Part shown: in pieces, positions 1 to 64,000 of the stretch | Layout of the letters: each line of letters begins with the position of its first letter | Numbering within the stretch: the stretch's first letter is position 1 | Source of the DNA: a virus | Lineage: Duplodnaviria; Caudoviricetes | IMG/VR virus record: IMGVR_UViG_3300025078_000002 | Location: 10,830-74,829 of that record | Reading direction: 5' to 3' (one strand) | DNA: 64,000 nt | Translations under genes and position numbers: made by a program | The notes under the pieces: model-generated | Database searches by the model: none | What the model was told of the DNA's origin: nothing | What the model saw: only the letters and a program-made list of their open reading frames with translations

Positions 1-20
1 GTTATAGAAGGAATATTATA

Positions 21-470
21 ATGAAAAAGATTTATCTTGCAAGTGGTTGGTTCAACCCAGTCCAAGCAGAAGAACTTACTAACTTAGAAGACATTTTTGA
101 TGAAAGGAATGATTATTTTGATTTAGCGTCGCCAAGAAGGATTTTTGTTTGCCCACCTAGTGCCTCTAAAGAGGTTCAAGATGCTACTTTCGAGGGGAAT
201 TTACATCATATTCAAACAGCAGATTTTTTGCTTGTTAATACACGAGACAAGGATATCGGGACTATTTGGGAAACTGGTTACGCATACGCATTTGATAAGC
301 CTATTATTTATTTTTGTGCAGGCTTGCCTAAAGGCGCTAAGTTTAATCTAATGTTAGCAAGAAGTGGTATTAAAGTTTGTACTTCTTTTGTTGAGCTAGA
401 AGATTATCTAGATAGAGTTATTAAAAAGGGCGAACTCATAGAAGAGCCATACACAGATGCCATCGAATGA
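21..470 (+). CDS. Nucleoside 2-deoxyribosyltransferase-family protein (nucleotide N-glycosidase-like)
   Basis: N-terminal IYLASGWF and D-x-G-T-x-x-E-x-G-x-A-x-A-x-x-K-P motif (DIGTIWETGYAYAFDKP). Confidence 0.8.
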   Translation: MKKIYLASGWFNPVQAEELTNLEDIFDERNDYFDLASPRRIFVCPPSASKEVQDATFEGNLHHIQTADFLLVNTRDKDIGTIWETGYAYAFDKPIIYFCAGLPKGAKFNLMLARSGIKVCTSFVELEDYLDRVIKKGELIEEPYTDAIE

Positions 471-723
471 CACAGAAAAATTTTGGTCATTTAAAGATAC
501 CAAAACACATAAAAGTGTTACATGTATAAGTAATGTTAACGTAGTAAGAACTTTTTTGTTTAACAGAAGTTTTCTTGTTAGAATAAGACAGGGCAAAGAA
601 ACAAAATACGTTATACCATACAAATACACATCAGTAAAATGGCCTAATGGTTTCTATACAGGCATAAGTGATAATTTATTAGTAATGTTTACTGATGACG
701 AAATAAAGGACGTAGTGAACTAA
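457..723 (+). CDS. Hypothetical protein
   Basis: 88-aa ORF overlapping the upstream stop, in a run of + strand genes. Confidence 0.5.
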   Translation: MPSNDTEKFWSFKDTKTHKSVTCISNVNVVRTFLFNRSFLVRIRQGKETKYVIPYKYTSVKWPNGFYTGISDNLLVMFTDDEIKDVVN

Positions 724-724
724 A

Positions 725-934
725 ATGAATTTAAAATATGAAAAAATATTTAAAAACTGGTCTTTTCATAATATTATTGCGCATCCTTTAATGCAATTCT
801 TACAATGGGCAGGAAAGAATGATTTGGCAAACAAAGTTCACGATTCTACTTTACCTGAGAGTGTTGAAGAAGAACCACCTGCAGCTAATACAGAATTAGA
901 TGATCCTGAAGCTTATAGAATTTTAAAAGATTGA
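725..934 (+). CDS. Hypothetical protein
   Basis: 69-aa ORF, tightly packed; HNIIAHPLM motif. Confidence 0.6.
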   Translation: MNLKYEKIFKNWSFHNIIAHPLMQFLQWAGKNDLANKVHDSTLPESVEEEPPAANTELDDPEAYRILKD

Positions 935-1140
935 GTAATAAGGCTGAAAATGATATTGGTTTAAACATTAACGTTGGCCATGTTATAAACTACAATTTTT
1001 TATATTCAAATGAAGAAGAAAAAATAGGATTAGTTATAGACATAAAAAAAGATAGAAACTTTTATGCTATGATTTACGTTCTATCAAACAATGAAATAGA
1101 TGTCATACCTTATAATATAATAACGTATAAAGTAATTTAA
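931..1140 (+). CDS. Small hypothetical protein, possible KOW/SH3-like barrel
   Basis: INVGHVINY...KIGLVIDIK pattern; TTG start overlapping the previous stop. Confidence 0.5.
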   Translation: MSNKAENDIGLNINVGHVINYNFLYSNEEEKIGLVIDIKKDRNFYAMIYVLSNNEIDVIPYNIITYKVI

Positions 1141-1142
1141 AA

Positions 1143-1472
1143 GTGTTTTTTAAGATAAATAACAGTTTTTTCTTGGATGAAGAAGATATTGGTAATCTTG
1201 TATGTGTAAAAATTCATCAACATTACTATAATTCAATAGATATATATGATAATTGTTTAGTGATTGACGCCATTTATACAGATAGCAATATTAGGCCGAG
1301 TCAAATAGTATTTTTAAAAGAATCCGGTTTTATATTGAAACTTAATATGAATTATAATTCAAGTATAGAAGTTAAAAATTTATCTAGTATAAAAGAATTG
1401 AAAAGCAAAAATGATAAAAATAGGTTCTTTGATAAATATGAAAGACATTACAGCAGACAAAGAAATCAATAA
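1143..1472 (+). CDS. Hypothetical protein
   Basis: 109-aa ORF (GTG start); DIGNLVCV pattern. Confidence 0.5.
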   Translation: MFFKINNSFFLDEEDIGNLVCVKIHQHYYNSIDIYDNCLVIDAIYTDSNIRPSQIVFLKESGFILKLNMNYNSSIEVKNLSSIKELKSKNDKNRFFDKYERHYSRQRNQ

Positions 1473-1596
1473 TGTCATTGTCTTGAATAAAAAAAAGACG
1501 TATTCTAATGCGATTAGAGACTATTATGTTTATGAATTGCTATATGACAACGTAGTTTATAAAAACGTTGATATGACGAAGTATAAGGTGATATAA
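1411..1596 (+). CDS. Small hypothetical protein, possible KOW/SH3-like barrel
   Basis: MIKIGSLINM start; ends YKVI like ORF 931-1140. Confidence 0.55.
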   Translation: MIKIGSLINMKDITADKEINNVIVLNKKKTYSNAIRDYYVYELLYDNVVYKNVDMTKYKVI

Positions 1597-1598
1597 AA

Positions 1599-1841
1599 AT
1601 GGAAAAGTATAGTTCATATAAGAGCGGTTTAAAAATAGGAGACTACGTTCATTACGAATACAATTGTATTTTTGCTTCTTTTGTTGAGAGAAGTTTGATT
1701 TTAGATAGAAAGCATCTTTTTACAAAAGAGACTAGATGGGGAGAACGAAGTTTTTTTGAATATTCTGTATATAACAATGGGAACGTAAAAAAAATAAGAA
1801 CACAAGATATGAGAATTATAAATCGTGAAAGGACAAGCTAA
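1599..1841 (+). CDS. Small hypothetical protein, possible KOW/SH3-like barrel
   Basis: LKIGDYVHY motif. Confidence 0.55.
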   Translation: MEKYSSYKSGLKIGDYVHYEYNCIFASFVERSLILDRKHLFTKETRWGERSFFEYSVYNNGNVKKIRTQDMRIINRERTS

Positions 1842-1842
1842 A

Positions 1843-2832
1843 ATGAGAATTGCAATAACTGGTGAAAAAGGTTTTATCGCTAGCAACTTATCAAATAAAA
1901 TTAATAAATTTAGTCATGAATTTGTATCGTTAGATGAAAGCAAATATTCAGAAGGCTATGAAACTACTGAGAGTGGTGAAGTATGTGTGTATAGTAATAG
2001 CATCGAAAAATGGTCACAGCTTCTTTCAGACTTAGATGTTGATGTTGTTATACATAATGCTGCTGTTGTAGGAACTGATGTTGTTGCGTTAAACCCGGAG
2101 CATGCAATATCAACTAATGTGTTAGGAACACACATTATAACTGAGGCAGCTAATAATACGAATACAAAGATTGTGTATATAGGGACAACAGTTATATATG
2201 ATACGTATCTTTATCAAGAAAATGAAATCTATGAGGACAGCACAATATATCCTAGAACAAATTATGCTGTTCAAAAATATGCTGGCGAAATGACTGTTAA
2301 GAATAATGCAAAAAACTGGTTAGTAGTTAGACCGTTATTTGCTTATGGTGGTGTAGGAGATATGAATTCACTTATATCAAAGTCATTATTTTGTATACAT
2401 AATAATATAAATAATATAGATATGTTTTTAAATCCTGAAAAGATAAAGGATTATATGCATGTTGAAGATTTTTGTAGTAGTGTTATGGATTTAATTGTAA
2501 ACGATATTAGTTATGAAGATTTCAACATTACAGCAGAGAATCCTTATAACACGTTAGAAATAGTTAGTTTAATTGAAGAAGTGACTAGTAGAAGTTTAGA
2601 GTCAGTTATTAAGTGGCACCCTGAAACTGATTACTTGGGAAACCATAGATTAAGTAACGATAAATTTCTAGACGTTATAGGGAAAAGTAGAACTAGAAGT
2701 CTTAAGGAAGGAATAAGACAATCTTGGGAGTCAATAAAAGAAATGGATAAATTTAATAAGTTTAATCCACTTAAACATTTAACAGAAGCAAAAGATAAAA
2801 ACATTGATTTGAAGATGTTTTTCCCTAAGTGA
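1843..2832 (+). CDS. NAD-dependent epimerase/dehydratase (extended SDR)
   Basis: MRIAITGEKGFIA Rossmann motif, VIHNAA, YxxxK (YAVQK), VVRP, KDYMHVEDF; start taken at ATG 1843 behind AAGGA. Confidence 0.9.
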   Translation: MRIAITGEKGFIASNLSNKINKFSHEFVSLDESKYSEGYETTESGEVCVYSNSIEKWSQLLSDLDVDVVIHNAAVVGTDVVALNPEHAISTNVLGTHIITEAANNTNTKIVYIGTTVIYDTYLYQENEIYEDSTIYPRTNYAVQKYAGEMTVKNNAKNWLVVRPLFAYGGVGDMNSLISKSLFCIHNNINNIDMFLNPEKIKDYMHVEDFCSSVMDLIVNDISYEDFNITAENPYNTLEIVSLIEEVTSRSLESVIKWHPETDYLGNHRLSNDKFLDVIGKSRTRSLKEGIRQSWESIKEMDKFNKFNPLKHLTEAKDKNIDLKMFFPK

Positions 2833-2867
2833 ATTAGACTCAACCTGTAAACTAATCGCATTGTTAG

Positions 2868-2891
2868 ATACTTACTCTTAAAGGAGTAAGT
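2868..2891 (+). promoter_or_regulatory. ATACTTA box plus hairpin sequestering the SD of the downstream endonuclease
   Basis: ACTTACTC (2870-2877) pairs with GAGTAAGT (2884-2891) over AAGGAG; ATACTTA at 2868-2874. Confidence 0.6.
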
Positions 2892-2892
2892 T

Positions 2893-3660
2893 ATGGTTAG
2901 AAAAAGTACACAAGTAACATTGATATGCACAAATTGTGCTTGCGAATATAAAAAACTTGCATCAAGAGCAGAAAAATCAAAGTTTTGTTCTAAGTTATGC
3001 AAAGATAAAAAGTCAATACAATATAAGATTGAAAAATGTGTTAGCTGTCAAGAGGAGTTTAAATCTAAAAGAGGAAAGAAATATTGTTCTAGAGACTGTT
3101 ATATCAAAGAGCACAAGCATGAAAGAATGGATTTGACTTGTGACTACTGCGGCGATGTTTATCAAAAACCTGTTGGTAAACCTACGAAATATTGTGGTAA
3201 GCAATGTCAGTATAAGGCTCAAAGCAGCGGTTTACATGAAATACCTTCAAATGGTAGGTTAGGTTTTAGATATGATTTGCCGAGCAATTACTTTTTTAAG
3301 TCATCTTTAGAGGCAGACTATGCGAGATGGTGTGAAGCTACAAAAAAACCTTATGTTTATGAGCATAAAACATTTACAGTTCAATATGATGGAAGAGACA
3401 AGCAGTATACACCGGACTTTTATCATCCCGATGAGGATAGATATGTAGAGTTAAAAGCAATAAGAAGAGATAGGAAGTTTAATTCTAATCTTCTAGCTGC
3501 AGATATTTTAAAGCAGCAAGGGCTTAATATCGATGTGTTGTTAATGCATGAATTTTATAAAATAATAAAACAAAGTGGTCATTATTGGACAGTTGACAAT
3601 ATAGAAAACAAAAATTATCATGGAACAAGAAGACTTATATATCTTAAGAAAACACAGTAA
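2893..3660 (+). CDS. Free-standing PD-(D/E)xK endonuclease with N-terminal Cys-rich zinc-binding repeats (putative homing endonuclease)
   Basis: Repeated CxxC...YCSxxC units, then FKSSLEADYAR, YEHKTF, YTPDFY...YVELK. Confidence 0.75.
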   Translation: MVRKSTQVTLICTNCACEYKKLASRAEKSKFCSKLCKDKKSIQYKIEKCVSCQEEFKSKRGKKYCSRDCYIKEHKHERMDLTCDYCGDVYQKPVGKPTKYCGKQCQYKAQSSGLHEIPSNGRLGFRYDLPSNYFFKSSLEADYARWCEATKKPYVYEHKTFTVQYDGRDKQYTPDFYHPDEDRYVELKAIRRDRKFNSNLLAADILKQQGLNIDVLLMHEFYKIIKQSGHYWTVDNIENKNYHGTRRLIYLKKTQ

Positions 3661-4831
3661 AGGATTCGCGGCGTTAACTATAGTTTTGTTGGCTGCAGTC
3701 TTATCTATACTGTCATACATAGTAATACAATACGGAAGGATTTCTCTTAATGTTGTTGAAGAAAAACAAAGTTTAGATTCGTGTAGCGTGGGAGTAGGAA
3801 GAAGTATTATCAGCACAAACGATATTGAGAGTATTTGTTCTAGTGGTTTTTTGAATAGCTGTAGTGGTTTTTTGAACATGCCTGTGCCGAACATGAGTTG
3901 TGTTGACGAAGGATTAGAGTGTGATGGTGTAGGTATATGTGAAAGAGTTTTTACTATATCATCTACGTACAATCCTGGTCGTGGAGAAGTTTCCAAGGAT
4001 GTTGTAGTTAAAGTCAAGGAAGAAGAGCATGATGTGAGTATTGTAGACGCTGCTGTAATAATGTTGCTTGATTTTAGTGGTTCTATGAATGGAAATAGAA
4101 TTACACAGTTAAAAGACACAGTAAGGTCATTTATAGATTCTGATTATAATCTAAGTTACTCTGTTATTCTTTATAATAGCGACATTATAACAACATCAAA
4201 TATTGGAAAAGGTCAGCAACACAAGCAATCTATACACACTATAATTAACAGCAATAATCCTGGCGGTGGGACAAATTTTGTAAAGCCTTTGAACGAAGCA
4301 TTAAATCAAATACAAACTAGCAATTACGAAGTATACTACATACTTTTGATAAGTGACGGCTCACCAAACGAAGGTATAGACTCTTCGCAAAACTTTGTTC
4401 AAAATAACGTATTAAGCTTGAACAATGATGCATGTTTATTTACTACATCACAAAATCCTTGTATTACAGTATATACTTTGGGTGTTGACAATGCAAACCA
4501 GAGTGCTTTGCAAAGTATAAGTGGAAATACTCTTAGTCAAAATCCAGAAGAGTATAGTTATGCAGTCAATGCTAATCAAGTGCAATTAGCATTTCAAGCT
4601 ATTATAGAAGAGATAATGTGTAGAATAGGACCGGTTTTAGCTGAGTTACCTATTAACGTATTTAATGGTTTAGACTTGTTAGATGAAAACATTGATTATG
4701 TATATAATGAAGATACAAAAGTGTTTAAGTTTTATGATGTTGATCCATTTTATATCTGTACTGAAATGTTGAATGATAGTGCACAATTAACTTTAAGATG
4801 GGGAGACGTGAATTTAAATGTTAGCGAGTAA
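3620..4831 (+). CDS. VWA-domain protein with TadG/pseudopilin-like N-terminal membrane anchor
   Basis: KG|FAALTIVLLAAVLSIL hydrophobic helix; MIDAS DFSGS, GGGTNF, ISDG. Confidence 0.75.
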   Translation: MEQEDLYILRKHSKGFAALTIVLLAAVLSILSYIVIQYGRISLNVVEEKQSLDSCSVGVGRSIISTNDIESICSSGFLNSCSGFLNMPVPNMSCVDEGLECDGVGICERVFTISSTYNPGRGEVSKDVVVKVKEEEHDVSIVDAAVIMLLDFSGSMNGNRITQLKDTVRSFIDSDYNLSYSVILYNSDIITTSNIGKGQQHKQSIHTIINSNNPGGGTNFVKPLNEALNQIQTSNYEVYYILLISDGSPNEGIDSSQNFVQNNVLSLNNDACLFTTSQNPCITVYTLGVDNANQSALQSISGNTLSQNPEEYSYAVNANQVQLAFQAIIEEIMCRIGPVLAELPINVFNGLDLLDENIDYVYNEDTKVFKFYDVDPFYICTEMLNDSAQLTLRWGDVNLNVSE

Positions 4832-5057
4832 TGAAAACAAACAAGAAGAGATACGATTTGTATCACAGTTAAACAAAGGTGATATTATCAATGTATTTTA
4901 TCACGGAATGTGTATTAAAGAAAACTGCTTAATTGTAGAGACTATTCAAGATCACTACTTTGTTAACGGGTTGATTGTTTACCTGAATGGTTTACAAAAA
5001 GAAACTATTGATTTAGAGAATAATGACGGATTGTGGGTTACTAAGGCTGAAGTTTAG
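4818..5057 (+). CDS. Small hypothetical protein, possible KOW/SH3-like barrel
   Basis: LNKGDIINV motif. Confidence 0.55.
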   Translation: MLASNENKQEEIRFVSQLNKGDIINVFYHGMCIKENCLIVETIQDHYFVNGLIVYLNGLQKETIDLENNDGLWVTKAEV

Positions 5058-5146
5058 CCTATTCCATGCTTTGATGCATTCTTTAAATAATTGTATGCTC
5101 TTGGTAATTTTTTCTTAAGATTTTCACCATCAGAATAATATTCTAA
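5054..5146 (-). pseudogene. Orphan 3' gene fragment (LEYYSDGENLKKKLPRAYNYLKNASKHGIG*)
   Basis: 30-codon open stretch with no start, directly after the stop of the 5160-7925 gene; protein-like composition. Confidence 0.3.
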
Positions 5147-5159
5147 TCATATCTGGATT

Positions 5160-7925
5160 TTAAGACAGAATTAAAGAAATGTATTTTTTAATTAGCGTCT
5201 CATTTGATTCTTGCGGATCTTGCGAGTTTTGTTTTTGTAGAAGTAGATGTCTAGTCTCACTAATTAATTTAAGTATAGATCCTTTACCAAACATTTTTTC
5301 TATATAATCTATTACAATTTTAATACCTTCGTCAGGTAAATATAAATTGGCGTCAGGTGCAAGTGTTACAGCATAATTGACGCTTCGATGTATGCCCTTA
5401 GCAATTTTAAGAACTTGCCGCTGACTCATCCCACTAAAAAACAATGATAGCAGACTAGAATTATTTGCAACCCGTTCAAATAAATCGTTGTCACCTTCTG
5501 TATAATGTATTCTACCTAGTTCTAAACTATTCATGTGAGCTTCTGGTATTGTTTTTAGCAGAGCAATAGTCTCAAGATATTGTTCTACACCTTTCGAAGA
5601 TCTTAACAAAAGCATTAAAAGATCATTAAAATGTTTTTTGCTGTTTGGTTTGATATCAATATAACTAAAACAAGCTTCACATAAAGAGATGAGTGTCTGA
5701 AATGGTAGCTTTATTTCATAACTAATCCATCTTAAATACATTTGGAGATTGCTAATATCTGGAGGAATATCACCTGAAATTATTCCTGAAACTAATGCTT
5801 CAGCGTATTCTTTGTTCTTTGTTTCAACTTTTCTATTATTTTTAAGTATTAATCGGGTTTCTGCAGGCGTTTGTGATTGCTTGAGTTCATCAATTAAAGG
5901 ACTCCAATTGTTTGCAGTGTCAAGCTTTTGATTAATAAATTGGTGGTATTTCTGGTTTGTAATCTGCCTTTTAATGTTTTCATCTCTAATGTCTAATAAA
6001 TTTTGTTCAACACCCTGTCTAGCTTTTGTGCCTAATCTATCGATGTCTTCAAAAATTATATCAATTATTTTATTTAAAAGATCAATTCTTACACAGCTTA
6101 TTATTTCATTCTGGAATAAGGTAAAAACACCACGAGTCATATTGTCAATAGATCCTGCAATTTGTGCTGAAGAAATCGTATCAAGCTCTTCAAACAGAAA
6201 CTGCTGAATTTCAGGTAATTCTGTAAAGTATTTTCTTTCCCAAGGAAGCTTGCAAATTGCTGTTTTATAGTCTTTGTTTTTTGTCGGAAAGTAAAAAGTA
6301 AGCATTTTTATTAAAACATCAAGTATATCTTGGCCAGTAAGATTATCTAAGCGACTTCGATATCTTGCTAATTGAGCAACTTGATACAATTCTACGTTCA
6401 TCATTAAACGACTATTGTCAAGACTGTTTAACTTATTTAGAGACTTTCTAGAAAATAACATATCATTTACAGATAAGTGGCCGCCATATTGTATGTTACG
6501 AAAAACTAACATACCATAGCTGACTTTGTCTGCATTTTCTATGTAAATATCAATAAACCTTTCGAAATCTTTTTTTGTAACACTTTGCTTGTTTATTGGA
6601 GAAGTTATTACATCTAAAAATCTTGGAAAATAATAATTAACGTCATTGTCTGTGAAATAGTTTATTTTTTTACAAAGTTCAGTTATTAAGTTTAAGCATT
6701 CTAAGTGAATATTTTCTATGTTGTTTTGGTCAACTTTAAAGGCTTGTAATGGATTACCACCTGTGCCAACAGCTTTATTTATTTTGTTTTTTGTATTTGA
6801 AAATAAAACGTGGTTAATAAACATACTTTCTATTTTTAAGTTATCATTAACAACTAAGTCATAAACCTTTTGTATTGTTTCGTATGTTAGCTCAGGAGAG
6901 TCTGCAACTTTATTGATTTCATTGCACCAATAAAGTGTAGGCAAAAGTCCTTCTACACTTTGTAGTTGATCTTGTTTAAAGTCTTCTTCGTCAACATCGT
7001 TTTCTTGCGCAATATCATTTAGCGTTTCAAAGTCTATGTCTAGTGCTAGCTTTTGGTCTGGAAAAAAACTCGAAACATTTGAATGCCATTCTACTTCTTT
7101 ACCTACAACTCTACCTAATTCTACAACTTTTGCTTTTCTTTGAGGATTGTAAACAACGCAAACAGGTCCGTCATGGTCACCTCTAAATATAATACCGTCT
7201 ATGACAGAAGTTAAATACTTGGGTGTATAATTACCCATGACGTATTTAGTAAAAGAAAAAGCAGAAGATGAAGTTAGATTTTTATTGTTAGGATCGTCCA
7301 CTAAATAACTAGTCCCATTTATTCGTTGTGTTAATGGAGTGCAATATTGTTTTAAGTCTTCTTTTGTTTTCGCAAATAATTCGTCTTTTGCAAGAGAAGA
7401 AAACTTTTCATCAAACAACTTTTCTATCTGGTCTTCTAGCTTCCATTTATCACCGTGAATTTGTTTAGCCAAATCTTCAAAAAATATAATATAATTGCTA
7501 ATGTCAACTTCAAATTTAAAACATATATCCCCATACAAATGAACAATAGAAGGGTTAAAATCGTAACATGTATATAATCCTGGGCCGTACATATCTCCGT
7601 GGCCAGGTGTAAACCCAGTTCCCACTGTATATGGGTCTGATAGCAGTTCTGTAATTCCTTGAAACTCTATATCGCTTTTACTTTGCTTGGTTACACCACT
7701 CATGGCTTTATCATAAGTAACTCTATTAATAATGTTTCTAGCACGATCTTTGACTTTTCTTGGCTTGCTAGGCTTAAAAGGTTTTTCTGTATCTTTTACA
7801 TAAGACGAGTAATCTTTAAACTTTTTTGCACCTGTTAAGTGATAAACTGAAAGCTTGTTTCCTCTTAGCTCTATTCCTTTATTTTCTTTAATAAGAAAAT
7901 TTTCTTTTAAACTGTACTTTGTCAT
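5160..7925 (-). CDS. Large leader-bearing protein with N-terminal PARP/ADP-ribosyltransferase-like domain
   Basis: YHLT...GDMYGPGLYTC...YG (cf. PARP GxMFGxGIYF); paralog of 52106-54919; start moved to MTKYSLKENFLIKEN. Confidence 0.6.
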   Translation of the reverse strand: MTKYSLKENFLIKENKGIELRGNKLSVYHLTGAKKFKDYSSYVKDTEKPFKPSKPRKVKDRARNIINRVTYDKAMSGVTKQSKSDIEFQGITELLSDPYTVGTGFTPGHGDMYGPGLYTCYDFNPSIVHLYGDICFKFEVDISNYIIFFEDLAKQIHGDKWKLEDQIEKLFDEKFSSLAKDELFAKTKEDLKQYCTPLTQRINGTSYLVDDPNNKNLTSSSAFSFTKYVMGNYTPKYLTSVIDGIIFRGDHDGPVCVVYNPQRKAKVVELGRVVGKEVEWHSNVSSFFPDQKLALDIDFETLNDIAQENDVDEEDFKQDQLQSVEGLLPTLYWCNEINKVADSPELTYETIQKVYDLVVNDNLKIESMFINHVLFSNTKNKINKAVGTGGNPLQAFKVDQNNIENIHLECLNLITELCKKINYFTDNDVNYYFPRFLDVITSPINKQSVTKKDFERFIDIYIENADKVSYGMLVFRNIQYGGHLSVNDMLFSRKSLNKLNSLDNSRLMMNVELYQVAQLARYRSRLDNLTGQDILDVLIKMLTFYFPTKNKDYKTAICKLPWERKYFTELPEIQQFLFEELDTISSAQIAGSIDNMTRGVFTLFQNEIISCVRIDLLNKIIDIIFEDIDRLGTKARQGVEQNLLDIRDENIKRQITNQKYHQFINQKLDTANNWSPLIDELKQSQTPAETRLILKNNRKVETKNKEYAEALVSGIISGDIPPDISNLQMYLRWISYEIKLPFQTLISLCEACFSYIDIKPNSKKHFNDLLMLLLRSSKGVEQYLETIALLKTIPEAHMNSLELGRIHYTEGDNDLFERVANNSSLLSLFFSGMSQRQVLKIAKGIHRSVNYAVTLAPDANLYLPDEGIKIVIDYIEKMFGKGSILKLISETRHLLLQKQNSQDPQESNETLIKKYISLILS

Positions 7926-7949
7926 TATAAGCCTTGTTATATCTTTTAT

Positions 7950-7979
7950 GTGTAAATATAAATATAATGTTGTTATAAT
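7950..7979 (+). promoter_or_regulatory. Putative promoter GTGTAA-N18-TATAAT for dnaE
   Basis: Exact motif, repeated at several intergenic sites in the window. Confidence 0.65.
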
Positions 7980-8005
7980 AAATAAAAACAAGAAAGGTAT
8001 ATAAT

Positions 8006-8923
8006 TTGTCTATTGATTTAATAACTCCACCAGACAGGTTTGTTTCTCTTCATTCTCACTCAACTTTTAGCACTTTTGATGGATTAGGTTACCCATCAGA
8101 TCATATAGACTTCGTACTTTCTGAATCACAAGGTATGGATGCCTGGGCGTTAACAGATCACGGTAATGGTAACGGTCTTGCTCACGCACACTCGCACGCT
8201 GTCAAAATGCAAAAGGCTGGGAAAAAGTTTAGACAAATCTACGGAGTCGAATTCTATTTTGTTCCCTCACTAGATCAATGGACTAATGACTACGCAGCTC
8301 ATAAACAAGCAATTAAAGATGCTAAAACAGCAGCAGCTGCTGAAAAGAAAAGTAAAGAAAAAATCATCATTGATGCTGATGATGAAAGCGGTGGTCTTGT
8401 TATAGAGGATGAAGATGAATCCAAAAAGATTGATATCCTTAAAGACGAATGGAAACGTCGCTATCACTTAGTCGTCACAGCAAGAAATAGAAAAGGCCTT
8501 AATAACCTATTCACTCTTGTAAAGAAGTCATATAAAGACGGCTTCTATAGATACCCACGCATTGACTTTAAAATGCTTAAAGAACACGGCGAAGGCTTAC
8601 ACGTAAATTCTGCATGTTTACACCCAGACACATCTTTACAGACGTCAGCTGGAAGTTTATCTATTAAAGAAGTTGTAGAAAGATTTAACAAAGGTGAAGA
8701 AATTCAAATTCTTTCTTACAATGAATATACTAGCAAAGCTGAGTTTAAAAAAATTATTTGGGGTGATAAAACACGAAAGAATGCTAAGCTATTAAGAATT
8801 AAAGACAAAGATGGGAATGAAATTAAACTTACTCCTGATCATCGTGTCCTTGTTAAGGTCAAAGGTTGGATTGATGCGAAAGATATTATAGCAGGAGACA
8901 AAATTATCAATATAAACCTCTAA
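8006..8923 (+). CDS. dnaE: DNA polymerase III alpha part 1 (PHP domain) fused to N-intein 1
   Basis: LHSHSTFSTFDG, ALTDHG, YGVEFY, HLVVTARN; extein ends VNSA before intein Cys1. Confidence 0.92.
   Translation: MSIDLITPPDRFVSLHSHSTFSTFDGLGYPSDHIDFVLSESQGMDAWALTDHGNGNGLAHAHSHAVKMQKAGKKFRQIYGVEFYFVPSLDQWTNDYAAHKQAIKDAKTAAAAEKKSKEKIIIDADDESGGLVIEDEDESKKIDILKDEWKRRYHLVVTARNRKGLNNLFTLVKKSYKDGFYRYPRIDFKMLKEHGEGLHVNSACLHPDTSLQTSAGSLSIKEVVERFNKGEEIQILSYNEYTSKAEFKKIIWGDKTRKNAKLLRIKDKDGNEIKLTPDHRVLVKVKGWIDAKDIIAGDKIININL
8615..8920 (+). mobile_element. Split intein 1, N-half (102 aa)
   Basis: CLHPDTSL block A, LTPDHRV block B, WIDAKDI..GD, then stop. Confidence 0.9.
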
Positions 8924-8951
8924 GACAATATACTTAGTATTGTCTAGGAGG
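8917..8951 (+). promoter_or_regulatory. SD-sequestering hairpin with ATACTTA in the loop
   Basis: AGACAATA (8923-30) pairs with TATTGTCT (8938-45), and CCTC with GAGG; ATACTTA at 8930-8936. Confidence 0.65.
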
Positions 8952-8959
8952 CAGTTATT

Positions 8960-9910
8960 ATGAAAACAAAAAAGATTAATATATGGAAAATTAGAGAAGA
9001 AATACTTTTTTCATACTACGAAAAAGAAGAAATACAAAGTTTTATTGATAAACTTTATTCTTTTTCGATGATTTACCAGATGATTTTACGAGACAATAAA
9101 AAATGCTTTAATGATTTAAACATATCATTACAGACTTTTTCAACACTTTTAAAAGATAAAATTGGCTTTATACTTCACCCAAATAATCAAAAAACTTCAA
9201 CAGCGTTTAGGAGCCAATTCAAATTTCCTAAAAATACTACAATGGAAGAAATTGAAAATTATTATTTGAAGTCTTCTTTAAAAGGTCAAAAAGGTACAGT
9301 AAAGTCGAGAAAAAAATCTGGGAAACCTTACAATGAAAAACAGACTTTAGACTTTTGGTTAAGCATTACAAACAACAAAGAAGAAGCAATACAAAGTTTA
9401 GAAAAGTATAAAAGATCTAATTCTCCTTTTTGTATTGAGTTTTGGACTAAGAAAGGATTAAGTGAAGAGAATGCAAATAAAATAATCTCTGAAAGAGCTG
9501 TCAAAGGTGCGATTAATGCTCTTAAAAAAACATCACAGCCTAAAACTGAAAAGCGAATTGAATCTTTACTCAAGAAAAATAACATTGAATATTCTACGCA
9601 ATATCGAATATCACTAGATAAAGATGAAACTGTGTATAATAAAAAGTGCTATGTATATGACTTTTATTTACCTACATTTAATTTAATTATTGAATGTCAC
9701 GGTCTTTATTGGCATGCTCATCCTTCGTTATACAACGAAAACTCTGTATTAAACTTTCCAAGTGGACAAGTAAAAGCAATAGACGTTTGGAATTCTGATT
9801 TGTATAAAATGAAAGTTGCAGAAAAAAGAAATTACCGCTATATGACTATATGGGAAAATGAAATTGACAATACAATTAGTTTAATTAGAGATCGTGTAAA
9901 TATTGATTGA
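8960..9910 (+). CDS. Vsr/DUF559-like homing endonuclease between the halves of intein 1
   Basis: KTEKRI...YDFYLPTFNLIIECHGLYWH...YMTIWENE. Confidence 0.8.
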   Translation: MKTKKINIWKIREEILFSYYEKEEIQSFIDKLYSFSMIYQMILRDNKKCFNDLNISLQTFSTLLKDKIGFILHPNNQKTSTAFRSQFKFPKNTTMEEIENYYLKSSLKGQKGTVKSRKKSGKPYNEKQTLDFWLSITNNKEEAIQSLEKYKRSNSPFCIEFWTKKGLSEENANKIISERAVKGAINALKKTSQPKTEKRIESLLKKNNIEYSTQYRISLDKDETVYNKKCYVYDFYLPTFNLIIECHGLYWHAHPSLYNENSVLNFPSGQVKAIDVWNSDLYKMKVAEKRNYRYMTIWENEIDNTISLIRDRVNID

Positions 9911-9940
9911 TTGTTTTAAAATATAAAAAAAGGAATAATT

Positions 9941-10069
9941 TTGAAAGAAATTCAAACAAAATATATTGAAGTTGATCTAATTGAAGAGATAGATGAAACT
10001 TCTGATGTTTATGATATCACTGTCGAAGATAATCATAATTTTTTTGCTAATAACATTTTAGTTCATAAC
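9941..10069 (+). mobile_element. Split intein 1, C-half (43 aa)
   Basis: Block F VYDITV, block G VHN followed by Cys+1. Confidence 0.9.
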
Positions 10070-11191
10070 TGTTTAGGCGGGATTTTTAGCAATAGAATAC
10101 TCCGCGGCGTTGCACATGATAAGTCACGTGACGAAATCCAAAAAGATCTTTTAAACCTTACAGACAGATTTACAGACGCAGTTGGCATTGAAAACTTCAA
10201 ACTAGAACTACAGTTCAATAAGCTAAACAAACAACACGTTGTTAATGACTACCTCATAGAACATCATAAACTAACTGGCATTCCTCTCATCTCAACAGCA
10301 GATTCTCATTACCCGAGCAACGATAAATGGCAAGCAAGAGAGCTATACAAGAAACTTGGCTGGCTCGGTAAGAAAGATAACTTAACTCTTCCAGCATTTG
10401 AAGATCTTAAATGTGAGCTGTATCCAAAAAATGCACAACAAATGTGGGATGAGTTCCTTGAAGGGTACAAAGAACACGACTTCTATAAAGGGAACGAGCA
10501 GCTCGTTAAAGAGTCAATAGAAAGAACACACGACATTGCCTGGAATGACTTTGAAGATACATGGATAGATGTAAGCGCAAAACTACCAACAATAACAATA
10601 CCTAACAAGACGCCCTTTAAACACCTATCAGACTTGGTTAAAAACGCTCTCGTTACTGAAGGGTTACATACTAATAAAGAGTACGTAGATAGAGCTAAAT
10701 ATGAATTGTCTGATATTAAGTATCTTGGACACGAAGCTTACTTTATTACAATGTATGAGATCTTTAAAAAAGCTGAAACAAAGACATTATTTGGAGCTGG
10801 AAGAGGCTCAGGTGCGGGGAGTTTAGTTAACTACTTGTTAGGCATTACACAACTCGATCCAATTCCTTATAACTTGCTTTGGAGTAGATTCTTAGGCAGA
10901 CATAGATGTCTAGACGAAGATACTTACGTTATATCTGAATATGGTAAAAAGAAGATTAAAGATGTTAGTGAAGGCGAAAAAGTACTAACGCATACAGGTC
11001 AGTATAGAAAAATTATTGATAAGGCTATAACACAACACGATATGGCTGTTGAAATAAAATTTAATGGTCGTAAAATTATTTGCTCACCTAATCATCGTTG
11101 GATTGTTAATCGTAATGGTAACGAAGTAGAAACAATGGCATGCCATTTACAAAAAGGTGACAAACTAATTCGATTAGCCAGAGATAAATAA
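9941..11191 (+). CDS. dnaE: C-intein 1 + DnaE part 2 + N-intein 2
   Basis: VYDITVEDNHNFFANNILVHN|CLGG; TADSHY; GAGRGSGAGSLVNYLLGITQLDP; ends with an intein N-half. Confidence 0.92.
   Translation: MKEIQTKYIEVDLIEEIDETSDVYDITVEDNHNFFANNILVHNCLGGIFSNRILRGVAHDKSRDEIQKDLLNLTDRFTDAVGIENFKLELQFNKLNKQHVVNDYLIEHHKLTGIPLISTADSHYPSNDKWQARELYKKLGWLGKKDNLTLPAFEDLKCELYPKNAQQMWDEFLEGYKEHDFYKGNEQLVKESIERTHDIAWNDFEDTWIDVSAKLPTITIPNKTPFKHLSDLVKNALVTEGLHTNKEYVDRAKYELSDIKYLGHEAYFITMYEIFKKAETKTLFGAGRGSGAGSLVNYLLGITQLDPIPYNLLWSRFLGRHRCLDEDTYVISEYGKKKIKDVSEGEKVLTHTGQYRKIIDKAITQHDMAVEIKFNGRKIICSPNHRWIVNRNGNEVETMACHLQKGDKLIRLARDK
10907..11188 (+). mobile_element. Split intein 2, N-half (94 aa)
   Basis: CLDEDTYV, CSPNHRW, LQKGD, then stop. 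Confidence 0.9.
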
Positions 11192-11200
11192 AGGAATAAA

Positions 11201-11341
11201 ATGAAAGACAATAATCTATACGAGATTGAGGAAATCAACTTTGTACATTACGATCAAGATATGATTGATATTGAAGTAGAAGGCGATCACACTTTCTACG
11301 TTTCAGAAGACCCCATGAATGAATTTATCTTGACACATAAT
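11201..11341 (+). mobile_element. Split intein 2, C-half (47 aa)
   Basis: DIEVEGDHTFY...THN followed by Thr+1. Confidence 0.88.
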
Positions 11342-11980
11342 ACAAGCTGGCCGGATATTGACACAGATGCTGGAGACCGAGATGAGCTGATCAACGCAGC
11401 AAAAGAGTTATATGGCGACGATGCTGTTATTCCAGTATCAAACTTTAACACGCTTAAGCTTAAATCACTTGTAAAAGACATTGCAAAGTTTTATGATATT
11501 CCATTTGACGAAGTCAATAAGGTAACTGGTCCTCTTCAAGATCAAGTTATGCAGAAAGCAATGGATAAAAATCAAGAAAAGTCTGTATTTGTTCTTAAGC
11601 ATGAAGACTGCATGAAATATTCACCAGAGTATAACGAATTTATGACAACATATCCAGAAGTTGCTGAACATGTAGATACTTTGTTTATGCAAAATAGAAG
11701 TTGTTTTACTAAAGATACACATATCTTGACTGATCGTGGTTATATGGACATTGAAGAACTTAATCCTGTGTCTGATGGAATTGTTTATATTGACAATGAA
11801 GGCAATCAAAAAGTTAATCACGACTATGAATTGCATTATATGGGTAAAAAAGAAGTGTTTGAAATTGAAACAGAATGTGGAAAAAAGATTAAACTTACTC
11901 CAGATCATGAAGTTATGACCCAAGATGGGTATAAAAAAGTATGTGAACTAAGTGAAAGTGATATATTGATTAAATTTTAA
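11201..11980 (+). CDS. dnaE: C-intein 2 + DnaE part 3 + N-intein 3
   Basis: IDIEVEGDHTF...THN|TSWPDIDTD (catalytic PDIDxD motif). Confidence 0.92.
   Translation: MKDNNLYEIEEINFVHYDQDMIDIEVEGDHTFYVSEDPMNEFILTHNTSWPDIDTDAGDRDELINAAKELYGDDAVIPVSNFNTLKLKSLVKDIAKFYDIPFDEVNKVTGPLQDQVMQKAMDKNQEKSVFVLKHEDCMKYSPEYNEFMTTYPEVAEHVDTLFMQNRSCFTKDTHILTDRGYMDIEELNPVSDGIVYIDNEGNQKVNHDYELHYMGKKEVFEIETECGKKIKLTPDHEVMTQDGYKKVCELSESDILIKF
11702..11977 (+). mobile_element. Split intein 3, N-half (92 aa)
   Basis: CFTKDTHILTDRG, LTPDHEV, GYKKVCEL, then stop. Confidence 0.9.
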
Positions 11981-11986
11981 CATTTG

Positions 11987-12018
11987 CACCGCTTGCATAT
12001 AGTTAATAGCAGGAGGTG
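11987..12018 (+). promoter_or_regulatory. SD-sequestering hairpin with ATAGTTA in the loop
   Basis: CACCGCTTGC pairs with GCAGGAGGTG (one mismatch, one GU) over AGGAGG; ATAGTTA at 11999-12005. Confidence 0.6.
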
Positions 12019-12026
12019 AAATTAAC

Positions 12027-13013
12027 ATGTTATGTAAAATTTGTAATAAAGAATATAAAAATCTTGGAAGACATGTAAGTGTTCATTATAAAAATGTAAA
12101 GTCTAAGTCAAAAAAAATGTTATATTTTCATGATATTTATAAAAACAAGTATGATATTGCTCGTGAGTATCTTGAAAGTAAAAAGTCTGCCAACCAAATA
12201 GCAAAAGAAGTCACACAACTATTTAATCTTTTTCCAGTTCAAAAAGGTGATATTTTAAACTTCTTAAAATATATGAAAGTTAAAAAAAGAACAACTTCTG
12301 AAGCTGGTAAAGAGTATTACAAAGAAAATCCTGTTTGGAATAAAGGTTTGACTAAATATGATCATGCAAGTATAGAGAAATATGCAGATAGTAGAACTGG
12401 AAAGAATAATCCAATATACTCACTTACTGAAAAAGAAAGAGAAGAAAAGATTTATTATTGGCGATTTAAGTCTGATGATGAACTCTTTGCAATAAGAGCT
12501 AAGATCGGAAAATCATTAAAGGAAGGTTATGCTTCAGGCAGAATAAAACATATATCTAAAACACATCCAGAAAAATTTAAAGAAATACACGCGAAAATGC
12601 TGTCTGGATATTTTGATGCATTAAATAATGGTACCATTAAAAGACAAAGTTACACATCTAGTTATGAAAAAAGAATAGCAAATATTCTAGAAGAGTTAGA
12701 CATAAGTTTTATACAGCAGAAGTCTTGTAATAAAAAATATAGGTACGACTTTTTCTTGAAAGACTTTAATCTTTATATTGAATTTAATGGTGACTACTGG
12801 CATGCTAATCCGAATCAGTTTAATGAAAATTATTATCATCCTCATAAAAAGATTTTAGCAAGAGAAATATGGGAGTATGATAATGCCAAGCGTGTAAATG
12901 TAATAAATAGTGGTTATAATTTTTTAACAATATGGGAATGTGACGTCAAAGAATTCAATAGACAGCACTTGAAGGAGTATATAATTGGAATTATTAAGAA
13001 TCAAAAGCATTAA
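12027..13013 (+). CDS. Vsr/DUF559-like homing endonuclease between the halves of intein 3
   Basis: N-terminal CKIC...H zinc finger, WNKG repeat, SSYEKRI...YDFFLKDFNLYIEFNGDYWH...TIWECD. Confidence 0.8.
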   Translation: MLCKICNKEYKNLGRHVSVHYKNVKSKSKKMLYFHDIYKNKYDIAREYLESKKSANQIAKEVTQLFNLFPVQKGDILNFLKYMKVKKRTTSEAGKEYYKENPVWNKGLTKYDHASIEKYADSRTGKNNPIYSLTEKEREEKIYYWRFKSDDELFAIRAKIGKSLKEGYASGRIKHISKTHPEKFKEIHAKMLSGYFDALNNGTIKRQSYTSSYEKRIANILEELDISFIQQKSCNKKYRYDFFLKDFNLYIEFNGDYWHANPNQFNENYYHPHKKILAREIWEYDNAKRVNVINSGYNFLTIWECDVKEFNRQHLKEYIIGIIKNQKH

Positions 13014-13122
13014 GAATACAAACACAATTCAACCCGTTTATGATATACATCATAATATTGATAATAAGAATTTTTATGATGAGCATCCCAATCTTATTGC
13101 AAACAATATTACAATATCAAAC
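12985..13122 (+). mobile_element. Split intein 3, C-half (46 aa)
   Basis: PVYDI...LIANNITISN followed by Cys+1; penultimate Ser instead of His. Confidence 0.85.
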
Positions 13123-14892
13123 TGTGGGCGTCACGCTGGGGGTGTTATTATAGCAGACGCAGACCTTCTTGAGCAATCGATGCCAATTGTTGGTGTTCGT
13201 GGAGAACTACAAACACCGTGGACTGAAGGTATGAACTTTAGGAATCTTGAAGACAACGGTTTTCTAAAGTTTGACTTCTTAGGTTTAACGCTTCTTAAAG
13301 ATGTAGAGAATTGCATTTATAGAATCCTAAGAAAAAGCGGAATGAAAAATCCTACATTCACAGATGCAAGAGCATTCTTTGATAAGCATTTAAACTGTAG
13401 GTTTGTCAAACAGGATGACCCTAAAGTTTGGGAACATGTGTATAAGGATGGTCACTTCGTTGGCATATTCCAGTTCACAAATCAGGGTGCTAGACAGTTT
13501 TCAATGGATGCATCGCCTGTAAGTATACAGGAGTTAGCAACAATTACTGCGATATATCGCCCTGGACCGCTTAAAGCAAATGTGCACAAGAAATATGTTA
13601 AGGCAAAAAACAATGCTAATGATATTGTGTACGATCATCCTATCATAGAAGAAGTACTTGGATATACTTACGGCTACTTTTGCTTTCAAGAGCAATTCAT
13701 GTTGATGGCACAAAAGCTTGCTGGGTTTTCACCGGGTGAGAGTGATAAGTTACGAAAGACGCTTGTAAAGAAATCACTAGATACTTTGCATTCTAAAGGA
13801 TCAGAAAAGGCAATTGCTAGAGAGAAGTTTATTAAAGGTGCCAAAGAGCTCAATGACATTCCTGAGAGTATTTCTTCGAAGCTCTGGCAAGACATAGAAG
13901 GTTTCGCAGTTTATGGCTTCAATCTTTCCCATGCAGTTGCATATGCTATTGGGTCGTATTATGCGGCATGGCTACATACACATCACGAGACTGAGTGGAT
14001 GGCAGCAATATTGCAATCTGAGAATGGTAATCCTAAAGGAATGTCAAAAGCCATTTCAGAGATTAAGTCATTTGGATATGAAATTGCTGCAATAGATATA
14101 AACCACTCTGAAGCTGAATGGGAATATTCTGATGTGTTGAAAGCTTTTGTGCCGCCGTTGACATCGCTTAAAGGAGTAGGTGATAAAGCTGTTGAAGAAG
14201 TATTTGAAAATAGACCATATAAAAACTTATCAGATCTATTTTACAATGAAGTAGGAGAATGGAGACATTCCAAGCTGAACAAAACAGCTTTTTCGTCATT
14301 AGCAAAGATGGAAGCATTTAAGTCTCTCCAGGAGTTTCAAGATGATGTATTAGATAATCATAAGCAAATGTATGATTTAATCTTGGATAACTATAATCTA
14401 CTCAAGAAAGGTAGATATGGAATGACAAAAACTGCCGTAAAAAGAGCGTTAAAGAATGATGAAGAGATTGTGCCTATTGTTGATGAGTTGATTGCGAAGT
14501 ATAAGGTTGTTAGTGATTGGAGTAGGAATGAAAAGATTAAGAACTATTTTGAACTCAGTAATGACGCAAGTGACGACCTATTGTTTCCACCTAGATTATT
14601 GAACAAGTTAAAACAGAAAGAAATCTCCAGTGTGTTTGATATACCTTCTGGAGATCGTGGTATTGGATGGTTTACAGTGACTGAGGTTATTCGTAAGACG
14701 ACTAAGAACGGGAAGGCGTTTATGAGGTGGAAGTGTGTAGACTCAGACAATCGTAGCGGATGGTTACGAGTTTGGGGGTCATTAGATGGCGAGGTTGAGT
14801 TTAGTACGTGGCTTGCTGATGTGAAGAATGATGCTGGATGGGGAATGTCTACGAATCTAGGTAAGCTTAAAAAGATTAACGCTTTTGATTAA
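12985..14892 (+). CDS. dnaE: C-intein 3 + DnaE part 4 (fingers/HhH/OB)
   Basis: VYDI...ISN|CGRHAGGVI; KFDFLGL; GIFQF; YRPGP; FQEQFM; YGFNLSHA. Confidence 0.93.
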   Translation: MELLRIKSIKNTNTIQPVYDIHHNIDNKNFYDEHPNLIANNITISNCGRHAGGVIIADADLLEQSMPIVGVRGELQTPWTEGMNFRNLEDNGFLKFDFLGLTLLKDVENCIYRILRKSGMKNPTFTDARAFFDKHLNCRFVKQDDPKVWEHVYKDGHFVGIFQFTNQGARQFSMDASPVSIQELATITAIYRPGPLKANVHKKYVKAKNNANDIVYDHPIIEEVLGYTYGYFCFQEQFMLMAQKLAGFSPGESDKLRKTLVKKSLDTLHSKGSEKAIAREKFIKGAKELNDIPESISSKLWQDIEGFAVYGFNLSHAVAYAIGSYYAAWLHTHHETEWMAAILQSENGNPKGMSKAISEIKSFGYEIAAIDINHSEAEWEYSDVLKAFVPPLTSLKGVGDKAVEEVFENRPYKNLSDLFYNEVGEWRHSKLNKTAFSSLAKMEAFKSLQEFQDDVLDNHKQMYDLILDNYNLLKKGRYGMTKTAVKRALKNDEEIVPIVDELIAKYKVVSDWSRNEKIKNYFELSNDASDDLLFPPRLLNKLKQKEISSVFDIPSGDRGIGWFTVTEVIRKTTKNGKAFMRWKCVDSDNRSGWLRVWGSLDGEVEFSTWLADVKNDAGWGMSTNLGKLKKINAFD

Positions 14893-14904
14893 CAATATTT
14901 ACAA

Positions 14905-15471
14905 CTAAAATCTGTAAGCATCAATGTCTTGTTGCGACATTAAACCAGACTGCTGCAAAAACATTTTAAAAGCTTCGCTTTCGTTTGATATACCGACAAA
15001 AAGTTTAGAAGGACCACCAGCTACACGACAAGCCTTAAAAAATTCTTCTTCAAGCATATCAATTTGATTCTTCATGTCAGCACGAAACTTGTCTTGAAGT
15101 TGTCTGTTTTCAAACGCCTCGAGAATAATGTCAATCGAACCAGCTACGGTAACACCTACGCTAATTGTAGTTAAAGCTGAACCTGCAATTAATGCAGGTG
15201 TCCCTACAGCTAACATTGCAGCCATACCAATTACAAAAGCAGAAACTCCAGGATAGTATTCTTGTATCTCTTGTCTTCCACTTGCACTTCTCATTGCGTT
15301 AACAGCTTCTTCCCAGCTGTTTACTTTTTGCCTTAAGATATTTGACTTTTCATGACCGCTAACACCTGCTAGCGCGTCAAAGTGATGCATATCACCCATC
15401 ATTTCATTTAATCGTGATTCTTTGATTACTTGTCTGATCAGCGATCGTAAACGTCTTTCTGTAATTTTCAT
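14905..15471 (-). CDS. Leader-bearing hypothetical protein with a hydrophobic hairpin
   Basis: MKITERRLRSLIRQVIKES leader; VIGMAAMLAVGTPALIAGSALTTISVGVTV segment. Confidence 0.75.
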   Translation of the reverse strand: MKITERRLRSLIRQVIKESRLNEMMGDMHHFDALAGVSGHEKSNILRQKVNSWEEAVNAMRSASGRQEIQEYYPGVSAFVIGMAAMLAVGTPALIAGSALTTISVGVTVAGSIDIILEAFENRQLQDKFRADMKNQIDMLEEEFFKACRVAGGPSKLFVGISNESEAFKMFLQQSGLMSQQDIDAYRF

Positions 15472-15495
15472 ATTTGTTTTCTCCTAAAATATGTT
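15446..15495. repeat. 50-bp perfect direct repeat, copy 1 (leader 5' end plus RBS)
   Basis: cgtaaacgtctttctgtaattttcatatttgttttctcctaaaatatgtt is identical at 16072-16121. Confidence 0.9.
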
Positions 15496-15526
15496 CTTAA
15501 ATATGTTCTTAAATATGATAAAATTA

Positions 15527-15606
15527 TTGCTGATGTGAAGAATGATGCAGGATGGGGTATGTCGTCAAGCCTTGCTAAACTTAAAAAGATTAATGCGTTT
15601 GACTAA
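15527..15606 (+). pseudogene. Diverged duplicate of the last 80 nt of dnaE
   Basis: ADVKNDAGWGMSSSLAKLKKINAFD* versus ADVKNDAGWGMSTNLGKLKKINAFD* at 14813-14892. Confidence 0.9.
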
Positions 15607-15620
15607 GAGTTAAATTTAAA

Positions 15621-16097
15621 CTACATAATATATTTGTTAGTATCTGGGTCAATTTCCATAGGAGGATTTTGAACACTAAATACTCCTCTTTCCATAGCTA
15701 TTTGGTCTATTTTGCTAATAATCGACTTAAGCTGATCTATACTAAATTTATCACCATAATTATATCTCTCAATTGCATCACGATCTAAACCATATTGCTC
15801 AATTCTTGGATCTTCTGCAGACCGTCTGTCTGAATAAAAATTGTTGTTTACTTCAATCATATCGATGCCTTCTTTTTGACATACTTCTCTATATTTGAGC
15901 ATTTTTAACATATATTTTCTATCAGTATTGCCAGAGTATGATGTATCTGCCCATTCTCTATTTAACATTCTTCCCATATCTTTAATATAAGACTTTACAT
16001 ATTCTTCAACTTCTTCAACTTTAGGATCGTGGTTATCTATACTTTCTTTTATAACACTTCTAATAATTGAGCGTAAACGTCTTTCTGTAATTTTCAT
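15621..16097 (-). CDS. Leader-bearing hypothetical protein
   Basis: MKITERRLRSIIRSVIKES leader; body unrelated to 14905-15471. Confidence 0.75.
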   Translation of the reverse strand: MKITERRLRSIIRSVIKESIDNHDPKVEEVEEYVKSYIKDMGRMLNREWADTSYSGNTDRKYMLKMLKYREVCQKEGIDMIEVNNNFYSDRRSAEDPRIEQYGLDRDAIERYNYGDKFSIDQLKSIISKIDQIAMERGVFSVQNPPMEIDPDTNKYIM

Positions 16098-16121
16098 ATT
16101 TGTTTTCTCCTAAAATATGTT
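16072..16121. repeat. 50-bp perfect direct repeat, copy 2
   Basis: Identical to 15446-15495. Confidence 0.9.
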
Positions 16122-16122
16122 T

Positions 16123-16875
16123 TTAAGTATGTTCTTTGAACGTGTTTTTACTTTTGTCTAGTTTATATATATTTTTAATATCAAGTATACTTGAACTAAC
16201 GTACTTAACAGCATCTATATCGTTTGACATAATATAATCTATTGCAGTGGTATATTCTTGCATACTAAAGGACTTAAGTTCTTCCAAAGCTTGATAAACA
16301 ATTTCACCTGATTCTGATGCAAATGATTCATAAGATTTGTATCTTGAAAGAACGTGCATTTTACCTCCTTGCGGAACCAGAGCTGTGTGTGGAGATCCTG
16401 ATGAAAGTATTGGGTGAGGTCCACCTTTTACAAAGTGTTTTCGAATTACGCTTGATGTAAAACCGTTGCTTGTTAGTCTATCTATATTGTTTACATACCA
16501 GTCAACAAAAAATCCTGCACATATTTCTAAGTCTGGAAGAAAGTCAAGGTTATTTTTATAATCTTTTTCTACAATTAATAAATAATCAGCGTTATTATTG
16601 CTAAAAGCTTTTTCTAAAATCTTGGGTTTACAAAAAAAGTAGATACCTGATCCTTGTCCAGATGATGCTTGCTTTGTGCTTAAAGATGTAGCATTGTCTA
16701 ATTTAAGACCGCTGTTAAACTTTTCAGGAGGATAATGTGTAATATGATATAATGTTTTGCCTTCTGTATGTAGCTTGGCAATGTCACTAAGTGTTAGTTC
16801 TTCTTTTCTTTGTTCTAAGAGTATTTTCCACTCATACAACATATTTTTAAATTCTTTTTTAGAAAGTTTATTCAT
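16123..16875 (-). CDS. Leader-bearing protein, possible ART-like fold
   Basis: EWKILLEQ leader; LYHIT...GSGIYFF pattern. Confidence 0.5.
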   Translation of the reverse strand: MNKLSKKEFKNMLYEWKILLEQRKEELTLSDIAKLHTEGKTLYHITHYPPEKFNSGLKLDNATSLSTKQASSGQGSGIYFFCKPKILEKAFSNNNADYLLIVEKDYKNNLDFLPDLEICAGFFVDWYVNNIDRLTSNGFTSSVIRKHFVKGGPHPILSSGSPHTALVPQGGKMHVLSRYKSYESFASESGEIVYQALEELKSFSMQEYTTAIDYIMSNDIDAVKYVSSSILDIKNIYKLDKSKNTFKEHT

Positions 16876-16888
16876 TTATTACTCTTTT

Positions 16889-16917
16889 GTGTAAATTTAT
16901 TTTAAATATTATATAAT
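16889..16917 (+). promoter_or_regulatory. Putative promoter GTGTAA-N17-TATAAT
   Basis: Exact motif upstream of the kinase/TS fusion. Confidence 0.65.
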
Positions 16918-16939
16918 AATATAAAAAGAAAGTGCAATT

Positions 16940-17830
16940 ATGAGATTTTTTAATATAAACATTGAAGGTCCTGACTGTAGTGGTAAAACTACGTTATACA
17001 ATAGACTCCATAAAGAAACAAGCTTTAAGTATAACATACAAGACAGAAGTTGTATGTCTATGTTTGTTTACGCAAAGATGTATGGAAGAGAAGACACTTC
17101 ACTTTGGTTTGACAAAGTTTTAGATGATCTAAAACGATTGGATACACTTTATATTGTGTTACTCCCGTCTGAAAGTGTTGTGCTTGATAGATTGCGCGTT
17201 AGAGGGGATGATTTTCAAGATGAAATAAGTGTTTTAGATGTAAGAAATCATTTTAGAAATATATCAAAAATGGGTTTTGGTTCTTTTCCAAATGTGTTAG
17301 TATTAGAAGGAGACGACTTAGAGAAGAACGTTGAAGTTGCATTGTCATTTATTGACGCATTGAATGATATGCCCGGGCAGGAATTGATAAAGTCTTTAGT
17401 ATTTAATAGTGGCAGAAATGAGTTGATTGATGTTGAGTGTAAAGAAGTAGTTGATAGAAGTAGTCTAGACTTGACAGTTTTAGATTTTCCTGAAGAAAAA
17501 GAATATTTTGAAAAAATTGAGTTTGAGTTTTTTAATAAAATATTTAGAGAGTTTGTGGGTTTAAACGAGCATAATAAATCACAAAAGCATGATAGTAGAA
17601 GATTTATATACACTAGTGATAGTTGTATATCGATGATACATTTTTTGTGGCGTCAAAATAAATTAAATGTGTCGGCGTCTCTAAGGTCTTCAAATGTATC
17701 GAAAACTTTGTGGGCTGATTATGAATTTCTTAAGATACTTAGTGTAAGAGCAGCCAAAGAGATGTCTTTACCTGAAGACATTGAGATAAATTTAACAGTC
17801 AATATTAGGTCTGCACATATTGTCCCTTAG
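16940..17830 (+). CDS. dNMP (thymidylate) kinase-like domain fused to a truncated thymidylate-synthase-superfamily domain
   Basis: IEGPDCSGKTT P-loop and QDRS; C-terminal SRR...SCISMIHF...LRSSN...D. Confidence 0.7.
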   Translation: MRFFNINIEGPDCSGKTTLYNRLHKETSFKYNIQDRSCMSMFVYAKMYGREDTSLWFDKVLDDLKRLDTLYIVLLPSESVVLDRLRVRGDDFQDEISVLDVRNHFRNISKMGFGSFPNVLVLEGDDLEKNVEVALSFIDALNDMPGQELIKSLVFNSGRNELIDVECKEVVDRSSLDLTVLDFPEEKEYFEKIEFEFFNKIFREFVGLNEHNKSQKHDSRRFIYTSDSCISMIHFLWRQNKLNVSASLRSSNVSKTLWADYEFLKILSVRAAKEMSLPEDIEINLTVNIRSAHIVP

Positions 17831-17839
17831 GAGAAGAAA

Positions 17840-18403
17840 GTGAATCCCAGTTTTATAGTGTATACAGGTCCTATGTTTGGTTCGAAGACTACGAGATTGA
17901 TGGGTGAAATTGATCGTGCTACATATCGAGGTAGAAAAGTTATAGCGTTTAAAGCTAAAAAAGATAAGCGATATAGTGTTGACAAGATAAGCACACATAG
18001 TGGAGGAAGATTTCCTGCTTTTTGTATTGAGAATGCTGAGGAGATTTTTAATTATTTAGATGAGCAAGATTGTAATTCTAATACTTTGGTCGCTGTTGAT
18101 GAAGGGTTTATGATTGAGGGGATTGATAATGTGCTTATAAGTCTTTATAGAAAGGGAGTATCAGTTGTGATAGCATCGATACAGTTAGATGCGAATGAGA
18201 TTCCTTTTGAAAGTATAAAGAACATATTACCGTGGGCTACAAAAATTGAAATATGTCCGGCTGTTTGTACAGATTGTGATCAAGATGCGTATTTTACAGA
18301 GGCAATGTTTGATATTCATAATGCAACAGCAGAAGAAAAAGTTGGTTCTCACGGAATGTATGAGCCAAGATGTGCAAAACATTATTCTACTTTTAAAGAA
18401 TAG
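17840..18403 (+). CDS. tdk: Thymidine kinase
   Basis: GPMFGSKTT, VDEG, CTDC...YEPRC zinc site. Confidence 0.92.
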   Translation: MNPSFIVYTGPMFGSKTTRLMGEIDRATYRGRKVIAFKAKKDKRYSVDKISTHSGGRFPAFCIENAEEIFNYLDEQDCNSNTLVAVDEGFMIEGIDNVLISLYRKGVSVVIASIQLDANEIPFESIKNILPWATKIEICPAVCTDCDQDAYFTEAMFDIHNATAEEKVGSHGMYEPRCAKHYSTFKE

Positions 18404-18436
18404 TTATCTTATAATAAACTACAAACGGGTTATATA

Positions 18437-19522
18437 ATGAATCAATTAATAGAAAATTATGTTAAAGTCTTTTTAAATGAGTCAACGCGAGACGAAAACT
18501 TTCAAGAATTAATTAAAATATTGTCATCTCAGAGAGTCAAAGACGGAGACACATCAGAAAAAATAAGTATTTTTTCAAAGATATACGATGATATGTTACG
18601 AGCATCACATTATCGAAACTTTTTTCACGAAGGAAATTTTGATCAAATAAAAGATATAATAAATAGAACTGCAACAAAACAAAATGTAAAAGACGCAATT
18701 AAGCACTTTAGCGCCCAAATGGAGACTTTGCCTGAAAATGAAAGAATTTTAAAAGGTTCATGGTGTCAAATAAACTTAAAAAATATTAATACAAATCGTA
18801 GTATAACGAGAGGACAGTTAGACGATACTGAGGTTTCTCAAAACAATGCATCACACGTGCTAAGAACTCATCAAATGTATTTTACACTACAGCATAAAGA
18901 CTTGCAGTTTGATAAGTCACTTTCTCCAAAAAAATTAGAAAAAGCATTTGGTGAACATATTAAAAATTTTGCTGATGCGATGTTAGAGGTAAAAGACTTT
19001 GCAGAAATAAATAATGTAATAGAAAGTATACAAATTACTGAGTTTAAGACGATAAATGTATTAAACCATTCAGTTGATGATTTATTAAAGAATCACAAGA
19101 ATAGCTTTGTAAAATATTTTACTGATGCTGATAATTTAAAAATTTATCTGTCAGGTGCTGATAGAGGTCAAACTGATTTGCAATCTAAAAAACAAAAAAT
19201 ATATGAAAAGGTCATACAAGTATTTGAAAGCAAAGGATTTGTCAATACAGAAAGAGATCGACAAATTTTTGGTGTTGATTTTGATATTATTAGAGCTGAT
19301 AAGACGTCAAAAAGAACTTCGTACGGCGCTGTAACTGCTTACGTTTTAATGAATAATCTATTTAAAAGTGAAAGCGCAAGAAATAAAATTATTAATGGCA
19401 GTCAAAAAGAATTTTGGAGTTTAGTTAACAAATCAGAAGACTGGATAAATGATCCAGATAATTCTACAACTATTGCAAAATTGATTGTAAATCCTCTTAA
19501 TAGCATTTATTTTAGAGACTAA
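18437..19522 (+). CDS. Leader-bearing hypothetical protein
   Basis: MNQLIENYVKVFLNES; ATAGTTA box at 18400-18406 upstream. Confidence 0.7.
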   Translation: MNQLIENYVKVFLNESTRDENFQELIKILSSQRVKDGDTSEKISIFSKIYDDMLRASHYRNFFHEGNFDQIKDIINRTATKQNVKDAIKHFSAQMETLPENERILKGSWCQINLKNINTNRSITRGQLDDTEVSQNNASHVLRTHQMYFTLQHKDLQFDKSLSPKKLEKAFGEHIKNFADAMLEVKDFAEINNVIESIQITEFKTINVLNHSVDDLLKNHKNSFVKYFTDADNLKIYLSGADRGQTDLQSKKQKIYEKVIQVFESKGFVNTERDRQIFGVDFDIIRADKTSKRTSYGAVTAYVLMNNLFKSESARNKIINGSQKEFWSLVNKSEDWINDPDNSTTIAKLIVNPLNSIYFRD

Positions 19523-19558
19523 TAATTGTTTTTGTTTTAAATTTAAAAGAGAAAAAAA

Positions 19559-20446
19559 TTGAAAAAAATAAACGTTCCTTTTGTTCCAAGTAATTTAGGA
19601 ACACGTTTCAAATCATCAGACGTTTGGTTTGTTTATCAAAGCAAAAAGTTTGTTAAGTCAATAAGACCTAAAAAGTATGAAGATATTTATAATGGAAAAG
19701 CATATCAGAAATATGAAAAGTGTTATAGGGAGCATATAAAGTATCATCCTAAAGAAATTTCGTTTGTAAAAGCAAGTTTATTTAATGCGACTGATATTGT
19801 TACACCTGAGCAGATTTTAATGAATCAAGGTTATACGTATTATTTTAAGTTGTTGCCGTCGCAAATTGAAAAGTGTCTATTTGCGGTTACGATTGATGGT
19901 GAGTGTGTATTGGTAAAAGGAGTGCAGGGTTTTGCAGCTGCGTATAAAGTTTGGAGTGAAAGAGAATTTAAGGAAGAAGACGAAAGTATATTAACAGATA
20001 AAGCTGTTGATAATATAGAAGTTATAATTCCTTTTAAGGTTAAGCCTCAATATTATATACCTGAAGTTAAGAAAAGAATGTTTTATCACGGTAGTAAAGA
20101 AAGGTTTAAATCTTTAAACAAGTTTTCTTATGTGACGCCTTACAAAGAAGATGCAATTAAGTTTGCAATACCTTGGTCTACTAGTGAGTTGCTTATGGGA
20201 GACAATGAAATGTTTAATTTAGGTAGACCGCCGCAAAGGCTTTTGTTTAAAAGGGGAGTAGACATAAATGATAGTAAAGTTTATCTATATTCTATAAAGG
20301 GTATTGATACAATAAGTTCTGGATCAAATACAGGAAAGATATTTCCTTGGAATAGAATAACTTTGAAAGAAGCGTCTGAAGAAGGTAAAAGTCTTAAGCT
20401 TGAAAAGAAAATAATGTCTTGGAAAAAAGAATTAAACACTTACTAA
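19559..20446 (+). CDS. Two-domain protein with C-terminal Arr/ART-like domain
   Basis: FYHGS...YVTP..EDAIKFA...YLY...KIFPWNR. Confidence 0.5.
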   Translation: MKKINVPFVPSNLGTRFKSSDVWFVYQSKKFVKSIRPKKYEDIYNGKAYQKYEKCYREHIKYHPKEISFVKASLFNATDIVTPEQILMNQGYTYYFKLLPSQIEKCLFAVTIDGECVLVKGVQGFAAAYKVWSEREFKEEDESILTDKAVDNIEVIIPFKVKPQYYIPEVKKRMFYHGSKERFKSLNKFSYVTPYKEDAIKFAIPWSTSELLMGDNEMFNLGRPPQRLLFKRGVDINDSKVYLYSIKGIDTISSGSNTGKIFPWNRITLKEASEEGKSLKLEKKIMSWKKELNTY

Positions 20447-21010
20447 GATTGGGTTAAATTGTATTTGTCTAGTAGGATTATATTTGTTGTTTTGATCAAT
20501 ATAATATTTAGCAGCATTTAAGTTTTGTTCATTGTCTTCCCAGAAATTAACTTCTTTAGCATAACTATATGAATTAAGTAAGCGTTCAATGATTTCTGTT
20601 TTATATTGAGATGTACTTCCTGAGAATCTTAATGGTTTATAGTATAGACAGTTTTGGTCAAACTTCAATCCTTTTAGACGTAGTAACTTATTAGTAACAT
20701 AAACAATCTCATCAGTATCACTTCTTGCAGTACATAGTACTGTTAATGAGTTTCTATCAATCATTGATTTTTTTACAGCGTTAATAGTATTCTCAATCCA
20801 TAAAGAGTCTAAGTTATCATCGTAATAAGCTTGATTTAAAGATTCTTCAGAATTCCACCAGTAACCTGATTCTGTTGTATTCCAATGATCAGGTGCAGAC
20901 ATTGATTTAAACAACGTCATATCAAAATCAAATATATTGATAACTTTTATAAATTCTTTATTTTCTTTTAAGATTGTTTTGATATAATTTTCAAGTAGTA
21001 AAATAGACAT
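20432..21010 (-). CDS. HAD-superfamily phosphatase-like protein with leader
   Basis: IFDFDMTLF (motif I), LCTAR (II), FWEDN (IV); start moved to MSILLLENYIKTILKEN. Confidence 0.75.
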   Translation of the reverse strand: MSILLLENYIKTILKENKEFIKVINIFDFDMTLFKSMSAPDHWNTTESGYWWNSEESLNQAYYDDNLDSLWIENTINAVKKSMIDRNSLTVLCTARSDTDEIVYVTNKLLRLKGLKFDQNCLYYKPLRFSGSTSQYKTEIIERLLNSYSYAKEVNFWEDNEQNLNAAKYYIDQNNKYNPTRQIQFNPILVSV

Positions 21011-21029
21011 ATAGCCTCGGAGTAATTTA

Positions 21030-21449
21030 ATGTTAGATATAAATAGGCCTTCTTGGGACAAAATCTGGATGAAGATGGCAGAAACAATTGCGCAGCGTAG
21101 TCATCACCCTACATTTAAGGTAGGAGCAATCATAGTAACGTCAGATAATACTCAAGTGCTTTCTTTAGGGTATAATGGTAATGCCAAGGGAATGTCAAAC
21201 GTACCTCAATCTGATGTACCTGGTTGTAGTGGTTTGCTGCACGCTGAGATAAATGCTTTATTAAAGTTAGATTTCAATAATCCAAAAGACAAAGTTATGT
21301 ATCTGACGTTAAGTCCTTGTAAAAATTGTGCTATGGCTGTAATTAATAGTGGTGTAAAAGAAGTTGTATATAAAGAAGAGTATAGAGATAAGACAGGTAT
21401 TAATTTATTGAAAGGTTCTGGGATAAAAATTAGAAAGATTAATATATAG
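21030..21449 (+). CDS. dCMP deaminase-family protein
   Basis: KVGAII, GYNG, HAEINAL, PCKNC. Confidence 0.9.
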   Translation: MLDINRPSWDKIWMKMAETIAQRSHHPTFKVGAIIVTSDNTQVLSLGYNGNAKGMSNVPQSDVPGCSGLLHAEINALLKLDFNNPKDKVMYLTLSPCKNCAMAVINSGVKEVVYKEEYRDKTGINLLKGSGIKIRKINI

Positions 21450-21472
21450 TTTATACGAAGTTAGGTTTTATT

Positions 21473-22084
21473 GTGGCAACAAAAAGTTTAAAAGAGCATT
21501 ACGGATATTTGTTTGAGGAAGAAAATAAGAAAAAGACAATATTGTTTACCAACAATTTCAGCATTGCTTCTGATGAAGATGCTGTTTCTATTATTTTAGC
21601 ATTTGATGTTTTGAATTCTTTTTTAAACAATGATAATAAAACAATGTTACAGCACGCCTTCCAAGGTGACAAGGTAAAAGGAAATACTGGTATTAATATA
21701 AATACAGGTAGGGAGATTAAGTTTGATAAACTATCAAGCCCGTCTGGATTGAATTTAGATAATCCTGTTAAGTTTGCTAATAACGAAAAAGATGAAGTCA
21801 ACAGCACAAACAATATTAAAAATTTTACTATTTTAGCAAATCAAGCAATAGAGTATTTTGAGTCTAAAGGTTTTACAAGTATTGTACTAGAACAAAACAA
21901 TAAAAAAAAGATTAAAAGAGCTCAACTCAATTTAGCAGCAAATAGACTTTTTGATGACAAGCTAAAACCTATTATTAATCACAAAAATCAAAAAATAAAC
22001 TTAAACAATCTTGTTAACTACTTTAGGAAAAATATTGACAATTTTTACAAGCCTACTGTTGAAAAAGAACAAGGCGAAAAATAA
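21473..22084 (+). CDS. Leader-bearing protein, paralog of the N-terminus of 22187-28087
   Basis: SLKEHYGYLFEEE versus SLKEGFDFLFENE, with colinear similarity over about 190 aa. Confidence 0.7.
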   Translation: MATKSLKEHYGYLFEEENKKKTILFTNNFSIASDEDAVSIILAFDVLNSFLNNDNKTMLQHAFQGDKVKGNTGININTGREIKFDKLSSPSGLNLDNPVKFANNEKDEVNSTNNIKNFTILANQAIEYFESKGFTSIVLEQNNKKKIKRAQLNLAANRLFDDKLKPIINHKNQKINLNNLVNYFRKNIDNFYKPTVEKEQGEK

Positions 22085-22186
22085 ATCAAAATCAAATAAG
22101 TACCTTTTCATTTTTATTTAAACAAAATTTATAGTAATGTAATAATATATAGAATAAATAGAAAAAAAATATCAAGAGGTGTATTA

Positions 22187-25100
22187 ATGGATAGCAGTAA
22201 AATATCGCTCAAAGAAGGCTTTGACTTTTTATTCGAAAATGAAGATAAATCAAAGAAATACGAAATTGTATGGAAAAAAGATAGCGTTGAGCCAAAGAAC
22301 ATAAAAGATTGCGTAGCTTATATTTTAACAACAGACATAGTAGTTACAGCAATAAAAAACGAAGATGAGCCCCTTATTTTAAAACTTCTTAGAGATCCTG
22401 GTATTTCAAAAGATATTGATTATGCGCAAGGTAAGACTATAAGCTTTTCTATATTGAAAAACAAAGTAAAGAGTTTTAACGGTTTTAAAACTTTCTACAA
22501 TATAAACAATGACAACGTAAAAAATATTAGTGTTTTTAATAGTATTGGTCAAGTTTACGTTCAAAGTGTAAATAAGCTAGTTGATTCTGGCGCAACTAGA
22601 ATGATGCTTGAAGCAAAGCAAAATGTTCTTAAAATAGACAAAGCTAGATATTTACAAATGTTTAGGACATTTAAATCACAAAACTTAATTCCTAAACAAA
22701 AAAATCAAGTTAAAATAAACTTTACAAAAATATTTGAATCTATTTCTTCGAGAATTGAAAATGAAGGTCTTTTAAAGACTTCAAGTAAAGAAGGAAAATA
22801 CGAAAAAGATGAAAAGTATACAGAGTTAAGTGATCATGAAAAAGTGTATGAAGCTTCTGTATATTTCTTCAAGAAACTATCTACGGATCAAAAAAGAGGA
22901 TTTGGTGGCAAGAAGAAAATAGAAGACTTTTTAAATTTGTTGTCTTCTAGAAAAGAAAGCTCTGTTGCTGATCTTGTACGACAATTTAAAGACAGTTGGA
23001 ATTTAACATCAAAAAGTGTTTCCAAGTATATTGAAAAGCAATTTGATGAAATGATCAATAGCATACTGACATCAGAATCAAAAGAAGAAGTTAAAGTTAA
23101 TATTGAAAAAATAGCTGAAGATCTCCCAGAAGATGACATCACTCTTCTTTCTCCTTCTGAATTTGATGAATTGCTTGGACAAGATACAGATACACAGCCA
23201 GAAGACAAAGAGTACGATATATCTGTATTACTTGATGGTCTAGCAACTTTGGTAAAATCGTTTGAACAAGAAACTGTTGGGTGTATTAAACTCGCTAAAG
23301 TTTGGTTAAGCGCTGTCAAGAAGGAAGATTGGAAAGATAACTTATTACCTACATTGGAAAAAATGGTTACAAAATCATTGACGTTAAAACTTAGTTATGA
23401 CTCTATTAAAAATGTTGATAATAAACTTTTGAGGCTTATAGAAGATGAAGGTGGTGAAGAAGAGAAAGGAAAGATACAAAAGCTAAGTGATAGATTAGAA
23501 AGACGCAATACAGAGTTTAAGAGTGCTACAGATGAAATTTTAAAGTCCCTTGAAAGTCTAAAAGATCAAGATATAGAAATAGACATTAAATCAAGTCAAA
23601 TTGATCAAGGTCTTACTACGATTTATAGTCTTGATAATGATGAAGCTGCTGCTTTGAAAGCTCTTGGTGCTGATATTGAAGATGGAGCTGATAGTAGTGA
23701 AGCTAAGGATGATCTTTACAAAACTTTTGTGCCGCAGGGTCTTGATGTTAGACTAGACGGCGACAAACTTTCTCCAGACGCTGGTCCTGATACTATTAAC
23801 AGAGAAATCGGTGATACTGTAAATGATAGAGGCGATTCACCAGAAGAAGACGCTTTTGCCGAGAAGCTTGGCGCTGCTGACGAAGAAGAAATTGATGCTT
23901 CAGAAATCTTTCAAATTCAAACGGAACTTGAAGAACCAAGTGACGAAGATAATTTTATGCAAAGTTTTGGCGTAATAACATCTTTCCTCTATGAAAGATA
24001 TCCAGGAATGCAAAGTGAAATAGAATCAAGTCTAGTTGGTGAAAAATCAATTACAGATTTAAAGGTTTTACTTGTTACATTTAGCGATAGAGTTAACAAA
24101 GAAATTGTTTTACAATCTACAGATAGTTTTGATGAAACAGCAGATACAAATTCTATTAAAATACTTAATAAATCAATTAAAAACTTATCAGCATTTGGTG
24201 AAAAAAATATAGATGGAATAATCTTTGAAAGTGCTGCAGCACAAAAATATAAGATTAAGCTTTCAAAAGAAGGATTTTTAAAGTCTGTCAAGGTCTTTAT
24301 AAAAAATGCTAAAATATTTAGATATCAAAAAGACATTTTTGAATTCCCGACATCTTTTATATTGAATTTTCAGTATGAAAAAATCAATTCATCTACTGGA
24401 AACAGCGTTGCGACTGGTTTGAAACAGTTTCTTACAACTACTGGTGATACAACTATAAAAGCACAATCTACTGCTGAGAATAAACTTACTTTAAGTTCAG
24501 ACACATTTCCAGAAAATTTAGTTGTAGTAGACTATGATGATCTCAATACAATAAATTTGACGCTTAATGATTCAAACAAAACTTCTATTGATGATACGCA
24601 AATTGATGGCTACACATTAGTAAAGTTTTTGGATCAAGTAAAAATGGAGACACCAACTGTTATTCAAGACATAAGTGATAAAATGGATACGTTAAAAGCT
24701 GCTAGTGTCGATGAACTTTCAAAAGACATAGCTAATAAAGATCTTGATGAAGACACAGCAAAAGAAGCAGTCAGTCAGATTGTAGAACCCGAACAAGATT
24801 TAGATCAAAAGAAAGTAGAATCTGTAAATAGCATACAAGAACTTTTAGATGACAAAGTCATTAAAAAAATGTCGGATACTTTGTATCGAGATGGTAGCGA
24901 GTTAATTAATGTCATTTCTAGCACGTCTGCACTTGATTTTGCAGCTATGAAATCAGGCGACGAGCAAGCAACAATAAACTTCAAATCTTCGCTTGCAGTC
25001 CAGCTTAATCCTAATATTAATCTTTTAAAACCAATGATTAACGATATTTTTAAAGGCGAGTTAACACCTGTTTTTGATTCCTTATTCCTAGGAAGAGAAA

Positions 25101-28087
25101 AGTTTAATGAAGAAAAGTTTAAAGCTGCTTATAGTCAATTAATATTATCTTCTTTTGATAAGTTAGTAGACATAAAGCAAGGCAGGATTACTGAAGGTTT
25201 GGGCGACTTGATGCGTAAAGCTGGTAGAGCTATTAAGTCAGGTTTGGCAAATGTCACAGCAATGGCACCAATATTGGCACCAGTTGCTACTGCTTGTTAT
25301 TATGCTTTACAGACTACTGTTGGTGCAACAATTTTTCCTTACATTATGGCCGGATTTGGTGCCTGGAACATATTCTCAGCTATTCGTGATGTGAAGAAGT
25401 TTGAAGAAGAAAAAGCAAAGTATAGAGATAATCCTCTTAAATACATTGAAGATTCTATCTTTAAAGACAAAAAAGCAAGAAAAACTATTGCTGATATTGT
25501 TAGTCATTTAACTGCAGATGTTGTTGCTTCTCGCATTAATCCTGCATATCAAGTTAAACGACAAAATTCAGGTGCAGGAATAGTTGCAGGAACTTCTGTT
25601 TGGTCAAAGAAACTTGATGAACAGTTAGAAGAATATAGCAAACTTTCAAAAGAAGACAAAGCGAAAGCTAAAATATTTAATGATAGAATGATTAATCAAG
25701 TCAAACAAACAAGATATGCAAAGCTTGGTGTTATTTCTGAAGGCGTTGTTAACGAAATATTCAACGAAGTAATGTTTGGTAGTAAAAGAATCAGCCCAGA
25801 AGTTAGGCAAAAATTGTTTGCAGACAATATTGCTGAAGATGAAGAAGCATTGCGACAGTTGGCAAAATCTTTACACACAGCTATCGCTTATTCTTCAGTT
25901 AAGAACAACTTTTTAAAATTTTTAGAGAACAGAATTAGAGACGCTTCAGCTAGCTTTAGTAAAGATAGTCAAAGATTTGCTGTTGAACTTAGAGATGATC
26001 AACTAGATAAGAATACAAAAGGAAGGCTTGGAGACGTAGATAAGTTTGAAGAGTATAGAAAGCCTTTTAGAGCGATACAAAGAAATCAACAATTATTTAT
26101 TTCTCCAGAACAAATTACTGAAGATTTTATTGGTAAGCTTCTTGTTGAGTTAACTGGGATGGAGCAGAAAGAATACAACTCTTTGCTCGCTAAAGCGCCT
26201 ACACAATTTAATGAAAACTATATTGGAGGTTCTCTAGCAAGATTATTATTTGAAGAAACTACTGCTGAAGAAGAAAACAAAGCAGATCAAGATAAGCTTG
26301 AAGACGAAAGAAGAGAAGCTAACAAGCAAAGCAATTTGACTATGCCTGAAGCTGCAGGTCTTGGCGGAATAAACTGGGCAGGCTCTTTATATCAAACATT
26401 TTATGTTGACACATTAATTAATGGATCTAAATCAATATTTAAGAGTGGATTTAAAGTAGGAACTAAAAAAGTTTCTTCAGTTAATGTTACAGACTCGTTC
26501 TGTAATACACCACTTGATGCAAATGCTTTGAACCAAATGGGATTTGATCCAGGTCATGCATTGATTCAAGGAGTTAATCCATATGGAGGAGATGTAGAAA
26601 GAATATTCTTTTACTACTTCGATGGTGCTGAAGGTGCTGATAAGCTTTCTGGAATATTAATAAAAGCAGATGGTTCTTGTCTAGAACTAGGTCATGGAAA
26701 AAGTCTTTTTGGTTGGTTTACAAAAAATGCAGCCTGGGCAAAGAAATTTGGTGTTGCAGTTGATGCCAAAAAAGGAACGGCTACAGCTATTGGAAGCGGC
26801 AAGTCTTTAGCAGCAAGTAGCGCTCAAATGAAAGCAGACATTGTAAGTATGAAGACTCACCTTATCGGTTCATACAAAGCACAAGTAACAGCTGCACAAA
26901 TGAAAACGACTTCTTACATGTTAGATCAAGAAATAGCTAAAGTAGCTGATTTGCTTGATAATCAAGGACACGTTACACCCGATACATTTTCAAATATTTA
27001 TAAATCTATTTATCGAGTCTGGAAACAACAATATGAAGCAGGTGGGCCTGATGCTATGCCAAATGAATATATCCCATCAGATCATATGCAATCTATATTA
27101 AATACATTTAATGAAAAAATAGACGCTATTGCAGCGAGTGGAGAAAAAGGATATGACGCTGTTAAAACAGCAATAGAAAATTTTGTTAATGATCCTAACA
27201 TTGCAGAAAAGATGAAAGCATTTGAAGCTGCAAAAGAAAATTGGCAATTAAACTTTGACACAGACTTTGACGTAGGTATAATCTCAGATCAAACTGAGGC
27301 AGCAGAGCAAGCTATGGAAGCAGCTAATAGTGCTTTATCAAAAGCAATAACTGCTAGCGCTGAAAAAAATGTTGCTAAGTTAAGTGTAAGTGAAATAAAA
27401 ACTTTAACAAAAATTGTAACCTTGAAAGCGACAGGTTCGACTGCACAAGCTGGATTTAATCCTATTTTGGATGTTTCTGTTCAGTCAGTTAATAAGACTG
27501 TTAGTTTTCTCCAGAAAATGAGTCCTATTAAAATAGGAGATACCTCAACATTAGAAAAAATTGCTACAATTGCTCTTAAGTCTGATGCAGCTGTTATTGC
27601 GGCGTCTAAAGTTATTGGGCCAGTTGGACTTTTAGGCAAAGTTTGCGCCAAGTTCTTTAAAAGAGGTATTAAAGGAGGTACTTTTGCAGAACAATTCTAC
27701 AAGGTATTTAAGCCTCAGCAGTTAGTCTACTCTGACATGTTATATGCAATTTGTGGTTTTGAAAGCCCAGGCAGATCAAAAGATGATGCTGTTGGTTCAA
27801 ACGGTGGAATGGAGTCAACAATTATGAATCCTGGAGATCAAAATCTTGAATTACCTACAATTAAGATAACAGACACGCCAGAAGAATTAAGTCGTGAATC
27901 TGTAACAGAATCTAAAGTTAAAGAAAACAGTTTGGTTTGTGCAACTGATTTAAGTAGCTATTTATTTGAGAATAAATTAGTTACAAAGTCTAGAAAAAGT
28001 TCTAAAATAAGTAACAATAACGTTTCTTACAGCGAAGAGATTAACGAACATAATGAACTTAAAGATTTATTTAAAAAATTATTTTAA
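22187..28087 (+). CDS. Giant acidic protein (1966 aa), putative virion internal/ejection protein
   Basis: Long ORF, leader, repeated L/I-x-E sites, central hydrophobic segment; function inferred only. Confidence 0.75.
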   Translation: MDSSKISLKEGFDFLFENEDKSKKYEIVWKKDSVEPKNIKDCVAYILTTDIVVTAIKNEDEPLILKLLRDPGISKDIDYAQGKTISFSILKNKVKSFNGFKTFYNINNDNVKNISVFNSIGQVYVQSVNKLVDSGATRMMLEAKQNVLKIDKARYLQMFRTFKSQNLIPKQKNQVKINFTKIFESISSRIENEGLLKTSSKEGKYEKDEKYTELSDHEKVYEASVYFFKKLSTDQKRGFGGKKKIEDFLNLLSSRKESSVADLVRQFKDSWNLTSKSVSKYIEKQFDEMINSILTSESKEEVKVNIEKIAEDLPEDDITLLSPSEFDELLGQDTDTQPEDKEYDISVLLDGLATLVKSFEQETVGCIKLAKVWLSAVKKEDWKDNLLPTLEKMVTKSLTLKLSYDSIKNVDNKLLRLIEDEGGEEEKGKIQKLSDRLERRNTEFKSATDEILKSLESLKDQDIEIDIKSSQIDQGLTTIYSLDNDEAAALKALGADIEDGADSSEAKDDLYKTFVPQGLDVRLDGDKLSPDAGPDTINREIGDTVNDRGDSPEEDAFAEKLGAADEEEIDASEIFQIQTELEEPSDEDNFMQSFGVITSFLYERYPGMQSEIESSLVGEKSITDLKVLLVTFSDRVNKEIVLQSTDSFDETADTNSIKILNKSIKNLSAFGEKNIDGIIFESAAAQKYKIKLSKEGFLKSVKVFIKNAKIFRYQKDIFEFPTSFILNFQYEKINSSTGNSVATGLKQFLTTTGDTTIKAQSTAENKLTLSSDTFPENLVVVDYDDLNTINLTLNDSNKTSIDDTQIDGYTLVKFLDQVKMETPTVIQDISDKMDTLKAASVDELSKDIANKDLDEDTAKEAVSQIVEPEQDLDQKKVESVNSIQELLDDKVIKKMSDTLYRDGSELINVISSTSALDFAAMKSGDEQATINFKSSLAVQLNPNINLLKPMINDIFKGELTPVFDSLFLGREKFNEEKFKAAYSQLILSSFDKLVDIKQGRITEGLGDLMRKAGRAIKSGLANVTAMAPILAPVATACYYALQTTVGATIFPYIMAGFGAWNIFSAIRDVKKFEEEKAKYRDNPLKYIEDSIFKDKKARKTIADIVSHLTADVVASRINPAYQVKRQNSGAGIVAGTSVWSKKLDEQLEEYSKLSKEDKAKAKIFNDRMINQVKQTRYAKLGVISEGVVNEIFNEVMFGSKRISPEVRQKLFADNIAEDEEALRQLAKSLHTAIAYSSVKNNFLKFLENRIRDASASFSKDSQRFAVELRDDQLDKNTKGRLGDVDKFEEYRKPFRAIQRNQQLFISPEQITEDFIGKLLVELTGMEQKEYNSLLAKAPTQFNENYIGGSLARLLFEETTAEEENKADQDKLEDERREANKQSNLTMPEAAGLGGINWAGSLYQTFYVDTLINGSKSIFKSGFKVGTKKVSSVNVTDSFCNTPLDANALNQMGFDPGHALIQGVNPYGGDVERIFFYYFDGAEGADKLSGILIKADGSCLELGHGKSLFGWFTKNAAWAKKFGVAVDAKKGTATAIGSGKSLAASSAQMKADIVSMKTHLIGSYKAQVTAAQMKTTSYMLDQEIAKVADLLDNQGHVTPDTFSNIYKSIYRVWKQQYEAGGPDAMPNEYIPSDHMQSILNTFNEKIDAIAASGEKGYDAVKTAIENFVNDPNIAEKMKAFEAAKENWQLNFDTDFDVGIISDQTEAAEQAMEAANSALSKAITASAEKNVAKLSVSEIKTLTKIVTLKATGSTAQAGFNPILDVSVQSVNKTVSFLQKMSPIKIGDTSTLEKIATIALKSDAAVIAASKVIGPVGLLGKVCAKFFKRGIKGGTFAEQFYKVFKPQQLVYSDMLYAICGFESPGRSKDDAVGSNGGMESTIMNPGDQNLELPTIKITDTPEELSRESVTESKVKENSLVCATDLSSYLFENKLVTKSRKSSKISNNNVSYSEEINEHNELKDLFKKLF

Positions 28088-28101
28088 TTAAGCGAAAAAA
28101 A

Positions 28102-28527
28102 ATGAACAAAAAACAACTTATAAATTTATTAAAAGAAGAATATGACAAGCGTTTAGACGATTTTTCTAATTTGGAAGAAGTTACTGTTGAGTATGAAGGT
28201 CACGTGATTTTGGGTGCAGAATTAAAGCTCAAGTCTGTTAATGGTGATTTATATACAGTAGTTGATGGTGAAGTTATTCTTAATGATGCAGGCAAAAAAT
28301 GTTTAAAGCTAAAAAGAGAGCAGGATAATGTTTTAAAAAGTGAAAACGTTAATGAGTCTGAGGAAAATCCTAGAACCGGCGCTGCTATACATAAGAGGAC
28401 TAATAAAGACAAAGTTTCTGTTAAGATAGATGTTGATTCATCTATAGATACTTTAGAAGATACTGAGTTAGGTGATGGAATATTCTTAGTTCCGTTTGAA
28501 GACCTTAAGACAATGTTTACACTTTAA
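28102..28527 (+). CDS. Leader-bearing hypothetical protein
   Basis: MNKKQLINLLKEE. Confidence 0.7.
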   Translation: MNKKQLINLLKEEYDKRLDDFSNLEEVTVEYEGHVILGAELKLKSVNGDLYTVVDGEVILNDAGKKCLKLKREQDNVLKSENVNESEENPRTGAAIHKRTNKDKVSVKIDVDSSIDTLEDTELGDGIFLVPFEDLKTMFTL

Positions 28528-28539
28528 AGGAAGTATAGA

Positions 28540-29232
28540 ATGAGTGATATTAAAAAATTGATAAATGAAGCTATTGATGAAGCGTTGAATAGTAGTGATA
28601 GTAATAAAGAAGTAATTAGCGAAGCTTACGTAACTCAAGCTGTCAAGTTTAATTTAAATACAGAATTGTTATCTTCAAAAACGAAAGCAGAGCATCAAAA
28701 ATTATTAGAGGGTTATTCTAAAAAACTTAATGAGATCTCAGCAAAGTTAGATGGGTGTGATAAGAGTGGAGCAAATCTAAATCATTCAGAGTTTAGAAGT
28801 CTAAAGGTTGATGAGGCGTATAATCATAATGCAGCATTTTTGCACGGTCTTTATTTTGAAAACATAAGTGATTTAAACAGTCAAATCAATATGAACTCTT
28901 TGTCTTATATGAAGATTACTAGAGACTTCGGCACATTTGATGCTTGGCAAGAAGACTTCGTCGCGTGTTGTCTCTCAGCTAGGAATGGATGGGCAGTAAC
29001 GTTTTATAATCCATATTTGAAAAGATATATTAACACAGTTATAGATTTACACAGCAGTAACGTAATGATTGGTATGATACCTGTGATTGTTATTGATTGT
29101 TGGGAGCATAGTTACTATAGAGATTATATGACAAATAGAAAAGCTTACGTCTTCGGTATGATGAAAGAGCTTGACTGGAATGTTATTGAAGATCGCATTA
29201 AAAAGTCAGAAAAACTAAGCAAGATTTTGTAA
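28540..29232 (+). CDS. Fe/Mn superoxide dismutase-family protein with N-terminal leader
   Basis: EHQKLLEGY, FLHGLYFEN, DFGTFDAW, NGWA, DCWEHSYYRDY. Confidence 0.85.
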   Translation: MSDIKKLINEAIDEALNSSDSNKEVISEAYVTQAVKFNLNTELLSSKTKAEHQKLLEGYSKKLNEISAKLDGCDKSGANLNHSEFRSLKVDEAYNHNAAFLHGLYFENISDLNSQINMNSLSYMKITRDFGTFDAWQEDFVACCLSARNGWAVTFYNPYLKRYINTVIDLHSSNVMIGMIPVIVIDCWEHSYYRDYMTNRKAYVFGMMKELDWNVIEDRIKKSEKLSKIL

Positions 29233-29242
29233 AGGAAGTATT

Positions 29243-30061
29243 ATGAGTAGAGCTTACGGCAAAAAAATATATGATGTCTTAAAGGAAAACAAGCTAAAGA
29301 GTCTTGATATTCTTCTTGAACAAGACGAAGAAGAAGATGAAGTGAAAAGTAGTGATGCGTCTGATGACAGTGATGCGTCTGATGATAGCGAGAAAATTGA
29401 TAGTGTTATTGACGATGCGCTAGGCGATGAACCGTCTAAAGATTCTGAATCGTCAAGTGATGAAGAAGATAATCAGGATGCCGGTGAAGATGATGTAGCT
29501 GAGTTAACTAAGGCAGAACTCGACCAGCGTGTAAAAGAAATTGAAAACCTCACTGACTTTATTCTAAATAATACTACTAACCCTGAACAAGATATTGAAA
29601 ATAAAATGCAGCTTGGGTTTGCTCAAGCTTCGGGAATTGGCGAAATAACAGCAGAAACTACAAATATTGTAAATTCATTTAAAACTCTGTTTACAGAAGA
29701 TGCTGAAGGTTTGAGTAAACTTACAAAATCAATGGACAATTTAGACACAGCACTAAAAAATAGTTCAGAAACGCTATCTGTTATTGAAAAAGGTGTGAAT
29801 ATAAATATGGATGAGTATGTTGATTTTGCAATTAATCAATATCAAAACTTTGATAGCTTATTTCCGAAATGGGAAATTGTTAAAAAAGCAGCGTTAAATG
29901 TTATTGCATCTAAGAGTGGAAAAAATGCAAAAACAAATATGGCTGAATTTGAAAAACTTTATTCAGAAAAGCTAAGTAAACTGTATGATATTGAAAGTGA
30001 GTCACATCATATTTCGTCTAATAAGTCATATGTTGCAGCAGGTGCTTTAAAACAAGGCTAA
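29243..30061 (+). CDS. Acidic hypothetical protein with leader
   Basis: LDILLEQ followed by a D/E/S-rich tract. Confidence 0.7.
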   Translation: MSRAYGKKIYDVLKENKLKSLDILLEQDEEEDEVKSSDASDDSDASDDSEKIDSVIDDALGDEPSKDSESSSDEEDNQDAGEDDVAELTKAELDQRVKEIENLTDFILNNTTNPEQDIENKMQLGFAQASGIGEITAETTNIVNSFKTLFTEDAEGLSKLTKSMDNLDTALKNSSETLSVIEKGVNINMDEYVDFAINQYQNFDSLFPKWEIVKKAALNVIASKSGKNAKTNMAEFEKLYSEKLSKLYDIESESHHISSNKSYVAAGALKQG

Positions 30062-30067
30062 GATACT

Positions 30068-30370
30068 ATGAGTAATCAATCGTCACAAATTAATAAACAA
30101 ATCAAGAAAATAATCAATAATAAAACTGTGCATATAGAATTGCCAGGAGAAGTTCATAAGAGATTAAGAGCGCAGTTATTTGTTAATGAAATTTCGATGC
30201 AACAATTTTTTAAACTGGTATCAGAGAAGATTGTTGAAGGTGACAATTATCTTTTAAGTCTAGTTGAAGATCGTGTTAATCTAATAAAAGAAAATAAAAT
30301 TAATAAATTAAAAGAGATTAATCCGAAAGATTTATATGATGTTATTGAAAAAAATTCACCACTTAGTTAA
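30068..30370 (+). CDS. Possible ribbon-helix-helix DNA-binding protein
   Basis: TVHIELPGEVHKRLR...ISMQQFF pattern. Confidence 0.5.
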   Translation: MSNQSSQINKQIKKIINNKTVHIELPGEVHKRLRAQLFVNEISMQQFFKLVSEKIVEGDNYLLSLVEDRVNLIKENKINKLKEINPKDLYDVIEKNSPLS

Positions 30371-30656
30371 TAATAATATTAACGAAACAATTAAATTTAT
30401 TAAAGATATAAAAGAAATAAAAAATAAAATCAAGTCTCTAGAAGAAGAAATAAAAGAAAAAGACGATCAGATATTAGAACTTGAAAAAAACAGTATAAAA
30501 AATACTAAAAATATAAATGTTTTATCTAATGATATTATTATATTATCAAATTTTGCTAAAGAATTGTGGGTTTTATGGGAAGATTTAGATTTAGACGAAT
30601 TTGATCTTTTTGATTTAAAGGTAAAGAAAGAAAAGAAAAAGAATAATTATCATTAA
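30336..30656 (+). CDS. Coiled-coil hypothetical protein
   Basis: Heptad-like K/E-rich run; start uncertain. Confidence 0.5.
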   Translation: MMLLKKIHHLVNNNINETIKFIKDIKEIKNKIKSLEEEIKEKDDQILELEKNSIKNTKNINVLSNDIIILSNFAKELWVLWEDLDLDEFDLFDLKVKKEKKKNNYH

Positions 30657-30678
30657 ATAGCATACAGGATTTTTATTT

Positions 30679-31050
30679 ATGAAAATTAACAAAAAAGTTA
30701 AAGACAAAATTCAAGAACTTTTATTTGAGTTTCGTTTAGGCACAGAAGATATGGCTCCGGGTAATCATATAAAATACGGTATGTACGACAGACCTGGTCC
30801 AGATACTCCTGGAAGTGCTGAAATGACTGGTTTTTCTAAAGAGTCTGAAGTGGATATAATTAAACCTAGCGAAATAAGTCCTGTACAGTTGCATTCAGTC
30901 AAACAAAATATTGACAAGATACCTGGTAATGTGATTGAGTTAAAAAATACAATAAACCATATTTTGTCTAAAATAGGTAATAATGAAATGTCACAGGCAG
31001 ATATAGTCAAAATATACGATACACTTTTAGACGTAGTTGGTGAGGATTAA
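30679..31050 (+). CDS. Leader-bearing hypothetical protein
   Basis: KIQELLFEF; GMYDRPGP. Confidence 0.7.
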   Translation: MKINKKVKDKIQELLFEFRLGTEDMAPGNHIKYGMYDRPGPDTPGSAEMTGFSKESEVDIIKPSEISPVQLHSVKQNIDKIPGNVIELKNTINHILSKIGNNEMSQADIVKIYDTLLDVVGED

Positions 31051-31055
31051 AAAGA

Positions 31056-34000
31056 ATGAAATTAAAAGAAAAATCTTATAATGTTAAAAAATTATTAGAA
31101 TATAAAAGCAATAGTTATAAAAGGAAGTACTTTATACTTTCTAATTTGTTCGATACTGACGTTTCAAACTCTGAACGTTTGAACGAGGAGCTAGATTGTT
31201 ATGTAAATTCTTTAAACTATTCAAATGGCACTTATCCTGATGAAACTGATTTGCTTAACTTCTTCAAGGAATGTCTACAATTCTCTAACAACAAAGACAG
31301 TCTAGTAGAGTCAAAAATTAAATTTATTAAAAAGTACAATGATTTAAGAAATCCTTCTAATAAAAAAGACATTGATTCTTTAATAAATGAATCTCTTGAT
31401 AATATTAATTTTTCTAATAAAAGTATTGATAAAAAACTTTGTAATTTATTAAAAGAAAGTATTAAACATAAAAAGTCTATTCTTATTGAGTCTGAATATG
31501 CGTCGAAGTTTATAGGCGAAAACGAAGAAGAAATGCCGTCAGATGAAGATTTGCAGAGTATTGAGCTTAAAGACTTAGAAGATGAGACGCAAGATCAAGA
31601 CGAAGCAACAGATGAAAACAAGGCAGCAGCCTTTAAAGAAAAAATAATCAACATATTTGGACCAATCACAGGTGGGCTTGATCCTGCAAAAATGAACAAA
31701 CAAAAAATGGCTAGAATATGGAATTTTGGTAGTCAAGAAATGTATAAGCCGGGGCAAAAAGGTCCTGTAAGGGATGCATTTACAGAATTCGAATTTTTCG
31801 TTGGAAAGAAACTTGATACGTTTACAAGATTCGAAGACAGCGGTTTATCGACTTTAGCGCAACGTAAAGTTTGGATAGCAACAACTATTGATTTTTGTTT
31901 AAAGATGCAGAAACAAGCAGGATATCTTTTAGGGGTTTCTAGTGAAGAAAAAGCGAGGTTGTCAAAGGGACTAGATTCGTCAGCCAAAAGCGACATAAAG
32001 AAAGCTTTACAAAGCCAAACAGGAAGTCAAGGTTTTGGAAAGTCCCTCTCAGATGAGGAAATACGAAGTGTATATAACGACTTACACGAATATCTTGTTA
32101 GAGGAAACTATGATCCAGAGAGTTCAACAATAACTGAAAAGGGGTTGTTTAAGATTTTAGCAAGAGCTTCAGCAGGAAGAAGTGACAGTATTTCTGACTT
32201 TAAGCGAACGCTAGAGTTTATGTACCCATTATCAGACACAAGAGCAGAATTTGATAAAGTTGAAAAGATGAGTGCTGAAGAGCTTCAAAAGTTAAGACAA
32301 CAAAATATTGAATTTGATAAAAGATTTGAAGATGACGATGACGTTGAGTTAGATATAGAAGAAAAAATAGAAGTCGATATTATTGATGTTGACAAGGTAA
32401 CAAGCGTTAACAATTCCCCAGAAACTATGACAGCTAGCGATGCTGTGGAATTTTTCAAAGAAGTCGCTGAAGATATGAAAAGGTTAAAGTCCTTGATTGA
32501 AAAGTCAACAGGAAAAGCTAACCCTGATATATTTAGCGAATTCCAGACAGATTCAAAAGGCAACATACTGCCTGATATTAAACAAATACCTGACGTTATA
32601 CCTGCAGAAGATCTCACTGATTCTGAAGTAAAAGAAATAGAAGATATTCTTATTAAACTTGATAAAAAAGAAAGAATAACTATTCTTAATTACGACAAAA
32701 GAGGTGATGTATATAATGATTTAATAGACAAATCAGTATCAGTTGATGAATATCTTTCATATATGAAAAGCTTCAAGCTGGATTCTGTTGATGAGCCTAT
32801 GAAGTGGAGAGATATTTCAAGATCTTCTTACGGAAAGTTTAGAGACACAGCAGGTGCTAGACAATATGGAGTTAAAGCGTGGATGAAAGAACTATTCTAT
32901 TCTAGCAACTCAGATGAAAAAGCAAATATTTATGCTAATCTTGCAGAGCGATGGTTTGAAAGATTAATAGTTCTTGATCTTGTAGATGACAAATCTTTTA
33001 CAAGGATGACTAGCAAAACAGGAAATAATAAGGATGAAAAGATAATTCCTTATAATGTACTGAAAGATTTGGAAGATAAAGGTAAGTATAAACGTTCTAA
33101 CAAATTAAAAGACGTGTCAGATATGCTTGAAATTGTAAATGCATATACAACTAATCCTAAGTATGTCAAGAGGTATTTTGATTATAATAGAGACGATAAT
33201 CTTGAACTCGCTGTTAACGAAAAGTTGCAGAGTATTAGGAACTATGCTTCTTCAGAAGATGAGTATGATGTATTATTAAAGAAGTTAGAACTAGAGGATA
33301 AAGACACAGCAGCATATGCTATTTTAGATTCAATGTTTAATGGTAACTCTGGGTTTAGAATATTTGCAACAGGTTTACTAAAAGAATATTATTCGCAAAA
33401 CATTTGGCCTGTTATTGAAATTAACTTGGCACAAGCTATCAAAAAGTATTTTGATAAAAACTATGGTAAGGGAATGATTGCCGCAAGCCTTCCAGCTGGC
33501 GAGGGTGCTGATAGTGTTAAGCAAGAAGAAGGGAAAGTTCTATTTAACAAGATAATTTATCTTGTAATGGAAAGAACTGGTATTAAATCAACTGGAACTG
33601 GCGTGCCTATAGTAGGCGGCAGTAGAGAGCAACAAAGACAATTCTTTTTAGGGAAATCTGATCCAAGAGGAGACTTTGCTTCAGCAGTTAATAAGTACAA
33701 AGCCAAGCATAGTTCAAACATTCAAGGTGTAAACAGTCCTATGTTTGGAGTAGACGACGTTAATATGTTGTTAGATGATATGTTTAGTAACACAGGTATT
33801 ATTGGCGAAGAGTATTTTAAGCTTAAAAAGTTATCAAGCGTGACTTCAAACGAAATTATCTCTTGGGTATTAAGTTATCCAGAGGCAAAGCTTGACCAGG
33901 CAATTATTTTAGGAATGAGTTTGAGTGATTTCTACAAAAGGTCAGAAACAGATCCTATGATAACTGATGTTATTGAAGAAATAGGTAAAGACACCAAAAA

Positions 34001-34145
34001 AGCTTTAGCTGATTATAAAAAGAAATTTGGAAGTTTACTAGCAAAAGGAACAGACTTAGCTGATTATTTAGATGATTTTGGCTTCGACCCTGTTGATTTG
34101 AATTCAAAAGGTGCAAGTAGCCCCGGTGGAAAGAGTTTCCAATAA
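31056..34145 (+). CDS. Large hypothetical protein (1029 aa)
   Basis: Long ORF with several LxES/LINES sites in the first 150 aa. Confidence 0.75.
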   Translation: MKLKEKSYNVKKLLEYKSNSYKRKYFILSNLFDTDVSNSERLNEELDCYVNSLNYSNGTYPDETDLLNFFKECLQFSNNKDSLVESKIKFIKKYNDLRNPSNKKDIDSLINESLDNINFSNKSIDKKLCNLLKESIKHKKSILIESEYASKFIGENEEEMPSDEDLQSIELKDLEDETQDQDEATDENKAAAFKEKIINIFGPITGGLDPAKMNKQKMARIWNFGSQEMYKPGQKGPVRDAFTEFEFFVGKKLDTFTRFEDSGLSTLAQRKVWIATTIDFCLKMQKQAGYLLGVSSEEKARLSKGLDSSAKSDIKKALQSQTGSQGFGKSLSDEEIRSVYNDLHEYLVRGNYDPESSTITEKGLFKILARASAGRSDSISDFKRTLEFMYPLSDTRAEFDKVEKMSAEELQKLRQQNIEFDKRFEDDDDVELDIEEKIEVDIIDVDKVTSVNNSPETMTASDAVEFFKEVAEDMKRLKSLIEKSTGKANPDIFSEFQTDSKGNILPDIKQIPDVIPAEDLTDSEVKEIEDILIKLDKKERITILNYDKRGDVYNDLIDKSVSVDEYLSYMKSFKLDSVDEPMKWRDISRSSYGKFRDTAGARQYGVKAWMKELFYSSNSDEKANIYANLAERWFERLIVLDLVDDKSFTRMTSKTGNNKDEKIIPYNVLKDLEDKGKYKRSNKLKDVSDMLEIVNAYTTNPKYVKRYFDYNRDDNLELAVNEKLQSIRNYASSEDEYDVLLKKLELEDKDTAAYAILDSMFNGNSGFRIFATGLLKEYYSQNIWPVIEINLAQAIKKYFDKNYGKGMIAASLPAGEGADSVKQEEGKVLFNKIIYLVMERTGIKSTGTGVPIVGGSREQQRQFFLGKSDPRGDFASAVNKYKAKHSSNIQGVNSPMFGVDDVNMLLDDMFSNTGIIGEEYFKLKKLSSVTSNEIISWVLSYPEAKLDQAIILGMSLSDFYKRSETDPMITDVIEEIGKDTKKALADYKKKFGSLLAKGTDLADYLDDFGFDPVDLNSKGASSPGGKSFQ

Positions 34146-34154
34146 GGATATAAA

Positions 34155-34511
34155 ATGTATTTACAGAATATTATGTCAAATTACTTAAATGAGAATACAA
34201 ATAAGTTTGAGGTAGAAGATGCCTTTAAGCCTATAAAAAATGTCAAAAAAGATACGTGGGAAAGTGTTGACAACAATTTAAAGAAAGTTTATAAATTTGA
34301 AAAAACAAAACATCTAGAACAATTTGTTGTTCAATTAATAAAATATAACAGGGAGACATCTGCTGAAATTGAAATCAGATTTAGAAAAAATACTGTTGGA
34401 GTTATATTACATTCTTTGTCTGGGCAAGTTTCTGAAATAGAGTTAGAAGCTTCTAAGGATATTGATAAAATTAAAAAAGATGTAATGTATTATTATGCAG
34501 ACAAAGAATAA
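34155..34511 (+). CDS. Degenerate pterin-4a-carbinolamine dehydratase-like protein
   Basis: W...LKKVYKF...FV...V.V.LHS..G.VSEIELEA..ID; lacks HHP. Confidence 0.5.
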   Translation: MYLQNIMSNYLNENTNKFEVEDAFKPIKNVKKDTWESVDNNLKKVYKFEKTKHLEQFVVQLIKYNRETSAEIEIRFRKNTVGVILHSLSGQVSEIELEASKDIDKIKKDVMYYYADKE

Positions 34512-34884
34512 ATTAGATACTGAGCTAGAAAAAAACAAAAACAATATTTTCATGAGTGAAAGTATCAAAGGTATTGTAAATCTTGATAAAGACATTGTGT
34601 CAAAAAATAATTCTCTAACTATTTCATTTTCTGATATTTGTTGTTATCCTGTTTTGTCTTACAAGAAAGCAGATGACAAGTTTACTATATATACTCAGAT
34701 AGATGGAAAATGTTTAAACAGCGTTATTCTGGAGACATTTAAAACAATAACACTTAATATAGAAGGAATAGAAGTAAAATCATTTGCTTTAGAAAACTAT
34801 TTGTTAACCTACAAAATTATTTATAACGAAAATAATAGTTATTTATTAAAGATAAAAGTACGGAGAAAAGATAATGGAATTTGA
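34495..34884 (+). CDS. Hypothetical protein
   Basis: 129-aa ORF in operon. Confidence 0.55.
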   Translation: MQTKNKLDTELEKNKNNIFMSESIKGIVNLDKDIVSKNNSLTISFSDICCYPVLSYKKADDKFTIYTQIDGKCLNSVILETFKTITLNIEGIEVKSFALENYLLTYKIIYNENNSYLLKIKVRRKDNGI

Positions 34885-35044
34885 ATTTGACAAGTTTGTA
34901 ACAGACTTAAACAAAAGACAGGTAGAAAATAAAGAGCGTCATCAAATAGATCAGAGTATAAAAGAAGAAGATGAAAGAAGAAGACTTCGCAATGTTCAGT
35001 ACAATGAGAGATGGCAAAATAGAATTGTTTGGGGTCAAAAATAA
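34874..35044 (+). CDS. Small hypothetical protein (56 aa, not in the ORF track)
   Basis: MEFEFDKFVTDL...RIVWGQK*; GGAG SD; TAATG overlap with the next gene. Confidence 0.6.
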   Translation: MEFEFDKFVTDLNKRQVENKERHQIDQSIKEEDERRRLRNVQYNERWQNRIVWGQK

Positions 35045-35688
35045 TGCATAATGATATACTTAAAAAATTAGATGCTCTTCTTACTGAGACTAGTTGGAAT
35101 GATCAAAAAAACGAAACGCTCAAAGATGTAAGAGATATGCGAGAAGATGGTCTTCGTGCTGAAGATGTTATTCAAGATAACGTTGACGAAGATGAAGAAA
35201 AAAACGTAAGCGCTGACAATGATAACAAAGAATCTGACGAAAATGAGTCAGATCAAAACGATAGCGATGAAGAAGAAGACTTGCAAAAAGTTGTTAATCT
35301 TGAAGATGCTTCTAGTTATGAAAAAATTGAAGACGCTTTAAACTTATTTAAGTCAGGCAAGTCTCTTTCAAACGAAGACATAAAAGAAGAAATGAAAGCT
35401 TATCATGAAAAATTGACGCCTAATGAGCAAAAAGCTTTACTTGTTTTCATTAAAGGCTTAAATCAAATAACACTTATGGACATATCAGGAAAGGCAGCTA
35501 ATACTCCTAAAAGCATGTCAATAGACATTGGAAATCCTGGTGCATTGTCAAAAGATAAGAAAAAAGCTGATCTTAAAATGAAGAATTCAAAAGAAGAAGC
35601 AGAAAATGGAATTAATACACCTATTACTATTGGTGAAGGAGTCCAAGAAAAAAGGGAAATACTTAAAATAGTAAAAAGTAATGGCTAA
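35044..35688 (+). CDS. Acidic leader-bearing hypothetical protein
   Basis: MHNDILKKLDALLTE; start moved from 35029. Confidence 0.7.
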   Translation: MHNDILKKLDALLTETSWNDQKNETLKDVRDMREDGLRAEDVIQDNVDEDEEKNVSADNDNKESDENESDQNDSDEEEDLQKVVNLEDASSYEKIEDALNLFKSGKSLSNEDIKEEMKAYHEKLTPNEQKALLVFIKGLNQITLMDISGKAANTPKSMSIDIGNPGALSKDKKKADLKMKNSKEEAENGINTPITIGEGVQEKREILKIVKSNG

Positions 35689-36646
35689 GTTAATAGAGTT
35701 TAAATACATCTACAACAACAAAGTTTGTACAGATGTTAGTAAGTTATTGATTTTTATAAAAAACATACTAGCTAATTGCAAAAGAGAAAGATTGTTTCAT
35801 TATCCTGACGGTTATTTACTGCCTGTTCGGTGGTCACGTGAAAAAAATAGATTTGTCATTGATCTTGGAACTAGTCTAGATAGAGATTTGTCTGGTATTG
35901 ATATAGATAACGCTTCGTTACACTTTAGAAATAAACCTGAATATTTAAAGATATTACGTAATCTTTTGAAAAAATTAAGTTGCGATGACTTAGGTAATTA
36001 TTACAATATTAAAAAAAACCAAAGTAAATTTATCGCTGTTGTTTTCTGTTTAAGATCAAATGAATATTATAACATAGGATTACATACGTTTGTTGCAACA
36101 AACAAAAGAAAAGGTGTATATAATAGTAACAATAATAAATCAGTTTTATTAGACAATTCAAAAGAATTTAAATTCAATATAAATAACTTCTTCAATATCA
36201 TTAAATCTGCTGATAGCTATATCATCAGATCTTACAGCCATTTATATTCTGATTTTATAAGTCACTTAAATAGTAAGTCATATAATTTTCAATTAGATAA
36301 TAGAAATCTAAACATAAATTTACAAGAACATATAAAAAATAATTTAAAGTTTAATTACAGTTTAAGTCACAAAAGAAATAAAGAAATTATAGAAAGCAAA
36401 AAAATACTAGAAAAAGAAAAAGACATAGTAACGGGTAGTATTGTAAAACATCTGATCTCTCTAGAATTTTACAGTTTCTTGATTGAAAATAAAATAATAA
36501 AAGATTACGTTTACTATTATGATGATAAAACAAAACTAAATTACAAAATTAAAGATTTAAAACAAATTGATTTTAACAACATATTAACAGAAGAAACCTC
36601 TTGCAAAGAACATAACCCATATTTACTATTACCTATTAAGATATAA
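35681..36646 (+). CDS. Hypothetical protein
   Basis: 321-aa ORF overlapping the previous stop. Confidence 0.65.
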   Translation: MAKLIEFKYIYNNKVCTDVSKLLIFIKNILANCKRERLFHYPDGYLLPVRWSREKNRFVIDLGTSLDRDLSGIDIDNASLHFRNKPEYLKILRNLLKKLSCDDLGNYYNIKKNQSKFIAVVFCLRSNEYYNIGLHTFVATNKRKGVYNSNNNKSVLLDNSKEFKFNINNFFNIIKSADSYIIRSYSHLYSDFISHLNSKSYNFQLDNRNLNINLQEHIKNNLKFNYSLSHKRNKEIIESKKILEKEKDIVTGSIVKHLISLEFYSFLIENKIIKDYVYYYDDKTKLNYKIKDLKQIDFNNILTEETSCKEHNPYLLLPIKI

Positions 36647-36649
36647 TTT

Positions 36650-36919
36650 ATGAATGATGAAGAAAAAGTGTTGGAACTAATTGGTGAGTTATTTGAATAT
36701 TACAAAGAAGATAACTGGCTTAAAATAAAAAAATTTTTAATTACTTATTTAAATCCTAACATTAGAAAAAACTTTTCTACTAGACACCCAAAAACAAAAA
36801 AGCATACGCTAAATGAATTTGAAAAAAAGCTAATTAAAAAGTGTCAAAATATATATAAAAGAAACATAACTTTATATGAGAAAGATAGACATTATGAAGT
36901 CACTCAAGATAAAAAATGA
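36650..36919 (+). CDS. Hypothetical protein
   Basis: 89-aa ORF. Confidence 0.6.
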   Translation: MNDEEKVLELIGELFEYYKEDNWLKIKKFLITYLNPNIRKNFSTRHPKTKKHTLNEFEKKLIKKCQNIYKRNITLYEKDRHYEVTQDKK

Positions 36920-38438
36920 AAAAATAACAATTCAACCAACTGACATTAACGAAGTAACGGGCGATTTTAAAGCCTTTACTGATGTTGCAAAACCTACATT
37001 TTCTGCTGTTAAAAACATAGCAAATACTGCAGGTAAGATTACTAAATTTACCTTTAAAACAATGTTTAGCCCAATTACATATATGATTGGAGAAAAATTA
37101 AAAGGTAATAAAGTTTCTTTCAAAGGATGGCTTAAAAATGTCGGAAATAATCTTAAAGAATTAGAAGATGATATTGAAAGAGTTTGTAAAGATTATGATA
37201 ATGATTTTAGAGTTATGATGCAAGCAGCCAACATATCAGAAGCAGAAATAAATACTTTACTGTTTGTAGGTACACCTGCGCTAGCTGTTTCTAACATATT
37301 ACAAAATAAATTTGCAGAAAACAGAAGTATTCCCAAATTGTCTGTTGGAAGCTTAGACGGATATATTAAAGTAATAGAGAAGATATCTTTCTTTGTAACA
37401 TACATTATCACTGGGAAAGACCCAGATGAAGATTCAGCTGTGTCTGGACCTCTCTATGAAAAGCTGAAGCCAAGAATTAGAGCAAACATAGAAAGTCATT
37501 ACGGCAAATCAACATACAGAATTTTAGATAAATTAGAAGACCCTACAACTTTTGGCTTACACTTTGATGGTATAAAGAAATGTTTAGCACCAATTTTTAA
37601 AATAGTTGACAAGGATAATTGCTTATTAAAGCCTATTGAAGAAATAAATAAAGTAAAAAATGCTAGCATTAATTTAACGGAAATTCGTAAGGACTTGCGG
37701 ACATATTCAGATAATAATGTAAACAAAAAAAATGAAGTTCTAATTAGAACATTAAATGTTTCTTCTAGGATTATATTAGAAGCTGTTTTTTCAAAAGCCA
37801 ACCTTACACATCTTTCTTTTGTAATGGCTTCACTTTATTATATTGAACATGAAACAAAACTTCTGAAGCTGTTAATAGAATTAGATTCAGGTGCAAAAGA
37901 AAATTCTAAGAAGTTTAACACTCTAATGGATATTCTAGAAAACAAAAGAAATATGACATTTCACGTTCAGTCTTGTTATGTCGCTTTCCTGATAAAGAAA
38001 ACTTGGGTAGGCATTGGAGAAAAGGCACTTGATGATGACGCCAAAGATTTAGATGCTATAGCAACAGAAGTTATTAATGATGTTGAAGCTAGTTATGTAT
38101 CAGGATTTCCAGATACGTTTAAGAATACTATAGAATTTAATAAAACTGTTAAAGCTCATATAGAAGATCAGATTAAAAGTAATAAAGGCGATAAATATGA
38201 GTTTTTAAAACCTACATTAGAAACGCTAGGTAATTCTGACGATCACCCAGAATTCAATTACAGCGCCTATAAAGACGGCGCATTATTTAAAAGTCTTAAA
38301 GTAAAAAATGCGTTGAACGCAGACGATGTCAAAGCTTTTGATCTTATAAACAAGTCAGGTATAGGTAAAATAGATAGCGAGCGTAAAGAAGTAATTACTC
38401 GATTAGAATCAAAAATTAGTTTAAATAAAACTACTTAA
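36876..38438 (+). CDS. Hypothetical protein
   Basis: 520-aa ORF; start may lie a few codons downstream. Confidence 0.7.
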   Translation: MRKIDIMKSLKIKNEKITIQPTDINEVTGDFKAFTDVAKPTFSAVKNIANTAGKITKFTFKTMFSPITYMIGEKLKGNKVSFKGWLKNVGNNLKELEDDIERVCKDYDNDFRVMMQAANISEAEINTLLFVGTPALAVSNILQNKFAENRSIPKLSVGSLDGYIKVIEKISFFVTYIITGKDPDEDSAVSGPLYEKLKPRIRANIESHYGKSTYRILDKLEDPTTFGLHFDGIKKCLAPIFKIVDKDNCLLKPIEEINKVKNASINLTEIRKDLRTYSDNNVNKKNEVLIRTLNVSSRIILEAVFSKANLTHLSFVMASLYYIEHETKLLKLLIELDSGAKENSKKFNTLMDILENKRNMTFHVQSCYVAFLIKKTWVGIGEKALDDDAKDLDAIATEVINDVEASYVSGFPDTFKNTIEFNKTVKAHIEDQIKSNKGDKYEFLKPTLETLGNSDDHPEFNYSAYKDGALFKSLKVKNALNADDVKAFDLINKSGIGKIDSERKEVITRLESKISLNKTT

Positions 38439-38494
38439 ATAGTTAACAATTCAAAATTTTTGTTAAAATACATATAAAAGGATAGAGAATTAAT

Positions 38495-38845
38495 ATGAAT
38501 AAAAACTGGAAGCCTGAAATATTTTATGAAGATTATTCGAAGAGTGATGAGAGCAAGTCTATTACAAGTGGTTTACCTTTTATAAATGTGCCTAAAGATC
38601 ATAATATGCCGGGCGTCTTATTTATTTGTGAAGCTAGGGATATATCAGAAGAAGATAATGAATTAGAAAAAGAAATAATTGTGCATTCATATTATAATTC
38701 ATTAGAATTAAAAGACAAGTTAGATGAAGAAACTTATGATAAAGTTAGAATTGCTATAGGTTTGAAGCCTTTAAAAGAAGCTCAAGTACTGGGAAGCAGT
38801 ATAACAACGAGTATTAATGAAAACATTACGAATGAAGAAAAGTAA
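38495..38845 (+). CDS. Hypothetical protein
   Basis: 116-aa ORF; YDKVRIAIGLKPL. Confidence 0.7.
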   Translation: MNKNWKPEIFYEDYSKSDESKSITSGLPFINVPKDHNMPGVLFICEARDISEEDNELEKEIIVHSYYNSLELKDKLDEETYDKVRIAIGLKPLKEAQVLGSSITTSINENITNEEK

Positions 38846-38847
38846 AT

Positions 38848-39306
38848 ATGTATACAGTTGGTCAAATAATATATTCTATACTTGAAGAAAAGCAAATGTT
38901 AATACCTTTGCAGGTTGTAGAACAGGTTACAACTAAGAATTTAGAAGGTGAGATAACCCAGTATAAAGTATTAGTGCCGAATAGAAACAAGCAAAAGCTT
39001 GATCTTGATAAGTTTGATAAGGTATTTGAAGATTTAGACACGGCGTCAGAATATCTTTTTAGTAATGCAAAGTCAGCAATAGATGATATGGTTTTAAAAG
39101 CAATAGAGATTGAAGATTTAAATTTCAAAAAAGAAGATGAAATTAAAAAAGAAAATTTGACGTGTAAAAGTAAGGCCAAAAGTATTAAAATAGATTTAGG
39201 AGACGGTTTAAGCGCAAATATATCTCCTGAGAATCTAGAAGAATTGAACATTAACACTCTTCCTGTAGAAGGCGAAGAAATTGAAAAAGAAGATATTACT
39301 GCTTGA
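38848..39306 (+). CDS. Hypothetical protein
   Basis: MYTVGQIIYS...PLQVVEQ. Confidence 0.7.
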   Translation: MYTVGQIIYSILEEKQMLIPLQVVEQVTTKNLEGEITQYKVLVPNRNKQKLDLDKFDKVFEDLDTASEYLFSNAKSAIDDMVLKAIEIEDLNFKKEDEIKKENLTCKSKAKSIKIDLGDGLSANISPENLEELNINTLPVEGEEIEKEDITA

Positions 39307-40105
39307 TGGTTATAATTTAATATATAGAGCTAGATATAGTAGAATGAGTATAGGTGAATACCCTACAGTTTTTAATTTCTTTAGAAGTTTAAGACCTTTA
39401 GTTGAAAAATTTACTCCTGATGACGTTTATTTTGTTTTAGAGGGGCGACCAAAGAAAAGATTAGAAATGAGTCCTGAGTATAAGGGGCAAAGAACTTATC
39501 ACAATAAAGACAACTTCAGTATTCAAAGAAAAATAATTATTTCTTTGTTGAAGGAGTATTTCCCTTTTAATGTAATTAGACATCCAGACTATGAATGTGA
39601 TGATGTAATTAATTACTTAGCAGAAATAGAACATATAAATGATGAAGTAACAATAATCTCTTCAGATACAGATTTTATACAAACAATATCTGATAGTGTT
39701 TCCTTGTTTAATCCTGTTAGTAAGAAGTTTATCGAGGCTGTACAATATGATTATGTATCGCATAAGGCATTAACTGGCGACAAATCAGACAACATAGAAG
39801 GATTTTTAGGCATTGGTCAAAAGAAAGCAGAAAAACTTTTAAAAGAAGAAAATGCGCTAGAGTCTTTTTTACAAAAAGAAGGAAATAAAGAAAAGTTTGA
39901 TCACAATTATGAGATGATCAAGTTTCACGATTTAACATCAGATGAAGAAAGATTTGAATTATCTAGAGTATTTAGCCCTGATTGGGAACAATTAAAAATA
40001 AAGTTTTCTGAATTTGAGTTTAATTCTATAATAGGTAAAGAAAAATCGTGGAAAAAATATATTAAAACATTTGAAAATTTAGAAAGGAATACATTAAATG
40101 TCTGA
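39281..40105 (+). CDS. 5'-3' exonuclease / T4 RNase H-like flap endonuclease
   Basis: LLDGYNLIYRA, YECDDVI, ISSDTDF, LTGDKSDNIEG..GIG.KKA. Confidence 0.9.
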   Translation: MKKKILLLDGYNLIYRARYSRMSIGEYPTVFNFFRSLRPLVEKFTPDDVYFVLEGRPKKRLEMSPEYKGQRTYHNKDNFSIQRKIIISLLKEYFPFNVIRHPDYECDDVINYLAEIEHINDEVTIISSDTDFIQTISDSVSLFNPVSKKFIEAVQYDYVSHKALTGDKSDNIEGFLGIGQKKAEKLLKEENALESFLQKEGNKEKFDHNYEMIKFHDLTSDEERFELSRVFSPDWEQLKIKFSEFEFNSIIGKEKSWKKYIKTFENLERNTLNV

Positions 40106-40316
40106 GAGCGTATTGAACGATAGTGTTCTAAAACAATTAAGAGAAAACAATATTATATCTGGTGAAGAAGTTGTAATTTCAACAGGTGATTTATATTATG
40201 CTAAGAACGTAATCTCTAGTGAAAAGAGAATGATTAGTTTAGATACAATAAATCGATTTCACACAAAGAACGAAGCAATTACAGAAACATCAAAGAAAAC
40301 CTTATTAAGAGGATAG
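40098..40316 (+). CDS. Hypothetical protein
   Basis: 72-aa ORF ending LLRG. Confidence 0.65.
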   Translation: MSESVLNDSVLKQLRENNIISGEEVVISTGDLYYAKNVISSEKRMISLDTINRFHTKNEAITETSKKTLLRG

Positions 40317-40317
40317 A

Positions 40318-41955
40318 ATGACCGACGTTATTTATTTTGACGAAGAAGCTCAAAACTCTCTAAAGAGAGGCGTAAAAAAAATATGTGATGCAGTTTCCAT
40401 AACTATGGGACCTAGAGGAAAGTTAGTATTGATTGAAAAGAATGGTGAACCTCCTCACTTAACAAAGGATGGCGCAACCGTTGCAAAATATATTAATCTT
40501 ACTGACAAGGTAGAAGATTTAGGTGCCAAGTTATTAAGGCAGGCTAGCGAAAACACAGCAACTGTTGCAGGTGATGGTAGCACAACATCAGCAGTACTAG
40601 CTAAGGAGTTTTATTTTAGAGCAGCGCAGGCTTTGCAAACAGGTATCGGAACACCTTCAGAGATAACGCATCTTCTAAATAAAAAAGTAACAGATATTAT
40701 TAATATTTTGTCTGAGAATGCTAAAACTGTTTCTTCAAACGAAGAGATTAAGCAAGTTGCAACAATTAGTGCAAATGGCGATGAATATATTGGAAAGCTA
40801 ATTGCTGACGCAATGTTAGAGGTTGGAACAGCTGGACTCGTAACAGTTGAAAAATCAAAGACTTCTGAGACAGAGTTGAAACTTGTAAGAGGCGTTAAGG
40901 TAGATAGAGGATATGTTTCGCCATACATGATTACAGACAATGAAAAGTCTAAGTCAGTTTTAGAAGATCCTCTTATTTTGATACTTTCTTGTAAACTTAG
41001 TTCTTTAACACAGATTTTACCAGTATTGGAAAAATGTCATCAAACAAAAAAGCCTTTATTTATTATCGCAAATGATTACGATCAAGAAGCAATACAAGCT
41101 TTAGTTGCAAACATATCAAAAGGGTTATTACAGATTTGTGCTATTCGTAGTCCTTTTTATGGAGAAAAAAGAAATCAAATATTAAATGATTTAGCGTCAG
41201 CATTGGGTACAAACGTATATTATGACTTAGACGAAAAAGATATTTCTAACATAGTTCTCTCAGATTTGGGCTCTTGCAAGAAAGTAGAAACAACAAATGA
41301 TACAACTTTGTTTGTCGAATGCTCTGGGTCTGAAAGTGTTGAAGATGTACTGGTTGATGTGCAAAAGAAGTTAGACGACAAATCAATTACAAAAGAAGAA
41401 GAAGCTTTTTATAAGCAACGTCTTATTATTAACAAGGGAGTTGTTGCAGTATTGTCAATTGGTGCACACACAGAATCAGAACTTCTAGAGCTAGTAGATA
41501 GAATTGATGATGCTTTGCACGCAACTAAAGCTGCTATGGAAAGTGGTTTTCTTCCTGGCGGTGGTATAGCTTTGGCACGTGCAGGTCTAGAACTTCTTCA
41601 TAAGACAAACAATAGCGAAGAAACTTTATTATCAAAAACTGCAACTAAAATAGTGTCTGATGCTTGTATGTCTCCTTTAAGAAGAATCTTGACTAACGCT
41701 GATATGTCAACAGATTATATAATGGAAATGATTAAAAACAATGACGACTGGACTTACGGATATGATGTGAGATCTGAGTCTTATGTAAATATGATTGAAA
41801 AAGGAATAATAGACCCACAGAAAGTAACAGCTACTGCTATTAAAAATGCTGTAAGTGTTTCTAATTCACTTCTTTCAGTGGGATGTGTAGTACTAAATAC
41901 AGAAAACTATAATCAAGGAGTACAACTAGTACAATTATCTGATGATATGTATTAA
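40318..41955 (+). CDS. groEL: GroEL-like chaperonin
   Basis: TMGPRG, TKDGATVA, AGDGSTT, DRGYVSPY, GGGIAL, GIIDP. Confidence 0.93.
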   Translation: MTDVIYFDEEAQNSLKRGVKKICDAVSITMGPRGKLVLIEKNGEPPHLTKDGATVAKYINLTDKVEDLGAKLLRQASENTATVAGDGSTTSAVLAKEFYFRAAQALQTGIGTPSEITHLLNKKVTDIINILSENAKTVSSNEEIKQVATISANGDEYIGKLIADAMLEVGTAGLVTVEKSKTSETELKLVRGVKVDRGYVSPYMITDNEKSKSVLEDPLILILSCKLSSLTQILPVLEKCHQTKKPLFIIANDYDQEAIQALVANISKGLLQICAIRSPFYGEKRNQILNDLASALGTNVYYDLDEKDISNIVLSDLGSCKKVETTNDTTLFVECSGSESVEDVLVDVQKKLDDKSITKEEEAFYKQRLIINKGVVAVLSIGAHTESELLELVDRIDDALHATKAAMESGFLPGGGIALARAGLELLHKTNNSEETLLSKTATKIVSDACMSPLRRILTNADMSTDYIMEMIKNNDDWTYGYDVRSESYVNMIEKGIIDPQKVTATAIKNAVSVSNSLLSVGCVVLNTENYNQGVQLVQLSDDMY

Positions 41956-42149
41956 TGTATACATATGAAAGGATTGTTATGAAAAAGGAGCACATTAGCG
42001 ATATTCTTATATACGAAAACATAAAGTCGTATGAAGAAAAAAAGTATCAACCTTTACAACTAGAGATTCCTCAATACGAAGAAGTAAGTATTCCAATTAA
42101 GAAAGAAGAAGTTAAAGAACCTCGACGTGTAATAATAATTGATTTATAA
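41955..42149 (+). CDS. Small hypothetical protein
   Basis: 64 aa ending PRRVIIIDL. Confidence 0.6.
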   Translation: MYTYERIVMKKEHISDILIYENIKSYEEKKYQPLQLEIPQYEEVSIPIKKEEVKEPRRVIIIDL

Positions 42150-42174
42150 TATTATATTAAAAAAAGGACATTAA

Positions 42175-42927
42175 ATGGCAATTGTTGATAAAAGATATTC
42201 TGAAATAATTAAAAACAATCCACTTTTAACCAAAAAACAGGAAATTAGTTTATCCCGACAGACAAAAAAGGGCGATTTATCTGCAAGAAAGAAATTAATT
42301 GAGTCAAACTATAGACTAGTTTTGTCAATAGCAAAGAAATATTATAGGAATGATATAAGTTTTGACGATTTATTACAGGAAAGTAGTATTGGTTTATTAA
42401 AGGCTGTCGATAGATTTGATCCAGAGTTAGGTTATAAGTTTAGTACTTATGCTTGTTGGTGGATCAAACAAGCAGCTTTGCAATATATTAATGAGAATTG
42501 TACTAATATAAAGGTGCCAACTCATTCAAGACTTTTAAACGCAAAAATCAAAAACAAGATAAAGCAAATTGAAGATGATGAAGGTAAAAGACCCACGTTA
42601 GAAAGAGTATCTGAAGAGCTTGGTGAGAATGTTAATAAAATAAAGTATACTTTAAAGTCAAATAGATACATTGCATCTATTGATGCAAGTAGAGATGATG
42701 AAGGTAATACTTTGGCATCAAAAATTGCTGATGAGTCTGATTTTATTAACCCAGAAGCTCGTTTAGAAAAGAAAGAATTAAAGCGAATAATCAGAGAAAG
42801 TCTAAGTCTTCTTACGCCTAAAGAAGAAAAGATTATACGACTAAGATTTGGTATTACAGAAGACGAATATAACAATGAAAACTTTTCGTTGACAAACAAA
42901 ATGATTGGATATCTTAATGAAGACTAA
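42175..42927 (+). CDS. Sigma70-family RNA polymerase sigma factor lacking region 4.2
   Basis: LIESNYRLV.SIAKKY, DLLQE..IGL..AV.RFD...GYKFSTYA.WWI.QA, LTPKE..IIRLRFG, then stop. Confidence 0.88.
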   Translation: MAIVDKRYSEIIKNNPLLTKKQEISLSRQTKKGDLSARKKLIESNYRLVLSIAKKYYRNDISFDDLLQESSIGLLKAVDRFDPELGYKFSTYACWWIKQAALQYINENCTNIKVPTHSRLLNAKIKNKIKQIEDDEGKRPTLERVSEELGENVNKIKYTLKSNRYIASIDASRDDEGNTLASKIADESDFINPEARLEKKELKRIIRESLSLLTPKEEKIIRLRFGITEDEYNNENFSLTNKMIGYLNED

Positions 42928-43177
42928 AAAATATGTAACTGTGACTAATAGTAATGGATTAGGTTTGTATGATGTTGCTAAAGTTATGACCAGTAACGGC
43001 GACAAAATGAATCATTCTACTGTTAGAAATATTATTAATAGATCATTTTTTAAATTAGCAAAGAACATTAGTGATAATTATAGTTTAGACTATGATGCTA
43101 AAAAAATTGATTCTATATCAAAGTCGCCTGAATTTCAAGAATCAATTGTAGACTTATTAAGAGAAAAAGAATTATGA
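42917..43177 (+). CDS. Sigma4-like HTH protein
   Basis: GLYDVAKVM...MNHSTVRNIINRSFFKL; overlaps the sigma stop by 11 nt. Confidence 0.55.
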   Translation: MKTKKYVTVTNSNGLGLYDVAKVMTSNGDKMNHSTVRNIINRSFFKLAKNISDNYSLDYDAKKIDSISKSPEFQESIVDLLREKEL

Positions 43178-43446
43178 GAAGCAATTATTTGATCAACTTT
43201 AAGCTGTTTTGCAGTAGACGAGGTTTTAGTTTAGAAAACTGGATAATTAATACAGAAGACTCTTCTTACGAATTACTATGTAAAATGTTAGTTGATTTAA
43301 AAGTATGCCCGCCTTCTAACGAATATTTTTCTTCAATAGAAAGTAAGCTGAATGCTGTTGTTAAAAAAGCTGACGAAGTTAAACTTGTAAAACCAATAGC
43401 AAAGTCTTCTAGAAAGAAGAAGAAAAATGAAAAAGATACAGTTTAA
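43174..43446 (+). CDS. Hypothetical protein
   Basis: 90-aa ORF with basic C-terminus. Confidence 0.6.
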   Translation: MRSNYLINFKLFCSRRGFSLENWIINTEDSSYELLCKMLVDLKVCPPSNEYFSSIESKLNAVVKKADEVKLVKPIAKSSRKKKKNEKDTV

Positions 43447-43588
43447 TGAGCTATTTCCTTATGAATACGTAAGAAATTATTTTCATAATAGAAAAAGAAA
43501 AGTAGAGAAAATAATTAATAGCGAATTATCTGATACAATAGAAAAAGATAAATACGAGAAGGTAGACAAAAATGAAGAAACAAGATGA
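43427..43588 (+). CDS. Small hypothetical protein (53 aa, not in the ORF track)
   Basis: MKKIQFNELFPYEY...; fills the gap and overlaps both neighbours. Confidence 0.4.
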   Translation: MKKIQFNELFPYEYVRNYFHNRKRKVEKIINSELSDTIEKDKYEKVDKNEETR

Positions 43589-43793
43589 AGATGAATTGCT
43601 ATTAATTGTAGCTCTCGGTAAATCATTTAACGGGACAACTTTAAACCCTGAAGAATGTGAAAAAATATGTAATATGACAATTTTACAGCTTATTACTTCG
43701 TTAAGCATCAATGAAACTCAAGCAAACTTGCTATATAAGTGGGCTTGCGCTTGCAGAAAAGGATTTGCTCAAAATGAAAAAGATAATTGCTAG
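43572..43793 (+). CDS. Hypothetical protein
   Basis: 73-aa ORF. Confidence 0.55.
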   Translation: MKKQDEDELLLIVALGKSFNGTTLNPEECEKICNMTILQLITSLSINETQANLLYKWACACRKGFAQNEKDNC

Positions 43794-45516
43794 TTTACTT
43801 CTTTTAATACTATTTAATTGTTGTTCTAACATTTCAAACAAAGAGTTAGTAACAATTAAATCTGTTAATGATCAAGTTACTTCTGGCGAAATGATTAAAT
43901 TTGACATTGAATCAGAAGTAGTTATTGACCAAGTTAAAAGCTTTCTAGTAGGAAGTGATGGTGTAACTTATGAAACATATAACGGAGTTTTAGAAAATAA
44001 TCAATTTACTATAAATAGATTTTTAAATACTAATATACCTTACGGACAAAACTATAATCTACGTTTTGTTTTAGATACAGAAAATAATCAATATATTAGA
44101 ACTATGCCAGTTAACATTGATGCTTCAGTTATTGTCGATTCATTTTGTGCTAGCGAAAACTGTCAAGTGTTATCAAGCAACGTTGTAGAAGGAATAAAAA
44201 ACAAACTTACAATTGGGTTTTACAATATTTTACCTGTAAAGATAAAGTATGTGGTAACTACTCCCGATGATAACTTTCAAATATTACACGAGTTTAACTC
44301 TCCAGTTCAAGAAGACTGGGTTGAAAACTTAATGTTTAACAAAGTGAAAGAAGAGTATTCATCTTATATTTCTAAAATAGAGATATTTGCTTATGACGCA
44401 GATAATAATGAAGCAAAAACTGAGTTGCCTTTTAGAGTAGTTAGACCTATTGAAGTAAAACATTTTGGTAACTATGAATTAGCTGAGTTTTATGAACCAA
44501 TTCCAGTCACTGGGTGTATACCCGGATCAGTTGGCAATAACGTGCAATATTCAGAATCACAAACTGAGACACGTCAAAATAGTGTTTCTATTGGATTCAA
44601 TAAAAGCTGGAGTGACAGTAATACAACAAATCTAAATACAACAATGTCTGAAGGCATTTCTGTAAATCAAACAGACTCAACTGTCAATACATCTTCATTG
44701 TCTGAATCCGAAACTCAGTCAGAAGGTTTTACAGATACATCATCGCAAGGAGAAAGCAACAATATACAGTTTAATACTACAGACGGTGAAAACTGGTCTT
44801 GGTCTTTAGGCGAGGGTGATTCTCAAACTTCTGGGACTTCGCAAGGTGAAAATACTAATACTAGCGTAAATGGTTCAACAACAGTTGGTGTAAGCGGTGA
44901 AGGTTCATTGCCTTTCTTAGCTAAAGCCAGTGGTAAGGTTGAAGTTAGTGCAGGAATACAAAGAGGATGGGGAAATACAAACACTAGTTCTGAATCTTCT
45001 ACATCTAGCACAAATAGAGGATATACTTCAGGCGGATCTTCGCAAAATGGACGTTCGTTTGGGAGTACCCAGAATGATTCTAGAAGCTACTCGTTAAACG
45101 GCGCATATGTTTTATCTAGTTCTACGTCAAACGCAATTTCTGAATCATCCTCGTTATCTTCAGGCAGGGTATGGAATATGTCTGAGTCTATTAGTAGCGG
45201 TAAAGTAATAACAGAAGGTAATAGCGAAAGTTTATCACAGACAATAGTTACATCAGAAAGTAGTAGTACTACGTTTAGTTATAGCGGTTATATTCCAAGA
45301 GGAAGATTTGGAACGTTTTTTAGACAAACTAGCAGGTATGTAAAATTATCAGAAATTATTACCTATACTTTAGACGGATACCCGCAGCACGCGGGTTACG
45401 TTATGATGAATACTTGGGCTTGGGCACCAGATTTATCAATCGGTTCATCGTGCGAAGAAGCAGGTATTTCTAGTCTACCTGCAAGTGAATGCTTAATACC
45501 TCCTTGCGGCGAATAG
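43774..45516 (+). CDS. Predicted lipoprotein with Ser/Thr-rich aerolysin/ETX-MTX2-like C-terminal region
   Basis: MKKIIASLLLLILFNC signal; alternating S/T tracts flanking GVSGEGSLPFLAKASGKVEVSAG. Confidence 0.6.
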   Translation: MKKIIASLLLLILFNCCSNISNKELVTIKSVNDQVTSGEMIKFDIESEVVIDQVKSFLVGSDGVTYETYNGVLENNQFTINRFLNTNIPYGQNYNLRFVLDTENNQYIRTMPVNIDASVIVDSFCASENCQVLSSNVVEGIKNKLTIGFYNILPVKIKYVVTTPDDNFQILHEFNSPVQEDWVENLMFNKVKEEYSSYISKIEIFAYDADNNEAKTELPFRVVRPIEVKHFGNYELAEFYEPIPVTGCIPGSVGNNVQYSESQTETRQNSVSIGFNKSWSDSNTTNLNTTMSEGISVNQTDSTVNTSSLSESETQSEGFTDTSSQGESNNIQFNTTDGENWSWSLGEGDSQTSGTSQGENTNTSVNGSTTVGVSGEGSLPFLAKASGKVEVSAGIQRGWGNTNTSSESSTSSTNRGYTSGGSSQNGRSFGSTQNDSRSYSLNGAYVLSSSTSNAISESSSLSSGRVWNMSESISSGKVITEGNSESLSQTIVTSESSSTTFSYSGYIPRGRFGTFFRQTSRYVKLSEIITYTLDGYPQHAGYVMMNTWAWAPDLSIGSSCEEAGISSLPASECLIPPCGE

Positions 45517-45532
45517 TTATCTTAAAAGGAGG
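45499..45532 (+). promoter_or_regulatory. SD-sequestering hairpin with ATAGTTA in the loop
   Basis: CCTCCTT (45499-505) pairs with AAGGAGG (45526-532); ATAGTTA at 45513-45519. Confidence 0.6.
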
Positions 45533-45537
45533 CAAAA

Positions 45538-45741
45538 ATGAGTGAAAATATAATTATCCAAAAGATTTTATTGAGGTTGCTTAAAGAAAGCAAATATGCC
45601 GGCAGTCATCCTGAAGAGTCATATCAATATGGTTGGCCTGAGTTTGATGAAAAAGAATTTGACAATGATGGCATGACAACTTGGCACGAAGATAGAGCGT
45701 GGACAGAACAATATTTAAAAGATATGGGAATGTTAAAATGA
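45538..45741 (+). CDS. Small leader-bearing protein
   Basis: KILLRLLKES...YAGSHPEESY. Confidence 0.7.
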   Translation: MSENIIIQKILLRLLKESKYAGSHPEESYQYGWPEFDEKEFDNDGMTTWHEDRAWTEQYLKDMGMLK

Positions 45742-46379
45742 AATCTAAGATACTAGTAGAAAACTGGAAAAGCTTTCTTAACGAAGAAGATGTTATAAGA
45801 CCTAACGCTGAGTTAGAAAGAAAAGAGCCAGAAAGATTTACTTTTGGTTTAGTACCGATGTCTGCAAAGCCTTTTCATAAAGGTCATATGTTTTTAATTC
45901 AAAGGGCTTTGGAAAAATGCGATGAGGTAATTGTATACGTTTCTATTACTGATAGATCACGAAAAGGTGAAATAACTATTCATGGTGAAGATATGGAGTT
46001 TATATGGAAAAGTATTATAATAAAATATCTTCCTAAAAATGTAACATGTATATACGGCGGTTCTCCTGTAGGTAAAATATATGAACTTCTAGGAAACATT
46101 TCTGAACAAGGTATTTCAATTGAAGAAACATATGCAGTCTATACTGGTAAAGATGACGCAAAAAAATACCAAGAAAAATACTGGAGCAATATAAAAAACA
46201 ATGTCTGGATTAAATCGTTTGAAAGAGGCGACAGTTCACCAGACATAAGCGGAACATTAATGAGATCTTATTTATCAAATGCTTCGCAAGATAAGTTTTT
46301 ATTTTTAGACGGATTACCAGTCATGGAAGACGAAGACAAAGAAGAAATATTTAATATTTTATTCAGAAGATTAAATTAA
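45738..46379 (+). CDS. HIGH-motif nucleotidyltransferase (cytidylyltransferase/NMNAT-like) with leader
   Basis: KPFHKGH and ISGTLMR; start MKSKILVENWKSFLNEE. Confidence 0.8.
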   Translation: MKSKILVENWKSFLNEEDVIRPNAELERKEPERFTFGLVPMSAKPFHKGHMFLIQRALEKCDEVIVYVSITDRSRKGEITIHGEDMEFIWKSIIIKYLPKNVTCIYGGSPVGKIYELLGNISEQGISIEETYAVYTGKDDAKKYQEKYWSNIKNNVWIKSFERGDSSPDISGTLMRSYLSNASQDKFLFLDGLPVMEDEDKEEIFNILFRRLN

Positions 46380-48897
46380 AAATAGATTTCAAAGATCTTC
46401 TGTTTGACTCCTGTTGCATAAACTTTTGTTTAAAGGTTAGAAATATTCCTTTTGTATCTCTGTATGCTGCGCCTAAAATCTGATTCAACGGAGCAAACCC
46501 ACCGGTGACTTTTAACAGATCACCTTCGAAGTCATAAACTCCACCTTCGACTGAAGTTGATACTGCATTATGAATGCCAACTTCCTCAATTTTATTGTAA
46601 TGCTCTTTAAGCCTATTTACTTCTGCATCCCAATTACTTTCTGGAGTATTACTCATATATAATCTTAAATCTTCAATTGCAGTCTCTAATTTATCTCTTA
46701 GTCTGTCAATATTTGCTAAATCAGTTTCTGAATCCATATAAGCAGAAGGAACTCCGTCTAATAAATCTATTCCTAGATCAACAAACACTTCTTTGAAAGG
46801 CGACAAAATTCTTCTTACTTTAGCTGCTGCCTTATTAGCATTAGTTAGATCAATTGCTCTAAGTTTCTTTACATCTTCCGATTGCATTAGACTAGTAAAG
46901 TCTTTACTTTTAATTTTATTACCTGATCTATCTTTACCATAAAGCGCAAAGTCATATAAAATCTTTATAGCTTCATCACTAATATCAATACCTTCAGAAT
47001 CTAACTGCTTTTTAATTTGCTTTTCTACTCCATCACCAAGTAACTCAAAATCAGTTATCTCTAATTGATCAGCTATTTCCTTAACTCTTTTTATGTAACT
47101 TAGTATTTGTACGTTTGTAAGTTTATTAATATCAACTGTTCTATTAGATGCTAATGTATAGTCTGAAGATTCAATGCCTGGTTTCATAAGATTAATCAGC
47201 TTATCAAGTCTTTGACTGTTATTTGAAGAATAAACTGCTTCTCTACCGTCAATAAAATCAACAATGCTATGGAAAACAATAAAATTCTCTCCGTATTCTA
47301 ATTGATTTGGGTGGTCTTTGTGCATAATTTCAAAGTTTATAAACGATCTAGCTTCACCGTCTGGGTGGAATATATCTAGTATTTCTTGACTTCCAAATGC
47401 ACCTGCTGAAGACAACCATTGGTCTACACCTTTTTTAATAGCATTACCACCTGTAACAAAAGGTACCTCTGCTGGGTGATTAGTAAACTTTTCTACTAAA
47501 TCATTATGTGTCATGTCTACTTTGTTTCTAGCAAACATGAGCGTTCCATCTTGTTCAACTGTAAAGAATAAATTTTGTCCGTCAACCTTTTCTATAATCT
47601 TTTGTGAAGTGCTATATTCTTTTATTCTGTCTATGATTTGTCTTGGTGTCATATCTAATGCTTCATAAGGATGCATCATATGGCCTGCTAAACCACCTTC
47701 ACTAATTAGTTTTTTTTTAAATAAGTTAAGGTAAACTTCTTTTAAGACTTTGCCTTGAGGTTTATAACTAGCTAATTCTATTGCTTTATTTTCTATGTTT
47801 TCTATTGGCTCAACGTTTTGCTGTTCTAATTCTTCATTATTATTATTGACTTCTGTTTTATAGTTTATCAATGACTCTTTCCAGTTAGCGCCTCCAGTAT
47901 ATACTTTCCAAATAAAAGACAGTCTTTTTCCATTGAAAGTTTGAACTCTTAAGTTATCAATATCACTATAATTATCAGGTTTTATTGCTATAAACTCTCT
48001 TGCTGAAGCCGCTACTATAGCAATTATTCCTTGCGCGCCGTGTTCTTTTATGAGTGCACTTGATAATTCATCACATAACTTTATTAATTTTTCTATTTTT
48101 TCTATTTTTTTTGTTTTGTCATGTTCTTGCAAATGATATTTTACAACATTTATAAATCCTTCTGGATTAAGTGATGTTTTATTTTTAGTTTGATTTGCTT
48201 CTGAATGCTTATGAGTTAAAATATTTAAATAATCATCTTTATCTGCAATGACTGTAGTCATTTCTTTTAAGACGCTTTCAACAACAGGATCAATATTATC
48301 ACCAGTCCTGGCAGATCCTGCCTTTCTTTTTCCATCTTTGTCAATGCCAATAAAACTCTTTACAGAAAATTTTACTAATTCGTTTCCCTCGCCTAAAGCA
48401 ACAAAATCAGGTTCTTTGTGTAATCCATGATTGTATTCTACGTCTGGTGCACCTGGTACAAATGTTTTAAATGCAAGATTAATTGAAACTTCACCTCTGC
48501 CAACTTTTTTAGCTGCATTAGGTCTCCATTCTATAGTAGATGCAAAAAAGTCGTTAAGCCTTCTTACAACTTCATTAATGTCACTTGGACATTTTTTTCT
48601 AATAGCATGACCATGAAACTTTTTTGGATCTAATCGCGATGGTTTGTATAAATCATTCAAAAAGTGATAGATTTTAATTTTCGATTCAGAAGTAAACTGA
48701 GAAGCAACTTCTATAGCATTGTTTACTTTGCTTATATTTTGTCTTTCACTGTTAAGATTATATTTAGCTCCACTAATATTATCATTTTCTATTTCAACAT
48801 CAAAAATTTCTTCTTTGTAATTTGTTTCTTTTCTTCTAATAGAAACCAATTCTTCTCTAAGCAATTCTTTATATTCATTTTTAAGGCTATATTTCAT
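46363..48897 (-). CDS. Two-domain leader-bearing protein: PD-(D/E)xK-like N-half, ligase-type KxDG nucleotidyltransferase-like C-half
   Basis: GRGEV...EPDF...SVK; LISE|GGLAGHMMHPYE...EKVDGQN...FARNK. Confidence 0.6.
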   Translation of the reverse strand: MKYSLKNEYKELLREELVSIRRKETNYKEEIFDVEIENDNISGAKYNLNSERQNISKVNNAIEVASQFTSESKIKIYHFLNDLYKPSRLDPKKFHGHAIRKKCPSDINEVVRRLNDFFASTIEWRPNAAKKVGRGEVSINLAFKTFVPGAPDVEYNHGLHKEPDFVALGEGNELVKFSVKSFIGIDKDGKRKAGSARTGDNIDPVVESVLKEMTTVIADKDDYLNILTHKHSEANQTKNKTSLNPEGFINVVKYHLQEHDKTKKIEKIEKLIKLCDELSSALIKEHGAQGIIAIVAASAREFIAIKPDNYSDIDNLRVQTFNGKRLSFIWKVYTGGANWKESLINYKTEVNNNNEELEQQNVEPIENIENKAIELASYKPQGKVLKEVYLNLFKKKLISEGGLAGHMMHPYEALDMTPRQIIDRIKEYSTSQKIIEKVDGQNLFFTVEQDGTLMFARNKVDMTHNDLVEKFTNHPAEVPFVTGGNAIKKGVDQWLSSAGAFGSQEILDIFHPDGEARSFINFEIMHKDHPNQLEYGENFIVFHSIVDFIDGREAVYSSNNSQRLDKLINLMKPGIESSDYTLASNRTVDINKLTNVQILSYIKRVKEIADQLEITDFELLGDGVEKQIKKQLDSEGIDISDEAIKILYDFALYGKDRSGNKIKSKDFTSLMQSEDVKKLRAIDLTNANKAAAKVRRILSPFKEVFVDLGIDLLDGVPSAYMDSETDLANIDRLRDKLETAIEDLRLYMSNTPESNWDAEVNRLKEHYNKIEEVGIHNAVSTSVEGGVYDFEGDLLKVTGGFAPLNQILGAAYRDTKGIFLTFKQKFMQQESNRRSLKSIFNLIF

Positions 48898-49259
48898 CGT
48901 TTACCACCCCAGTATTCTTTGGCGAGACCTTCGTTTATTAATTGTTTATTATAACTATTTTCGAACTCAGGTTTATCTTTTTCTAAATCCCAAATCGTTC
49001 CAAGCCATCTACCGAACTTCCCACGCTTGGCTGTATGTAACAACACCTTCTTGCCAAGAATTCTCTCACGCAACCAATCACGTGTTGCTAAACCCTTTTC
49101 TTTCTCGTCTAAATCTTTAGTACGAACTTCAGGTGTATCAATACCCACAAGCCTTACTTTAATTCTCACAGATGTTTTAAAGCCGAGGTCAACTACGGCA
49201 GTCACTGAGTCCCCATCATAAACTTTTACAATATCAGCAATGTAATAATATGGTTTCAT
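48894..49259 (-). CDS. Staphylococcal nuclease (thermonuclease)-like protein
   Basis: VYDGDS, VRLVGIDTPE, GKFGRWLG, NKQLINEGLA. Confidence 0.88.
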   Translation of the reverse strand: MKPYYYIADIVKVYDGDSVTAVVDLGFKTSVRIKVRLVGIDTPEVRTKDLDEKEKGLATRDWLRERILGKKVLLHTAKRGKFGRWLGTIWDLEKDKPEFENSYNKQLINEGLAKEYWGGKR

Positions 49260-49345
49260 GTTTTACCTTTTTTATAATTAAACAAATATATAGTAAATAT
49301 ACAAGATAAATCGATTATACCGATGGCGCCAATAAAGGAATTTTC

Positions 49346-49936
49346 ATGAGTAAACTTTTAATAGAAGACTACATAAAAGAATTTGTTTCTTTTTTAAACG
49401 AGGATAGTGAGCAAGAAGAATACTCTTTGTCTGATCCTGGTGAATATTCTGATAGTGATCGACCTACTTTTGGCGACATTAAAGCTTTTGTAAACGTAGC
49501 AAAAATAACTAATGGTAAAACAATGAAGTTGGCAATTAGTTTTGCATCACATTTTGCAGGAGCTCAAGTAATTGGCAGCGCTTTAGACGCAGTAAATATA
49601 TCACACGACAAAATAGCTGATGATACGGTTGATGCAGTAGCTGGTGCATTAGAAAAAGTATTTGGTTTTAAACTGACTAGTTTTTCTCCCACAAAGATTC
49701 TTGCAAAAATGTACGGTGTAAATGATAAAAAAGGATTTGAATTAATACAAATACCTTCAGAAATTTCAAATTTAATTGACGACAAAATAGAGGTAAACTT
49801 TATTGATCATCTTTACAAGGTAATATTAAAAAAAGACAACAACGAAGAAATTCCAGATGATTTTGTTTTAAACACTTTGAAAGTATTCACTAAGGAAAAC
49901 AAAAAAACAAAAGGTCATTTTGTATCTAAATCATAA
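49346..49936 (+). CDS. Leader-bearing hypothetical protein
   Basis: LLIEDYIKEFVSFLNED. Confidence 0.7.
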   Translation: MSKLLIEDYIKEFVSFLNEDSEQEEYSLSDPGEYSDSDRPTFGDIKAFVNVAKITNGKTMKLAISFASHFAGAQVIGSALDAVNISHDKIADDTVDAVAGALEKVFGFKLTSFSPTKILAKMYGVNDKKGFELIQIPSEISNLIDDKIEVNFIDHLYKVILKKDNNEEIPDDFVLNTLKVFTKENKKTKGHFVSKS

Positions 49937-49944
49937 AGACTACG

Positions 49945-50030
49945 CCGCCAAGTATATTTCTTTTTTCCACCTGTTAAATGAGGATATCTGCCAGTTCTAC
50001 ACGCCCAATAACTTGCTGTTGTTTATCTTG
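49945..50030 (-). pseudogene. Orphan frameshifted 3' fragment (DK/TTASYWACRTGRYPHLTGGKKKYTW)
   Basis: Protein-like W/C/R-rich stretch with no start, in an otherwise empty intergenic gap. Confidence 0.3.
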
Positions 50031-50051
50031 ATTTTAATTCCTCAAAGAACT

Positions 50052-51815
50052 TTACGTAGCTATTCTAGCTAATTGTGCCACATCTTCAGCAAAATAAATA
50101 AACATATGAAGTAACATAGCAATATTTTGTGATTCTTTACTTTTAAATTCGTAATTAGAAGAGTAGTCCTGTAGTTTATCAAGAATTTTCATTATATTAT
50201 CATAACCATTCTTGTCTTTAATTCTATAAATGCTTTTATTACTATGCTTTGATAAAAATACTTGAATATAAGTAAGACTATCTTCAATTTTAACCATTTT
50301 AGGCATTTCGCTTTTTATTATTTCAAGCTGCTTTTTAATACTAGAATTTAAAAATTTTTCTTTAATACCAATGTCAAATACTATTAATTTATCTTTTCCA
50401 GCATACATGTTTAAATCAAAAATTTTGTTTGCTGAGTGAAACTTTAAAAATCTTACAAATTTTAAATTATTCTTAGTTAAATCTTTCCAAGCTTTTTCTC
50501 TTAGATCTTCTAGAGGATGTTCTAATTTAACATCATCAAAAAGAGATGATCCAAAAAGATTATTAAGTTGTGGGTTTTGTTCAAGAATGTTAACGATCTT
50601 ATTCATCGTAACACCTTTACTTGAAATAGAACTTGATTCGTGATCTGCAGAAAATAAATTATCAATAGAATTAATTTCTTTTGTGCTAAATATATTATTA
50701 AACGTTCCAATTAAAACGACTTTTTCTTTTTTAGATGAGTTTAAATAAACTGCTTGTATAGGTTCGTTAGAATGAAGAGTTCCAGAGCCTTTGTCGTTTA
50801 TAAAGTCTATATCAATAGAATTTAATAACATTGTAAAAATAGGACCTTGGCGTATTTCACTTTGCGGTTCATTTATTTTATTTACATCAAAAGCATTTGG
50901 ATCATCGGCTTCAAACGCAGGACCACTTGGATTATCTGTAATGATGTTTGAAAGCATGTAGCATACGAAATATAAGATATGAAAATCAGATTTTGCTTCC
51001 TTAGTTCTAGTTTTAAAAAACATATTTCTTTGTGAAAAAGATTCTATTTTAGTTAATTTAGTTAAATAATCTACAGATTCTATTAAAATATCGCTAGGTA
51101 TTCTATTATTATTATACTTGACTGATTCTGCTAAAAGTTTTGTTAGAAATAAAAATTCTTCATTAAACGGGTCTGGATGGGTGAGATTTGAAATCATTAA
51201 TCTTCTTTTTAATTTCTTTTTAATTTCTTTTAATTTGATATTAGAATCAGTACCAGTTAGATTTTGTTTTGATAACGTATTTTTTTCTCTTTCTAAAAGA
51301 CGAGCAGTATGATAAATTACAGAAGTGTGGACTATTGTTTTTAAGTCTTTTTCTAAATTACCACTATAATTATTGTTTCCACCAGACTGTATTTCTATAA
51401 AATTTAGAGAATTAGATTTTTTAAACATATGGAAATAAGGTCTATCAATCGCAAAACTTGCCCCTCCAATCCTACCTTTTTCAATAATATCTTTTAAAGA
51501 ATTTACATTGAGTGGATAAGCGTAATTTCCGTGAGGAGTTCCATATGATACGTTTGGACTTATTTCAAGTCTAGGAATGAATTCGTCATATTTATCAATA
51601 AAAGATATAAAGCAATTATCTCCAACATTTTCTAAGACTTTTAGAAGAGTTACTTCATTGTCTATATTTGTCATGTTTTCTCTATGAGTTGCAGATTGTT
51701 GATGCTGTGTCCTACCAGTAATGTTGCTGGCAGGATTAATTATTGCTGATGTTGCTTCTTGCAAGAATTCTTTTATATAACTTTTCAGTATAGATTTTTT
51801 AAGCGAATTATTCAT
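50052..51815 (-). CDS. Leader-bearing protein with YGTPHGNYAYP motif (possible ART-like domain)
   Basis: ILKSYIKEFLQEA leader; conserved-looking aromatic/Gly motif. Confidence 0.6.
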   Translation of the reverse strand: MNNSLKKSILKSYIKEFLQEATSAIINPASNITGRTQHQQSATHRENMTNIDNEVTLLKVLENVGDNCFISFIDKYDEFIPRLEISPNVSYGTPHGNYAYPLNVNSLKDIIEKGRIGGASFAIDRPYFHMFKKSNSLNFIEIQSGGNNNYSGNLEKDLKTIVHTSVIYHTARLLEREKNTLSKQNLTGTDSNIKLKEIKKKLKRRLMISNLTHPDPFNEEFLFLTKLLAESVKYNNNRIPSDILIESVDYLTKLTKIESFSQRNMFFKTRTKEAKSDFHILYFVCYMLSNIITDNPSGPAFEADDPNAFDVNKINEPQSEIRQGPIFTMLLNSIDIDFINDKGSGTLHSNEPIQAVYLNSSKKEKVVLIGTFNNIFSTKEINSIDNLFSADHESSSISSKGVTMNKIVNILEQNPQLNNLFGSSLFDDVKLEHPLEDLREKAWKDLTKNNLKFVRFLKFHSANKIFDLNMYAGKDKLIVFDIGIKEKFLNSSIKKQLEIIKSEMPKMVKIEDSLTYIQVFLSKHSNKSIYRIKDKNGYDNIMKILDKLQDYSSNYEFKSKESQNIAMLLHMFIYFAEDVAQLARIAT

Positions 51816-52096
51816 TTATACTTTCTCACATTAATTACTAGGTTTGTTCCGTTTTTATTAATTATTCGATGCCAGGTTTCTTTAGGTATTTTAAAAATAG
51901 ATTCTTTCTGCATTAACTGGGGTATCTCATTTTCTATTTGCAAATACCATCCGTCGCCTTCGACGACAAATACATCACGATCTTCTTCGTCCATATGCCA
52001 ATTTAATTCTTCTTCAATAAGAGTAGACATAAAATCACGCTGGATAAGCGTATACGTTTCTGTCTCTTCGATTGTCTTTTCTCTAAATGGCAGCAT
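51812..52096 (-). CDS. Small cupin-fold protein
   Basis: WHMDEEDR..VVEG.GW.LQ...IPKETWHRI. Confidence 0.7.
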   Translation of the reverse strand: MLPFREKTIEETETYTLIQRDFMSTLIEEELNWHMDEEDRDVFVVEGDGWYLQIENEIPQLMQKESIFKIPKETWHRIINKNGTNLVINVRKYK

Positions 52097-52105
52097 AATC
52101 TTCCT

Positions 52106-64000: not shown

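Follow-up and report, generated by a model that had tools for sequence, protein, structure and literature searches.

Translational coupling through a structure that occludes the ribosome-binding site (RBS) is familiar from genes of the MS2 coat-replicase type. Translational gating of late genes has been described for T4 genes e, soc, 49 and I-TevI and for Aeh1 mobE; measurements for T4 cover the late promoter, the 5' ends of the transcripts and an effect on translation of about 100-fold (PMC3014915, PMC2988022). I-TevI also autorepresses at an operator that overlaps its own late promoter (PMC2988022). Dassa et al. (2009) described fractured genes, in which the two halves of a split intein enclose a free-standing endonuclease gene of the Vsr-like or GIY-YIG type, and found a hairpin in 15 of the 16 endonuclease 5' UTRs of such genes, DnaE loci included; ten of these hairpins bear the T4/Aeh1 late motif TATAAATA, and the element was suggested to carry transcription signals for the downstream piece (PMC2677866).

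The DNA analysed here (the window) is a 64,000-nt stretch of an uncultured marine jumbo phage, positions 10,830-74,829 of IMGVR_UViG_3300025078_000002. Three of its nuclease genes each lie behind an RNA hairpin that hides the RBS and carries a conserved ATAnTTA box. Since the T4 design is known and has already been reported for split-intein fractured genes, these RBS-masking hairpins are a good new example rather than a new principle, and the description by Dassa et al. 2009 of hairpins in endonuclease 5' UTRs means that the convergence on a timing switch proposed in the original prediction is not a new one (PMC2677866). The locus resembles the fractured genes in several respects: intein halves divide dnaE and enclose a free-standing Vsr-like ORF, the DNA is of marine viral origin, the endonuclease 5' UTR has a hairpin, and the endonuclease 3' end overlaps the next piece (29 nt between HEG_B and dnaE piece 4). 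Unlike in the fractured genes, three split inteins interrupt one gene, the middle one without an endonuclease, and the element is TATA(A/G/C)TTA within nATAnTTA rather than TATAAATA. As in T4 gating, the Shine-Dalgarno (SD) sequence and/or the AUG would be sequestered on read-through RNA; the DNA encoding the 5' strand or loop holds a short AT-rich motif of a -10-only type; and homing endonucleases are among the genes concerned, as is, in T4, the junction-resolving nuclease of gene 49, with which the Endo I-like gene is compared here. The phage is not T4-like: its polymerase is a DnaE, it encodes a sigma-70-family factor of its own, no gp55/gp33 homologue was noticed, and its genome measures about 240 kb.

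The plus-strand dnaE pieces occupy 8006-8923 (piece 1; PHP domain and an N-intein half), 9941-11191 (piece 2; C-intein half, extein and N-intein half), 11201-11980 (piece 3) and 12985-14892 (piece 4). Pfam PHP and DNA_pol3_alpha matches in the pieces, together with Intein_splicing/Hint matches at their ends, identify a fractured gene, and dnaE is uninterrupted in relatives L002-L006 and L020. A consensus phage promoter (TGTAA-N18-TATAAT, 7951-7979, plus strand; position weight matrix (PWM) score 25.1) precedes piece 1. In line with the suggestion of Dassa et al., two plus-strand sites of this type lie at the ends of the nuclease genes: a promoter-like TGTAA-N17-TAAAAT at 9895-9922 (PWM 18.8), which spans the HEG_A 3' end just upstream of piece 2, and a consensus TGTAA-N17-TATAAT at 12893-12920 (PWM 23.1), which lies inside the HEG_B 3' end, is conserved in L032, L033 and L037, and is predicted to serve piece 4. 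Early mRNA had been expected to read through the nucleases within dnaE; with a predicted promoter for the next piece in the 3' end of each, it need not do so. The plus strand between 8000 and 15000 held no terminator-like sites.

The original prediction listed four hairpins, each with the same 7-mer, and the sequence bears out the position of all four. We folded each leader from -45 to +6, with 200 dinucleotide shuffles as control, and compared it with the 90 called leaders of the 74.8-kb contig, whose minimum free energy (MFE) averages -4.4 kcal/mol (sd 3.4); opening energies were computed over -16 to +3. Hairpin 1 (2870-2891, plus strand) is a 9-bp stem of ACUUACUCU (2870-2878) with GGAGUAAGU (2883-2891) around a 4-nt loop and sequesters GGAG and the spacer (MFE -11.3 kcal/mol, z -2.64, rank 6/90, opening energy 12.2 kcal/mol); its 5' arm is formed by the 3' part of the octamer GATACTTA (2867-2874, plus strand), of which 2868-2874 had been singled out as the box. 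Hairpin 2 (8917-8951, plus strand; 5 + 9 bp) pairs the GGAGG at 8947-8951 and is the most stable of all (MFE -17.4 kcal/mol, z -4.27, rank 1/90, opening energy 15.3 kcal/mol), with its octamer TATACTTA (8929-8936) spanning the stem top and loop. In hairpin 3 (11987-12018, plus strand), CACC.CUUGC pairs with GCAGG.GGUG so that GGAGG is paired (MFE -12.7 kcal/mol, z -2.64, rank 2/90, opening energy 11.0 kcal/mol); its octamer TATAGTTA (11998-12005) sits at the top, where bases 1-3 belong to a 3-bp terminal helix and the remainder to the apical loop. By shuffle z-score and by rank, sites 1-3 are thus significant and site 4 is not.

At that fourth site (45499-45532, plus strand), CCUCCUU (45499-45505) pairs with AAGGAGG (45526-45532) across a 20-nt loop, giving an MFE of -9.5 kcal/mol with a z-score of -0.92 and a rank of 10/90. 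Its 5' arm codes for Pro-Pro-Cys of the upstream protein, and the TAG (45514-45516) of its octamer AATAGTTA (45512-45519) is the stop codon of the upstream gene. The following gene, orf67 (45538-45741, plus strand), is a small conserved ORF in which we saw no sign of a nuclease. Hairpin and box are both absent from the orf67 orthologues in L021, L022 and L026, and the L022 homologue starts 1 nt after the upstream stop, a classic coupling arrangement. Site 4 is probably a coincidence or a case of translational coupling and not part of the system.

The nucleases behind sites 1-3 had been described as unrelated and selfish, and both descriptions need amending. HEG_A (8960-9910, plus strand; 316 aa, inside split intein 1) and HEG_B (12027-13013, plus strand; 328 aa, inside split intein 3) are paralogues at 28% identity, both of them Vsr-like/EDxHD homing endonucleases, HEG_A being free-standing. 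The family profile (A4) matches 3r3p ('Mobile intron protein') at 1.4e-6 and Vsr 1cw0 at 0.004, the residues E252, G255, W258, H259 and D285 are invariant in the alignment and mark a C-terminal Vsr-fold nuclease domain, and Pfam Vsr (PF03852) is found in some homologues. The gene behind hairpin 1 (2893-3660, plus strand) encodes 255 aa with Zn-ribbon repeats and a probable T7 endonuclease I-like PD-(D/E)XK domain. Its family profile (A5) matches 1m0d at 2.3e-4 over residues 141-200, and Phage_endo_I (PF05367) is detected in 8 of 18 homologues (best 8e-6), the window's own protein scoring below threshold. This Endo I-like gene is widespread, with 51 IMG/VR loci that include most relatives, and it lies downstream of an epimerase gene in L003, L007 and L009. 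Where it lies here it probably does not encode a homing endonuclease; rather than a selfish element, it is more likely a core gene of the resolvase type, for which T4 gene 49 offers a comparison.

Masking of the SD or AUG by hairpins is supported as a specific property of nuclease genes both here and in relatives. The 11 independent hairpin designs, found before HEG_A, HEG_B, the Endo I-like gene and a fourth HEG family, have a median opening energy of about 12 kcal/mol, compared with 4.7 for 401 other leaders (Mann-Whitney U test, p = 2e-7), and the SDs of the nuclease leaders are also stronger (5.9 vs 3.2 matched bases). The core helix is conserved across HEG_A and HEG_B orthologues, and the lower stem of hairpin 2 is conserved in L001 and L030. 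The design is also in use with the bona fide promoter class: at L010:3996, L012:3288 and G000:C1:8063, an SD-masking hairpin has its 5' arm in the spacer or the -10 element of such a promoter.

The 7-mer ATA(C/G)TTA is not enriched as originally written and is meaningful only within the wider conserved octamer nATAnTTA. The window contains 41 matches to ATASTTA against 44.5 expected; the 7-mer occurs in 8 of 90 leaders against 1.6 expected, three of the eight being discovery sites, and some 7-mer of this type is common to all members of 7-16% of random leader triples. Among leaders with the 7-mer or a near-match, the TAG is the upstream stop at -5343, 45513 and, after start correction, 18400. 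The relaxed form ATAnTTA is common in AT-rich leaders (17%) and shows no tie to masked leaders in general. It ranks first among 20 composition-matched permutations at -42 to -18 (z about 3), with a peak at -40 to -33. In a complete 239.5-kb relative, where the large-gene block (71 genes) was compared with the small-gene block (78 genes), ATAnTTA precedes 20 of 71 large-block genes and 3 of 78 small-block genes (p = 5e-5), and the TGTAA/TATAAT class shows the reverse (1/71 vs 17/78, p = 8e-5). In this relative the box is found, among others, before the genes for the large terminase (as TATACTTA at -24), for an adaptor-like protein and for virion proteins, which supports an association of ATAnTTA with packaging and structural genes and its avoidance of the early block; the strict form CATAnTTA precedes only six genes.

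Conservation of the octamer takes different forms in the different nuclease families. We compared 13 orthologous leaders for hairpin 3, and in the 10 HEG_B leaders used for diversity estimates the octamer has a nucleotide diversity of 0.044, equal to that of the SD, against 0.19 for the 5' arm, 0.33 for the adjacent 3 nt of the hairpin top and 0.27-0.35 for third codon positions. In HEG_A and HEG_B, the hexamer variants TATAAT, TATAGT and TATACT place every observed change at hexamer position 5, and the HEG_A orthologues in L001 and L030 differ in the last three octamer bases (TATAGTAT, TATAATAT). Among 39 distinct Endo I-like leaders, 32 carry the octamer at -25 to -32, often as the strand that pairs with the AUG; in about 20 Endo I-like leaders the CAU of the box pairs with the AUG and its TTA with the spacer TAA. 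The helix is maintained, since 93% of cells pair, compared with at most 65% when the partner is slid, and the octamer n covaries with its partner (CG 7, UA 3, AU 1, GU 1, UG 1), beating 499 of 500 shuffles. Much of the conservation of the box in these leaders follows from its pairing with the AUG and spacer, although it is also retained where looped or unpaired (L048, L085, L049 and L089).

The best explanation, which we consider to have about an even chance of being right, combines hairpins that mask the translation initiation region with an octamer that would act as an internal, possibly late, promoter. The nuclease leaders fold into local helices that bury the SD, or in many relatives the AUG, so that the nuclease ORFs would be poorly translated from long transcripts that start upstream, for example at the dnaE operon promoter (7951-7979). 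To the extent that sequence can establish it, this masking step is shown. In a second step, the octamer in the 5' strand or loop might act as the core of a promoter that needs no -35 element and is possibly late; its transcripts would begin some 5-8 nt further downstream, immediately 5' of the SD, and, lacking the 5' strand, they would be translated. The design would be that of T4 e, soc, 49 and I-TevI and of Aeh1 mobE. Each intein-borne HEG cassette also ends with a promoter of the consensus TGTAA-N17-TATAAT type, predicted to restart transcription of the next dnaE piece. The comparative data support the box as part of a conserved element, placed so that the 5' arm would be missing from a transcript initiated immediately 3' of it. 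A promoter within the octamer region is therefore plausible, given the conservation and position of the octamer and its occurrence before packaging and structural genes of the complete relative. The octamer resembles a sigma-70 -10 element, with A at -11, T at -7 and a free position at -8, and a candidate reader of such a -10-only promoter class is the phage sigma-70-family factor (42175-42927, plus strand), in which regions 1.2, 2 and 3, and no region 4, were detected. Against an internal promoter, a start 5 nt past the octamer leaves only 1-4 nt before the SD. The octamers lack a GTGTAAA -35 box and do not match the demonstrable promoter class of this phage, TGTAA-N17-TATAAT, and their scores against the phage-promoter PWM are at background level (1.1, -3.4 and -0.8 for the octamers of the window, 5.7-9.3 for those of HEG_B orthologues, and 15.5-26.9 for real sites); a -10-like hexamer in nuclease leaders was not above background (7/11 designs vs 41%, p = 0.11). 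Also on this side are the small number of genes preceded by CATAnTTA in the complete relative, the frequency of relaxed ATAnTTA in AT-rich leaders regardless of masking, the share of Endo I-like box conservation that pairing explains, and the deviating octamer ends of L001 and L030.

Background PWM scores would suit hairpins that act constitutively as attenuators, or as devices for translational coupling, in leaders that contain no internal promoter, keeping nuclease output low at all times, a reading that we regard as possible if rather doubtful. For the intein-borne HEGs, ribosomes finishing the upstream dnaE piece would melt the 5' arm and a fraction would re-initiate, and the octamer would be conserved as an anti-AUG/anti-spacer strand, as its pairing in the 20 or so Endo I-like leaders suggests, or for other RNA-level reasons. 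As in MS2-type coupling, sites 2, 3 and 4 have a 5' arm that either belongs to the upstream ORF or is no more than about 15 nt from the stop codon of that ORF, in ribosome reach. The upstream stop falls inside the arm at site 2 (8921-8923, ending dnaE piece 1), with an identical placement in L001 and L030; at site 3 (11978-11980) it precedes the arm by 6 nt, and at site 4 and in L034 it is in the loop; the entire masked region of the L018/L019 HEG lies within the upstream ORF, and the L022 orf67 homologue adds its directly abutting start. Such geometry is by itself no evidence of selection for coupling, because the short intergenic space in an intein forces closeness. Site 1, 37 nt downstream of the upstream stop, does not share it, and this site and the Endo I-like leaders of L003, L007 and L009 (19-37 nt past the stop) are beyond ribosome reach. 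Coupling of the MS2 type also has no need of a conserved loop octamer, and in HEG_B that octamer is unpaired with the translation initiation region and yet conserved like the SD. Six box positions of the Endo I-like leaders are invariant even though pairing would permit covariation, and the gene-class bias of ATAnTTA in the complete relative likewise speaks against this reading.

Conservation of the HEG_B loop independently of pairing would also fit an octamer that serves, as RNA or DNA, as a protein operator presented by the hairpin, whether for nuclease autorepression, for which I-TevI is a precedent (PMC2988022), or for a RegA-like translational repressor. The tandem CATATTTA repeats before the minus-strand genes at 14905-16097 and before their relatives, repeats which have a 12-nt period and look like a binding-site array, could be read in the same way. 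We consider such an operator improbable: the octamer is shared by the leaders of three unrelated nuclease families, the terminase and virion genes, which makes a nuclease-specific operator unlikely, and no RegA-like gene was identified. Chance, whereby AT-rich leaders with strong GGAGG SDs would meet CCUCC-like runs and an AT-rich 7-mer would recur by accident, fits site 4, with its unremarkable z-score, coding 5' arm and stop codon in the box, and is in keeping with a 7-mer that is unenriched in the window and of a kind often shared by random leader triples. For sites 1-3 it is already disfavoured and, as an account of the whole, highly improbable, given that shuffles and all other genes alike set these sites apart as outliers, that masking recurs in 11 unrelated sequence designs, and that covariation in the Endo I-like leaders and loop conservation in HEG_B accompany it.

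The window corresponds to positions 10830-74829 of a 74.8-kb viral contig whose G+C content is 31.7%. A megablast search of 12 kb against cultured phages gave no match, and tblastn with the fourth dnaE piece returned only matches below 30% identity, with no close cultured relative among them. A search with dnaE recovered 20 related IMG/VR loci, and because one of these records is a complete genome of 239.5 kb with terminal repeats, we consider the contig to be part of the genome of an uncultured marine jumbo phage. The dnaE gene, uninterrupted in most relatives, is divided here into four same-strand pieces (8006-8923, 9941-11191, 11201-11980, and 12985-14892) with intein halves at piece ends and starts. 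Two homing endonuclease genes, HEG_A (8960-9910) and HEG_B (12027-13013), are free-standing ORFs between intein halves, while the middle intein carries no endonuclease in the window, pieces 2 and 3 lying only 9 nt apart (11192-11200). A further insertion, a 328/329-aa ORF in dnaE piece 4 near residue 320, occurs in related loci L018 (3539-4528) and L019 (6858-7844), where it starts within the upstream ORF and is hairpin-masked.

Together with an Endo I-like gene (2893-3660), these genes had been described as unrelated selfish nucleases, a description that does not hold for all of them. HEG_A and HEG_B are paralogs with 28% identity, and their family profile matches the I-Bth0305I-type 'mobile intron protein' (3r3p, 1.4e-6) and Vsr (0.004), with invariant E, H, and D residues; by sequence they belong to the Vsr-like/EDxHD homing endonuclease family known from fractured genes. 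The Endo I-like protein combines repeated Zn-ribbons with a domain matching T7 endonuclease I (1m0d, 2.3e-4), and Pfam Phage_endo_I was identified in 8 of its 18 homologs. Its gene is represented by more than 118 protein clusters and by 51 IMG/VR loci, most relatives included, often with the same epimerase gene directly 5' of it. It looks like a core gene, perhaps encoding a putative junction resolvase, although a 307-aa paralog occupies the middle dnaE split intein of L018 (1079-2002). T4 gene 49, also a resolvase, is among the classic genes under hairpin gating of this kind (PMC3014915).

The inverted repeats of the original prediction, each with the 7-mer ATA(C/G)TTA (the box), are all present, at 2870-2891 before the Endo I-like gene, 8917-8951 before HEG_A, 11987-12018 before HEG_B, and 45499-45532 before orf67. 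Folding of positions -45 to +6 gave -11.3, -17.4, -12.7, and -9.5 kcal/mol, respectively, with z-scores of -2.64, -4.27, -2.64, and -0.92 against dinucleotide shuffles and stability ranks of 6, 1, 2, and 10 among the contig's 90 called leaders (mean -4.4, sd 3.4). Hairpins as stable as the three nuclease hairpins are therefore not common before all genes, but the fourth is indistinguishable from chance and was dropped as a member. Its 5' arm is coding sequence for the conserved ...PPCGE end of the protein before it, the TAG stop of that gene sits within the box, hairpin and box are both absent in orthologs, and in L022 the small ORF begins 1 nt past the stop. Shine-Dalgarno (SD) sequences are unusually strong in the three nuclease leaders, most genes of the genome having a weak AAGGA-type SD. 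An Rfam search of the window gave no match.

Masking extends across the phage group. We compared leaders of HEG_A orthologs (L001 and L030), HEG_B orthologs and distant homologs (L032-L046), Endo I-like genes (L003, L006, L007, L009, and L018), and a fourth endonuclease, which L018 and L019 carry as an insertion in dnaE piece 4. These represent 11 hairpin designs of unrelated sequence, some burying the SD and others the AUG. Opening positions -16 to +3 costs a median of ~12 kcal/mol in the 11 designs versus 4.7 in 401 other leaders (Mann-Whitney p = 2e-7), and masking of the translation initiation region thus appears to be a selected property of the group's nuclease genes. Judged from sequence comparison, we hold such masking to be very probable at the three nuclease genes of the window, and the hairpins noted there are real and recur throughout the group. 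The principle is already known, fractured DnaE genes included: Dassa et al. outlined it in 2009, with hairpins in 15/16 UTRs of fractured genes (PMC2677866). What is gained is detail and generality, in that hairpin gating of nuclease genes, known from T4-like phages, is extended to a jumbo group that is not T4-like and encodes DnaE, with comparative support from the 11 designs, from covariation, and from conserved loops. Very stable hairpins (-27 and -24 kcal/mol) also mask SD and AUG of orthologous acidic proteins at L010:4491 and L012:4588; their stems are unrelated in sequence and their loops contain GATAGTTA and GATATTTA.

As originally written, the box has no statistical support in the window, and masked leaders show no excess of it over unmasked ones. 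Pure chance was at first the accepted explanation, the 7-mer being unenriched in the window and shared 7-mers being common, and was dropped after the ortholog sets were compared. Since a wider octamer, nATAnTTA, is kept across ortholog leaders, the predicted 7-mer is best seen as the window's version of a real, broader element. In 13 HEG_B leaders the hairpin loop reads GCATATAATT(A/G), with TATAGT confined to the window's own clade. Across 10 HEG_B leaders the octamer has a nucleotide diversity of 0.044, the same as the SD, whereas the 5' arm has 0.19, the adjacent 3 hairpin-top nt have 0.33, and third codon positions have 0.27-0.35. The corresponding hexamer in three HEG_A orthologs is TATACT, TATAGT, or TATAAT, all changes falling at position 5, the least constrained position of the sigma-70 -10 element. 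Among Endo I-like genes, 32 of 39 distinct leaders carry nATAnTTA at -25 to -32. In ~20 of these leaders the octamer supplies the 5' side of a helix, its CAU pairing with the AUG and its remainder with the spacer. Pairing holds in 93% of cells, versus no more than 65% in slid controls. Covariation with the pairing partner is seen at the n position (CG 7, UA 3, AU 1, GU 1, and UG 1), and the other six box positions are invariant, the octamer being kept even where it is looped out or unpaired.

Whether the octamer is also a promoter bears on how masked leaders are released. The main promoter class of the group, (G)TGTAA(A)-N17/18-TATAAT, is represented by 49 sites in the contig and its relatives, almost all directly 5' of genes; those in the window include 7951-7979, 16890-16917, 60236-60264, 60749-60776, and 61137-61165. 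Against a matrix built from this class, the octamers score between -3.4 and 1.1 in the window and reach 5.7-9.3 in HEG_B orthologs, versus 15.5-26.9 for real sites, so that the octamer, if a promoter, would belong to a -35-independent class. Counted in favor of a promoter, ATAnTTA at -42 to -18 ranked first among 20 composition-matched permutations (z about 3), with a positional peak at -40 to -33. Of the genes with the TGTAA/TATAAT class, only 1 of 31 in the complete relative (the 239.5-kb genome) and 0 of 11 in this contig also carry it. The complete relative carries ATAnTTA before 20/71 genes of the large-gene block versus 3/78 of the small-gene block (p = 5e-5), the TGTAA/TATAAT class having the opposite bias (p = 8e-5). 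Among the genes of this relative that have the box in front are those for the large terminase (TATACTTA at -24), an adaptor-like protein, virion proteins, and a further homing endonuclease. A sigma-70-family protein of the phage (42175-42927) has regions 1.2, 2, and 3, and no region 4 was detected in it; an overlapping 90-aa ORF (42905-43177) had no Pfam or PHROG match. Promoters within hairpins also exist for the bona fide class: at deoxyribosyltransferase-like genes L010:3996 and L012:3288, and at position 8063 of the window's own contig (window coordinate -2766, outside the window), the 5' arm or loop of a hairpin that masks the SD falls within the spacer or -10 of TGTAA...TATAAT.

Evidence against a promoter is also at hand. 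Nuclease leaders carry a -10-like hexamer no more often than background (p = 0.11), strict CATAnTTA stands before only 6 genes of the complete relative and is weak as a general late promoter, and much of the octamer's conservation in Endo I-like leaders is due to pairing. A generic sigma-70 scan was uninformative, with 100 sites versus 97 expected and the four hairpin sites absent among the matches listed. Other candidates failed: TGTAA at 2853, as a -35 for the Endo I-like leader (TGTAA-N16-GATACT), is kept in L054 but is TGCTA in L079, L072, and L071, and the T4 late motif TATAAATA has only 2 of 17 copies near starts. The hairpins might instead serve translational coupling or attenuation with no promoter involved. 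The upstream stop codon lies inside the 5' arm before HEG_A and in L001 and L030, and 6 nt before the arm at HEG_B, while in L034, L018, and L019 the arm is coding; ribosomes terminating there would have to open the intein-borne hairpins, and translation of the HEGs would thereby be coupled to that of the dnaE piece before them. However, the Endo I-like hairpin lies 37 nt beyond the upstream stop, where coupling cannot hold, and we consider this explanation rather unlikely overall because tight spacing within the intein makes the stop-near-arm geometry almost unavoidable. Release by an internal promoter, weighed on the same sequence evidence, has about an even chance, and the known T4-type gate is the most likely mechanism overall. 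A fuller reading, which we put forward tentatively and at clearly less than even odds, would make nATAnTTA the core of a -35-independent (late) promoter in this uncultured ~240-kb marine jumbo group, read by the phage's own sigma-70-family factor with no detectable region 4 and embedded in hairpins that would gate all DNA-cutting enzymes (the two Vsr-like homing endonucleases and the Endo I-like nuclease) as well as packaging genes. If true, the T4 late switch would have been re-invented independently, with different parts. ATAnTTA is a testable candidate for a second promoter class beside the clear TGTAA-N17-TATAAT class.

The prediction that early mRNA must read through the endonuclease genes within dnaE was not borne out. 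Consensus phage promoters directed toward the next dnaE piece lie in the 3' end of HEG_A (TGTAA-N17-TAAAAT, 9895-9922) and inside that of HEG_B (TGTAA-N17-TATAAT, 12893-12920), the latter kept in L032, L033, and L037, and the downstream pieces are therefore independent of read-through. Embedded promoters are known in T4 seg/mob genes (PMC2988022), and outward ones were anticipated by Dassa et al. (PMC2677866). A cassette-borne outward promoter helps explain how a replicative polymerase gene cut into four is tolerated, and the cassette architecture (masked ribosome-binding site, nuclease ORF, and outward promoter) is, with the candidate ATAnTTA class, worth testing.

The best sigma-70 consensus match of the first 20 kb (TTGACA-17-TATCAT, 11/12) lies at 3593-3621, in the 3' end of the Endo I-like gene and just 5' of a VWA-domain gene. 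On the minus strand, tandem 12-nt repeats (G/A)AACATATTTAA occur in 2-4 copies at 15472-15620 and 16098-16131, directly 5' of small minus-strand genes that follow dnaE, with the same array in L004, L018, L019, and L039; they may represent promoter repeats or an array of protein-binding sites. No relatives of the 1966-aa and 520-aa proteins were found for intergenic comparison. Elsewhere in the window, IMPDH/GMP-reductase-like, adenylosuccinate synthetase-like, and adenylosuccinate-lyase-like genes cluster at 55279-58899 and may be purine auxiliary genes, and a GroEL-type chaperonin gene (Cpn60_TCP1, 1.4e-58) is located at 40318-41955.

Follow-up and report, generated by a model that had tools for sequence, protein, structure and literature searches.

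I propose that the DnaE of an uncultured large phage, whose gene is split by three inteins, is rebuilt through three trans-splicing events into one polymerase, a reading to which I would give a probability of about 85%. The gene lies at 8006-14892 on the + strand of the window, by which I mean the whole 64,000-nt stretch of DNA that was analysed, taken from a metagenome assembly record estimated to be about 30% complete. As judged by its sequence, the enzyme is very probably assembled post-translationally from four pieces. If so, a single polymerase would depend on three independent trans-splicing events, and to judge by relatives on as many as five. The natural split inteins that have been well studied are each known to mend a single break. 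The components are all of known kinds and the fractured-gene arrangement is already known, here taken unusually far; it shows the extent to which a core gene can be broken up by selfish elements and survive.

Layout of the four pieces

The gene consists of four ORFs on the same strand, whose polypeptides probably come from a single co-directional block of genes:

8006-8923, + strand: piece A, 203 aa of extein and IntN1 (102 aa)
9941-11191, + strand: piece B, IntC1 (43 aa), 279 aa of extein and IntN2 (94 aa)
11201-11980, + strand: piece C, IntC2 (47 aa), 120 aa of extein and IntN3 (92 aa)
12985-14892, + strand: piece D, IntC3 (46 aa) and 589 aa of extein

The extein parts sum to 203+279+120+589 = 1191 aa, and once the inteins are removed their junctions read VNSA/CLGG, RFLGRHR/TSWPDID and QNRS/CGRHAGG (the slash marking the intein site). 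The four ORFs, junction residues, piece sizes and sum had all been put forward in a sequence-only reading of this DNA and were reproduced. That reading also described the junctions as a stop followed by a start, which holds for junction 2, a bare one; junctions 1 and 3 each have an endonuclease ORF inside, which its text passes over. The extein segments are:

8006-8614, + strand: DnaE extein segment 1, 203 aa, PHP domain (Pfam PHP, 6.9e-22), ending in VNSA; matches Pol III alpha chains
10070-10906, + strand: DnaE extein segment 2, 279 aa, from CLGG to RFLGRHR; Pfam DNA_pol3_alpha; ends at about E. coli residue 396
11342-11701, + strand: DnaE extein segment 3, 120 aa, from TSWPDIDTD (two catalytic Asp) to QNRS; Pfam DNA_pol3_alpha; starts at about E. 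coli residue 397
13123-14892, + strand: DnaE extein segment 4, 589 aa, starting with CGRHAGG; KFDFLGL (third catalytic Asp), fingers, HhH

Segment 4 aligns to E. coli residues 509-890 (E 6e-40) and carries Pfam DNA_pol3_finger (1.2e-35) and HHH_6. The PHP domain, the palm with its three catalytic Asp, the fingers and HhH follow one another in DnaE order (Pfam; mapping on 2hnh and 2hpi), the four pieces are collinear on these solved Pol III alpha chains, and Pfam PHP, DNA_pol3_alpha, DNA_pol3_finger, HHH_6 and Intein_splicing/Hint are each found in the expected piece. The intein sites fall at about E. coli DnaE residues 133, 396/397 and 507/508. At all three junctions the host part is fused in frame to IntN, and IntC to the next host part, on the same strand; no frameshift or internal stop interrupts any extein or intein half, and neither catalytic motif, PDIDTD or KFDFLGL, is damaged. 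Because two of the palm Asp are in piece C and the third is in piece D, no single piece can be active.

RNA splicing and stop-codon recoding were tried as explanations and rejected: Rfam gave no intron family in 7500-15500, where a sub-threshold snoRNA match is put down to chance, and all three IntN pieces end in TAA in a window that reads well under table 11. A scan of the block found promoter-like sites no more often than by chance and, on the + strand, no terminator within it; this outcome is compatible with one transcription unit, not evidence for one.

The inteins and the genes between their halves

The junctions are occupied by the following features:

8615-8923, + strand: IntN1, 102 aa and TAA stop; Cys1, TPDH block B; Pfam Intein_splicing
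8918-8950, + strand: RNA hairpin 1, pairing the Shine-Dalgarno of endonuclease gene 1; -14.3 kcal/mol, z -4.29
8960-9910, + strand: endonuclease gene 1, a free-standing Vsr-like (EDxHD) homing endonuclease, 316 aa, between the halves of intein 1
9941-10069, + strand: IntC1, 43 aa, C-terminal VHN; TTG start after AAAGGAA; Pfam Intein_splicing positions 119-155
10907-11191, + strand: IntN2, 94 aa and TAA stop; Cys1, SPNH block B
11201-11341, + strand: IntC2, 47 aa, C-terminal THN; ATG start, no endonuclease gene
11702-11980, + strand: IntN3, 92 aa and TAA stop; Cys1, TPDH block B
11978-12032, + strand: RNA hairpin 2, pairing the Shine-Dalgarno and start of endonuclease gene 2; -13.6 kcal/mol, z -2.48
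12027-13013, + strand: endonuclease gene 2, a free-standing Vsr-like (EDxHD) homing endonuclease, 328 aa, between the halves of intein 3
12985-13122, + strand: IntC3, 46 aa, C-terminal ISN, with the terminal Asn present and Ser for the penultimate His

The class 1 residues are C1, TPDH, VHN and +1 C in intein 1, C1, SPNH (the same as in gp41-1), THN and +1 T in intein 2, and C1, TPDH, ISN and +1 C in intein 3. The penultimate His of block G, present in inteins 1 and 2, is Ser in intein 3 of the window and also in L085, L171 and L174; active inteins do not all have this His. IntC3 gave no Pfam hit of its own, while Pfam Intein_splicing/Hint matches every other intein half. Among solved structures, IntN1 matches the NrdJ-1 intein (8ubs, E 6.5e-11), IntN2 the gp41-1 intein (6riz, E 8.5e-4) and IntN3 DnaE/DnaB inteins (7qil, E 5.5e-7, and 2keq, the two within E 5e-7 to 3e-6). 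Orthologs are 87% identical for IntN1 (L005; dN/dS 0.08), 81-90% for IntN2 (L074, L080, L085, L168, L174, L175), 86-89% for IntN3 (L085, L171, L174) and 80-96% for IntC3, whose start is at the same position, as TTG or GTG. The start and Shine-Dalgarno of IntC1 are kept in L005, L174, L168 and L175.

The spacer between the IntN stop and the endonuclease gene is 36 nt at junction 1 and 46 nt at junction 3, where the 3' end of the endonuclease gene also overlaps the start of IntC3 by 29 nt. None of 200 shuffles was as good as hairpin 1, and the sequence of hairpin 2 is conserved in L085, L171 and L174. Orthologs of endonuclease gene 1 are 74-78% identical (L005, L174, L168) and those of gene 2 76-84% (L085, L171, L174), with dN/dS 0.13 in both cases. 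Single-sequence searches of the PDB found no match for gene 1 and a non-significant one for gene 2 (Vsr, E 0.7). A nuclease-domain profile of 25 sequences (A1) matches I-Bth0305I (3r3p, 1.6e-5) and Vsr (1cw0, 3.3e-4), and the Vsr-type nuclease core has invariant columns D41, E52, G55, W58, H59, P62, W82 and E104. The presence of intein and endonuclease varies among close relatives, and intein plus endonuclease show lower synonymous divergence than the flanking exteins, which may hint indirectly at homing by cleavage of the intein-free allele.

Junction 2 is no more than TAA, 9 nt and ATG, with IntN2 and IntC2 in the same frame. Its spacer has a conserved AAAGG ribosome-binding site and ATG, and L174 has the same layout. 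Elsewhere the allele is contiguous (L081) or split by an endonuclease gene (L019, L033, L074), so that contiguous, endonuclease-split and endonuclease-less split states, the stages of the gene-breaking model of 2009, are all documented for one intein. An AlphaFold2 single-sequence model of intein 2 read through its TAA was poor (pLDDT 39).

Complex prediction hints that IntN3 and IntC3 pair with each other, the two together scoring 0.60 against 0.01 for the best control, with at least 96% contact agreement between runs and a partner pLDDT of at least 68. The mark they passed was also passed by 51/78 solved complexes and 2/108 mismatched pairs; a score of 0.60 or less was given to only 5 of the 78 solved complexes and to all 4 passing mismatches. 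Since structures of split-intein complexes have already been solved, the predictor may have passed this pair by having learnt them.

Relatives and rival readings

In the closest relatives dnaE is a single unbroken gene, the four segments of the window abutting to the base within a 1191-aa ORF (L006/L007/L008); segments 1-3 are 93-97% identical to these intein-free relatives. The window is not unique. Its relatives have from zero to three of five dnaE intein sites filled, and one contig has all five; the sites assort freely, and the one labelled site e is empty in the window. Multi-fractured dnaE genes are many in public metagenomes, in relatives down to about 44% identity. Double-ended pieces such as B and C are met again in assemblies from JGI, ENA and Logan (P0001-P0004, P0038-P0040 and others at a greater distance), and L174 has the same combination (sites a, c without an endonuclease gene, and d) at 86-96% protein identity. 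The sequence-only reading had given each downstream piece its own Shine-Dalgarno and start, and for each junction these, with the preceding stop, are retained in assemblies made independently (L005, L085, L168, L171, L174, L175).

Intein halves and exteins are under purifying selection: dN/dS is 0.06-0.16 in intein halves, 0.13 in endonucleases and 0.01-0.08 in exteins. Site 3 has a +1 Cys in the window and in 3/3 other intein-bearing alleles, and a +1 Ile, Val or Leu in 81/81 intein-free ones. At site 2 the +1 residue is Thr in all intein-bearing alleles and Thr, Val or Ala in the others. A nucleotide search of isolate phages gave a single 70-nt match, over IntC1, and in a protein search no isolate-phage DnaE exceeded about 30% identity to that of the window, with no cultured relative found. 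A short family-A polymerase-like ORF is also present in complete relatives, and the phage may therefore have a polymerase besides DnaE.

Might the intein halves be no more than non-covalent clasps, holding together a four-chain polymerase in which no peptide bonds are formed? Phage enzymes in fragments can come together with no splicing, as is reported of Aeh1 NrdA, broken by a homing endonuclease (PMC3045599), and the lack of the penultimate His in IntC3 may be counted for docking. However, purifying selection keeps all the residues that only the splicing chemistry needs (Cys1, the block B His, the terminal Asn and the +1 nucleophile), and the +1 Cys of site 3 is confined to intein-bearing alleles, which mere docking would not demand. 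I consider the clasp very unlikely, if the least so of the alternatives. Next to it, and about as unlikely, stands partial read-through of the TAA at junction 2, which would make B and C one chain with a cis mini-intein and leave two trans-splicing events. The shared frame and 9-nt distance in the window and L174, and the contiguous cis intein of L081, lend themselves to this view, but TAA is the usual stop of the window, no recoding signal is seen, and the ribosome-binding site and ATG in the spacer are conserved. In L029 this allele has its IntN and IntC in two different reading frames, from which it follows that a truly split state works for intein 2.

The stops could also be sequencing errors, above all the single in-frame TAA of intein 2, or the triple interruption as a whole a chimera of co-occurring strains with fewer inteins each: this is a metagenome assembly, relatives with none, one or two of the same inteins exist, and junction 2 is one stop codon away from a contiguous mini-intein. 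An artefact of assembly is nevertheless highly improbable. Each of ORFs B and C bears halves of two different inteins, and both recur in independent assemblies from JGI, ENA and Logan, L174 repeats the three-intein combination together with the TAA and its 9-nt spacer, and the strains differ at most synonymous sites (pS > 0.5), so that long identical stretches at which a chimera could be joined are few. Least credible of all is decay, in which selfish elements would have overrun dnaE and it would no longer yield a working polymerase, as three mobile insertions in one dnaE and the second polymerase-like ORF of complete relatives might suggest. Against decay are the low extein dN/dS, the unbroken frames, the intact catalytic motifs and the persistence of multi-fractured alleles across distant relatives.

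Trans-splicing by three split inteins, the claim of the sequence-only reading, is thus preferred; everything it predicts at the level of sequence was found, from Cys1, block B (T/S)xxH, the terminal Asn and +1 Cys/Thr/Cys to purifying selection and conserved junctions. On this proposal, three unrelated mini-inteins would have invaded dnaE at three conserved sites. Inteins 1 and 3 would then have been broken by free-standing Vsr-like endonuclease genes, each with its own stop, a regulatory hairpin and a start further downstream, and intein 2 would since have lost its endonuclease gene, leaving the stop, ribosome-binding site and start. Cognate IntN and IntC halves would pair, and protein trans-splicing at the three junctions would give the 1191-aa polymerase. 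What the sequences show is the anatomy with its exact boundaries, the intact catalytic residues, purifying selection and recurrence in other assemblies; that splicing takes place, how efficiently and in what order, and that the three pairs do not cross-react, is what I infer.

Known fractured genes and the question of orthogonality

The arrangement has clear precedents. Dassa, London, Stoddard, Schueler-Furman and Pietrokovski (2009) described fractured genes that include the GOS loci DnaE-1, DnaE-2 and DnaE-3, with DnaE hosts at three different insertion points and, at DnaE-1, the C-part of a further intein (PMC2677866). Those loci and the window share a host enzyme cut by a split intein whose halves flank a free-standing Vsr-like endonuclease gene on the same strand, a hairpin over the endonuclease ribosome-binding site, an endonuclease 3' end that overlaps the IntC start, and a phage-like, marine setting. 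In the window the in-frame IntN/IntC fusions are found at 3/3 junctions, and the endonuclease ORF, hairpin and short spacer at junctions 1 and 3. However, the loci of 2009 are short read assemblies with one complete split intein each, whereas the window has three in one complete gene, and its relatives have five freely assorting dnaE sites. Junction 2 resembles the gp41-7 locus, a fractured gene without an endonuclease (PMC2677866), in being a stop and start only, the state that the Dassa model predicts after endonuclease loss; it differs in its 9-nt, in-frame spacer and in that the same allele is also known contiguous and endonuclease-split.

The sequence-only reading knew of no such case. 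A high count of split inteins in one gene does appear to be unreported in the papers searched, among which a search for natural genes with several split inteins found nothing beyond Dassa 2009, but fractured DnaE at three sites, one locus with part of a second intein, was already in that paper.

The split DnaE intein of cyanobacteria (Ssp PCC6803, Npu) interrupts the same host protein, and there too the polymerase is rebuilt by trans-splicing. It is, however, only one intein, its insertion site is another, its halves are at unlinked loci, and the DnaE sites of the phage-like loci are not the one used in cyanobacteria (PMC2677866). IntN3 is a distant relative of Npu/Ssp-type inteins (best E about 1e-6), and the combination of same insertion point and close similarity that would mark a cyanobacterial DnaE allele is not found in the window inteins. 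I place the cyanobacterial site, EY/CFN, some four residues upstream of where the phage relatives have site e. The DnaE of Trichodesmium erythraeum, with two contiguous inteins and one split, is like the window in having several inteins in one dnaE; since only one of them is split, a single trans-splicing step is enough.

Three reactions on one enzyme would call for mutual orthogonality, and the sequences are consistent with it: pairwise identity among the three inteins is 23-37%, their nearest solved relatives differ (NrdJ-1, gp41-1 and DnaE/DnaB inteins), and their charge patterns are partly opposite. Pairs 1 and 2 have the same polarity (IntN +4; IntC -9 and -12), so charge alone would not keep IntC1 from IntN2 on ORF B. 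I lean, by a little, towards regarding the dnaE of this lineage as a natural test bed of orthogonal split inteins, in which five unrelated inteins assort freely, three cooperate here and all five may do so in one relative, and selection would favour in each pair efficient splicing without cross-reaction or self-cyclisation of the double-ended middle pieces. If this is true, the lineage would offer ready-made, co-evolved ligation sets, including the endonuclease-less pair split by 9 nt and a Ser1/Ser+1 pair in relatives.

The window points in any case to natural sets of split inteins coexisting in one cell, of the sort that engineers build by hand for multi-fragment ligation. Pinto et al. (2020) engineered a one-pot ligation of fragments with IntC/IntN ends by non-cross-reacting pairs (PMC7090010). 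That system is man-made, while the window set is natural and would act on one essential enzyme in an infected cell. Both join double-ended fragments, and inteins 1 and 2 of the window resemble NrdJ-1 and gp41-1.

A dnaE gene in pieces

Six ORFs, all in one direction, fill positions 8006-14892 of the window; four contain DnaE sequence and two lie in between.

Open reading frames of the split dnaE gene (IntN and IntC, N and C halves of inteins 1-3)
8006-8923, + strand: ORF A, extein of 203 aa, then IntN1 of 102 aa
8960-9910, + strand: endonuclease ORF 1, 316 aa, between the halves of intein 1
9941-11191, + strand: ORF B, IntC1 of 43 aa, extein of 279 aa, IntN2 of 94 aa
11201-11980, + strand: ORF C, IntC2 of 47 aa, extein of 120 aa, IntN3 of 92 aa
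12027-13013, + strand: endonuclease ORF 2, 328 aa, between the halves of intein 3
12985-14892, + strand: ORF D, IntC3 of 46 aa, then extein of 589 aa

The sequence-only reading had claimed four DnaE pieces with an extein total of 1191 aa, joined as VNSA/CLGG, RFLGRHR/TSWPDID and QNRS/CGRHAGG (the slash marks the joint). Locating the junctions by script reproduces both the joints and the arithmetic. It had also described the junctions as simple pairs of stop and start. This holds for intein 2, where TAA, AGGAATAAA and ATG succeed each other in the same frame throughout, but not for inteins 1 and 3, each of which holds an extra ORF that had been overlooked. The 3' end of endonuclease gene 2 overlaps the start of IntC3 by 29 nt.

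Pfam finds PHP in piece A, DNA_pol3_alpha from B through C into the beginning of D at consecutive profile positions, and DNA_pol3_finger and HHH_6 in D, and every extein is collinear with its match to solved Pol III alpha chains. By approximate E. coli equivalents, A reaches residue 133, B ends at 396, C starts at 397 and D starts at 508, so the first Asp of PDIDTD, the palm motif, lies five residues beyond intein 2. Piece D supplies the third catalytic Asp, in KFDFLGL. Judged by this alignment, no single piece contains the complete active site.

What did the gene look like without its inserts? With the last extein as query, IMG/VR gave 80 related loci, against which the 12 parts were compared by tblastn. 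There is no insertion in dnaE in 63 full-length loci. In the closest of the intein-free loci (L006-L008; 93-97% identity over extein segments 1-3), dnaE is a single ORF of 1191 aa with no stops, where each of the four segments runs into the next without a base gained or lost. Each of the three inserts has thus been added exactly, and the gene is otherwise ordinary.

Three inteins and two endonucleases

All intein halves except IntC3 match Pfam Intein_splicing or Hint. The inteins had been called three different ones, and their nearest solved relatives agree: NrdJ-1 for IntN1 (E 6.5e-11), gp41-1 for IntN2 (E 8.5e-4), and DnaE and DnaB inteins for IntN3 (E 5.5e-7). Pairwise identity is 27-36% between the IntN halves and 23-37% between the IntC halves. 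Cys1, the block B motif (T/S)xxH and the terminal Asn are present in all three, and the +1 residue is Cys for inteins 1 and 3 and Thr for intein 2. The last three residues of IntC3 are ISN, so a penultimate His is lacking.

Charge of the intein halves
Pair 1: IntN +4, IntC -9
Pair 2: IntN +4, IntC -12
Pair 3: IntN -9, IntC -1

The polarity of pair 3 is opposite to that of pairs 1 and 2, and since the latter two are alike, charge alone does not explain specificity. Complex prediction gave IntN3 with IntC3 a score of 0.60 (best control 0.01), with at least 96% contact agreement between runs and a partner pLDDT of at least 68. Of 78 solved complexes, 51 reached the mark applied, as did 2 of 108 mismatched pairs; a score of 0.60 or less occurred in only 5 of the 78 and in all 4 mismatches that passed. 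Complexes of this kind have already been solved, and the pass may therefore reflect memorisation; the prediction weakly supports the pairing of IntN3 with IntC3. I infer splicing, the order of the splicing events and the orthogonality of the three pairs.

In both intervening ORFs the C-terminal domain can be aligned with many phage ORFs, centred on the conserved core YDF...IIEFNGDYWHxNP...IWE. A profile built from that alignment finds I-Bth0305I (3r3p, E 1.6e-5) and Vsr (1cw0, E 3.3e-4). By this homology, the ORFs at 8960-9910 and 12027-13013 are Vsr-like homing endonucleases, the same family as in the fractured genes of Dassa et al. 2009 (PMC2677866). As in those genes, the ribosome-binding site of each is paired in a hairpin (-14.3 kcal/mol, z -4.3, before gene 1; -13.6 kcal/mol, z -2.5, before gene 2).

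From ocean metagenomes Dassa et al. 2009 described 26-27 fractured loci, with three DnaE loci whose insertion points differ, one of which, DnaE-1, has the C-part of a further intein as well (PMC2677866). The kind of system is thus known, and DnaE is a known host. Literature searches found no natural gene described as requiring several trans-splicing events. One-pot ligation by five orthogonal split inteins has been engineered (PMC7090010), but that set is man-made, while the set in the window is natural. The arrangement is recurrent and notable for its degree, all of its parts being of known kinds.

Five sites among relatives

Protein searches of JGI, ENA and Logan data with the two double-ended ORFs yielded counterparts of ORF C (P0001-P0004) at 86-89% identity and of ORF B (P0038-P0040) at 84-89%, with more ORF B clusters down to 44%. 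Judged by such counterparts, the multi-split dnaE of the window is not unique. Five insertion sites can be distinguished, and loci with no intein at any of them are also seen.

Insertion sites
Site a: following VNSA
Site b: in segment 2, around residue 247
Site c: ahead of TSWPDID
Site d: ahead of CGRH
Site e: YGFN(K/L)/SHAV, in segment 4

Combinations of occupied sites
a only: L005
c only: several loci
e only: L075-L078
a and c: L169, L175
b and c: L029
b and d: L171
c and d: L085
c and e: L074
a, c and d: the window
a, c and e: L168, a 237.5-kb contig
a, b, c and d, with the N half of e: L174, a 9.3-kb contig

L174 (ENA ERZ27275027 k141_681667, dnaE at 16-7619) has so many sites occupied in a single gene that six pieces are implied. 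Where its last dnaE piece would be expected, behind the site-e endonuclease gene, the contig instead has an unrelated ORF on the minus strand; it may be chimeric, or incomplete, with the last piece perhaps unlinked.

No two of the five intein types are more than 44% identical. The split intein of site e, absent from the window (L074 3312-4685; L075-L078; L168; L174 6382-6663), starts with Ser (SLLFNT...) and ends in ...LQSN, with Ser following. Its catalytic nucleophiles are cysteine-free, which puts it in a class sought by protein chemists.

Site c exists in three states. It is contiguous in L081 (9215-9637), within a 1365-aa ORF that reads KSPC-EFEE. A near-identical intein in L019 (2899-4275) has an endonuclease gene inserted and reads KSP-stop ... 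IEFEE. L029, the window and L174 have it split with no endonuclease gene. The three states of one allele correspond to steps of the gene-breaking model (PMC2677866), and L081 and L019 form a direct before/after pair for gene fracturing.

Maintenance and surroundings

Intein 1 with its own endonuclease recurs in L005, L168, L174 and L175, and intein 3 with its own in L085, L171 and L174. Stops, ribosome-binding sites and start positions (TTG for IntC1, TTG or GTG for IntC3) are kept in other assemblies amid many synonymous differences, and junction 2 of L174 has TAA, a 9-nt spacer and ATG, as in the window. Intein halves have a dN/dS of 0.06-0.16, the endonucleases one of 0.13 and exteins one of 0.01-0.08. 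Synonymous sites approach saturation, yet pN stays far below pS throughout.

Might the halves merely dock? The +1 residues argue otherwise. The window and all three other intein-bearing alleles have Cys at this position of site 3; the 81 intein-free alleles have Ile (69), Val (11) or Leu (1) there. For site 2, all intein-bearing alleles have Thr, and the others have Thr (41), Val (28) or Ala (2), L041 having been shifted out of the latter class because it carries the intein. A nucleophile confined to intein-bearing alleles is what splicing chemistry would demand; docking alone would make no such demand. RNA splicing in place of protein splicing was rejected, there being no Rfam intron family in the region. 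From these comparisons of alleles, the arrangement is judged real and maintained.

Besides DnaE, complete or near-complete relatives have a short ORF resembling family-A polymerases (354-403 aa; G001 78177-78821, G002 173741-174538, G003 46133-46741), and no family-B polymerase was found in them. DnaE may thus not be the sole polymerase, though such strong conservation speaks for its use.

Extein segment 4 (13123-14889), on the downstream side of intein 3, has just 84% identity to L006-L008, compared with 93-97% for 8006-11701. This drop suggests that recombination broke at the intein-3 site or close to it, perhaps through co-conversion of flanks during homing. The last 25 dnaE codons (14815-14892) are repeated about 640 nt downstream at 15529-15606 (94% over 35 nt, 89% over 27 nt), and the genes that follow the two copies (14905-15471 and 15621-16097, both - strand) encode proteins with a common N-terminus, MKITERRLRS... 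A cassette seems to have been inserted at the dnaE 3' end, bringing a replacement gene end. In L010, L011, L014, L085 (1243-2365) and L171, a second copy of the first 21 dnaE codons stands upstream of the gene. In L085 the copies flank a 311-aa zinc-finger ORF, suggesting another mobile insertion of endonuclease type at the 5' end.

The record holding the window is 74.8 kb, about 30% complete by CheckV's estimate; complete relatives are 235-285 kb, one with direct terminal repeats. Among isolate phages, the only nucleotide-level matches are to Klebsiella jumbo phage KP13-7 and to DNA polymerase genes of Campylobacter CP21-type phages, at 10003-10072, the end of the DNA encoding IntC1 (81-87% identity over 70 nt). 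G+C of the window is about 31%. Two proteins of about 930 aa (5160-7991 and 52106-54919) have no PHROG match, and a GroEL-like chaperonin gene is found at 40318-41955 (phrog_5725, E 1e-132).

What the first reader, a model, noticed from the sequence alone, without database searches (positions are those of the whole stretch)
16940..17830. Kinase fused to a minimal thymidylate-synthase-like domain with non-canonical specificity residues
Seen: the TS-like half is only about 150 aa, keeps the catalytic Cys (SCIS) and reads RSSNVSKTLWAD where E. coli ThyA has RSCDVFLGLPFN. Established: Asp at the Asn177 position marks dCMP-specific enzymes such as T4 gp42. Inference: this makes and phosphorylates a modified pyrimidine nucleotide for DNA hypermodification. 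The Asp169-to-Asn change and missing folate-binding parts suggest chemistry other than ordinary methylation.
Basis: partly seen in the sequence, partly recalled or inferred. Interest (0 to 1): 0.7.

Follow-up and report, generated by a model that had tools for sequence, protein, structure and literature searches.

The report
Kinase fused to mini thymidylate-synthase-like enzyme
A large marine phage fuses a nucleotide kinase to a stripped-down, 150-residue thymidylate-synthase-like domain. Its active site matches the recently found enzymes that make 5-hydroxy-dCMP for sugar-coated phage DNA, so ocean phages may use this DNA chemistry, though that is untested.

Summary
ORF 16940-17830 (296 aa) has two domains:
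- Residues 1-145 are a YorR/thymidylate-kinase-type P-loop kinase.
- Residues 146-296 are a miniature thymidylate-synthase (TS) fold that Pfam misses.

The AlphaFold model is very confident (pLDDT 97.5). In an unbiased search of 48,161 PDB chains, only TS-superfamily chains reach Z>=8. The best is the flavin-dependent dCMP hydroxylase AfhB (Z 11.8); the next fold scores 5.5.

Profile alignment maps the active site onto E. coli ThyA: R220/R221=R126/R127, C229=C146, R249/S250=R166/S167, N252=D169, D260=N177, H293=H207. Lee et al. 2026 (PMC13326640) propose D169N plus N177D as the signature of 5-hydroxy-dCMP synthases. Their three phage clusters each place a YorR/TMK-like kinase beside the synthase; here the two are fused.

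Best reading (about 0.45): a dCMP 5-hydroxylase plus dNMP kinase.

Caveats:
- About 70 residues of the usual cofactor-side scaffold are missing.
- N252 flips to Asp at least 17 times across the wider family.
- A sister lineage has a dead active site but an intact kinase.
- No glycosyltransferase was found in the 21-46% complete genomes.
- The gene sits in a TK/dCMP-deaminase cassette, in a genome that also encodes ThyX.

Verdict: a new variant of a known kind.

The parts
16940..17830 (+). Whole ORF, 296 aa: kinase plus TS-like fusion. An SD-like AAGAAAG lies about 9 nt upstream, and the TK gene starts 10 nt after the stop.
   Evidence: AF2 model pLDDT 97.5, pTM 0.92.
16940..17374 (+). N-terminal P-loop dNMP kinase domain (aa 1-145), YorR/thymidylate-kinase type.
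   Evidence: Profile vs PDB: YorR 2axp E 6e-17, Aquifex TMK E 1e-6. VIA Z 13.0-13.7 to dNK, YorR and TMK. phrog_761 thymidylate kinase E 2e-14.
16964..16993 (+). P-loop EGPDCSGKTT (aa 9-18).
   Evidence: G10, D12, G15 and K16 are kept in >=68 of 71 homologues.
17042..17050 (+). DRS motif (aa 35-37), the counterpart of the TMK DR(Y/F/H) NMP-binding motif.
   Evidence: D35 in 66/71 and R36 in 70/71. YorR alignment.
17189..17209 (+). Arg-rich LID segment RLRVRGD (aa 84-90).
   Evidence: R84 70/71, R88 63/71, G89 64/71, D90 66/71.
17375..17827 (+). Miniature thymidylate-synthase-fold domain (aa 146-296).
   Evidence: Folded alone: pLDDT 96.8. Foldseek top hits 9iqu/9iqc. VIA wide: 9iqc Z 11.8, ThyAs 10.4-11.2, MilA 9.6, T4 dCH 9.4, next fold 5.5.
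17594..17602 (+). S219-R220-R221, the equivalent of the ThyA S125-R126-R127 phosphate clamp, which in TS is supplied by the partner subunit of the dimer.
   Evidence: hhalign. R220 in 68/71 and R221 in 65/71; 119/119 in close relatives.
17621..17632 (+). SCIS with Cys229, the equivalent of the catalytic Cys146.
   Evidence: hhalign. C229 in 67/71 and 119/119.
17684..17719 (+). RSSNVSKTLWAD (aa 249-260): R249/S250 = R166/S167, N252 = D169 (the D169N signature), D260 = N177 (cytosine specificity).
   Evidence: hhalign. N252 in 41/71 with D in 23/71; D260 in 70/71. All are invariant in the 119 closest sequences.
17810..17818 (+). SAH motif with His293 (= His207). The protein ends 3 residues later.
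   Evidence: Aligned with VSAHVF of RB69 gp48, ASAHIF of PTm1 ORF167 and TSAHIY of phiM9 td.2. ThyA has GDTHLY plus 57 more residues; T4-type dCH has GSLHVY plus 30.
17840..18403 (+). Thymidine kinase, directly downstream; the conserved partner gene in all relatives examined.
   Evidence: PF00265 E 1e-32. Synteny.
21030..21449 (+). dCMP deaminase, a conserved member of the same cassette.
   Evidence: PF00383 E 3e-23. Synteny in 7 related loci.

Best explanation
The gene encodes a bifunctional pyrimidine-nucleotide enzyme.

Proposed steps in the C-terminal 150-residue TS-fold domain, which probably acts as a homodimer like all TS-family enzymes:
- It binds dCMP. The phosphate is held by R249/S250 and by R220'/R221' from the partner subunit, the cytosine N3/N4 by Asp260, and the 3'-OH by His293.
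- Cys229 adds to C6, which makes C5 nucleophilic.
- C5 then attacks an electrophile. Given the Asn252 (D169N) signature and the closest relatives, this is most likely the distal oxygen of a flavin hydroperoxide, giving 5-hydroxy-dCMP after the Cys is eliminated.

The fused YorR/TMK-type kinase then phosphorylates the product to the diphosphate, for conversion to the triphosphate and use by the phage DnaE polymerase.

Shown: the fold, the residue equivalences, conservation, the fusion, the synteny, and the precedent of neighbouring kinase and synthase genes in known 5-hydroxycytosine phages.

Inferred: the substrate, the cofactor, the product, the order of the two reactions, dimerisation, and entry of the product into DNA.
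For: 1. Fold. Only TS-superfamily chains score Z>=8, and the flavin-dependent dCMP hydroxylase AfhB ranks first in Foldseek and VIA searches of the PDB for both models. In the viral BFVD library, Foldseek only and whole model only, the top hit is Acj9 Gp42, an RB69-gp48-like protein.
2. Sequence profiles. hhalign gives 97% and E 4e-11 against 27 RB69-gp48-like 5hodCMP synthases. Against single sequences: PTm1 ORF167 (N-type) 96%, RB69 gp48 93%, T4-type dCH 84%, E. coli ThyA 79%.
3. Active site. Cys, the Arg pair, Arg-Ser, Asp at the N177 position and Asn at the D169 position are all present. Lee et al. show D169N-type homologues from several phage families and metaviromes all make 5hodC, using O2 and a flavin (PMC13326640).
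4. Shared derived traits with that clade: the SAH[IV] motif and an end to the protein soon after it.
5. Gene-fusion logic. DLP3 gp78 (best PDB hit YorR), RB69 gp45 and RL38J1 gp214 are YorR/TMK-like kinases encoded beside the 5hodCMP synthase. Our kinase's best PDB hit is also YorR, and it aligns to RB69 gp45 at 89.5%.
6. Purifying selection. In the 118 nearest cluster representatives, every catalytic residue including N252 is invariant, and the TS-like domain (80% mean identity) is at least as conserved as the kinase (78%).
Against: - The domain is about 70-90 residues shorter than any characterised hydroxylase. The block that is invariant in RB69-gp48-like enzymes (about residues 64-120), which could form the cofactor site, has no confident counterpart here.
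- Asn252 alternates with Asp, His or Glu across the wider family, with at least 17 changes on the tree, so the D169N rule may not transfer to this family.
- Sister-lineage orthologues in the same syntenic slot (P0123, P0135, P0237) have lost Cys, Arg and His but keep all kinase motifs.
- No GT1, GT2 or GT1_4 glycosyltransferase, MazG dCTPase or flavin reductase was found in five related records, though these are only 21-46% complete.
- It is the only TMK-like gene seen. It sits in a TK/dCMP-deaminase cassette of a genome that also encodes ThyX about 18-20 kb upstream, which fits plain dTTP supply.
- Structural Z scores for AfhB (11.8) and ordinary ThyA (11.2) are effectively tied.
Confidence: 0.45

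Rival explanations
1. The protein is simply the phage's thymidylate (dNMP) kinase. On this reading the TS-like domain performs no C5 chemistry. It serves as a dimerisation scaffold and/or a dCMP-sensing regulatory module left over from an ancestral TS-like enzyme.
For: It is the only TMK-like gene in five related partial genomes. The DnaE-fusion-TK-dCMP deaminase cassette is conserved, and ThyX lies upstream, together forming a complete dTTP pathway. Orthologues in the same slot have dead TS-like sites but intact kinases. The cofactor-side scaffold is missing.
Against: The catalytic Cys is kept in 67/71 diverse homologues and in 119/119 close ones, together with the Arg pair, Arg-Ser, Asp260 and His293. 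A binding-only module would not need the Cys nucleophile. The TS-like domain is as conserved as the kinase.
Confidence: 0.2
2. The TS-like domain is active on dCMP but uses chemistry other than flavin hydroxylation or folate transfer. Examples are Cys-adduct-assisted hydrolytic deamination to dUMP, or capture of a different electrophile, possibly with help from a partner protein.
For: The nucleotide-binding and Cys-activation residues are kept while both known cofactor-binding regions are largely absent. N/D/H/E variation at position 252 suggests this residue does not grip a fixed cofactor. A divergent ThyX-like flavoprotein co-occurs with the fusion in two phage groups.
Against: There is no precedent in the TS superfamily. 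A canonical zinc dCMP deaminase is already in the cassette. The closest relatives by profile and fold are hydroxylases.
Confidence: 0.15
3. It is a classical folate-dependent dCMP hydroxymethylase or methylase, like T4 gp42, fused to a kinase.
For: It has the TS fold, the catalytic Cys and the dCMP-type Asp260. T4-type dCH aligns at 84% probability, and T4 dCH scores Z 9.4. Some family members carry Asp at position 252.
Against: This protein and all 118 close relatives have Asn252. The protein ends 3 residues after His293, whereas ThyA and dCH carry 57 and 30 further residues. In ThyA, by textbook knowledge, that tail closes over the folate. About 70 residues between helix A and the SRR strand are missing, including the region that holds W80/W83 in ThyA (for ranges; the residue roles are established knowledge). 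There is no PF00303 match.
Confidence: 0.08

Closest known systems
Flavin-dependent 5-hydroxy-dCMP synthases of the TS superfamily: RB69 gp48, DLP3 gp80, RL38J1 gp216, and HY126 AfhB (PDB 9iqu/9iqc). Sources: Lee et al. NAR 2026, PMC13326640; He et al. Nat Chem Biol 2026, which I could not read.
   Same: TS fold, catalytic Cys, the SRR and RS phosphate clamps, Asn at D169, Asp at N177, the SAH[IV] motif, a truncated C-terminus, and association with a YorR/TMK-like kinase. These are the best profile and structure matches.
   Different: Only about 150 aa against 217-242 aa. The conserved N-terminal half and the loop before the Cys (which carries the L143D/E position) are deleted or condensed. 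There is no PF00303 hit, whereas all 120 listed RB69-gp48 homologues have one. It is covalently fused to the kinase. No glycosyltransferase or arabinose genes were seen. The activity is untested.
T4 gp42 dCMP hydroxymethylase and MilA CMP hydroxymethylase (PDB 1b5d, 5b6e)
   Same: Cytosine-specific Asp at the N177 position, the catalytic Cys, and the TS fold (Z 9.4 and 9.6).
   Different: Those enzymes keep Asp169 and the folate-binding C-terminal part. This protein has Asn252 and lacks both.
ThyA thymidylate synthase (E. coli, 264 aa)
   Same: Core beta-sheet and helix J. Equivalents of R126/R127, C146, R166/S167 and H207 are present. Z 10.4-11.2.
   Different: N177 is Asp and D169 is Asn. 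About 70 internal residues and the last 54 or more residues are missing. The phage makes dTMP with ThyX instead.
YorR of the B. subtilis SPbeta prophage (PDB 2axp/3kb2), together with the YorR/TMK-like kinases DLP3 gp78 and RB69 gp45
   Same: The N-terminal domain is the same small kinase type: profile E 6e-17 and Z 13.6. hhalign to RB69 gp45 gives 89.5%.
   Different: Those kinases are free-standing proteins. The substrate of each, as of this domain, has not been determined.

Membership tests
Thymidylate synthase / dCMP hydroxymethylase superfamily (fold level) | TS alpha/beta fold | tested here: met
   Domain model pLDDT 96.8. The 7 chains with Z>=8 out of 48,161 are all TS superfamily, with 131-138 of 152 residues aligned; the next fold scores Z 5.5.
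Thymidylate synthase / dCMP hydroxymethylase superfamily (fold level) | Catalytic Cys plus the phosphate-binding Arg pair and Arg-Ser | tested here: met
   C229=C146, R220/R221=R126/R127 and R249/S250=R166/S167 by hhalign. Conserved in 65-69 of 71 homologues.
Thymidylate synthase / dCMP hydroxymethylase superfamily (fold level) | Match to Pfam PF00303 | tested here: not met
   No hit at E<=1 for this protein and none in 71 homologues at E<=0.1. No hit in the genome by six-frame search.
Folate-dependent TS / dCMP hydroxymethylase (ThyA, T4 gp42) | Asp169 and the folate-binding elements (the W80/W83 region and the C-terminal segment after His207) | tested here: not met
   Asn252 sits at the D169 position. 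The protein ends 3 aa after His293, against 57 more residues in ThyA and 30 in dCH. The domain covers ThyA 2-210 with only 138 residues aligned.
5-hydroxy-dCMP synthase (flavin-dependent dCMP hydroxylase) | D169N signature, proposed as diagnostic in PMC13326640 | tested here: met
   N252 is present in this protein and in 119/119 of the closest sequences. Family-wide the counts are N 41, D 23, H 3, E 2 of 71, with at least 17 changes on the tree.
5-hydroxy-dCMP synthase (flavin-dependent dCMP hydroxylase) | N177D (dCMP specificity) and the catalytic Cys | tested here: met
   D260 in 70/71 and C229 in 67/71.
5-hydroxy-dCMP synthase (flavin-dependent dCMP hydroxylase) | Acidic residue at the L143 position | tested here: inconclusive
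   The 11-16 residue loop before the Cys is deleted. Asp227, two residues before the Cys, is D/N/E in most members, but its equivalence to L143 could not be established.
5-hydroxy-dCMP synthase (flavin-dependent dCMP hydroxylase) | Full-size enzyme with the conserved N-terminal half (invariant block at about residues 64-120 of RB69 gp48) | tested here: not met
   Only residues 192-296 align with confidence. 69 residues stand in place of about 132.
5-hydroxy-dCMP synthase (flavin-dependent dCMP hydroxylase) | Flavin binding and O2-dependent formation of 5hodCMP | not testable with these tools
   This needs the purified protein or an in vivo LC-MS assay.
5-hydroxy-dCMP synthase (flavin-dependent dCMP hydroxylase) | Genomic company: a YorR/TMK-like kinase nearby | tested here: met
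   The kinase is fused in the same chain. The precedents are DLP3 gp78, RB69 gp45 and RL38J1 gp214.
5-hydroxy-dCMP synthase (flavin-dependent dCMP hydroxylase) | Genomic company: DNA glycosyltransferases, NDP-sugar genes and a dCTPase | tested here: inconclusive
   PF00534, PF00535, PF13692 and PF03819 are absent from five records that are 21-46% complete. An NAD-dependent sugar epimerase lies at 1825-2832.
Thymidylate kinase / YorR-type dNMP kinase | P-loop, DR motif, Arg-rich LID and the kinase fold | tested here: met
   Motifs are conserved. YorR E 6e-17, TMK E 1e-6. Z 13.0-13.7.
Thymidylate kinase / YorR-type dNMP kinase | Pfam PF02223 above the gathering score | tested here: not met
   14.6 bits against a cut-off of 27 for this protein. 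33 of 71 homologues match at E<=0.1, best 2.9e-8.

The most novel reading that the evidence does not exclude
A 150-residue TS-fold core is a self-sufficient minimal catalytic unit for C5 modification of dCMP. It would receive its oxidant or cofactor in trans, from the fused kinase domain's surface or from the co-occurring divergent ThyX-like flavoprotein. If so, an abundant group of large marine phages would carry 5-hydroxycytosine-based (or other new C5-modified) DNA, made by a two-component system not yet described.
Probability: 0.15. Interest if true: 0.85.

Novelty: new variant of a known kind. Interest (0 to 1): 0.62.

Why it matters
TS-superfamily enzymes are the entry points to almost all known pyrimidine hypermodifications of phage DNA. 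The flavin-dependent hydroxylating branch was described only in 2025-2026, and only in full-size enzymes, mostly from phages of enterobacteria, Acinetobacter and Rhizobium plus a few metavirome sequences.

This family is invisible to Pfam. It is common in marine metagenomes: 123 clusters at 50% identity, and more than 330 at 90%. It is about 40% smaller than ThyA, and it is welded to the kinase that known systems encode next door.

If it is active, three things follow:
- It defines the minimal TS catalytic core.
- It shows how the fold can work without its usual cofactor-binding scaffold.
- It predicts modified cytosine in ocean phage DNA, which would affect restriction and CRISPR evasion and how such DNA sequences.

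If it is inactive, it is a clear case of an enzyme domain recycled as a scaffold for a kinase.

Tried and rejected
- Pfam and PHROGs on the whole protein find only the kinase.
- tblastn against 50,697 phage records gives no hit at E<=1e-3. At E<=10 there are only weak hits to the PTm1/PTm5 TS-like gene.
- The search for related loci with the alignment failed, so the single protein was used.
- The He et al. 2026 AfhB paper is not held, so flavin-contact residues could not be mapped. Model coordinates are not exposed, so the domain interface and the cofactor pocket could not be inspected.
- Apparent stand-alone short forms (P0160, P0163) turned out to sit on very short contigs. P0160 has an in-frame stop between the kinase tail and the TS-like part. 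P0163 has a disrupted kinase N-terminus. A free-standing form is therefore not established.
- A search for PTm1 ORF167 relatives, intended to bridge the two families, gave only 2 proteins.
- The ML tree did not resolve where the family attaches within the TS superfamily. The basal forks are open and the stem branch is 1.59 long, so no sister-group claim is made.
- Two literature searches for a described kinase-TS fusion found nothing relevant.
- I considered the deoxynucleoside-kinase reading of the N-domain (dC to dCMP, upstream of the TS-like step). TMK-type signals are stronger: the EGPD P-loop, 33 versus 17 of 71 Pfam hits, and PDB E 1e-6 versus 0.015. It is still not excluded.

Full report
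**What is there**

The window belongs to a 74.8 kb IMG/VR virus record estimated to be about 30% complete. It has about 31% G+C. The record encodes dUTPase, ribonucleotide reductase, two ThyX-like genes, a DnaE polymerase interrupted by inteins, GroEL and a sigma factor.

The ORF at 16940-17830 (+) is real, 296 aa long, and starts at an ATG behind an SD-like AAGAAAG. More than 330 clusters at 90% identity resemble it. All come from metagenomes, many from Tara, some on contigs of 244-278 kb. An exhaustive search with the C-terminal 152 residues alone finds 123 representatives at the 50% identity level. Most are about 300 aa with the match at the C-terminus, so the fusion is the normal form.

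**The two domains**

AlphaFold2 with 71 homologues gives pLDDT 97.5 and pTM 0.92 for the whole chain.

Residues 1-145 are a small P-loop kinase:
- The best PDB sequence match is YorR of prophage SPbeta (E 6e-17), followed by thymidylate kinases.
- Structural Z scores are 13.0-13.7 to deoxynucleoside kinase, YorR and TMK.
- The P-loop EGPDxSGKTT, the DR(S) motif and the RxxxRGD lid are conserved.

Residues 146-296 have no Pfam match but clearly have a TS fold:
- Folded alone (pLDDT 96.8), the domain was compared with 48,161 PDB representatives without any Foldseek pre-filter.
- Only seven chains reach Z>=8, and all belong to the TS superfamily: AfhB 9iqc 11.8, four ThyA-type thymidylate synthases (one the TS half of a bifunctional DHFR-TS) 10.4-11.2, MilA 9.6, and T4 dCMP hydroxymethylase 9.4. 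The next fold scores 5.5.
- The whole domain maps onto ThyA residues about 2-210, with 138 residues aligned.

**Residue equivalences**

hhalign of the family profile against E. coli ThyA (taken from NC_000913) gives these equivalences:
- S219-R220-R221 match S125-R126-R127.
- C229 matches C146.
- R249-S250 match R166-S167.
- N252 matches D169.
- D260 matches N177.

His293 aligns with the conserved His of the SAH motif in RB69 gp48, phiM9 td.2 and PTm1 ORF167. I equate that His with ThyA His207 by motif position (ThyA GDTHLY), because the ThyA alignment itself stops before it.

**Which branch of the superfamily**

Lee et al. 2026 (PMC13326640) showed that RB69 gp48, DLP3 gp80, RL38J1 gp216 and nine further D169N-type homologues make 5-hydroxy-dCMP from dCMP. 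The oxygen comes from O2 and a flavin is loosely bound. They propose D169N as the predictive signature and N177D as the dCMP determinant. The AfhB structures (9iqu, 9iqc) are of this type.

This protein carries both substitutions, and AfhB is its first structural hit in the PDB searches with both models. In BFVD the first hit is Acj9 Gp42, which belongs to the RB69-gp48 family.

Profile-profile comparison with 27 gp48-like proteins gives 97% and E 4e-11. Against single sequences the order is as follows:

| Template | Type | hhalign probability |
|---|---|---|
| PTm1 ORF167 | N-type | 96% |
| RB69 gp48 | N-type | 93% |
| T4-type dCH | folate-dependent | 84% |
| E. coli ThyA | folate-dependent | 79% |
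| phiM9 td.2 | N-type | 68% |

Two more traits are shared with the N-type clade only. One is the SAH[IV] motif, where ThyA has GDTHLY and dCH has GSLHVY. The other is termination of the protein shortly after that motif.

The three known 5-hydroxycytosine clusters each encode a YorR/TMK-like kinase next to the synthase: DLP3 gp78, whose best PDB hit is YorR; RB69 gp45; and RL38J1 gp214. The present gene is the fused version of that pair.

**Evidence that it is under selection**

In the 118 closest cluster representatives (>=68% identity), every candidate catalytic residue is invariant: E186, Y189, E204, R220, R221, C229, R238, R249, S250, N252, D260 and H293. The TS-like domain is slightly more conserved than the kinase, at 80% versus 78% mean identity.

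**Evidence that calls for caution**

1. Missing scaffold. The domain is 70-90 residues shorter than any characterised relative. Only residues 192-296 align with confidence, and the block of invariant residues at about 64-120 of gp48-like enzymes has no clear counterpart. Where a flavin would sit is unknown. I could neither read He et al. nor inspect coordinates.
2. Labile position 252. Across the 71 diverse homologues it reads N 41, D 23, H 3, E 2, with at least 17 changes on the tree. In this family the position is not fixed.
3. Dead-site orthologues. In the window's own starred clade, three representatives have lost the active site while keeping every kinase motif:
   - P0123: C229N, R249T, S250K, N252K, H293Y.
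   - P0135: Cys to Asn, RR to KK, R249N.
   - P0237: similarly degenerate.

   P0123 occurs on six contigs and occupies the same slot between DnaE and TK.
4. Ordinary context. The conserved order is DnaE, fusion, thymidine kinase, a variable stretch, then dCMP deaminase, with ThyX upstream. No other TMK-like gene was found, so the kinase may simply be the phage's dTMP kinase.
5. No accessory genes. No GT1, GT2 or GT1_4 glycosyltransferase, MazG, flavin reductase or PF00303 gene was found in five related records. These are only 21-46% complete, so absence proves little.
6. Weak placement. Z scores for AfhB and ThyA are within 1 unit of each other, and the ML tree leaves the attachment point of the family open.

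**Mechanism I commit to**

The protein is a bifunctional enzyme. The TS-like domain activates dCMP through Cys229 and installs a C5 substituent, most likely hydroxyl through a flavin hydroperoxide. The fused kinase then phosphorylates the product. Confidence is about 0.45 for this specific version, and about 0.65 for 'some Cys-dependent C5 chemistry on dCMP coupled to the kinase'.

The order of the two steps is inferred. A kinase acting first (dC to dCMP) is less likely, because the TMK-type signals are stronger than the dNK-type ones, but it is not excluded.

The rivals are:
- A kinase with a vestigial TS-like scaffold or sensor domain (0.2).
- Other, cofactor-independent or partner-dependent chemistry (0.15).
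- A classical folate-dependent hydroxymethylase (0.08).

**Novelty**

The kind of system is known: a TS-superfamily pyrimidine modifier plus a dNMP kinase. The variant is new in three respects: it is miniaturised, it is undetectable by Pfam, and it is fused to the kinase. I found no fused counterpart among the BFVD viral models (best TMq 0.40) and no description in two literature searches.

Noticed in passing
G000:C1:8027-8764 and 9847-10806 (L004; just upstream of the window): There are two ThyX-like genes. The first is canonical (RHRTWSYNEVSRRY, 177 bits). The second is a divergent 319-aa paralogue (RHRAGSFAAQCTGDR, 71 bits). ThyX2 is conserved at 75-83% identity in three related records. 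ThyX2-like genes also lie near fusion homologues: in L036, and in an unrelated PolB-type phage contig (L035) 1 kb upstream of P0224. It may be a functional partner of the fusion.
   Followed up: partly
L030:6001-6891 (P0123); also P0135 and P0237: Orthologues of the fusion in a sister lineage have lost Cys229, Arg249/Ser250 and His293 but keep all kinase motifs and the same synteny. This looks like a natural 'dead-enzyme' series.
   Followed up: yes
window 55279-58899: Three adjacent purine genes: a GMP reductase/IMPDH-family gene (E 7e-95), an adenylosuccinate synthetase-like gene (E 6e-96) and an adenylosuccinate-lyase-like gene (E 1e-25). Together they could convert GMP to AMP for this 31% G+C genome. 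Whether the PurA-like gene is instead a PurZ-type enzyme (2-aminoadenine pathway) was not checked.
   Followed up: no
window 1825-2832: An NAD-dependent sugar epimerase/dehydratase (PF01370, E 2e-25), conserved at 47-67% identity in relatives (L009, L015, L036). It is a possible source of an NDP-sugar donor, and the only sugar-nucleotide gene seen.
   Followed up: partly
window 8006-14892: The DnaE polymerase is spread over several ORFs, with PHP, pol3-alpha and finger domains flanked by intein-splicing domain halves. Relatives L006, L009 and L030 have an uninterrupted 1191-aa DnaE. This was already reported by another agent of the scan.
   Followed up: partly
window 20432-21061 (-): A HAD_SAK_1-type phosphatase (E 9e-19) sits between TK and dCMP deaminase and is conserved in several relatives. 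It may be a nucleotidase in the same pyrimidine cassette.
   Followed up: no
L035:9288-10909: In a PolB-type phage contig, a SAM-dependent methyltransferase gene overlaps the start of the fusion homologue P0224. Nearby are an NT5C deoxynucleotidase and a PolB fused to a uracil-DNA-glycosylase domain.
   Followed up: no
L033:3-566: On a 696-bp contig, a homologue has an in-frame stop codon exactly between the kinase tail and the TS-like domain (P0160). It could be a split two-gene form, a pseudogene or a sequencing error; this is undecided.
   Followed up: partly
L022:2530-3207 (Tenacibaculum phage PTm1 ORF167): This 225-aa TS homologue from a cultured marine jumbo phage has RSNN (the D169N type), Asp at the N177 position, and ends at ASAHIFEKDL. 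By the Lee et al. rule it is a predicted 5hodCMP synthase, and it is the best single-sequence match to the window's domain. It sits next to a guanylyltransferase and a histidine phosphatase.
   Followed up: partly
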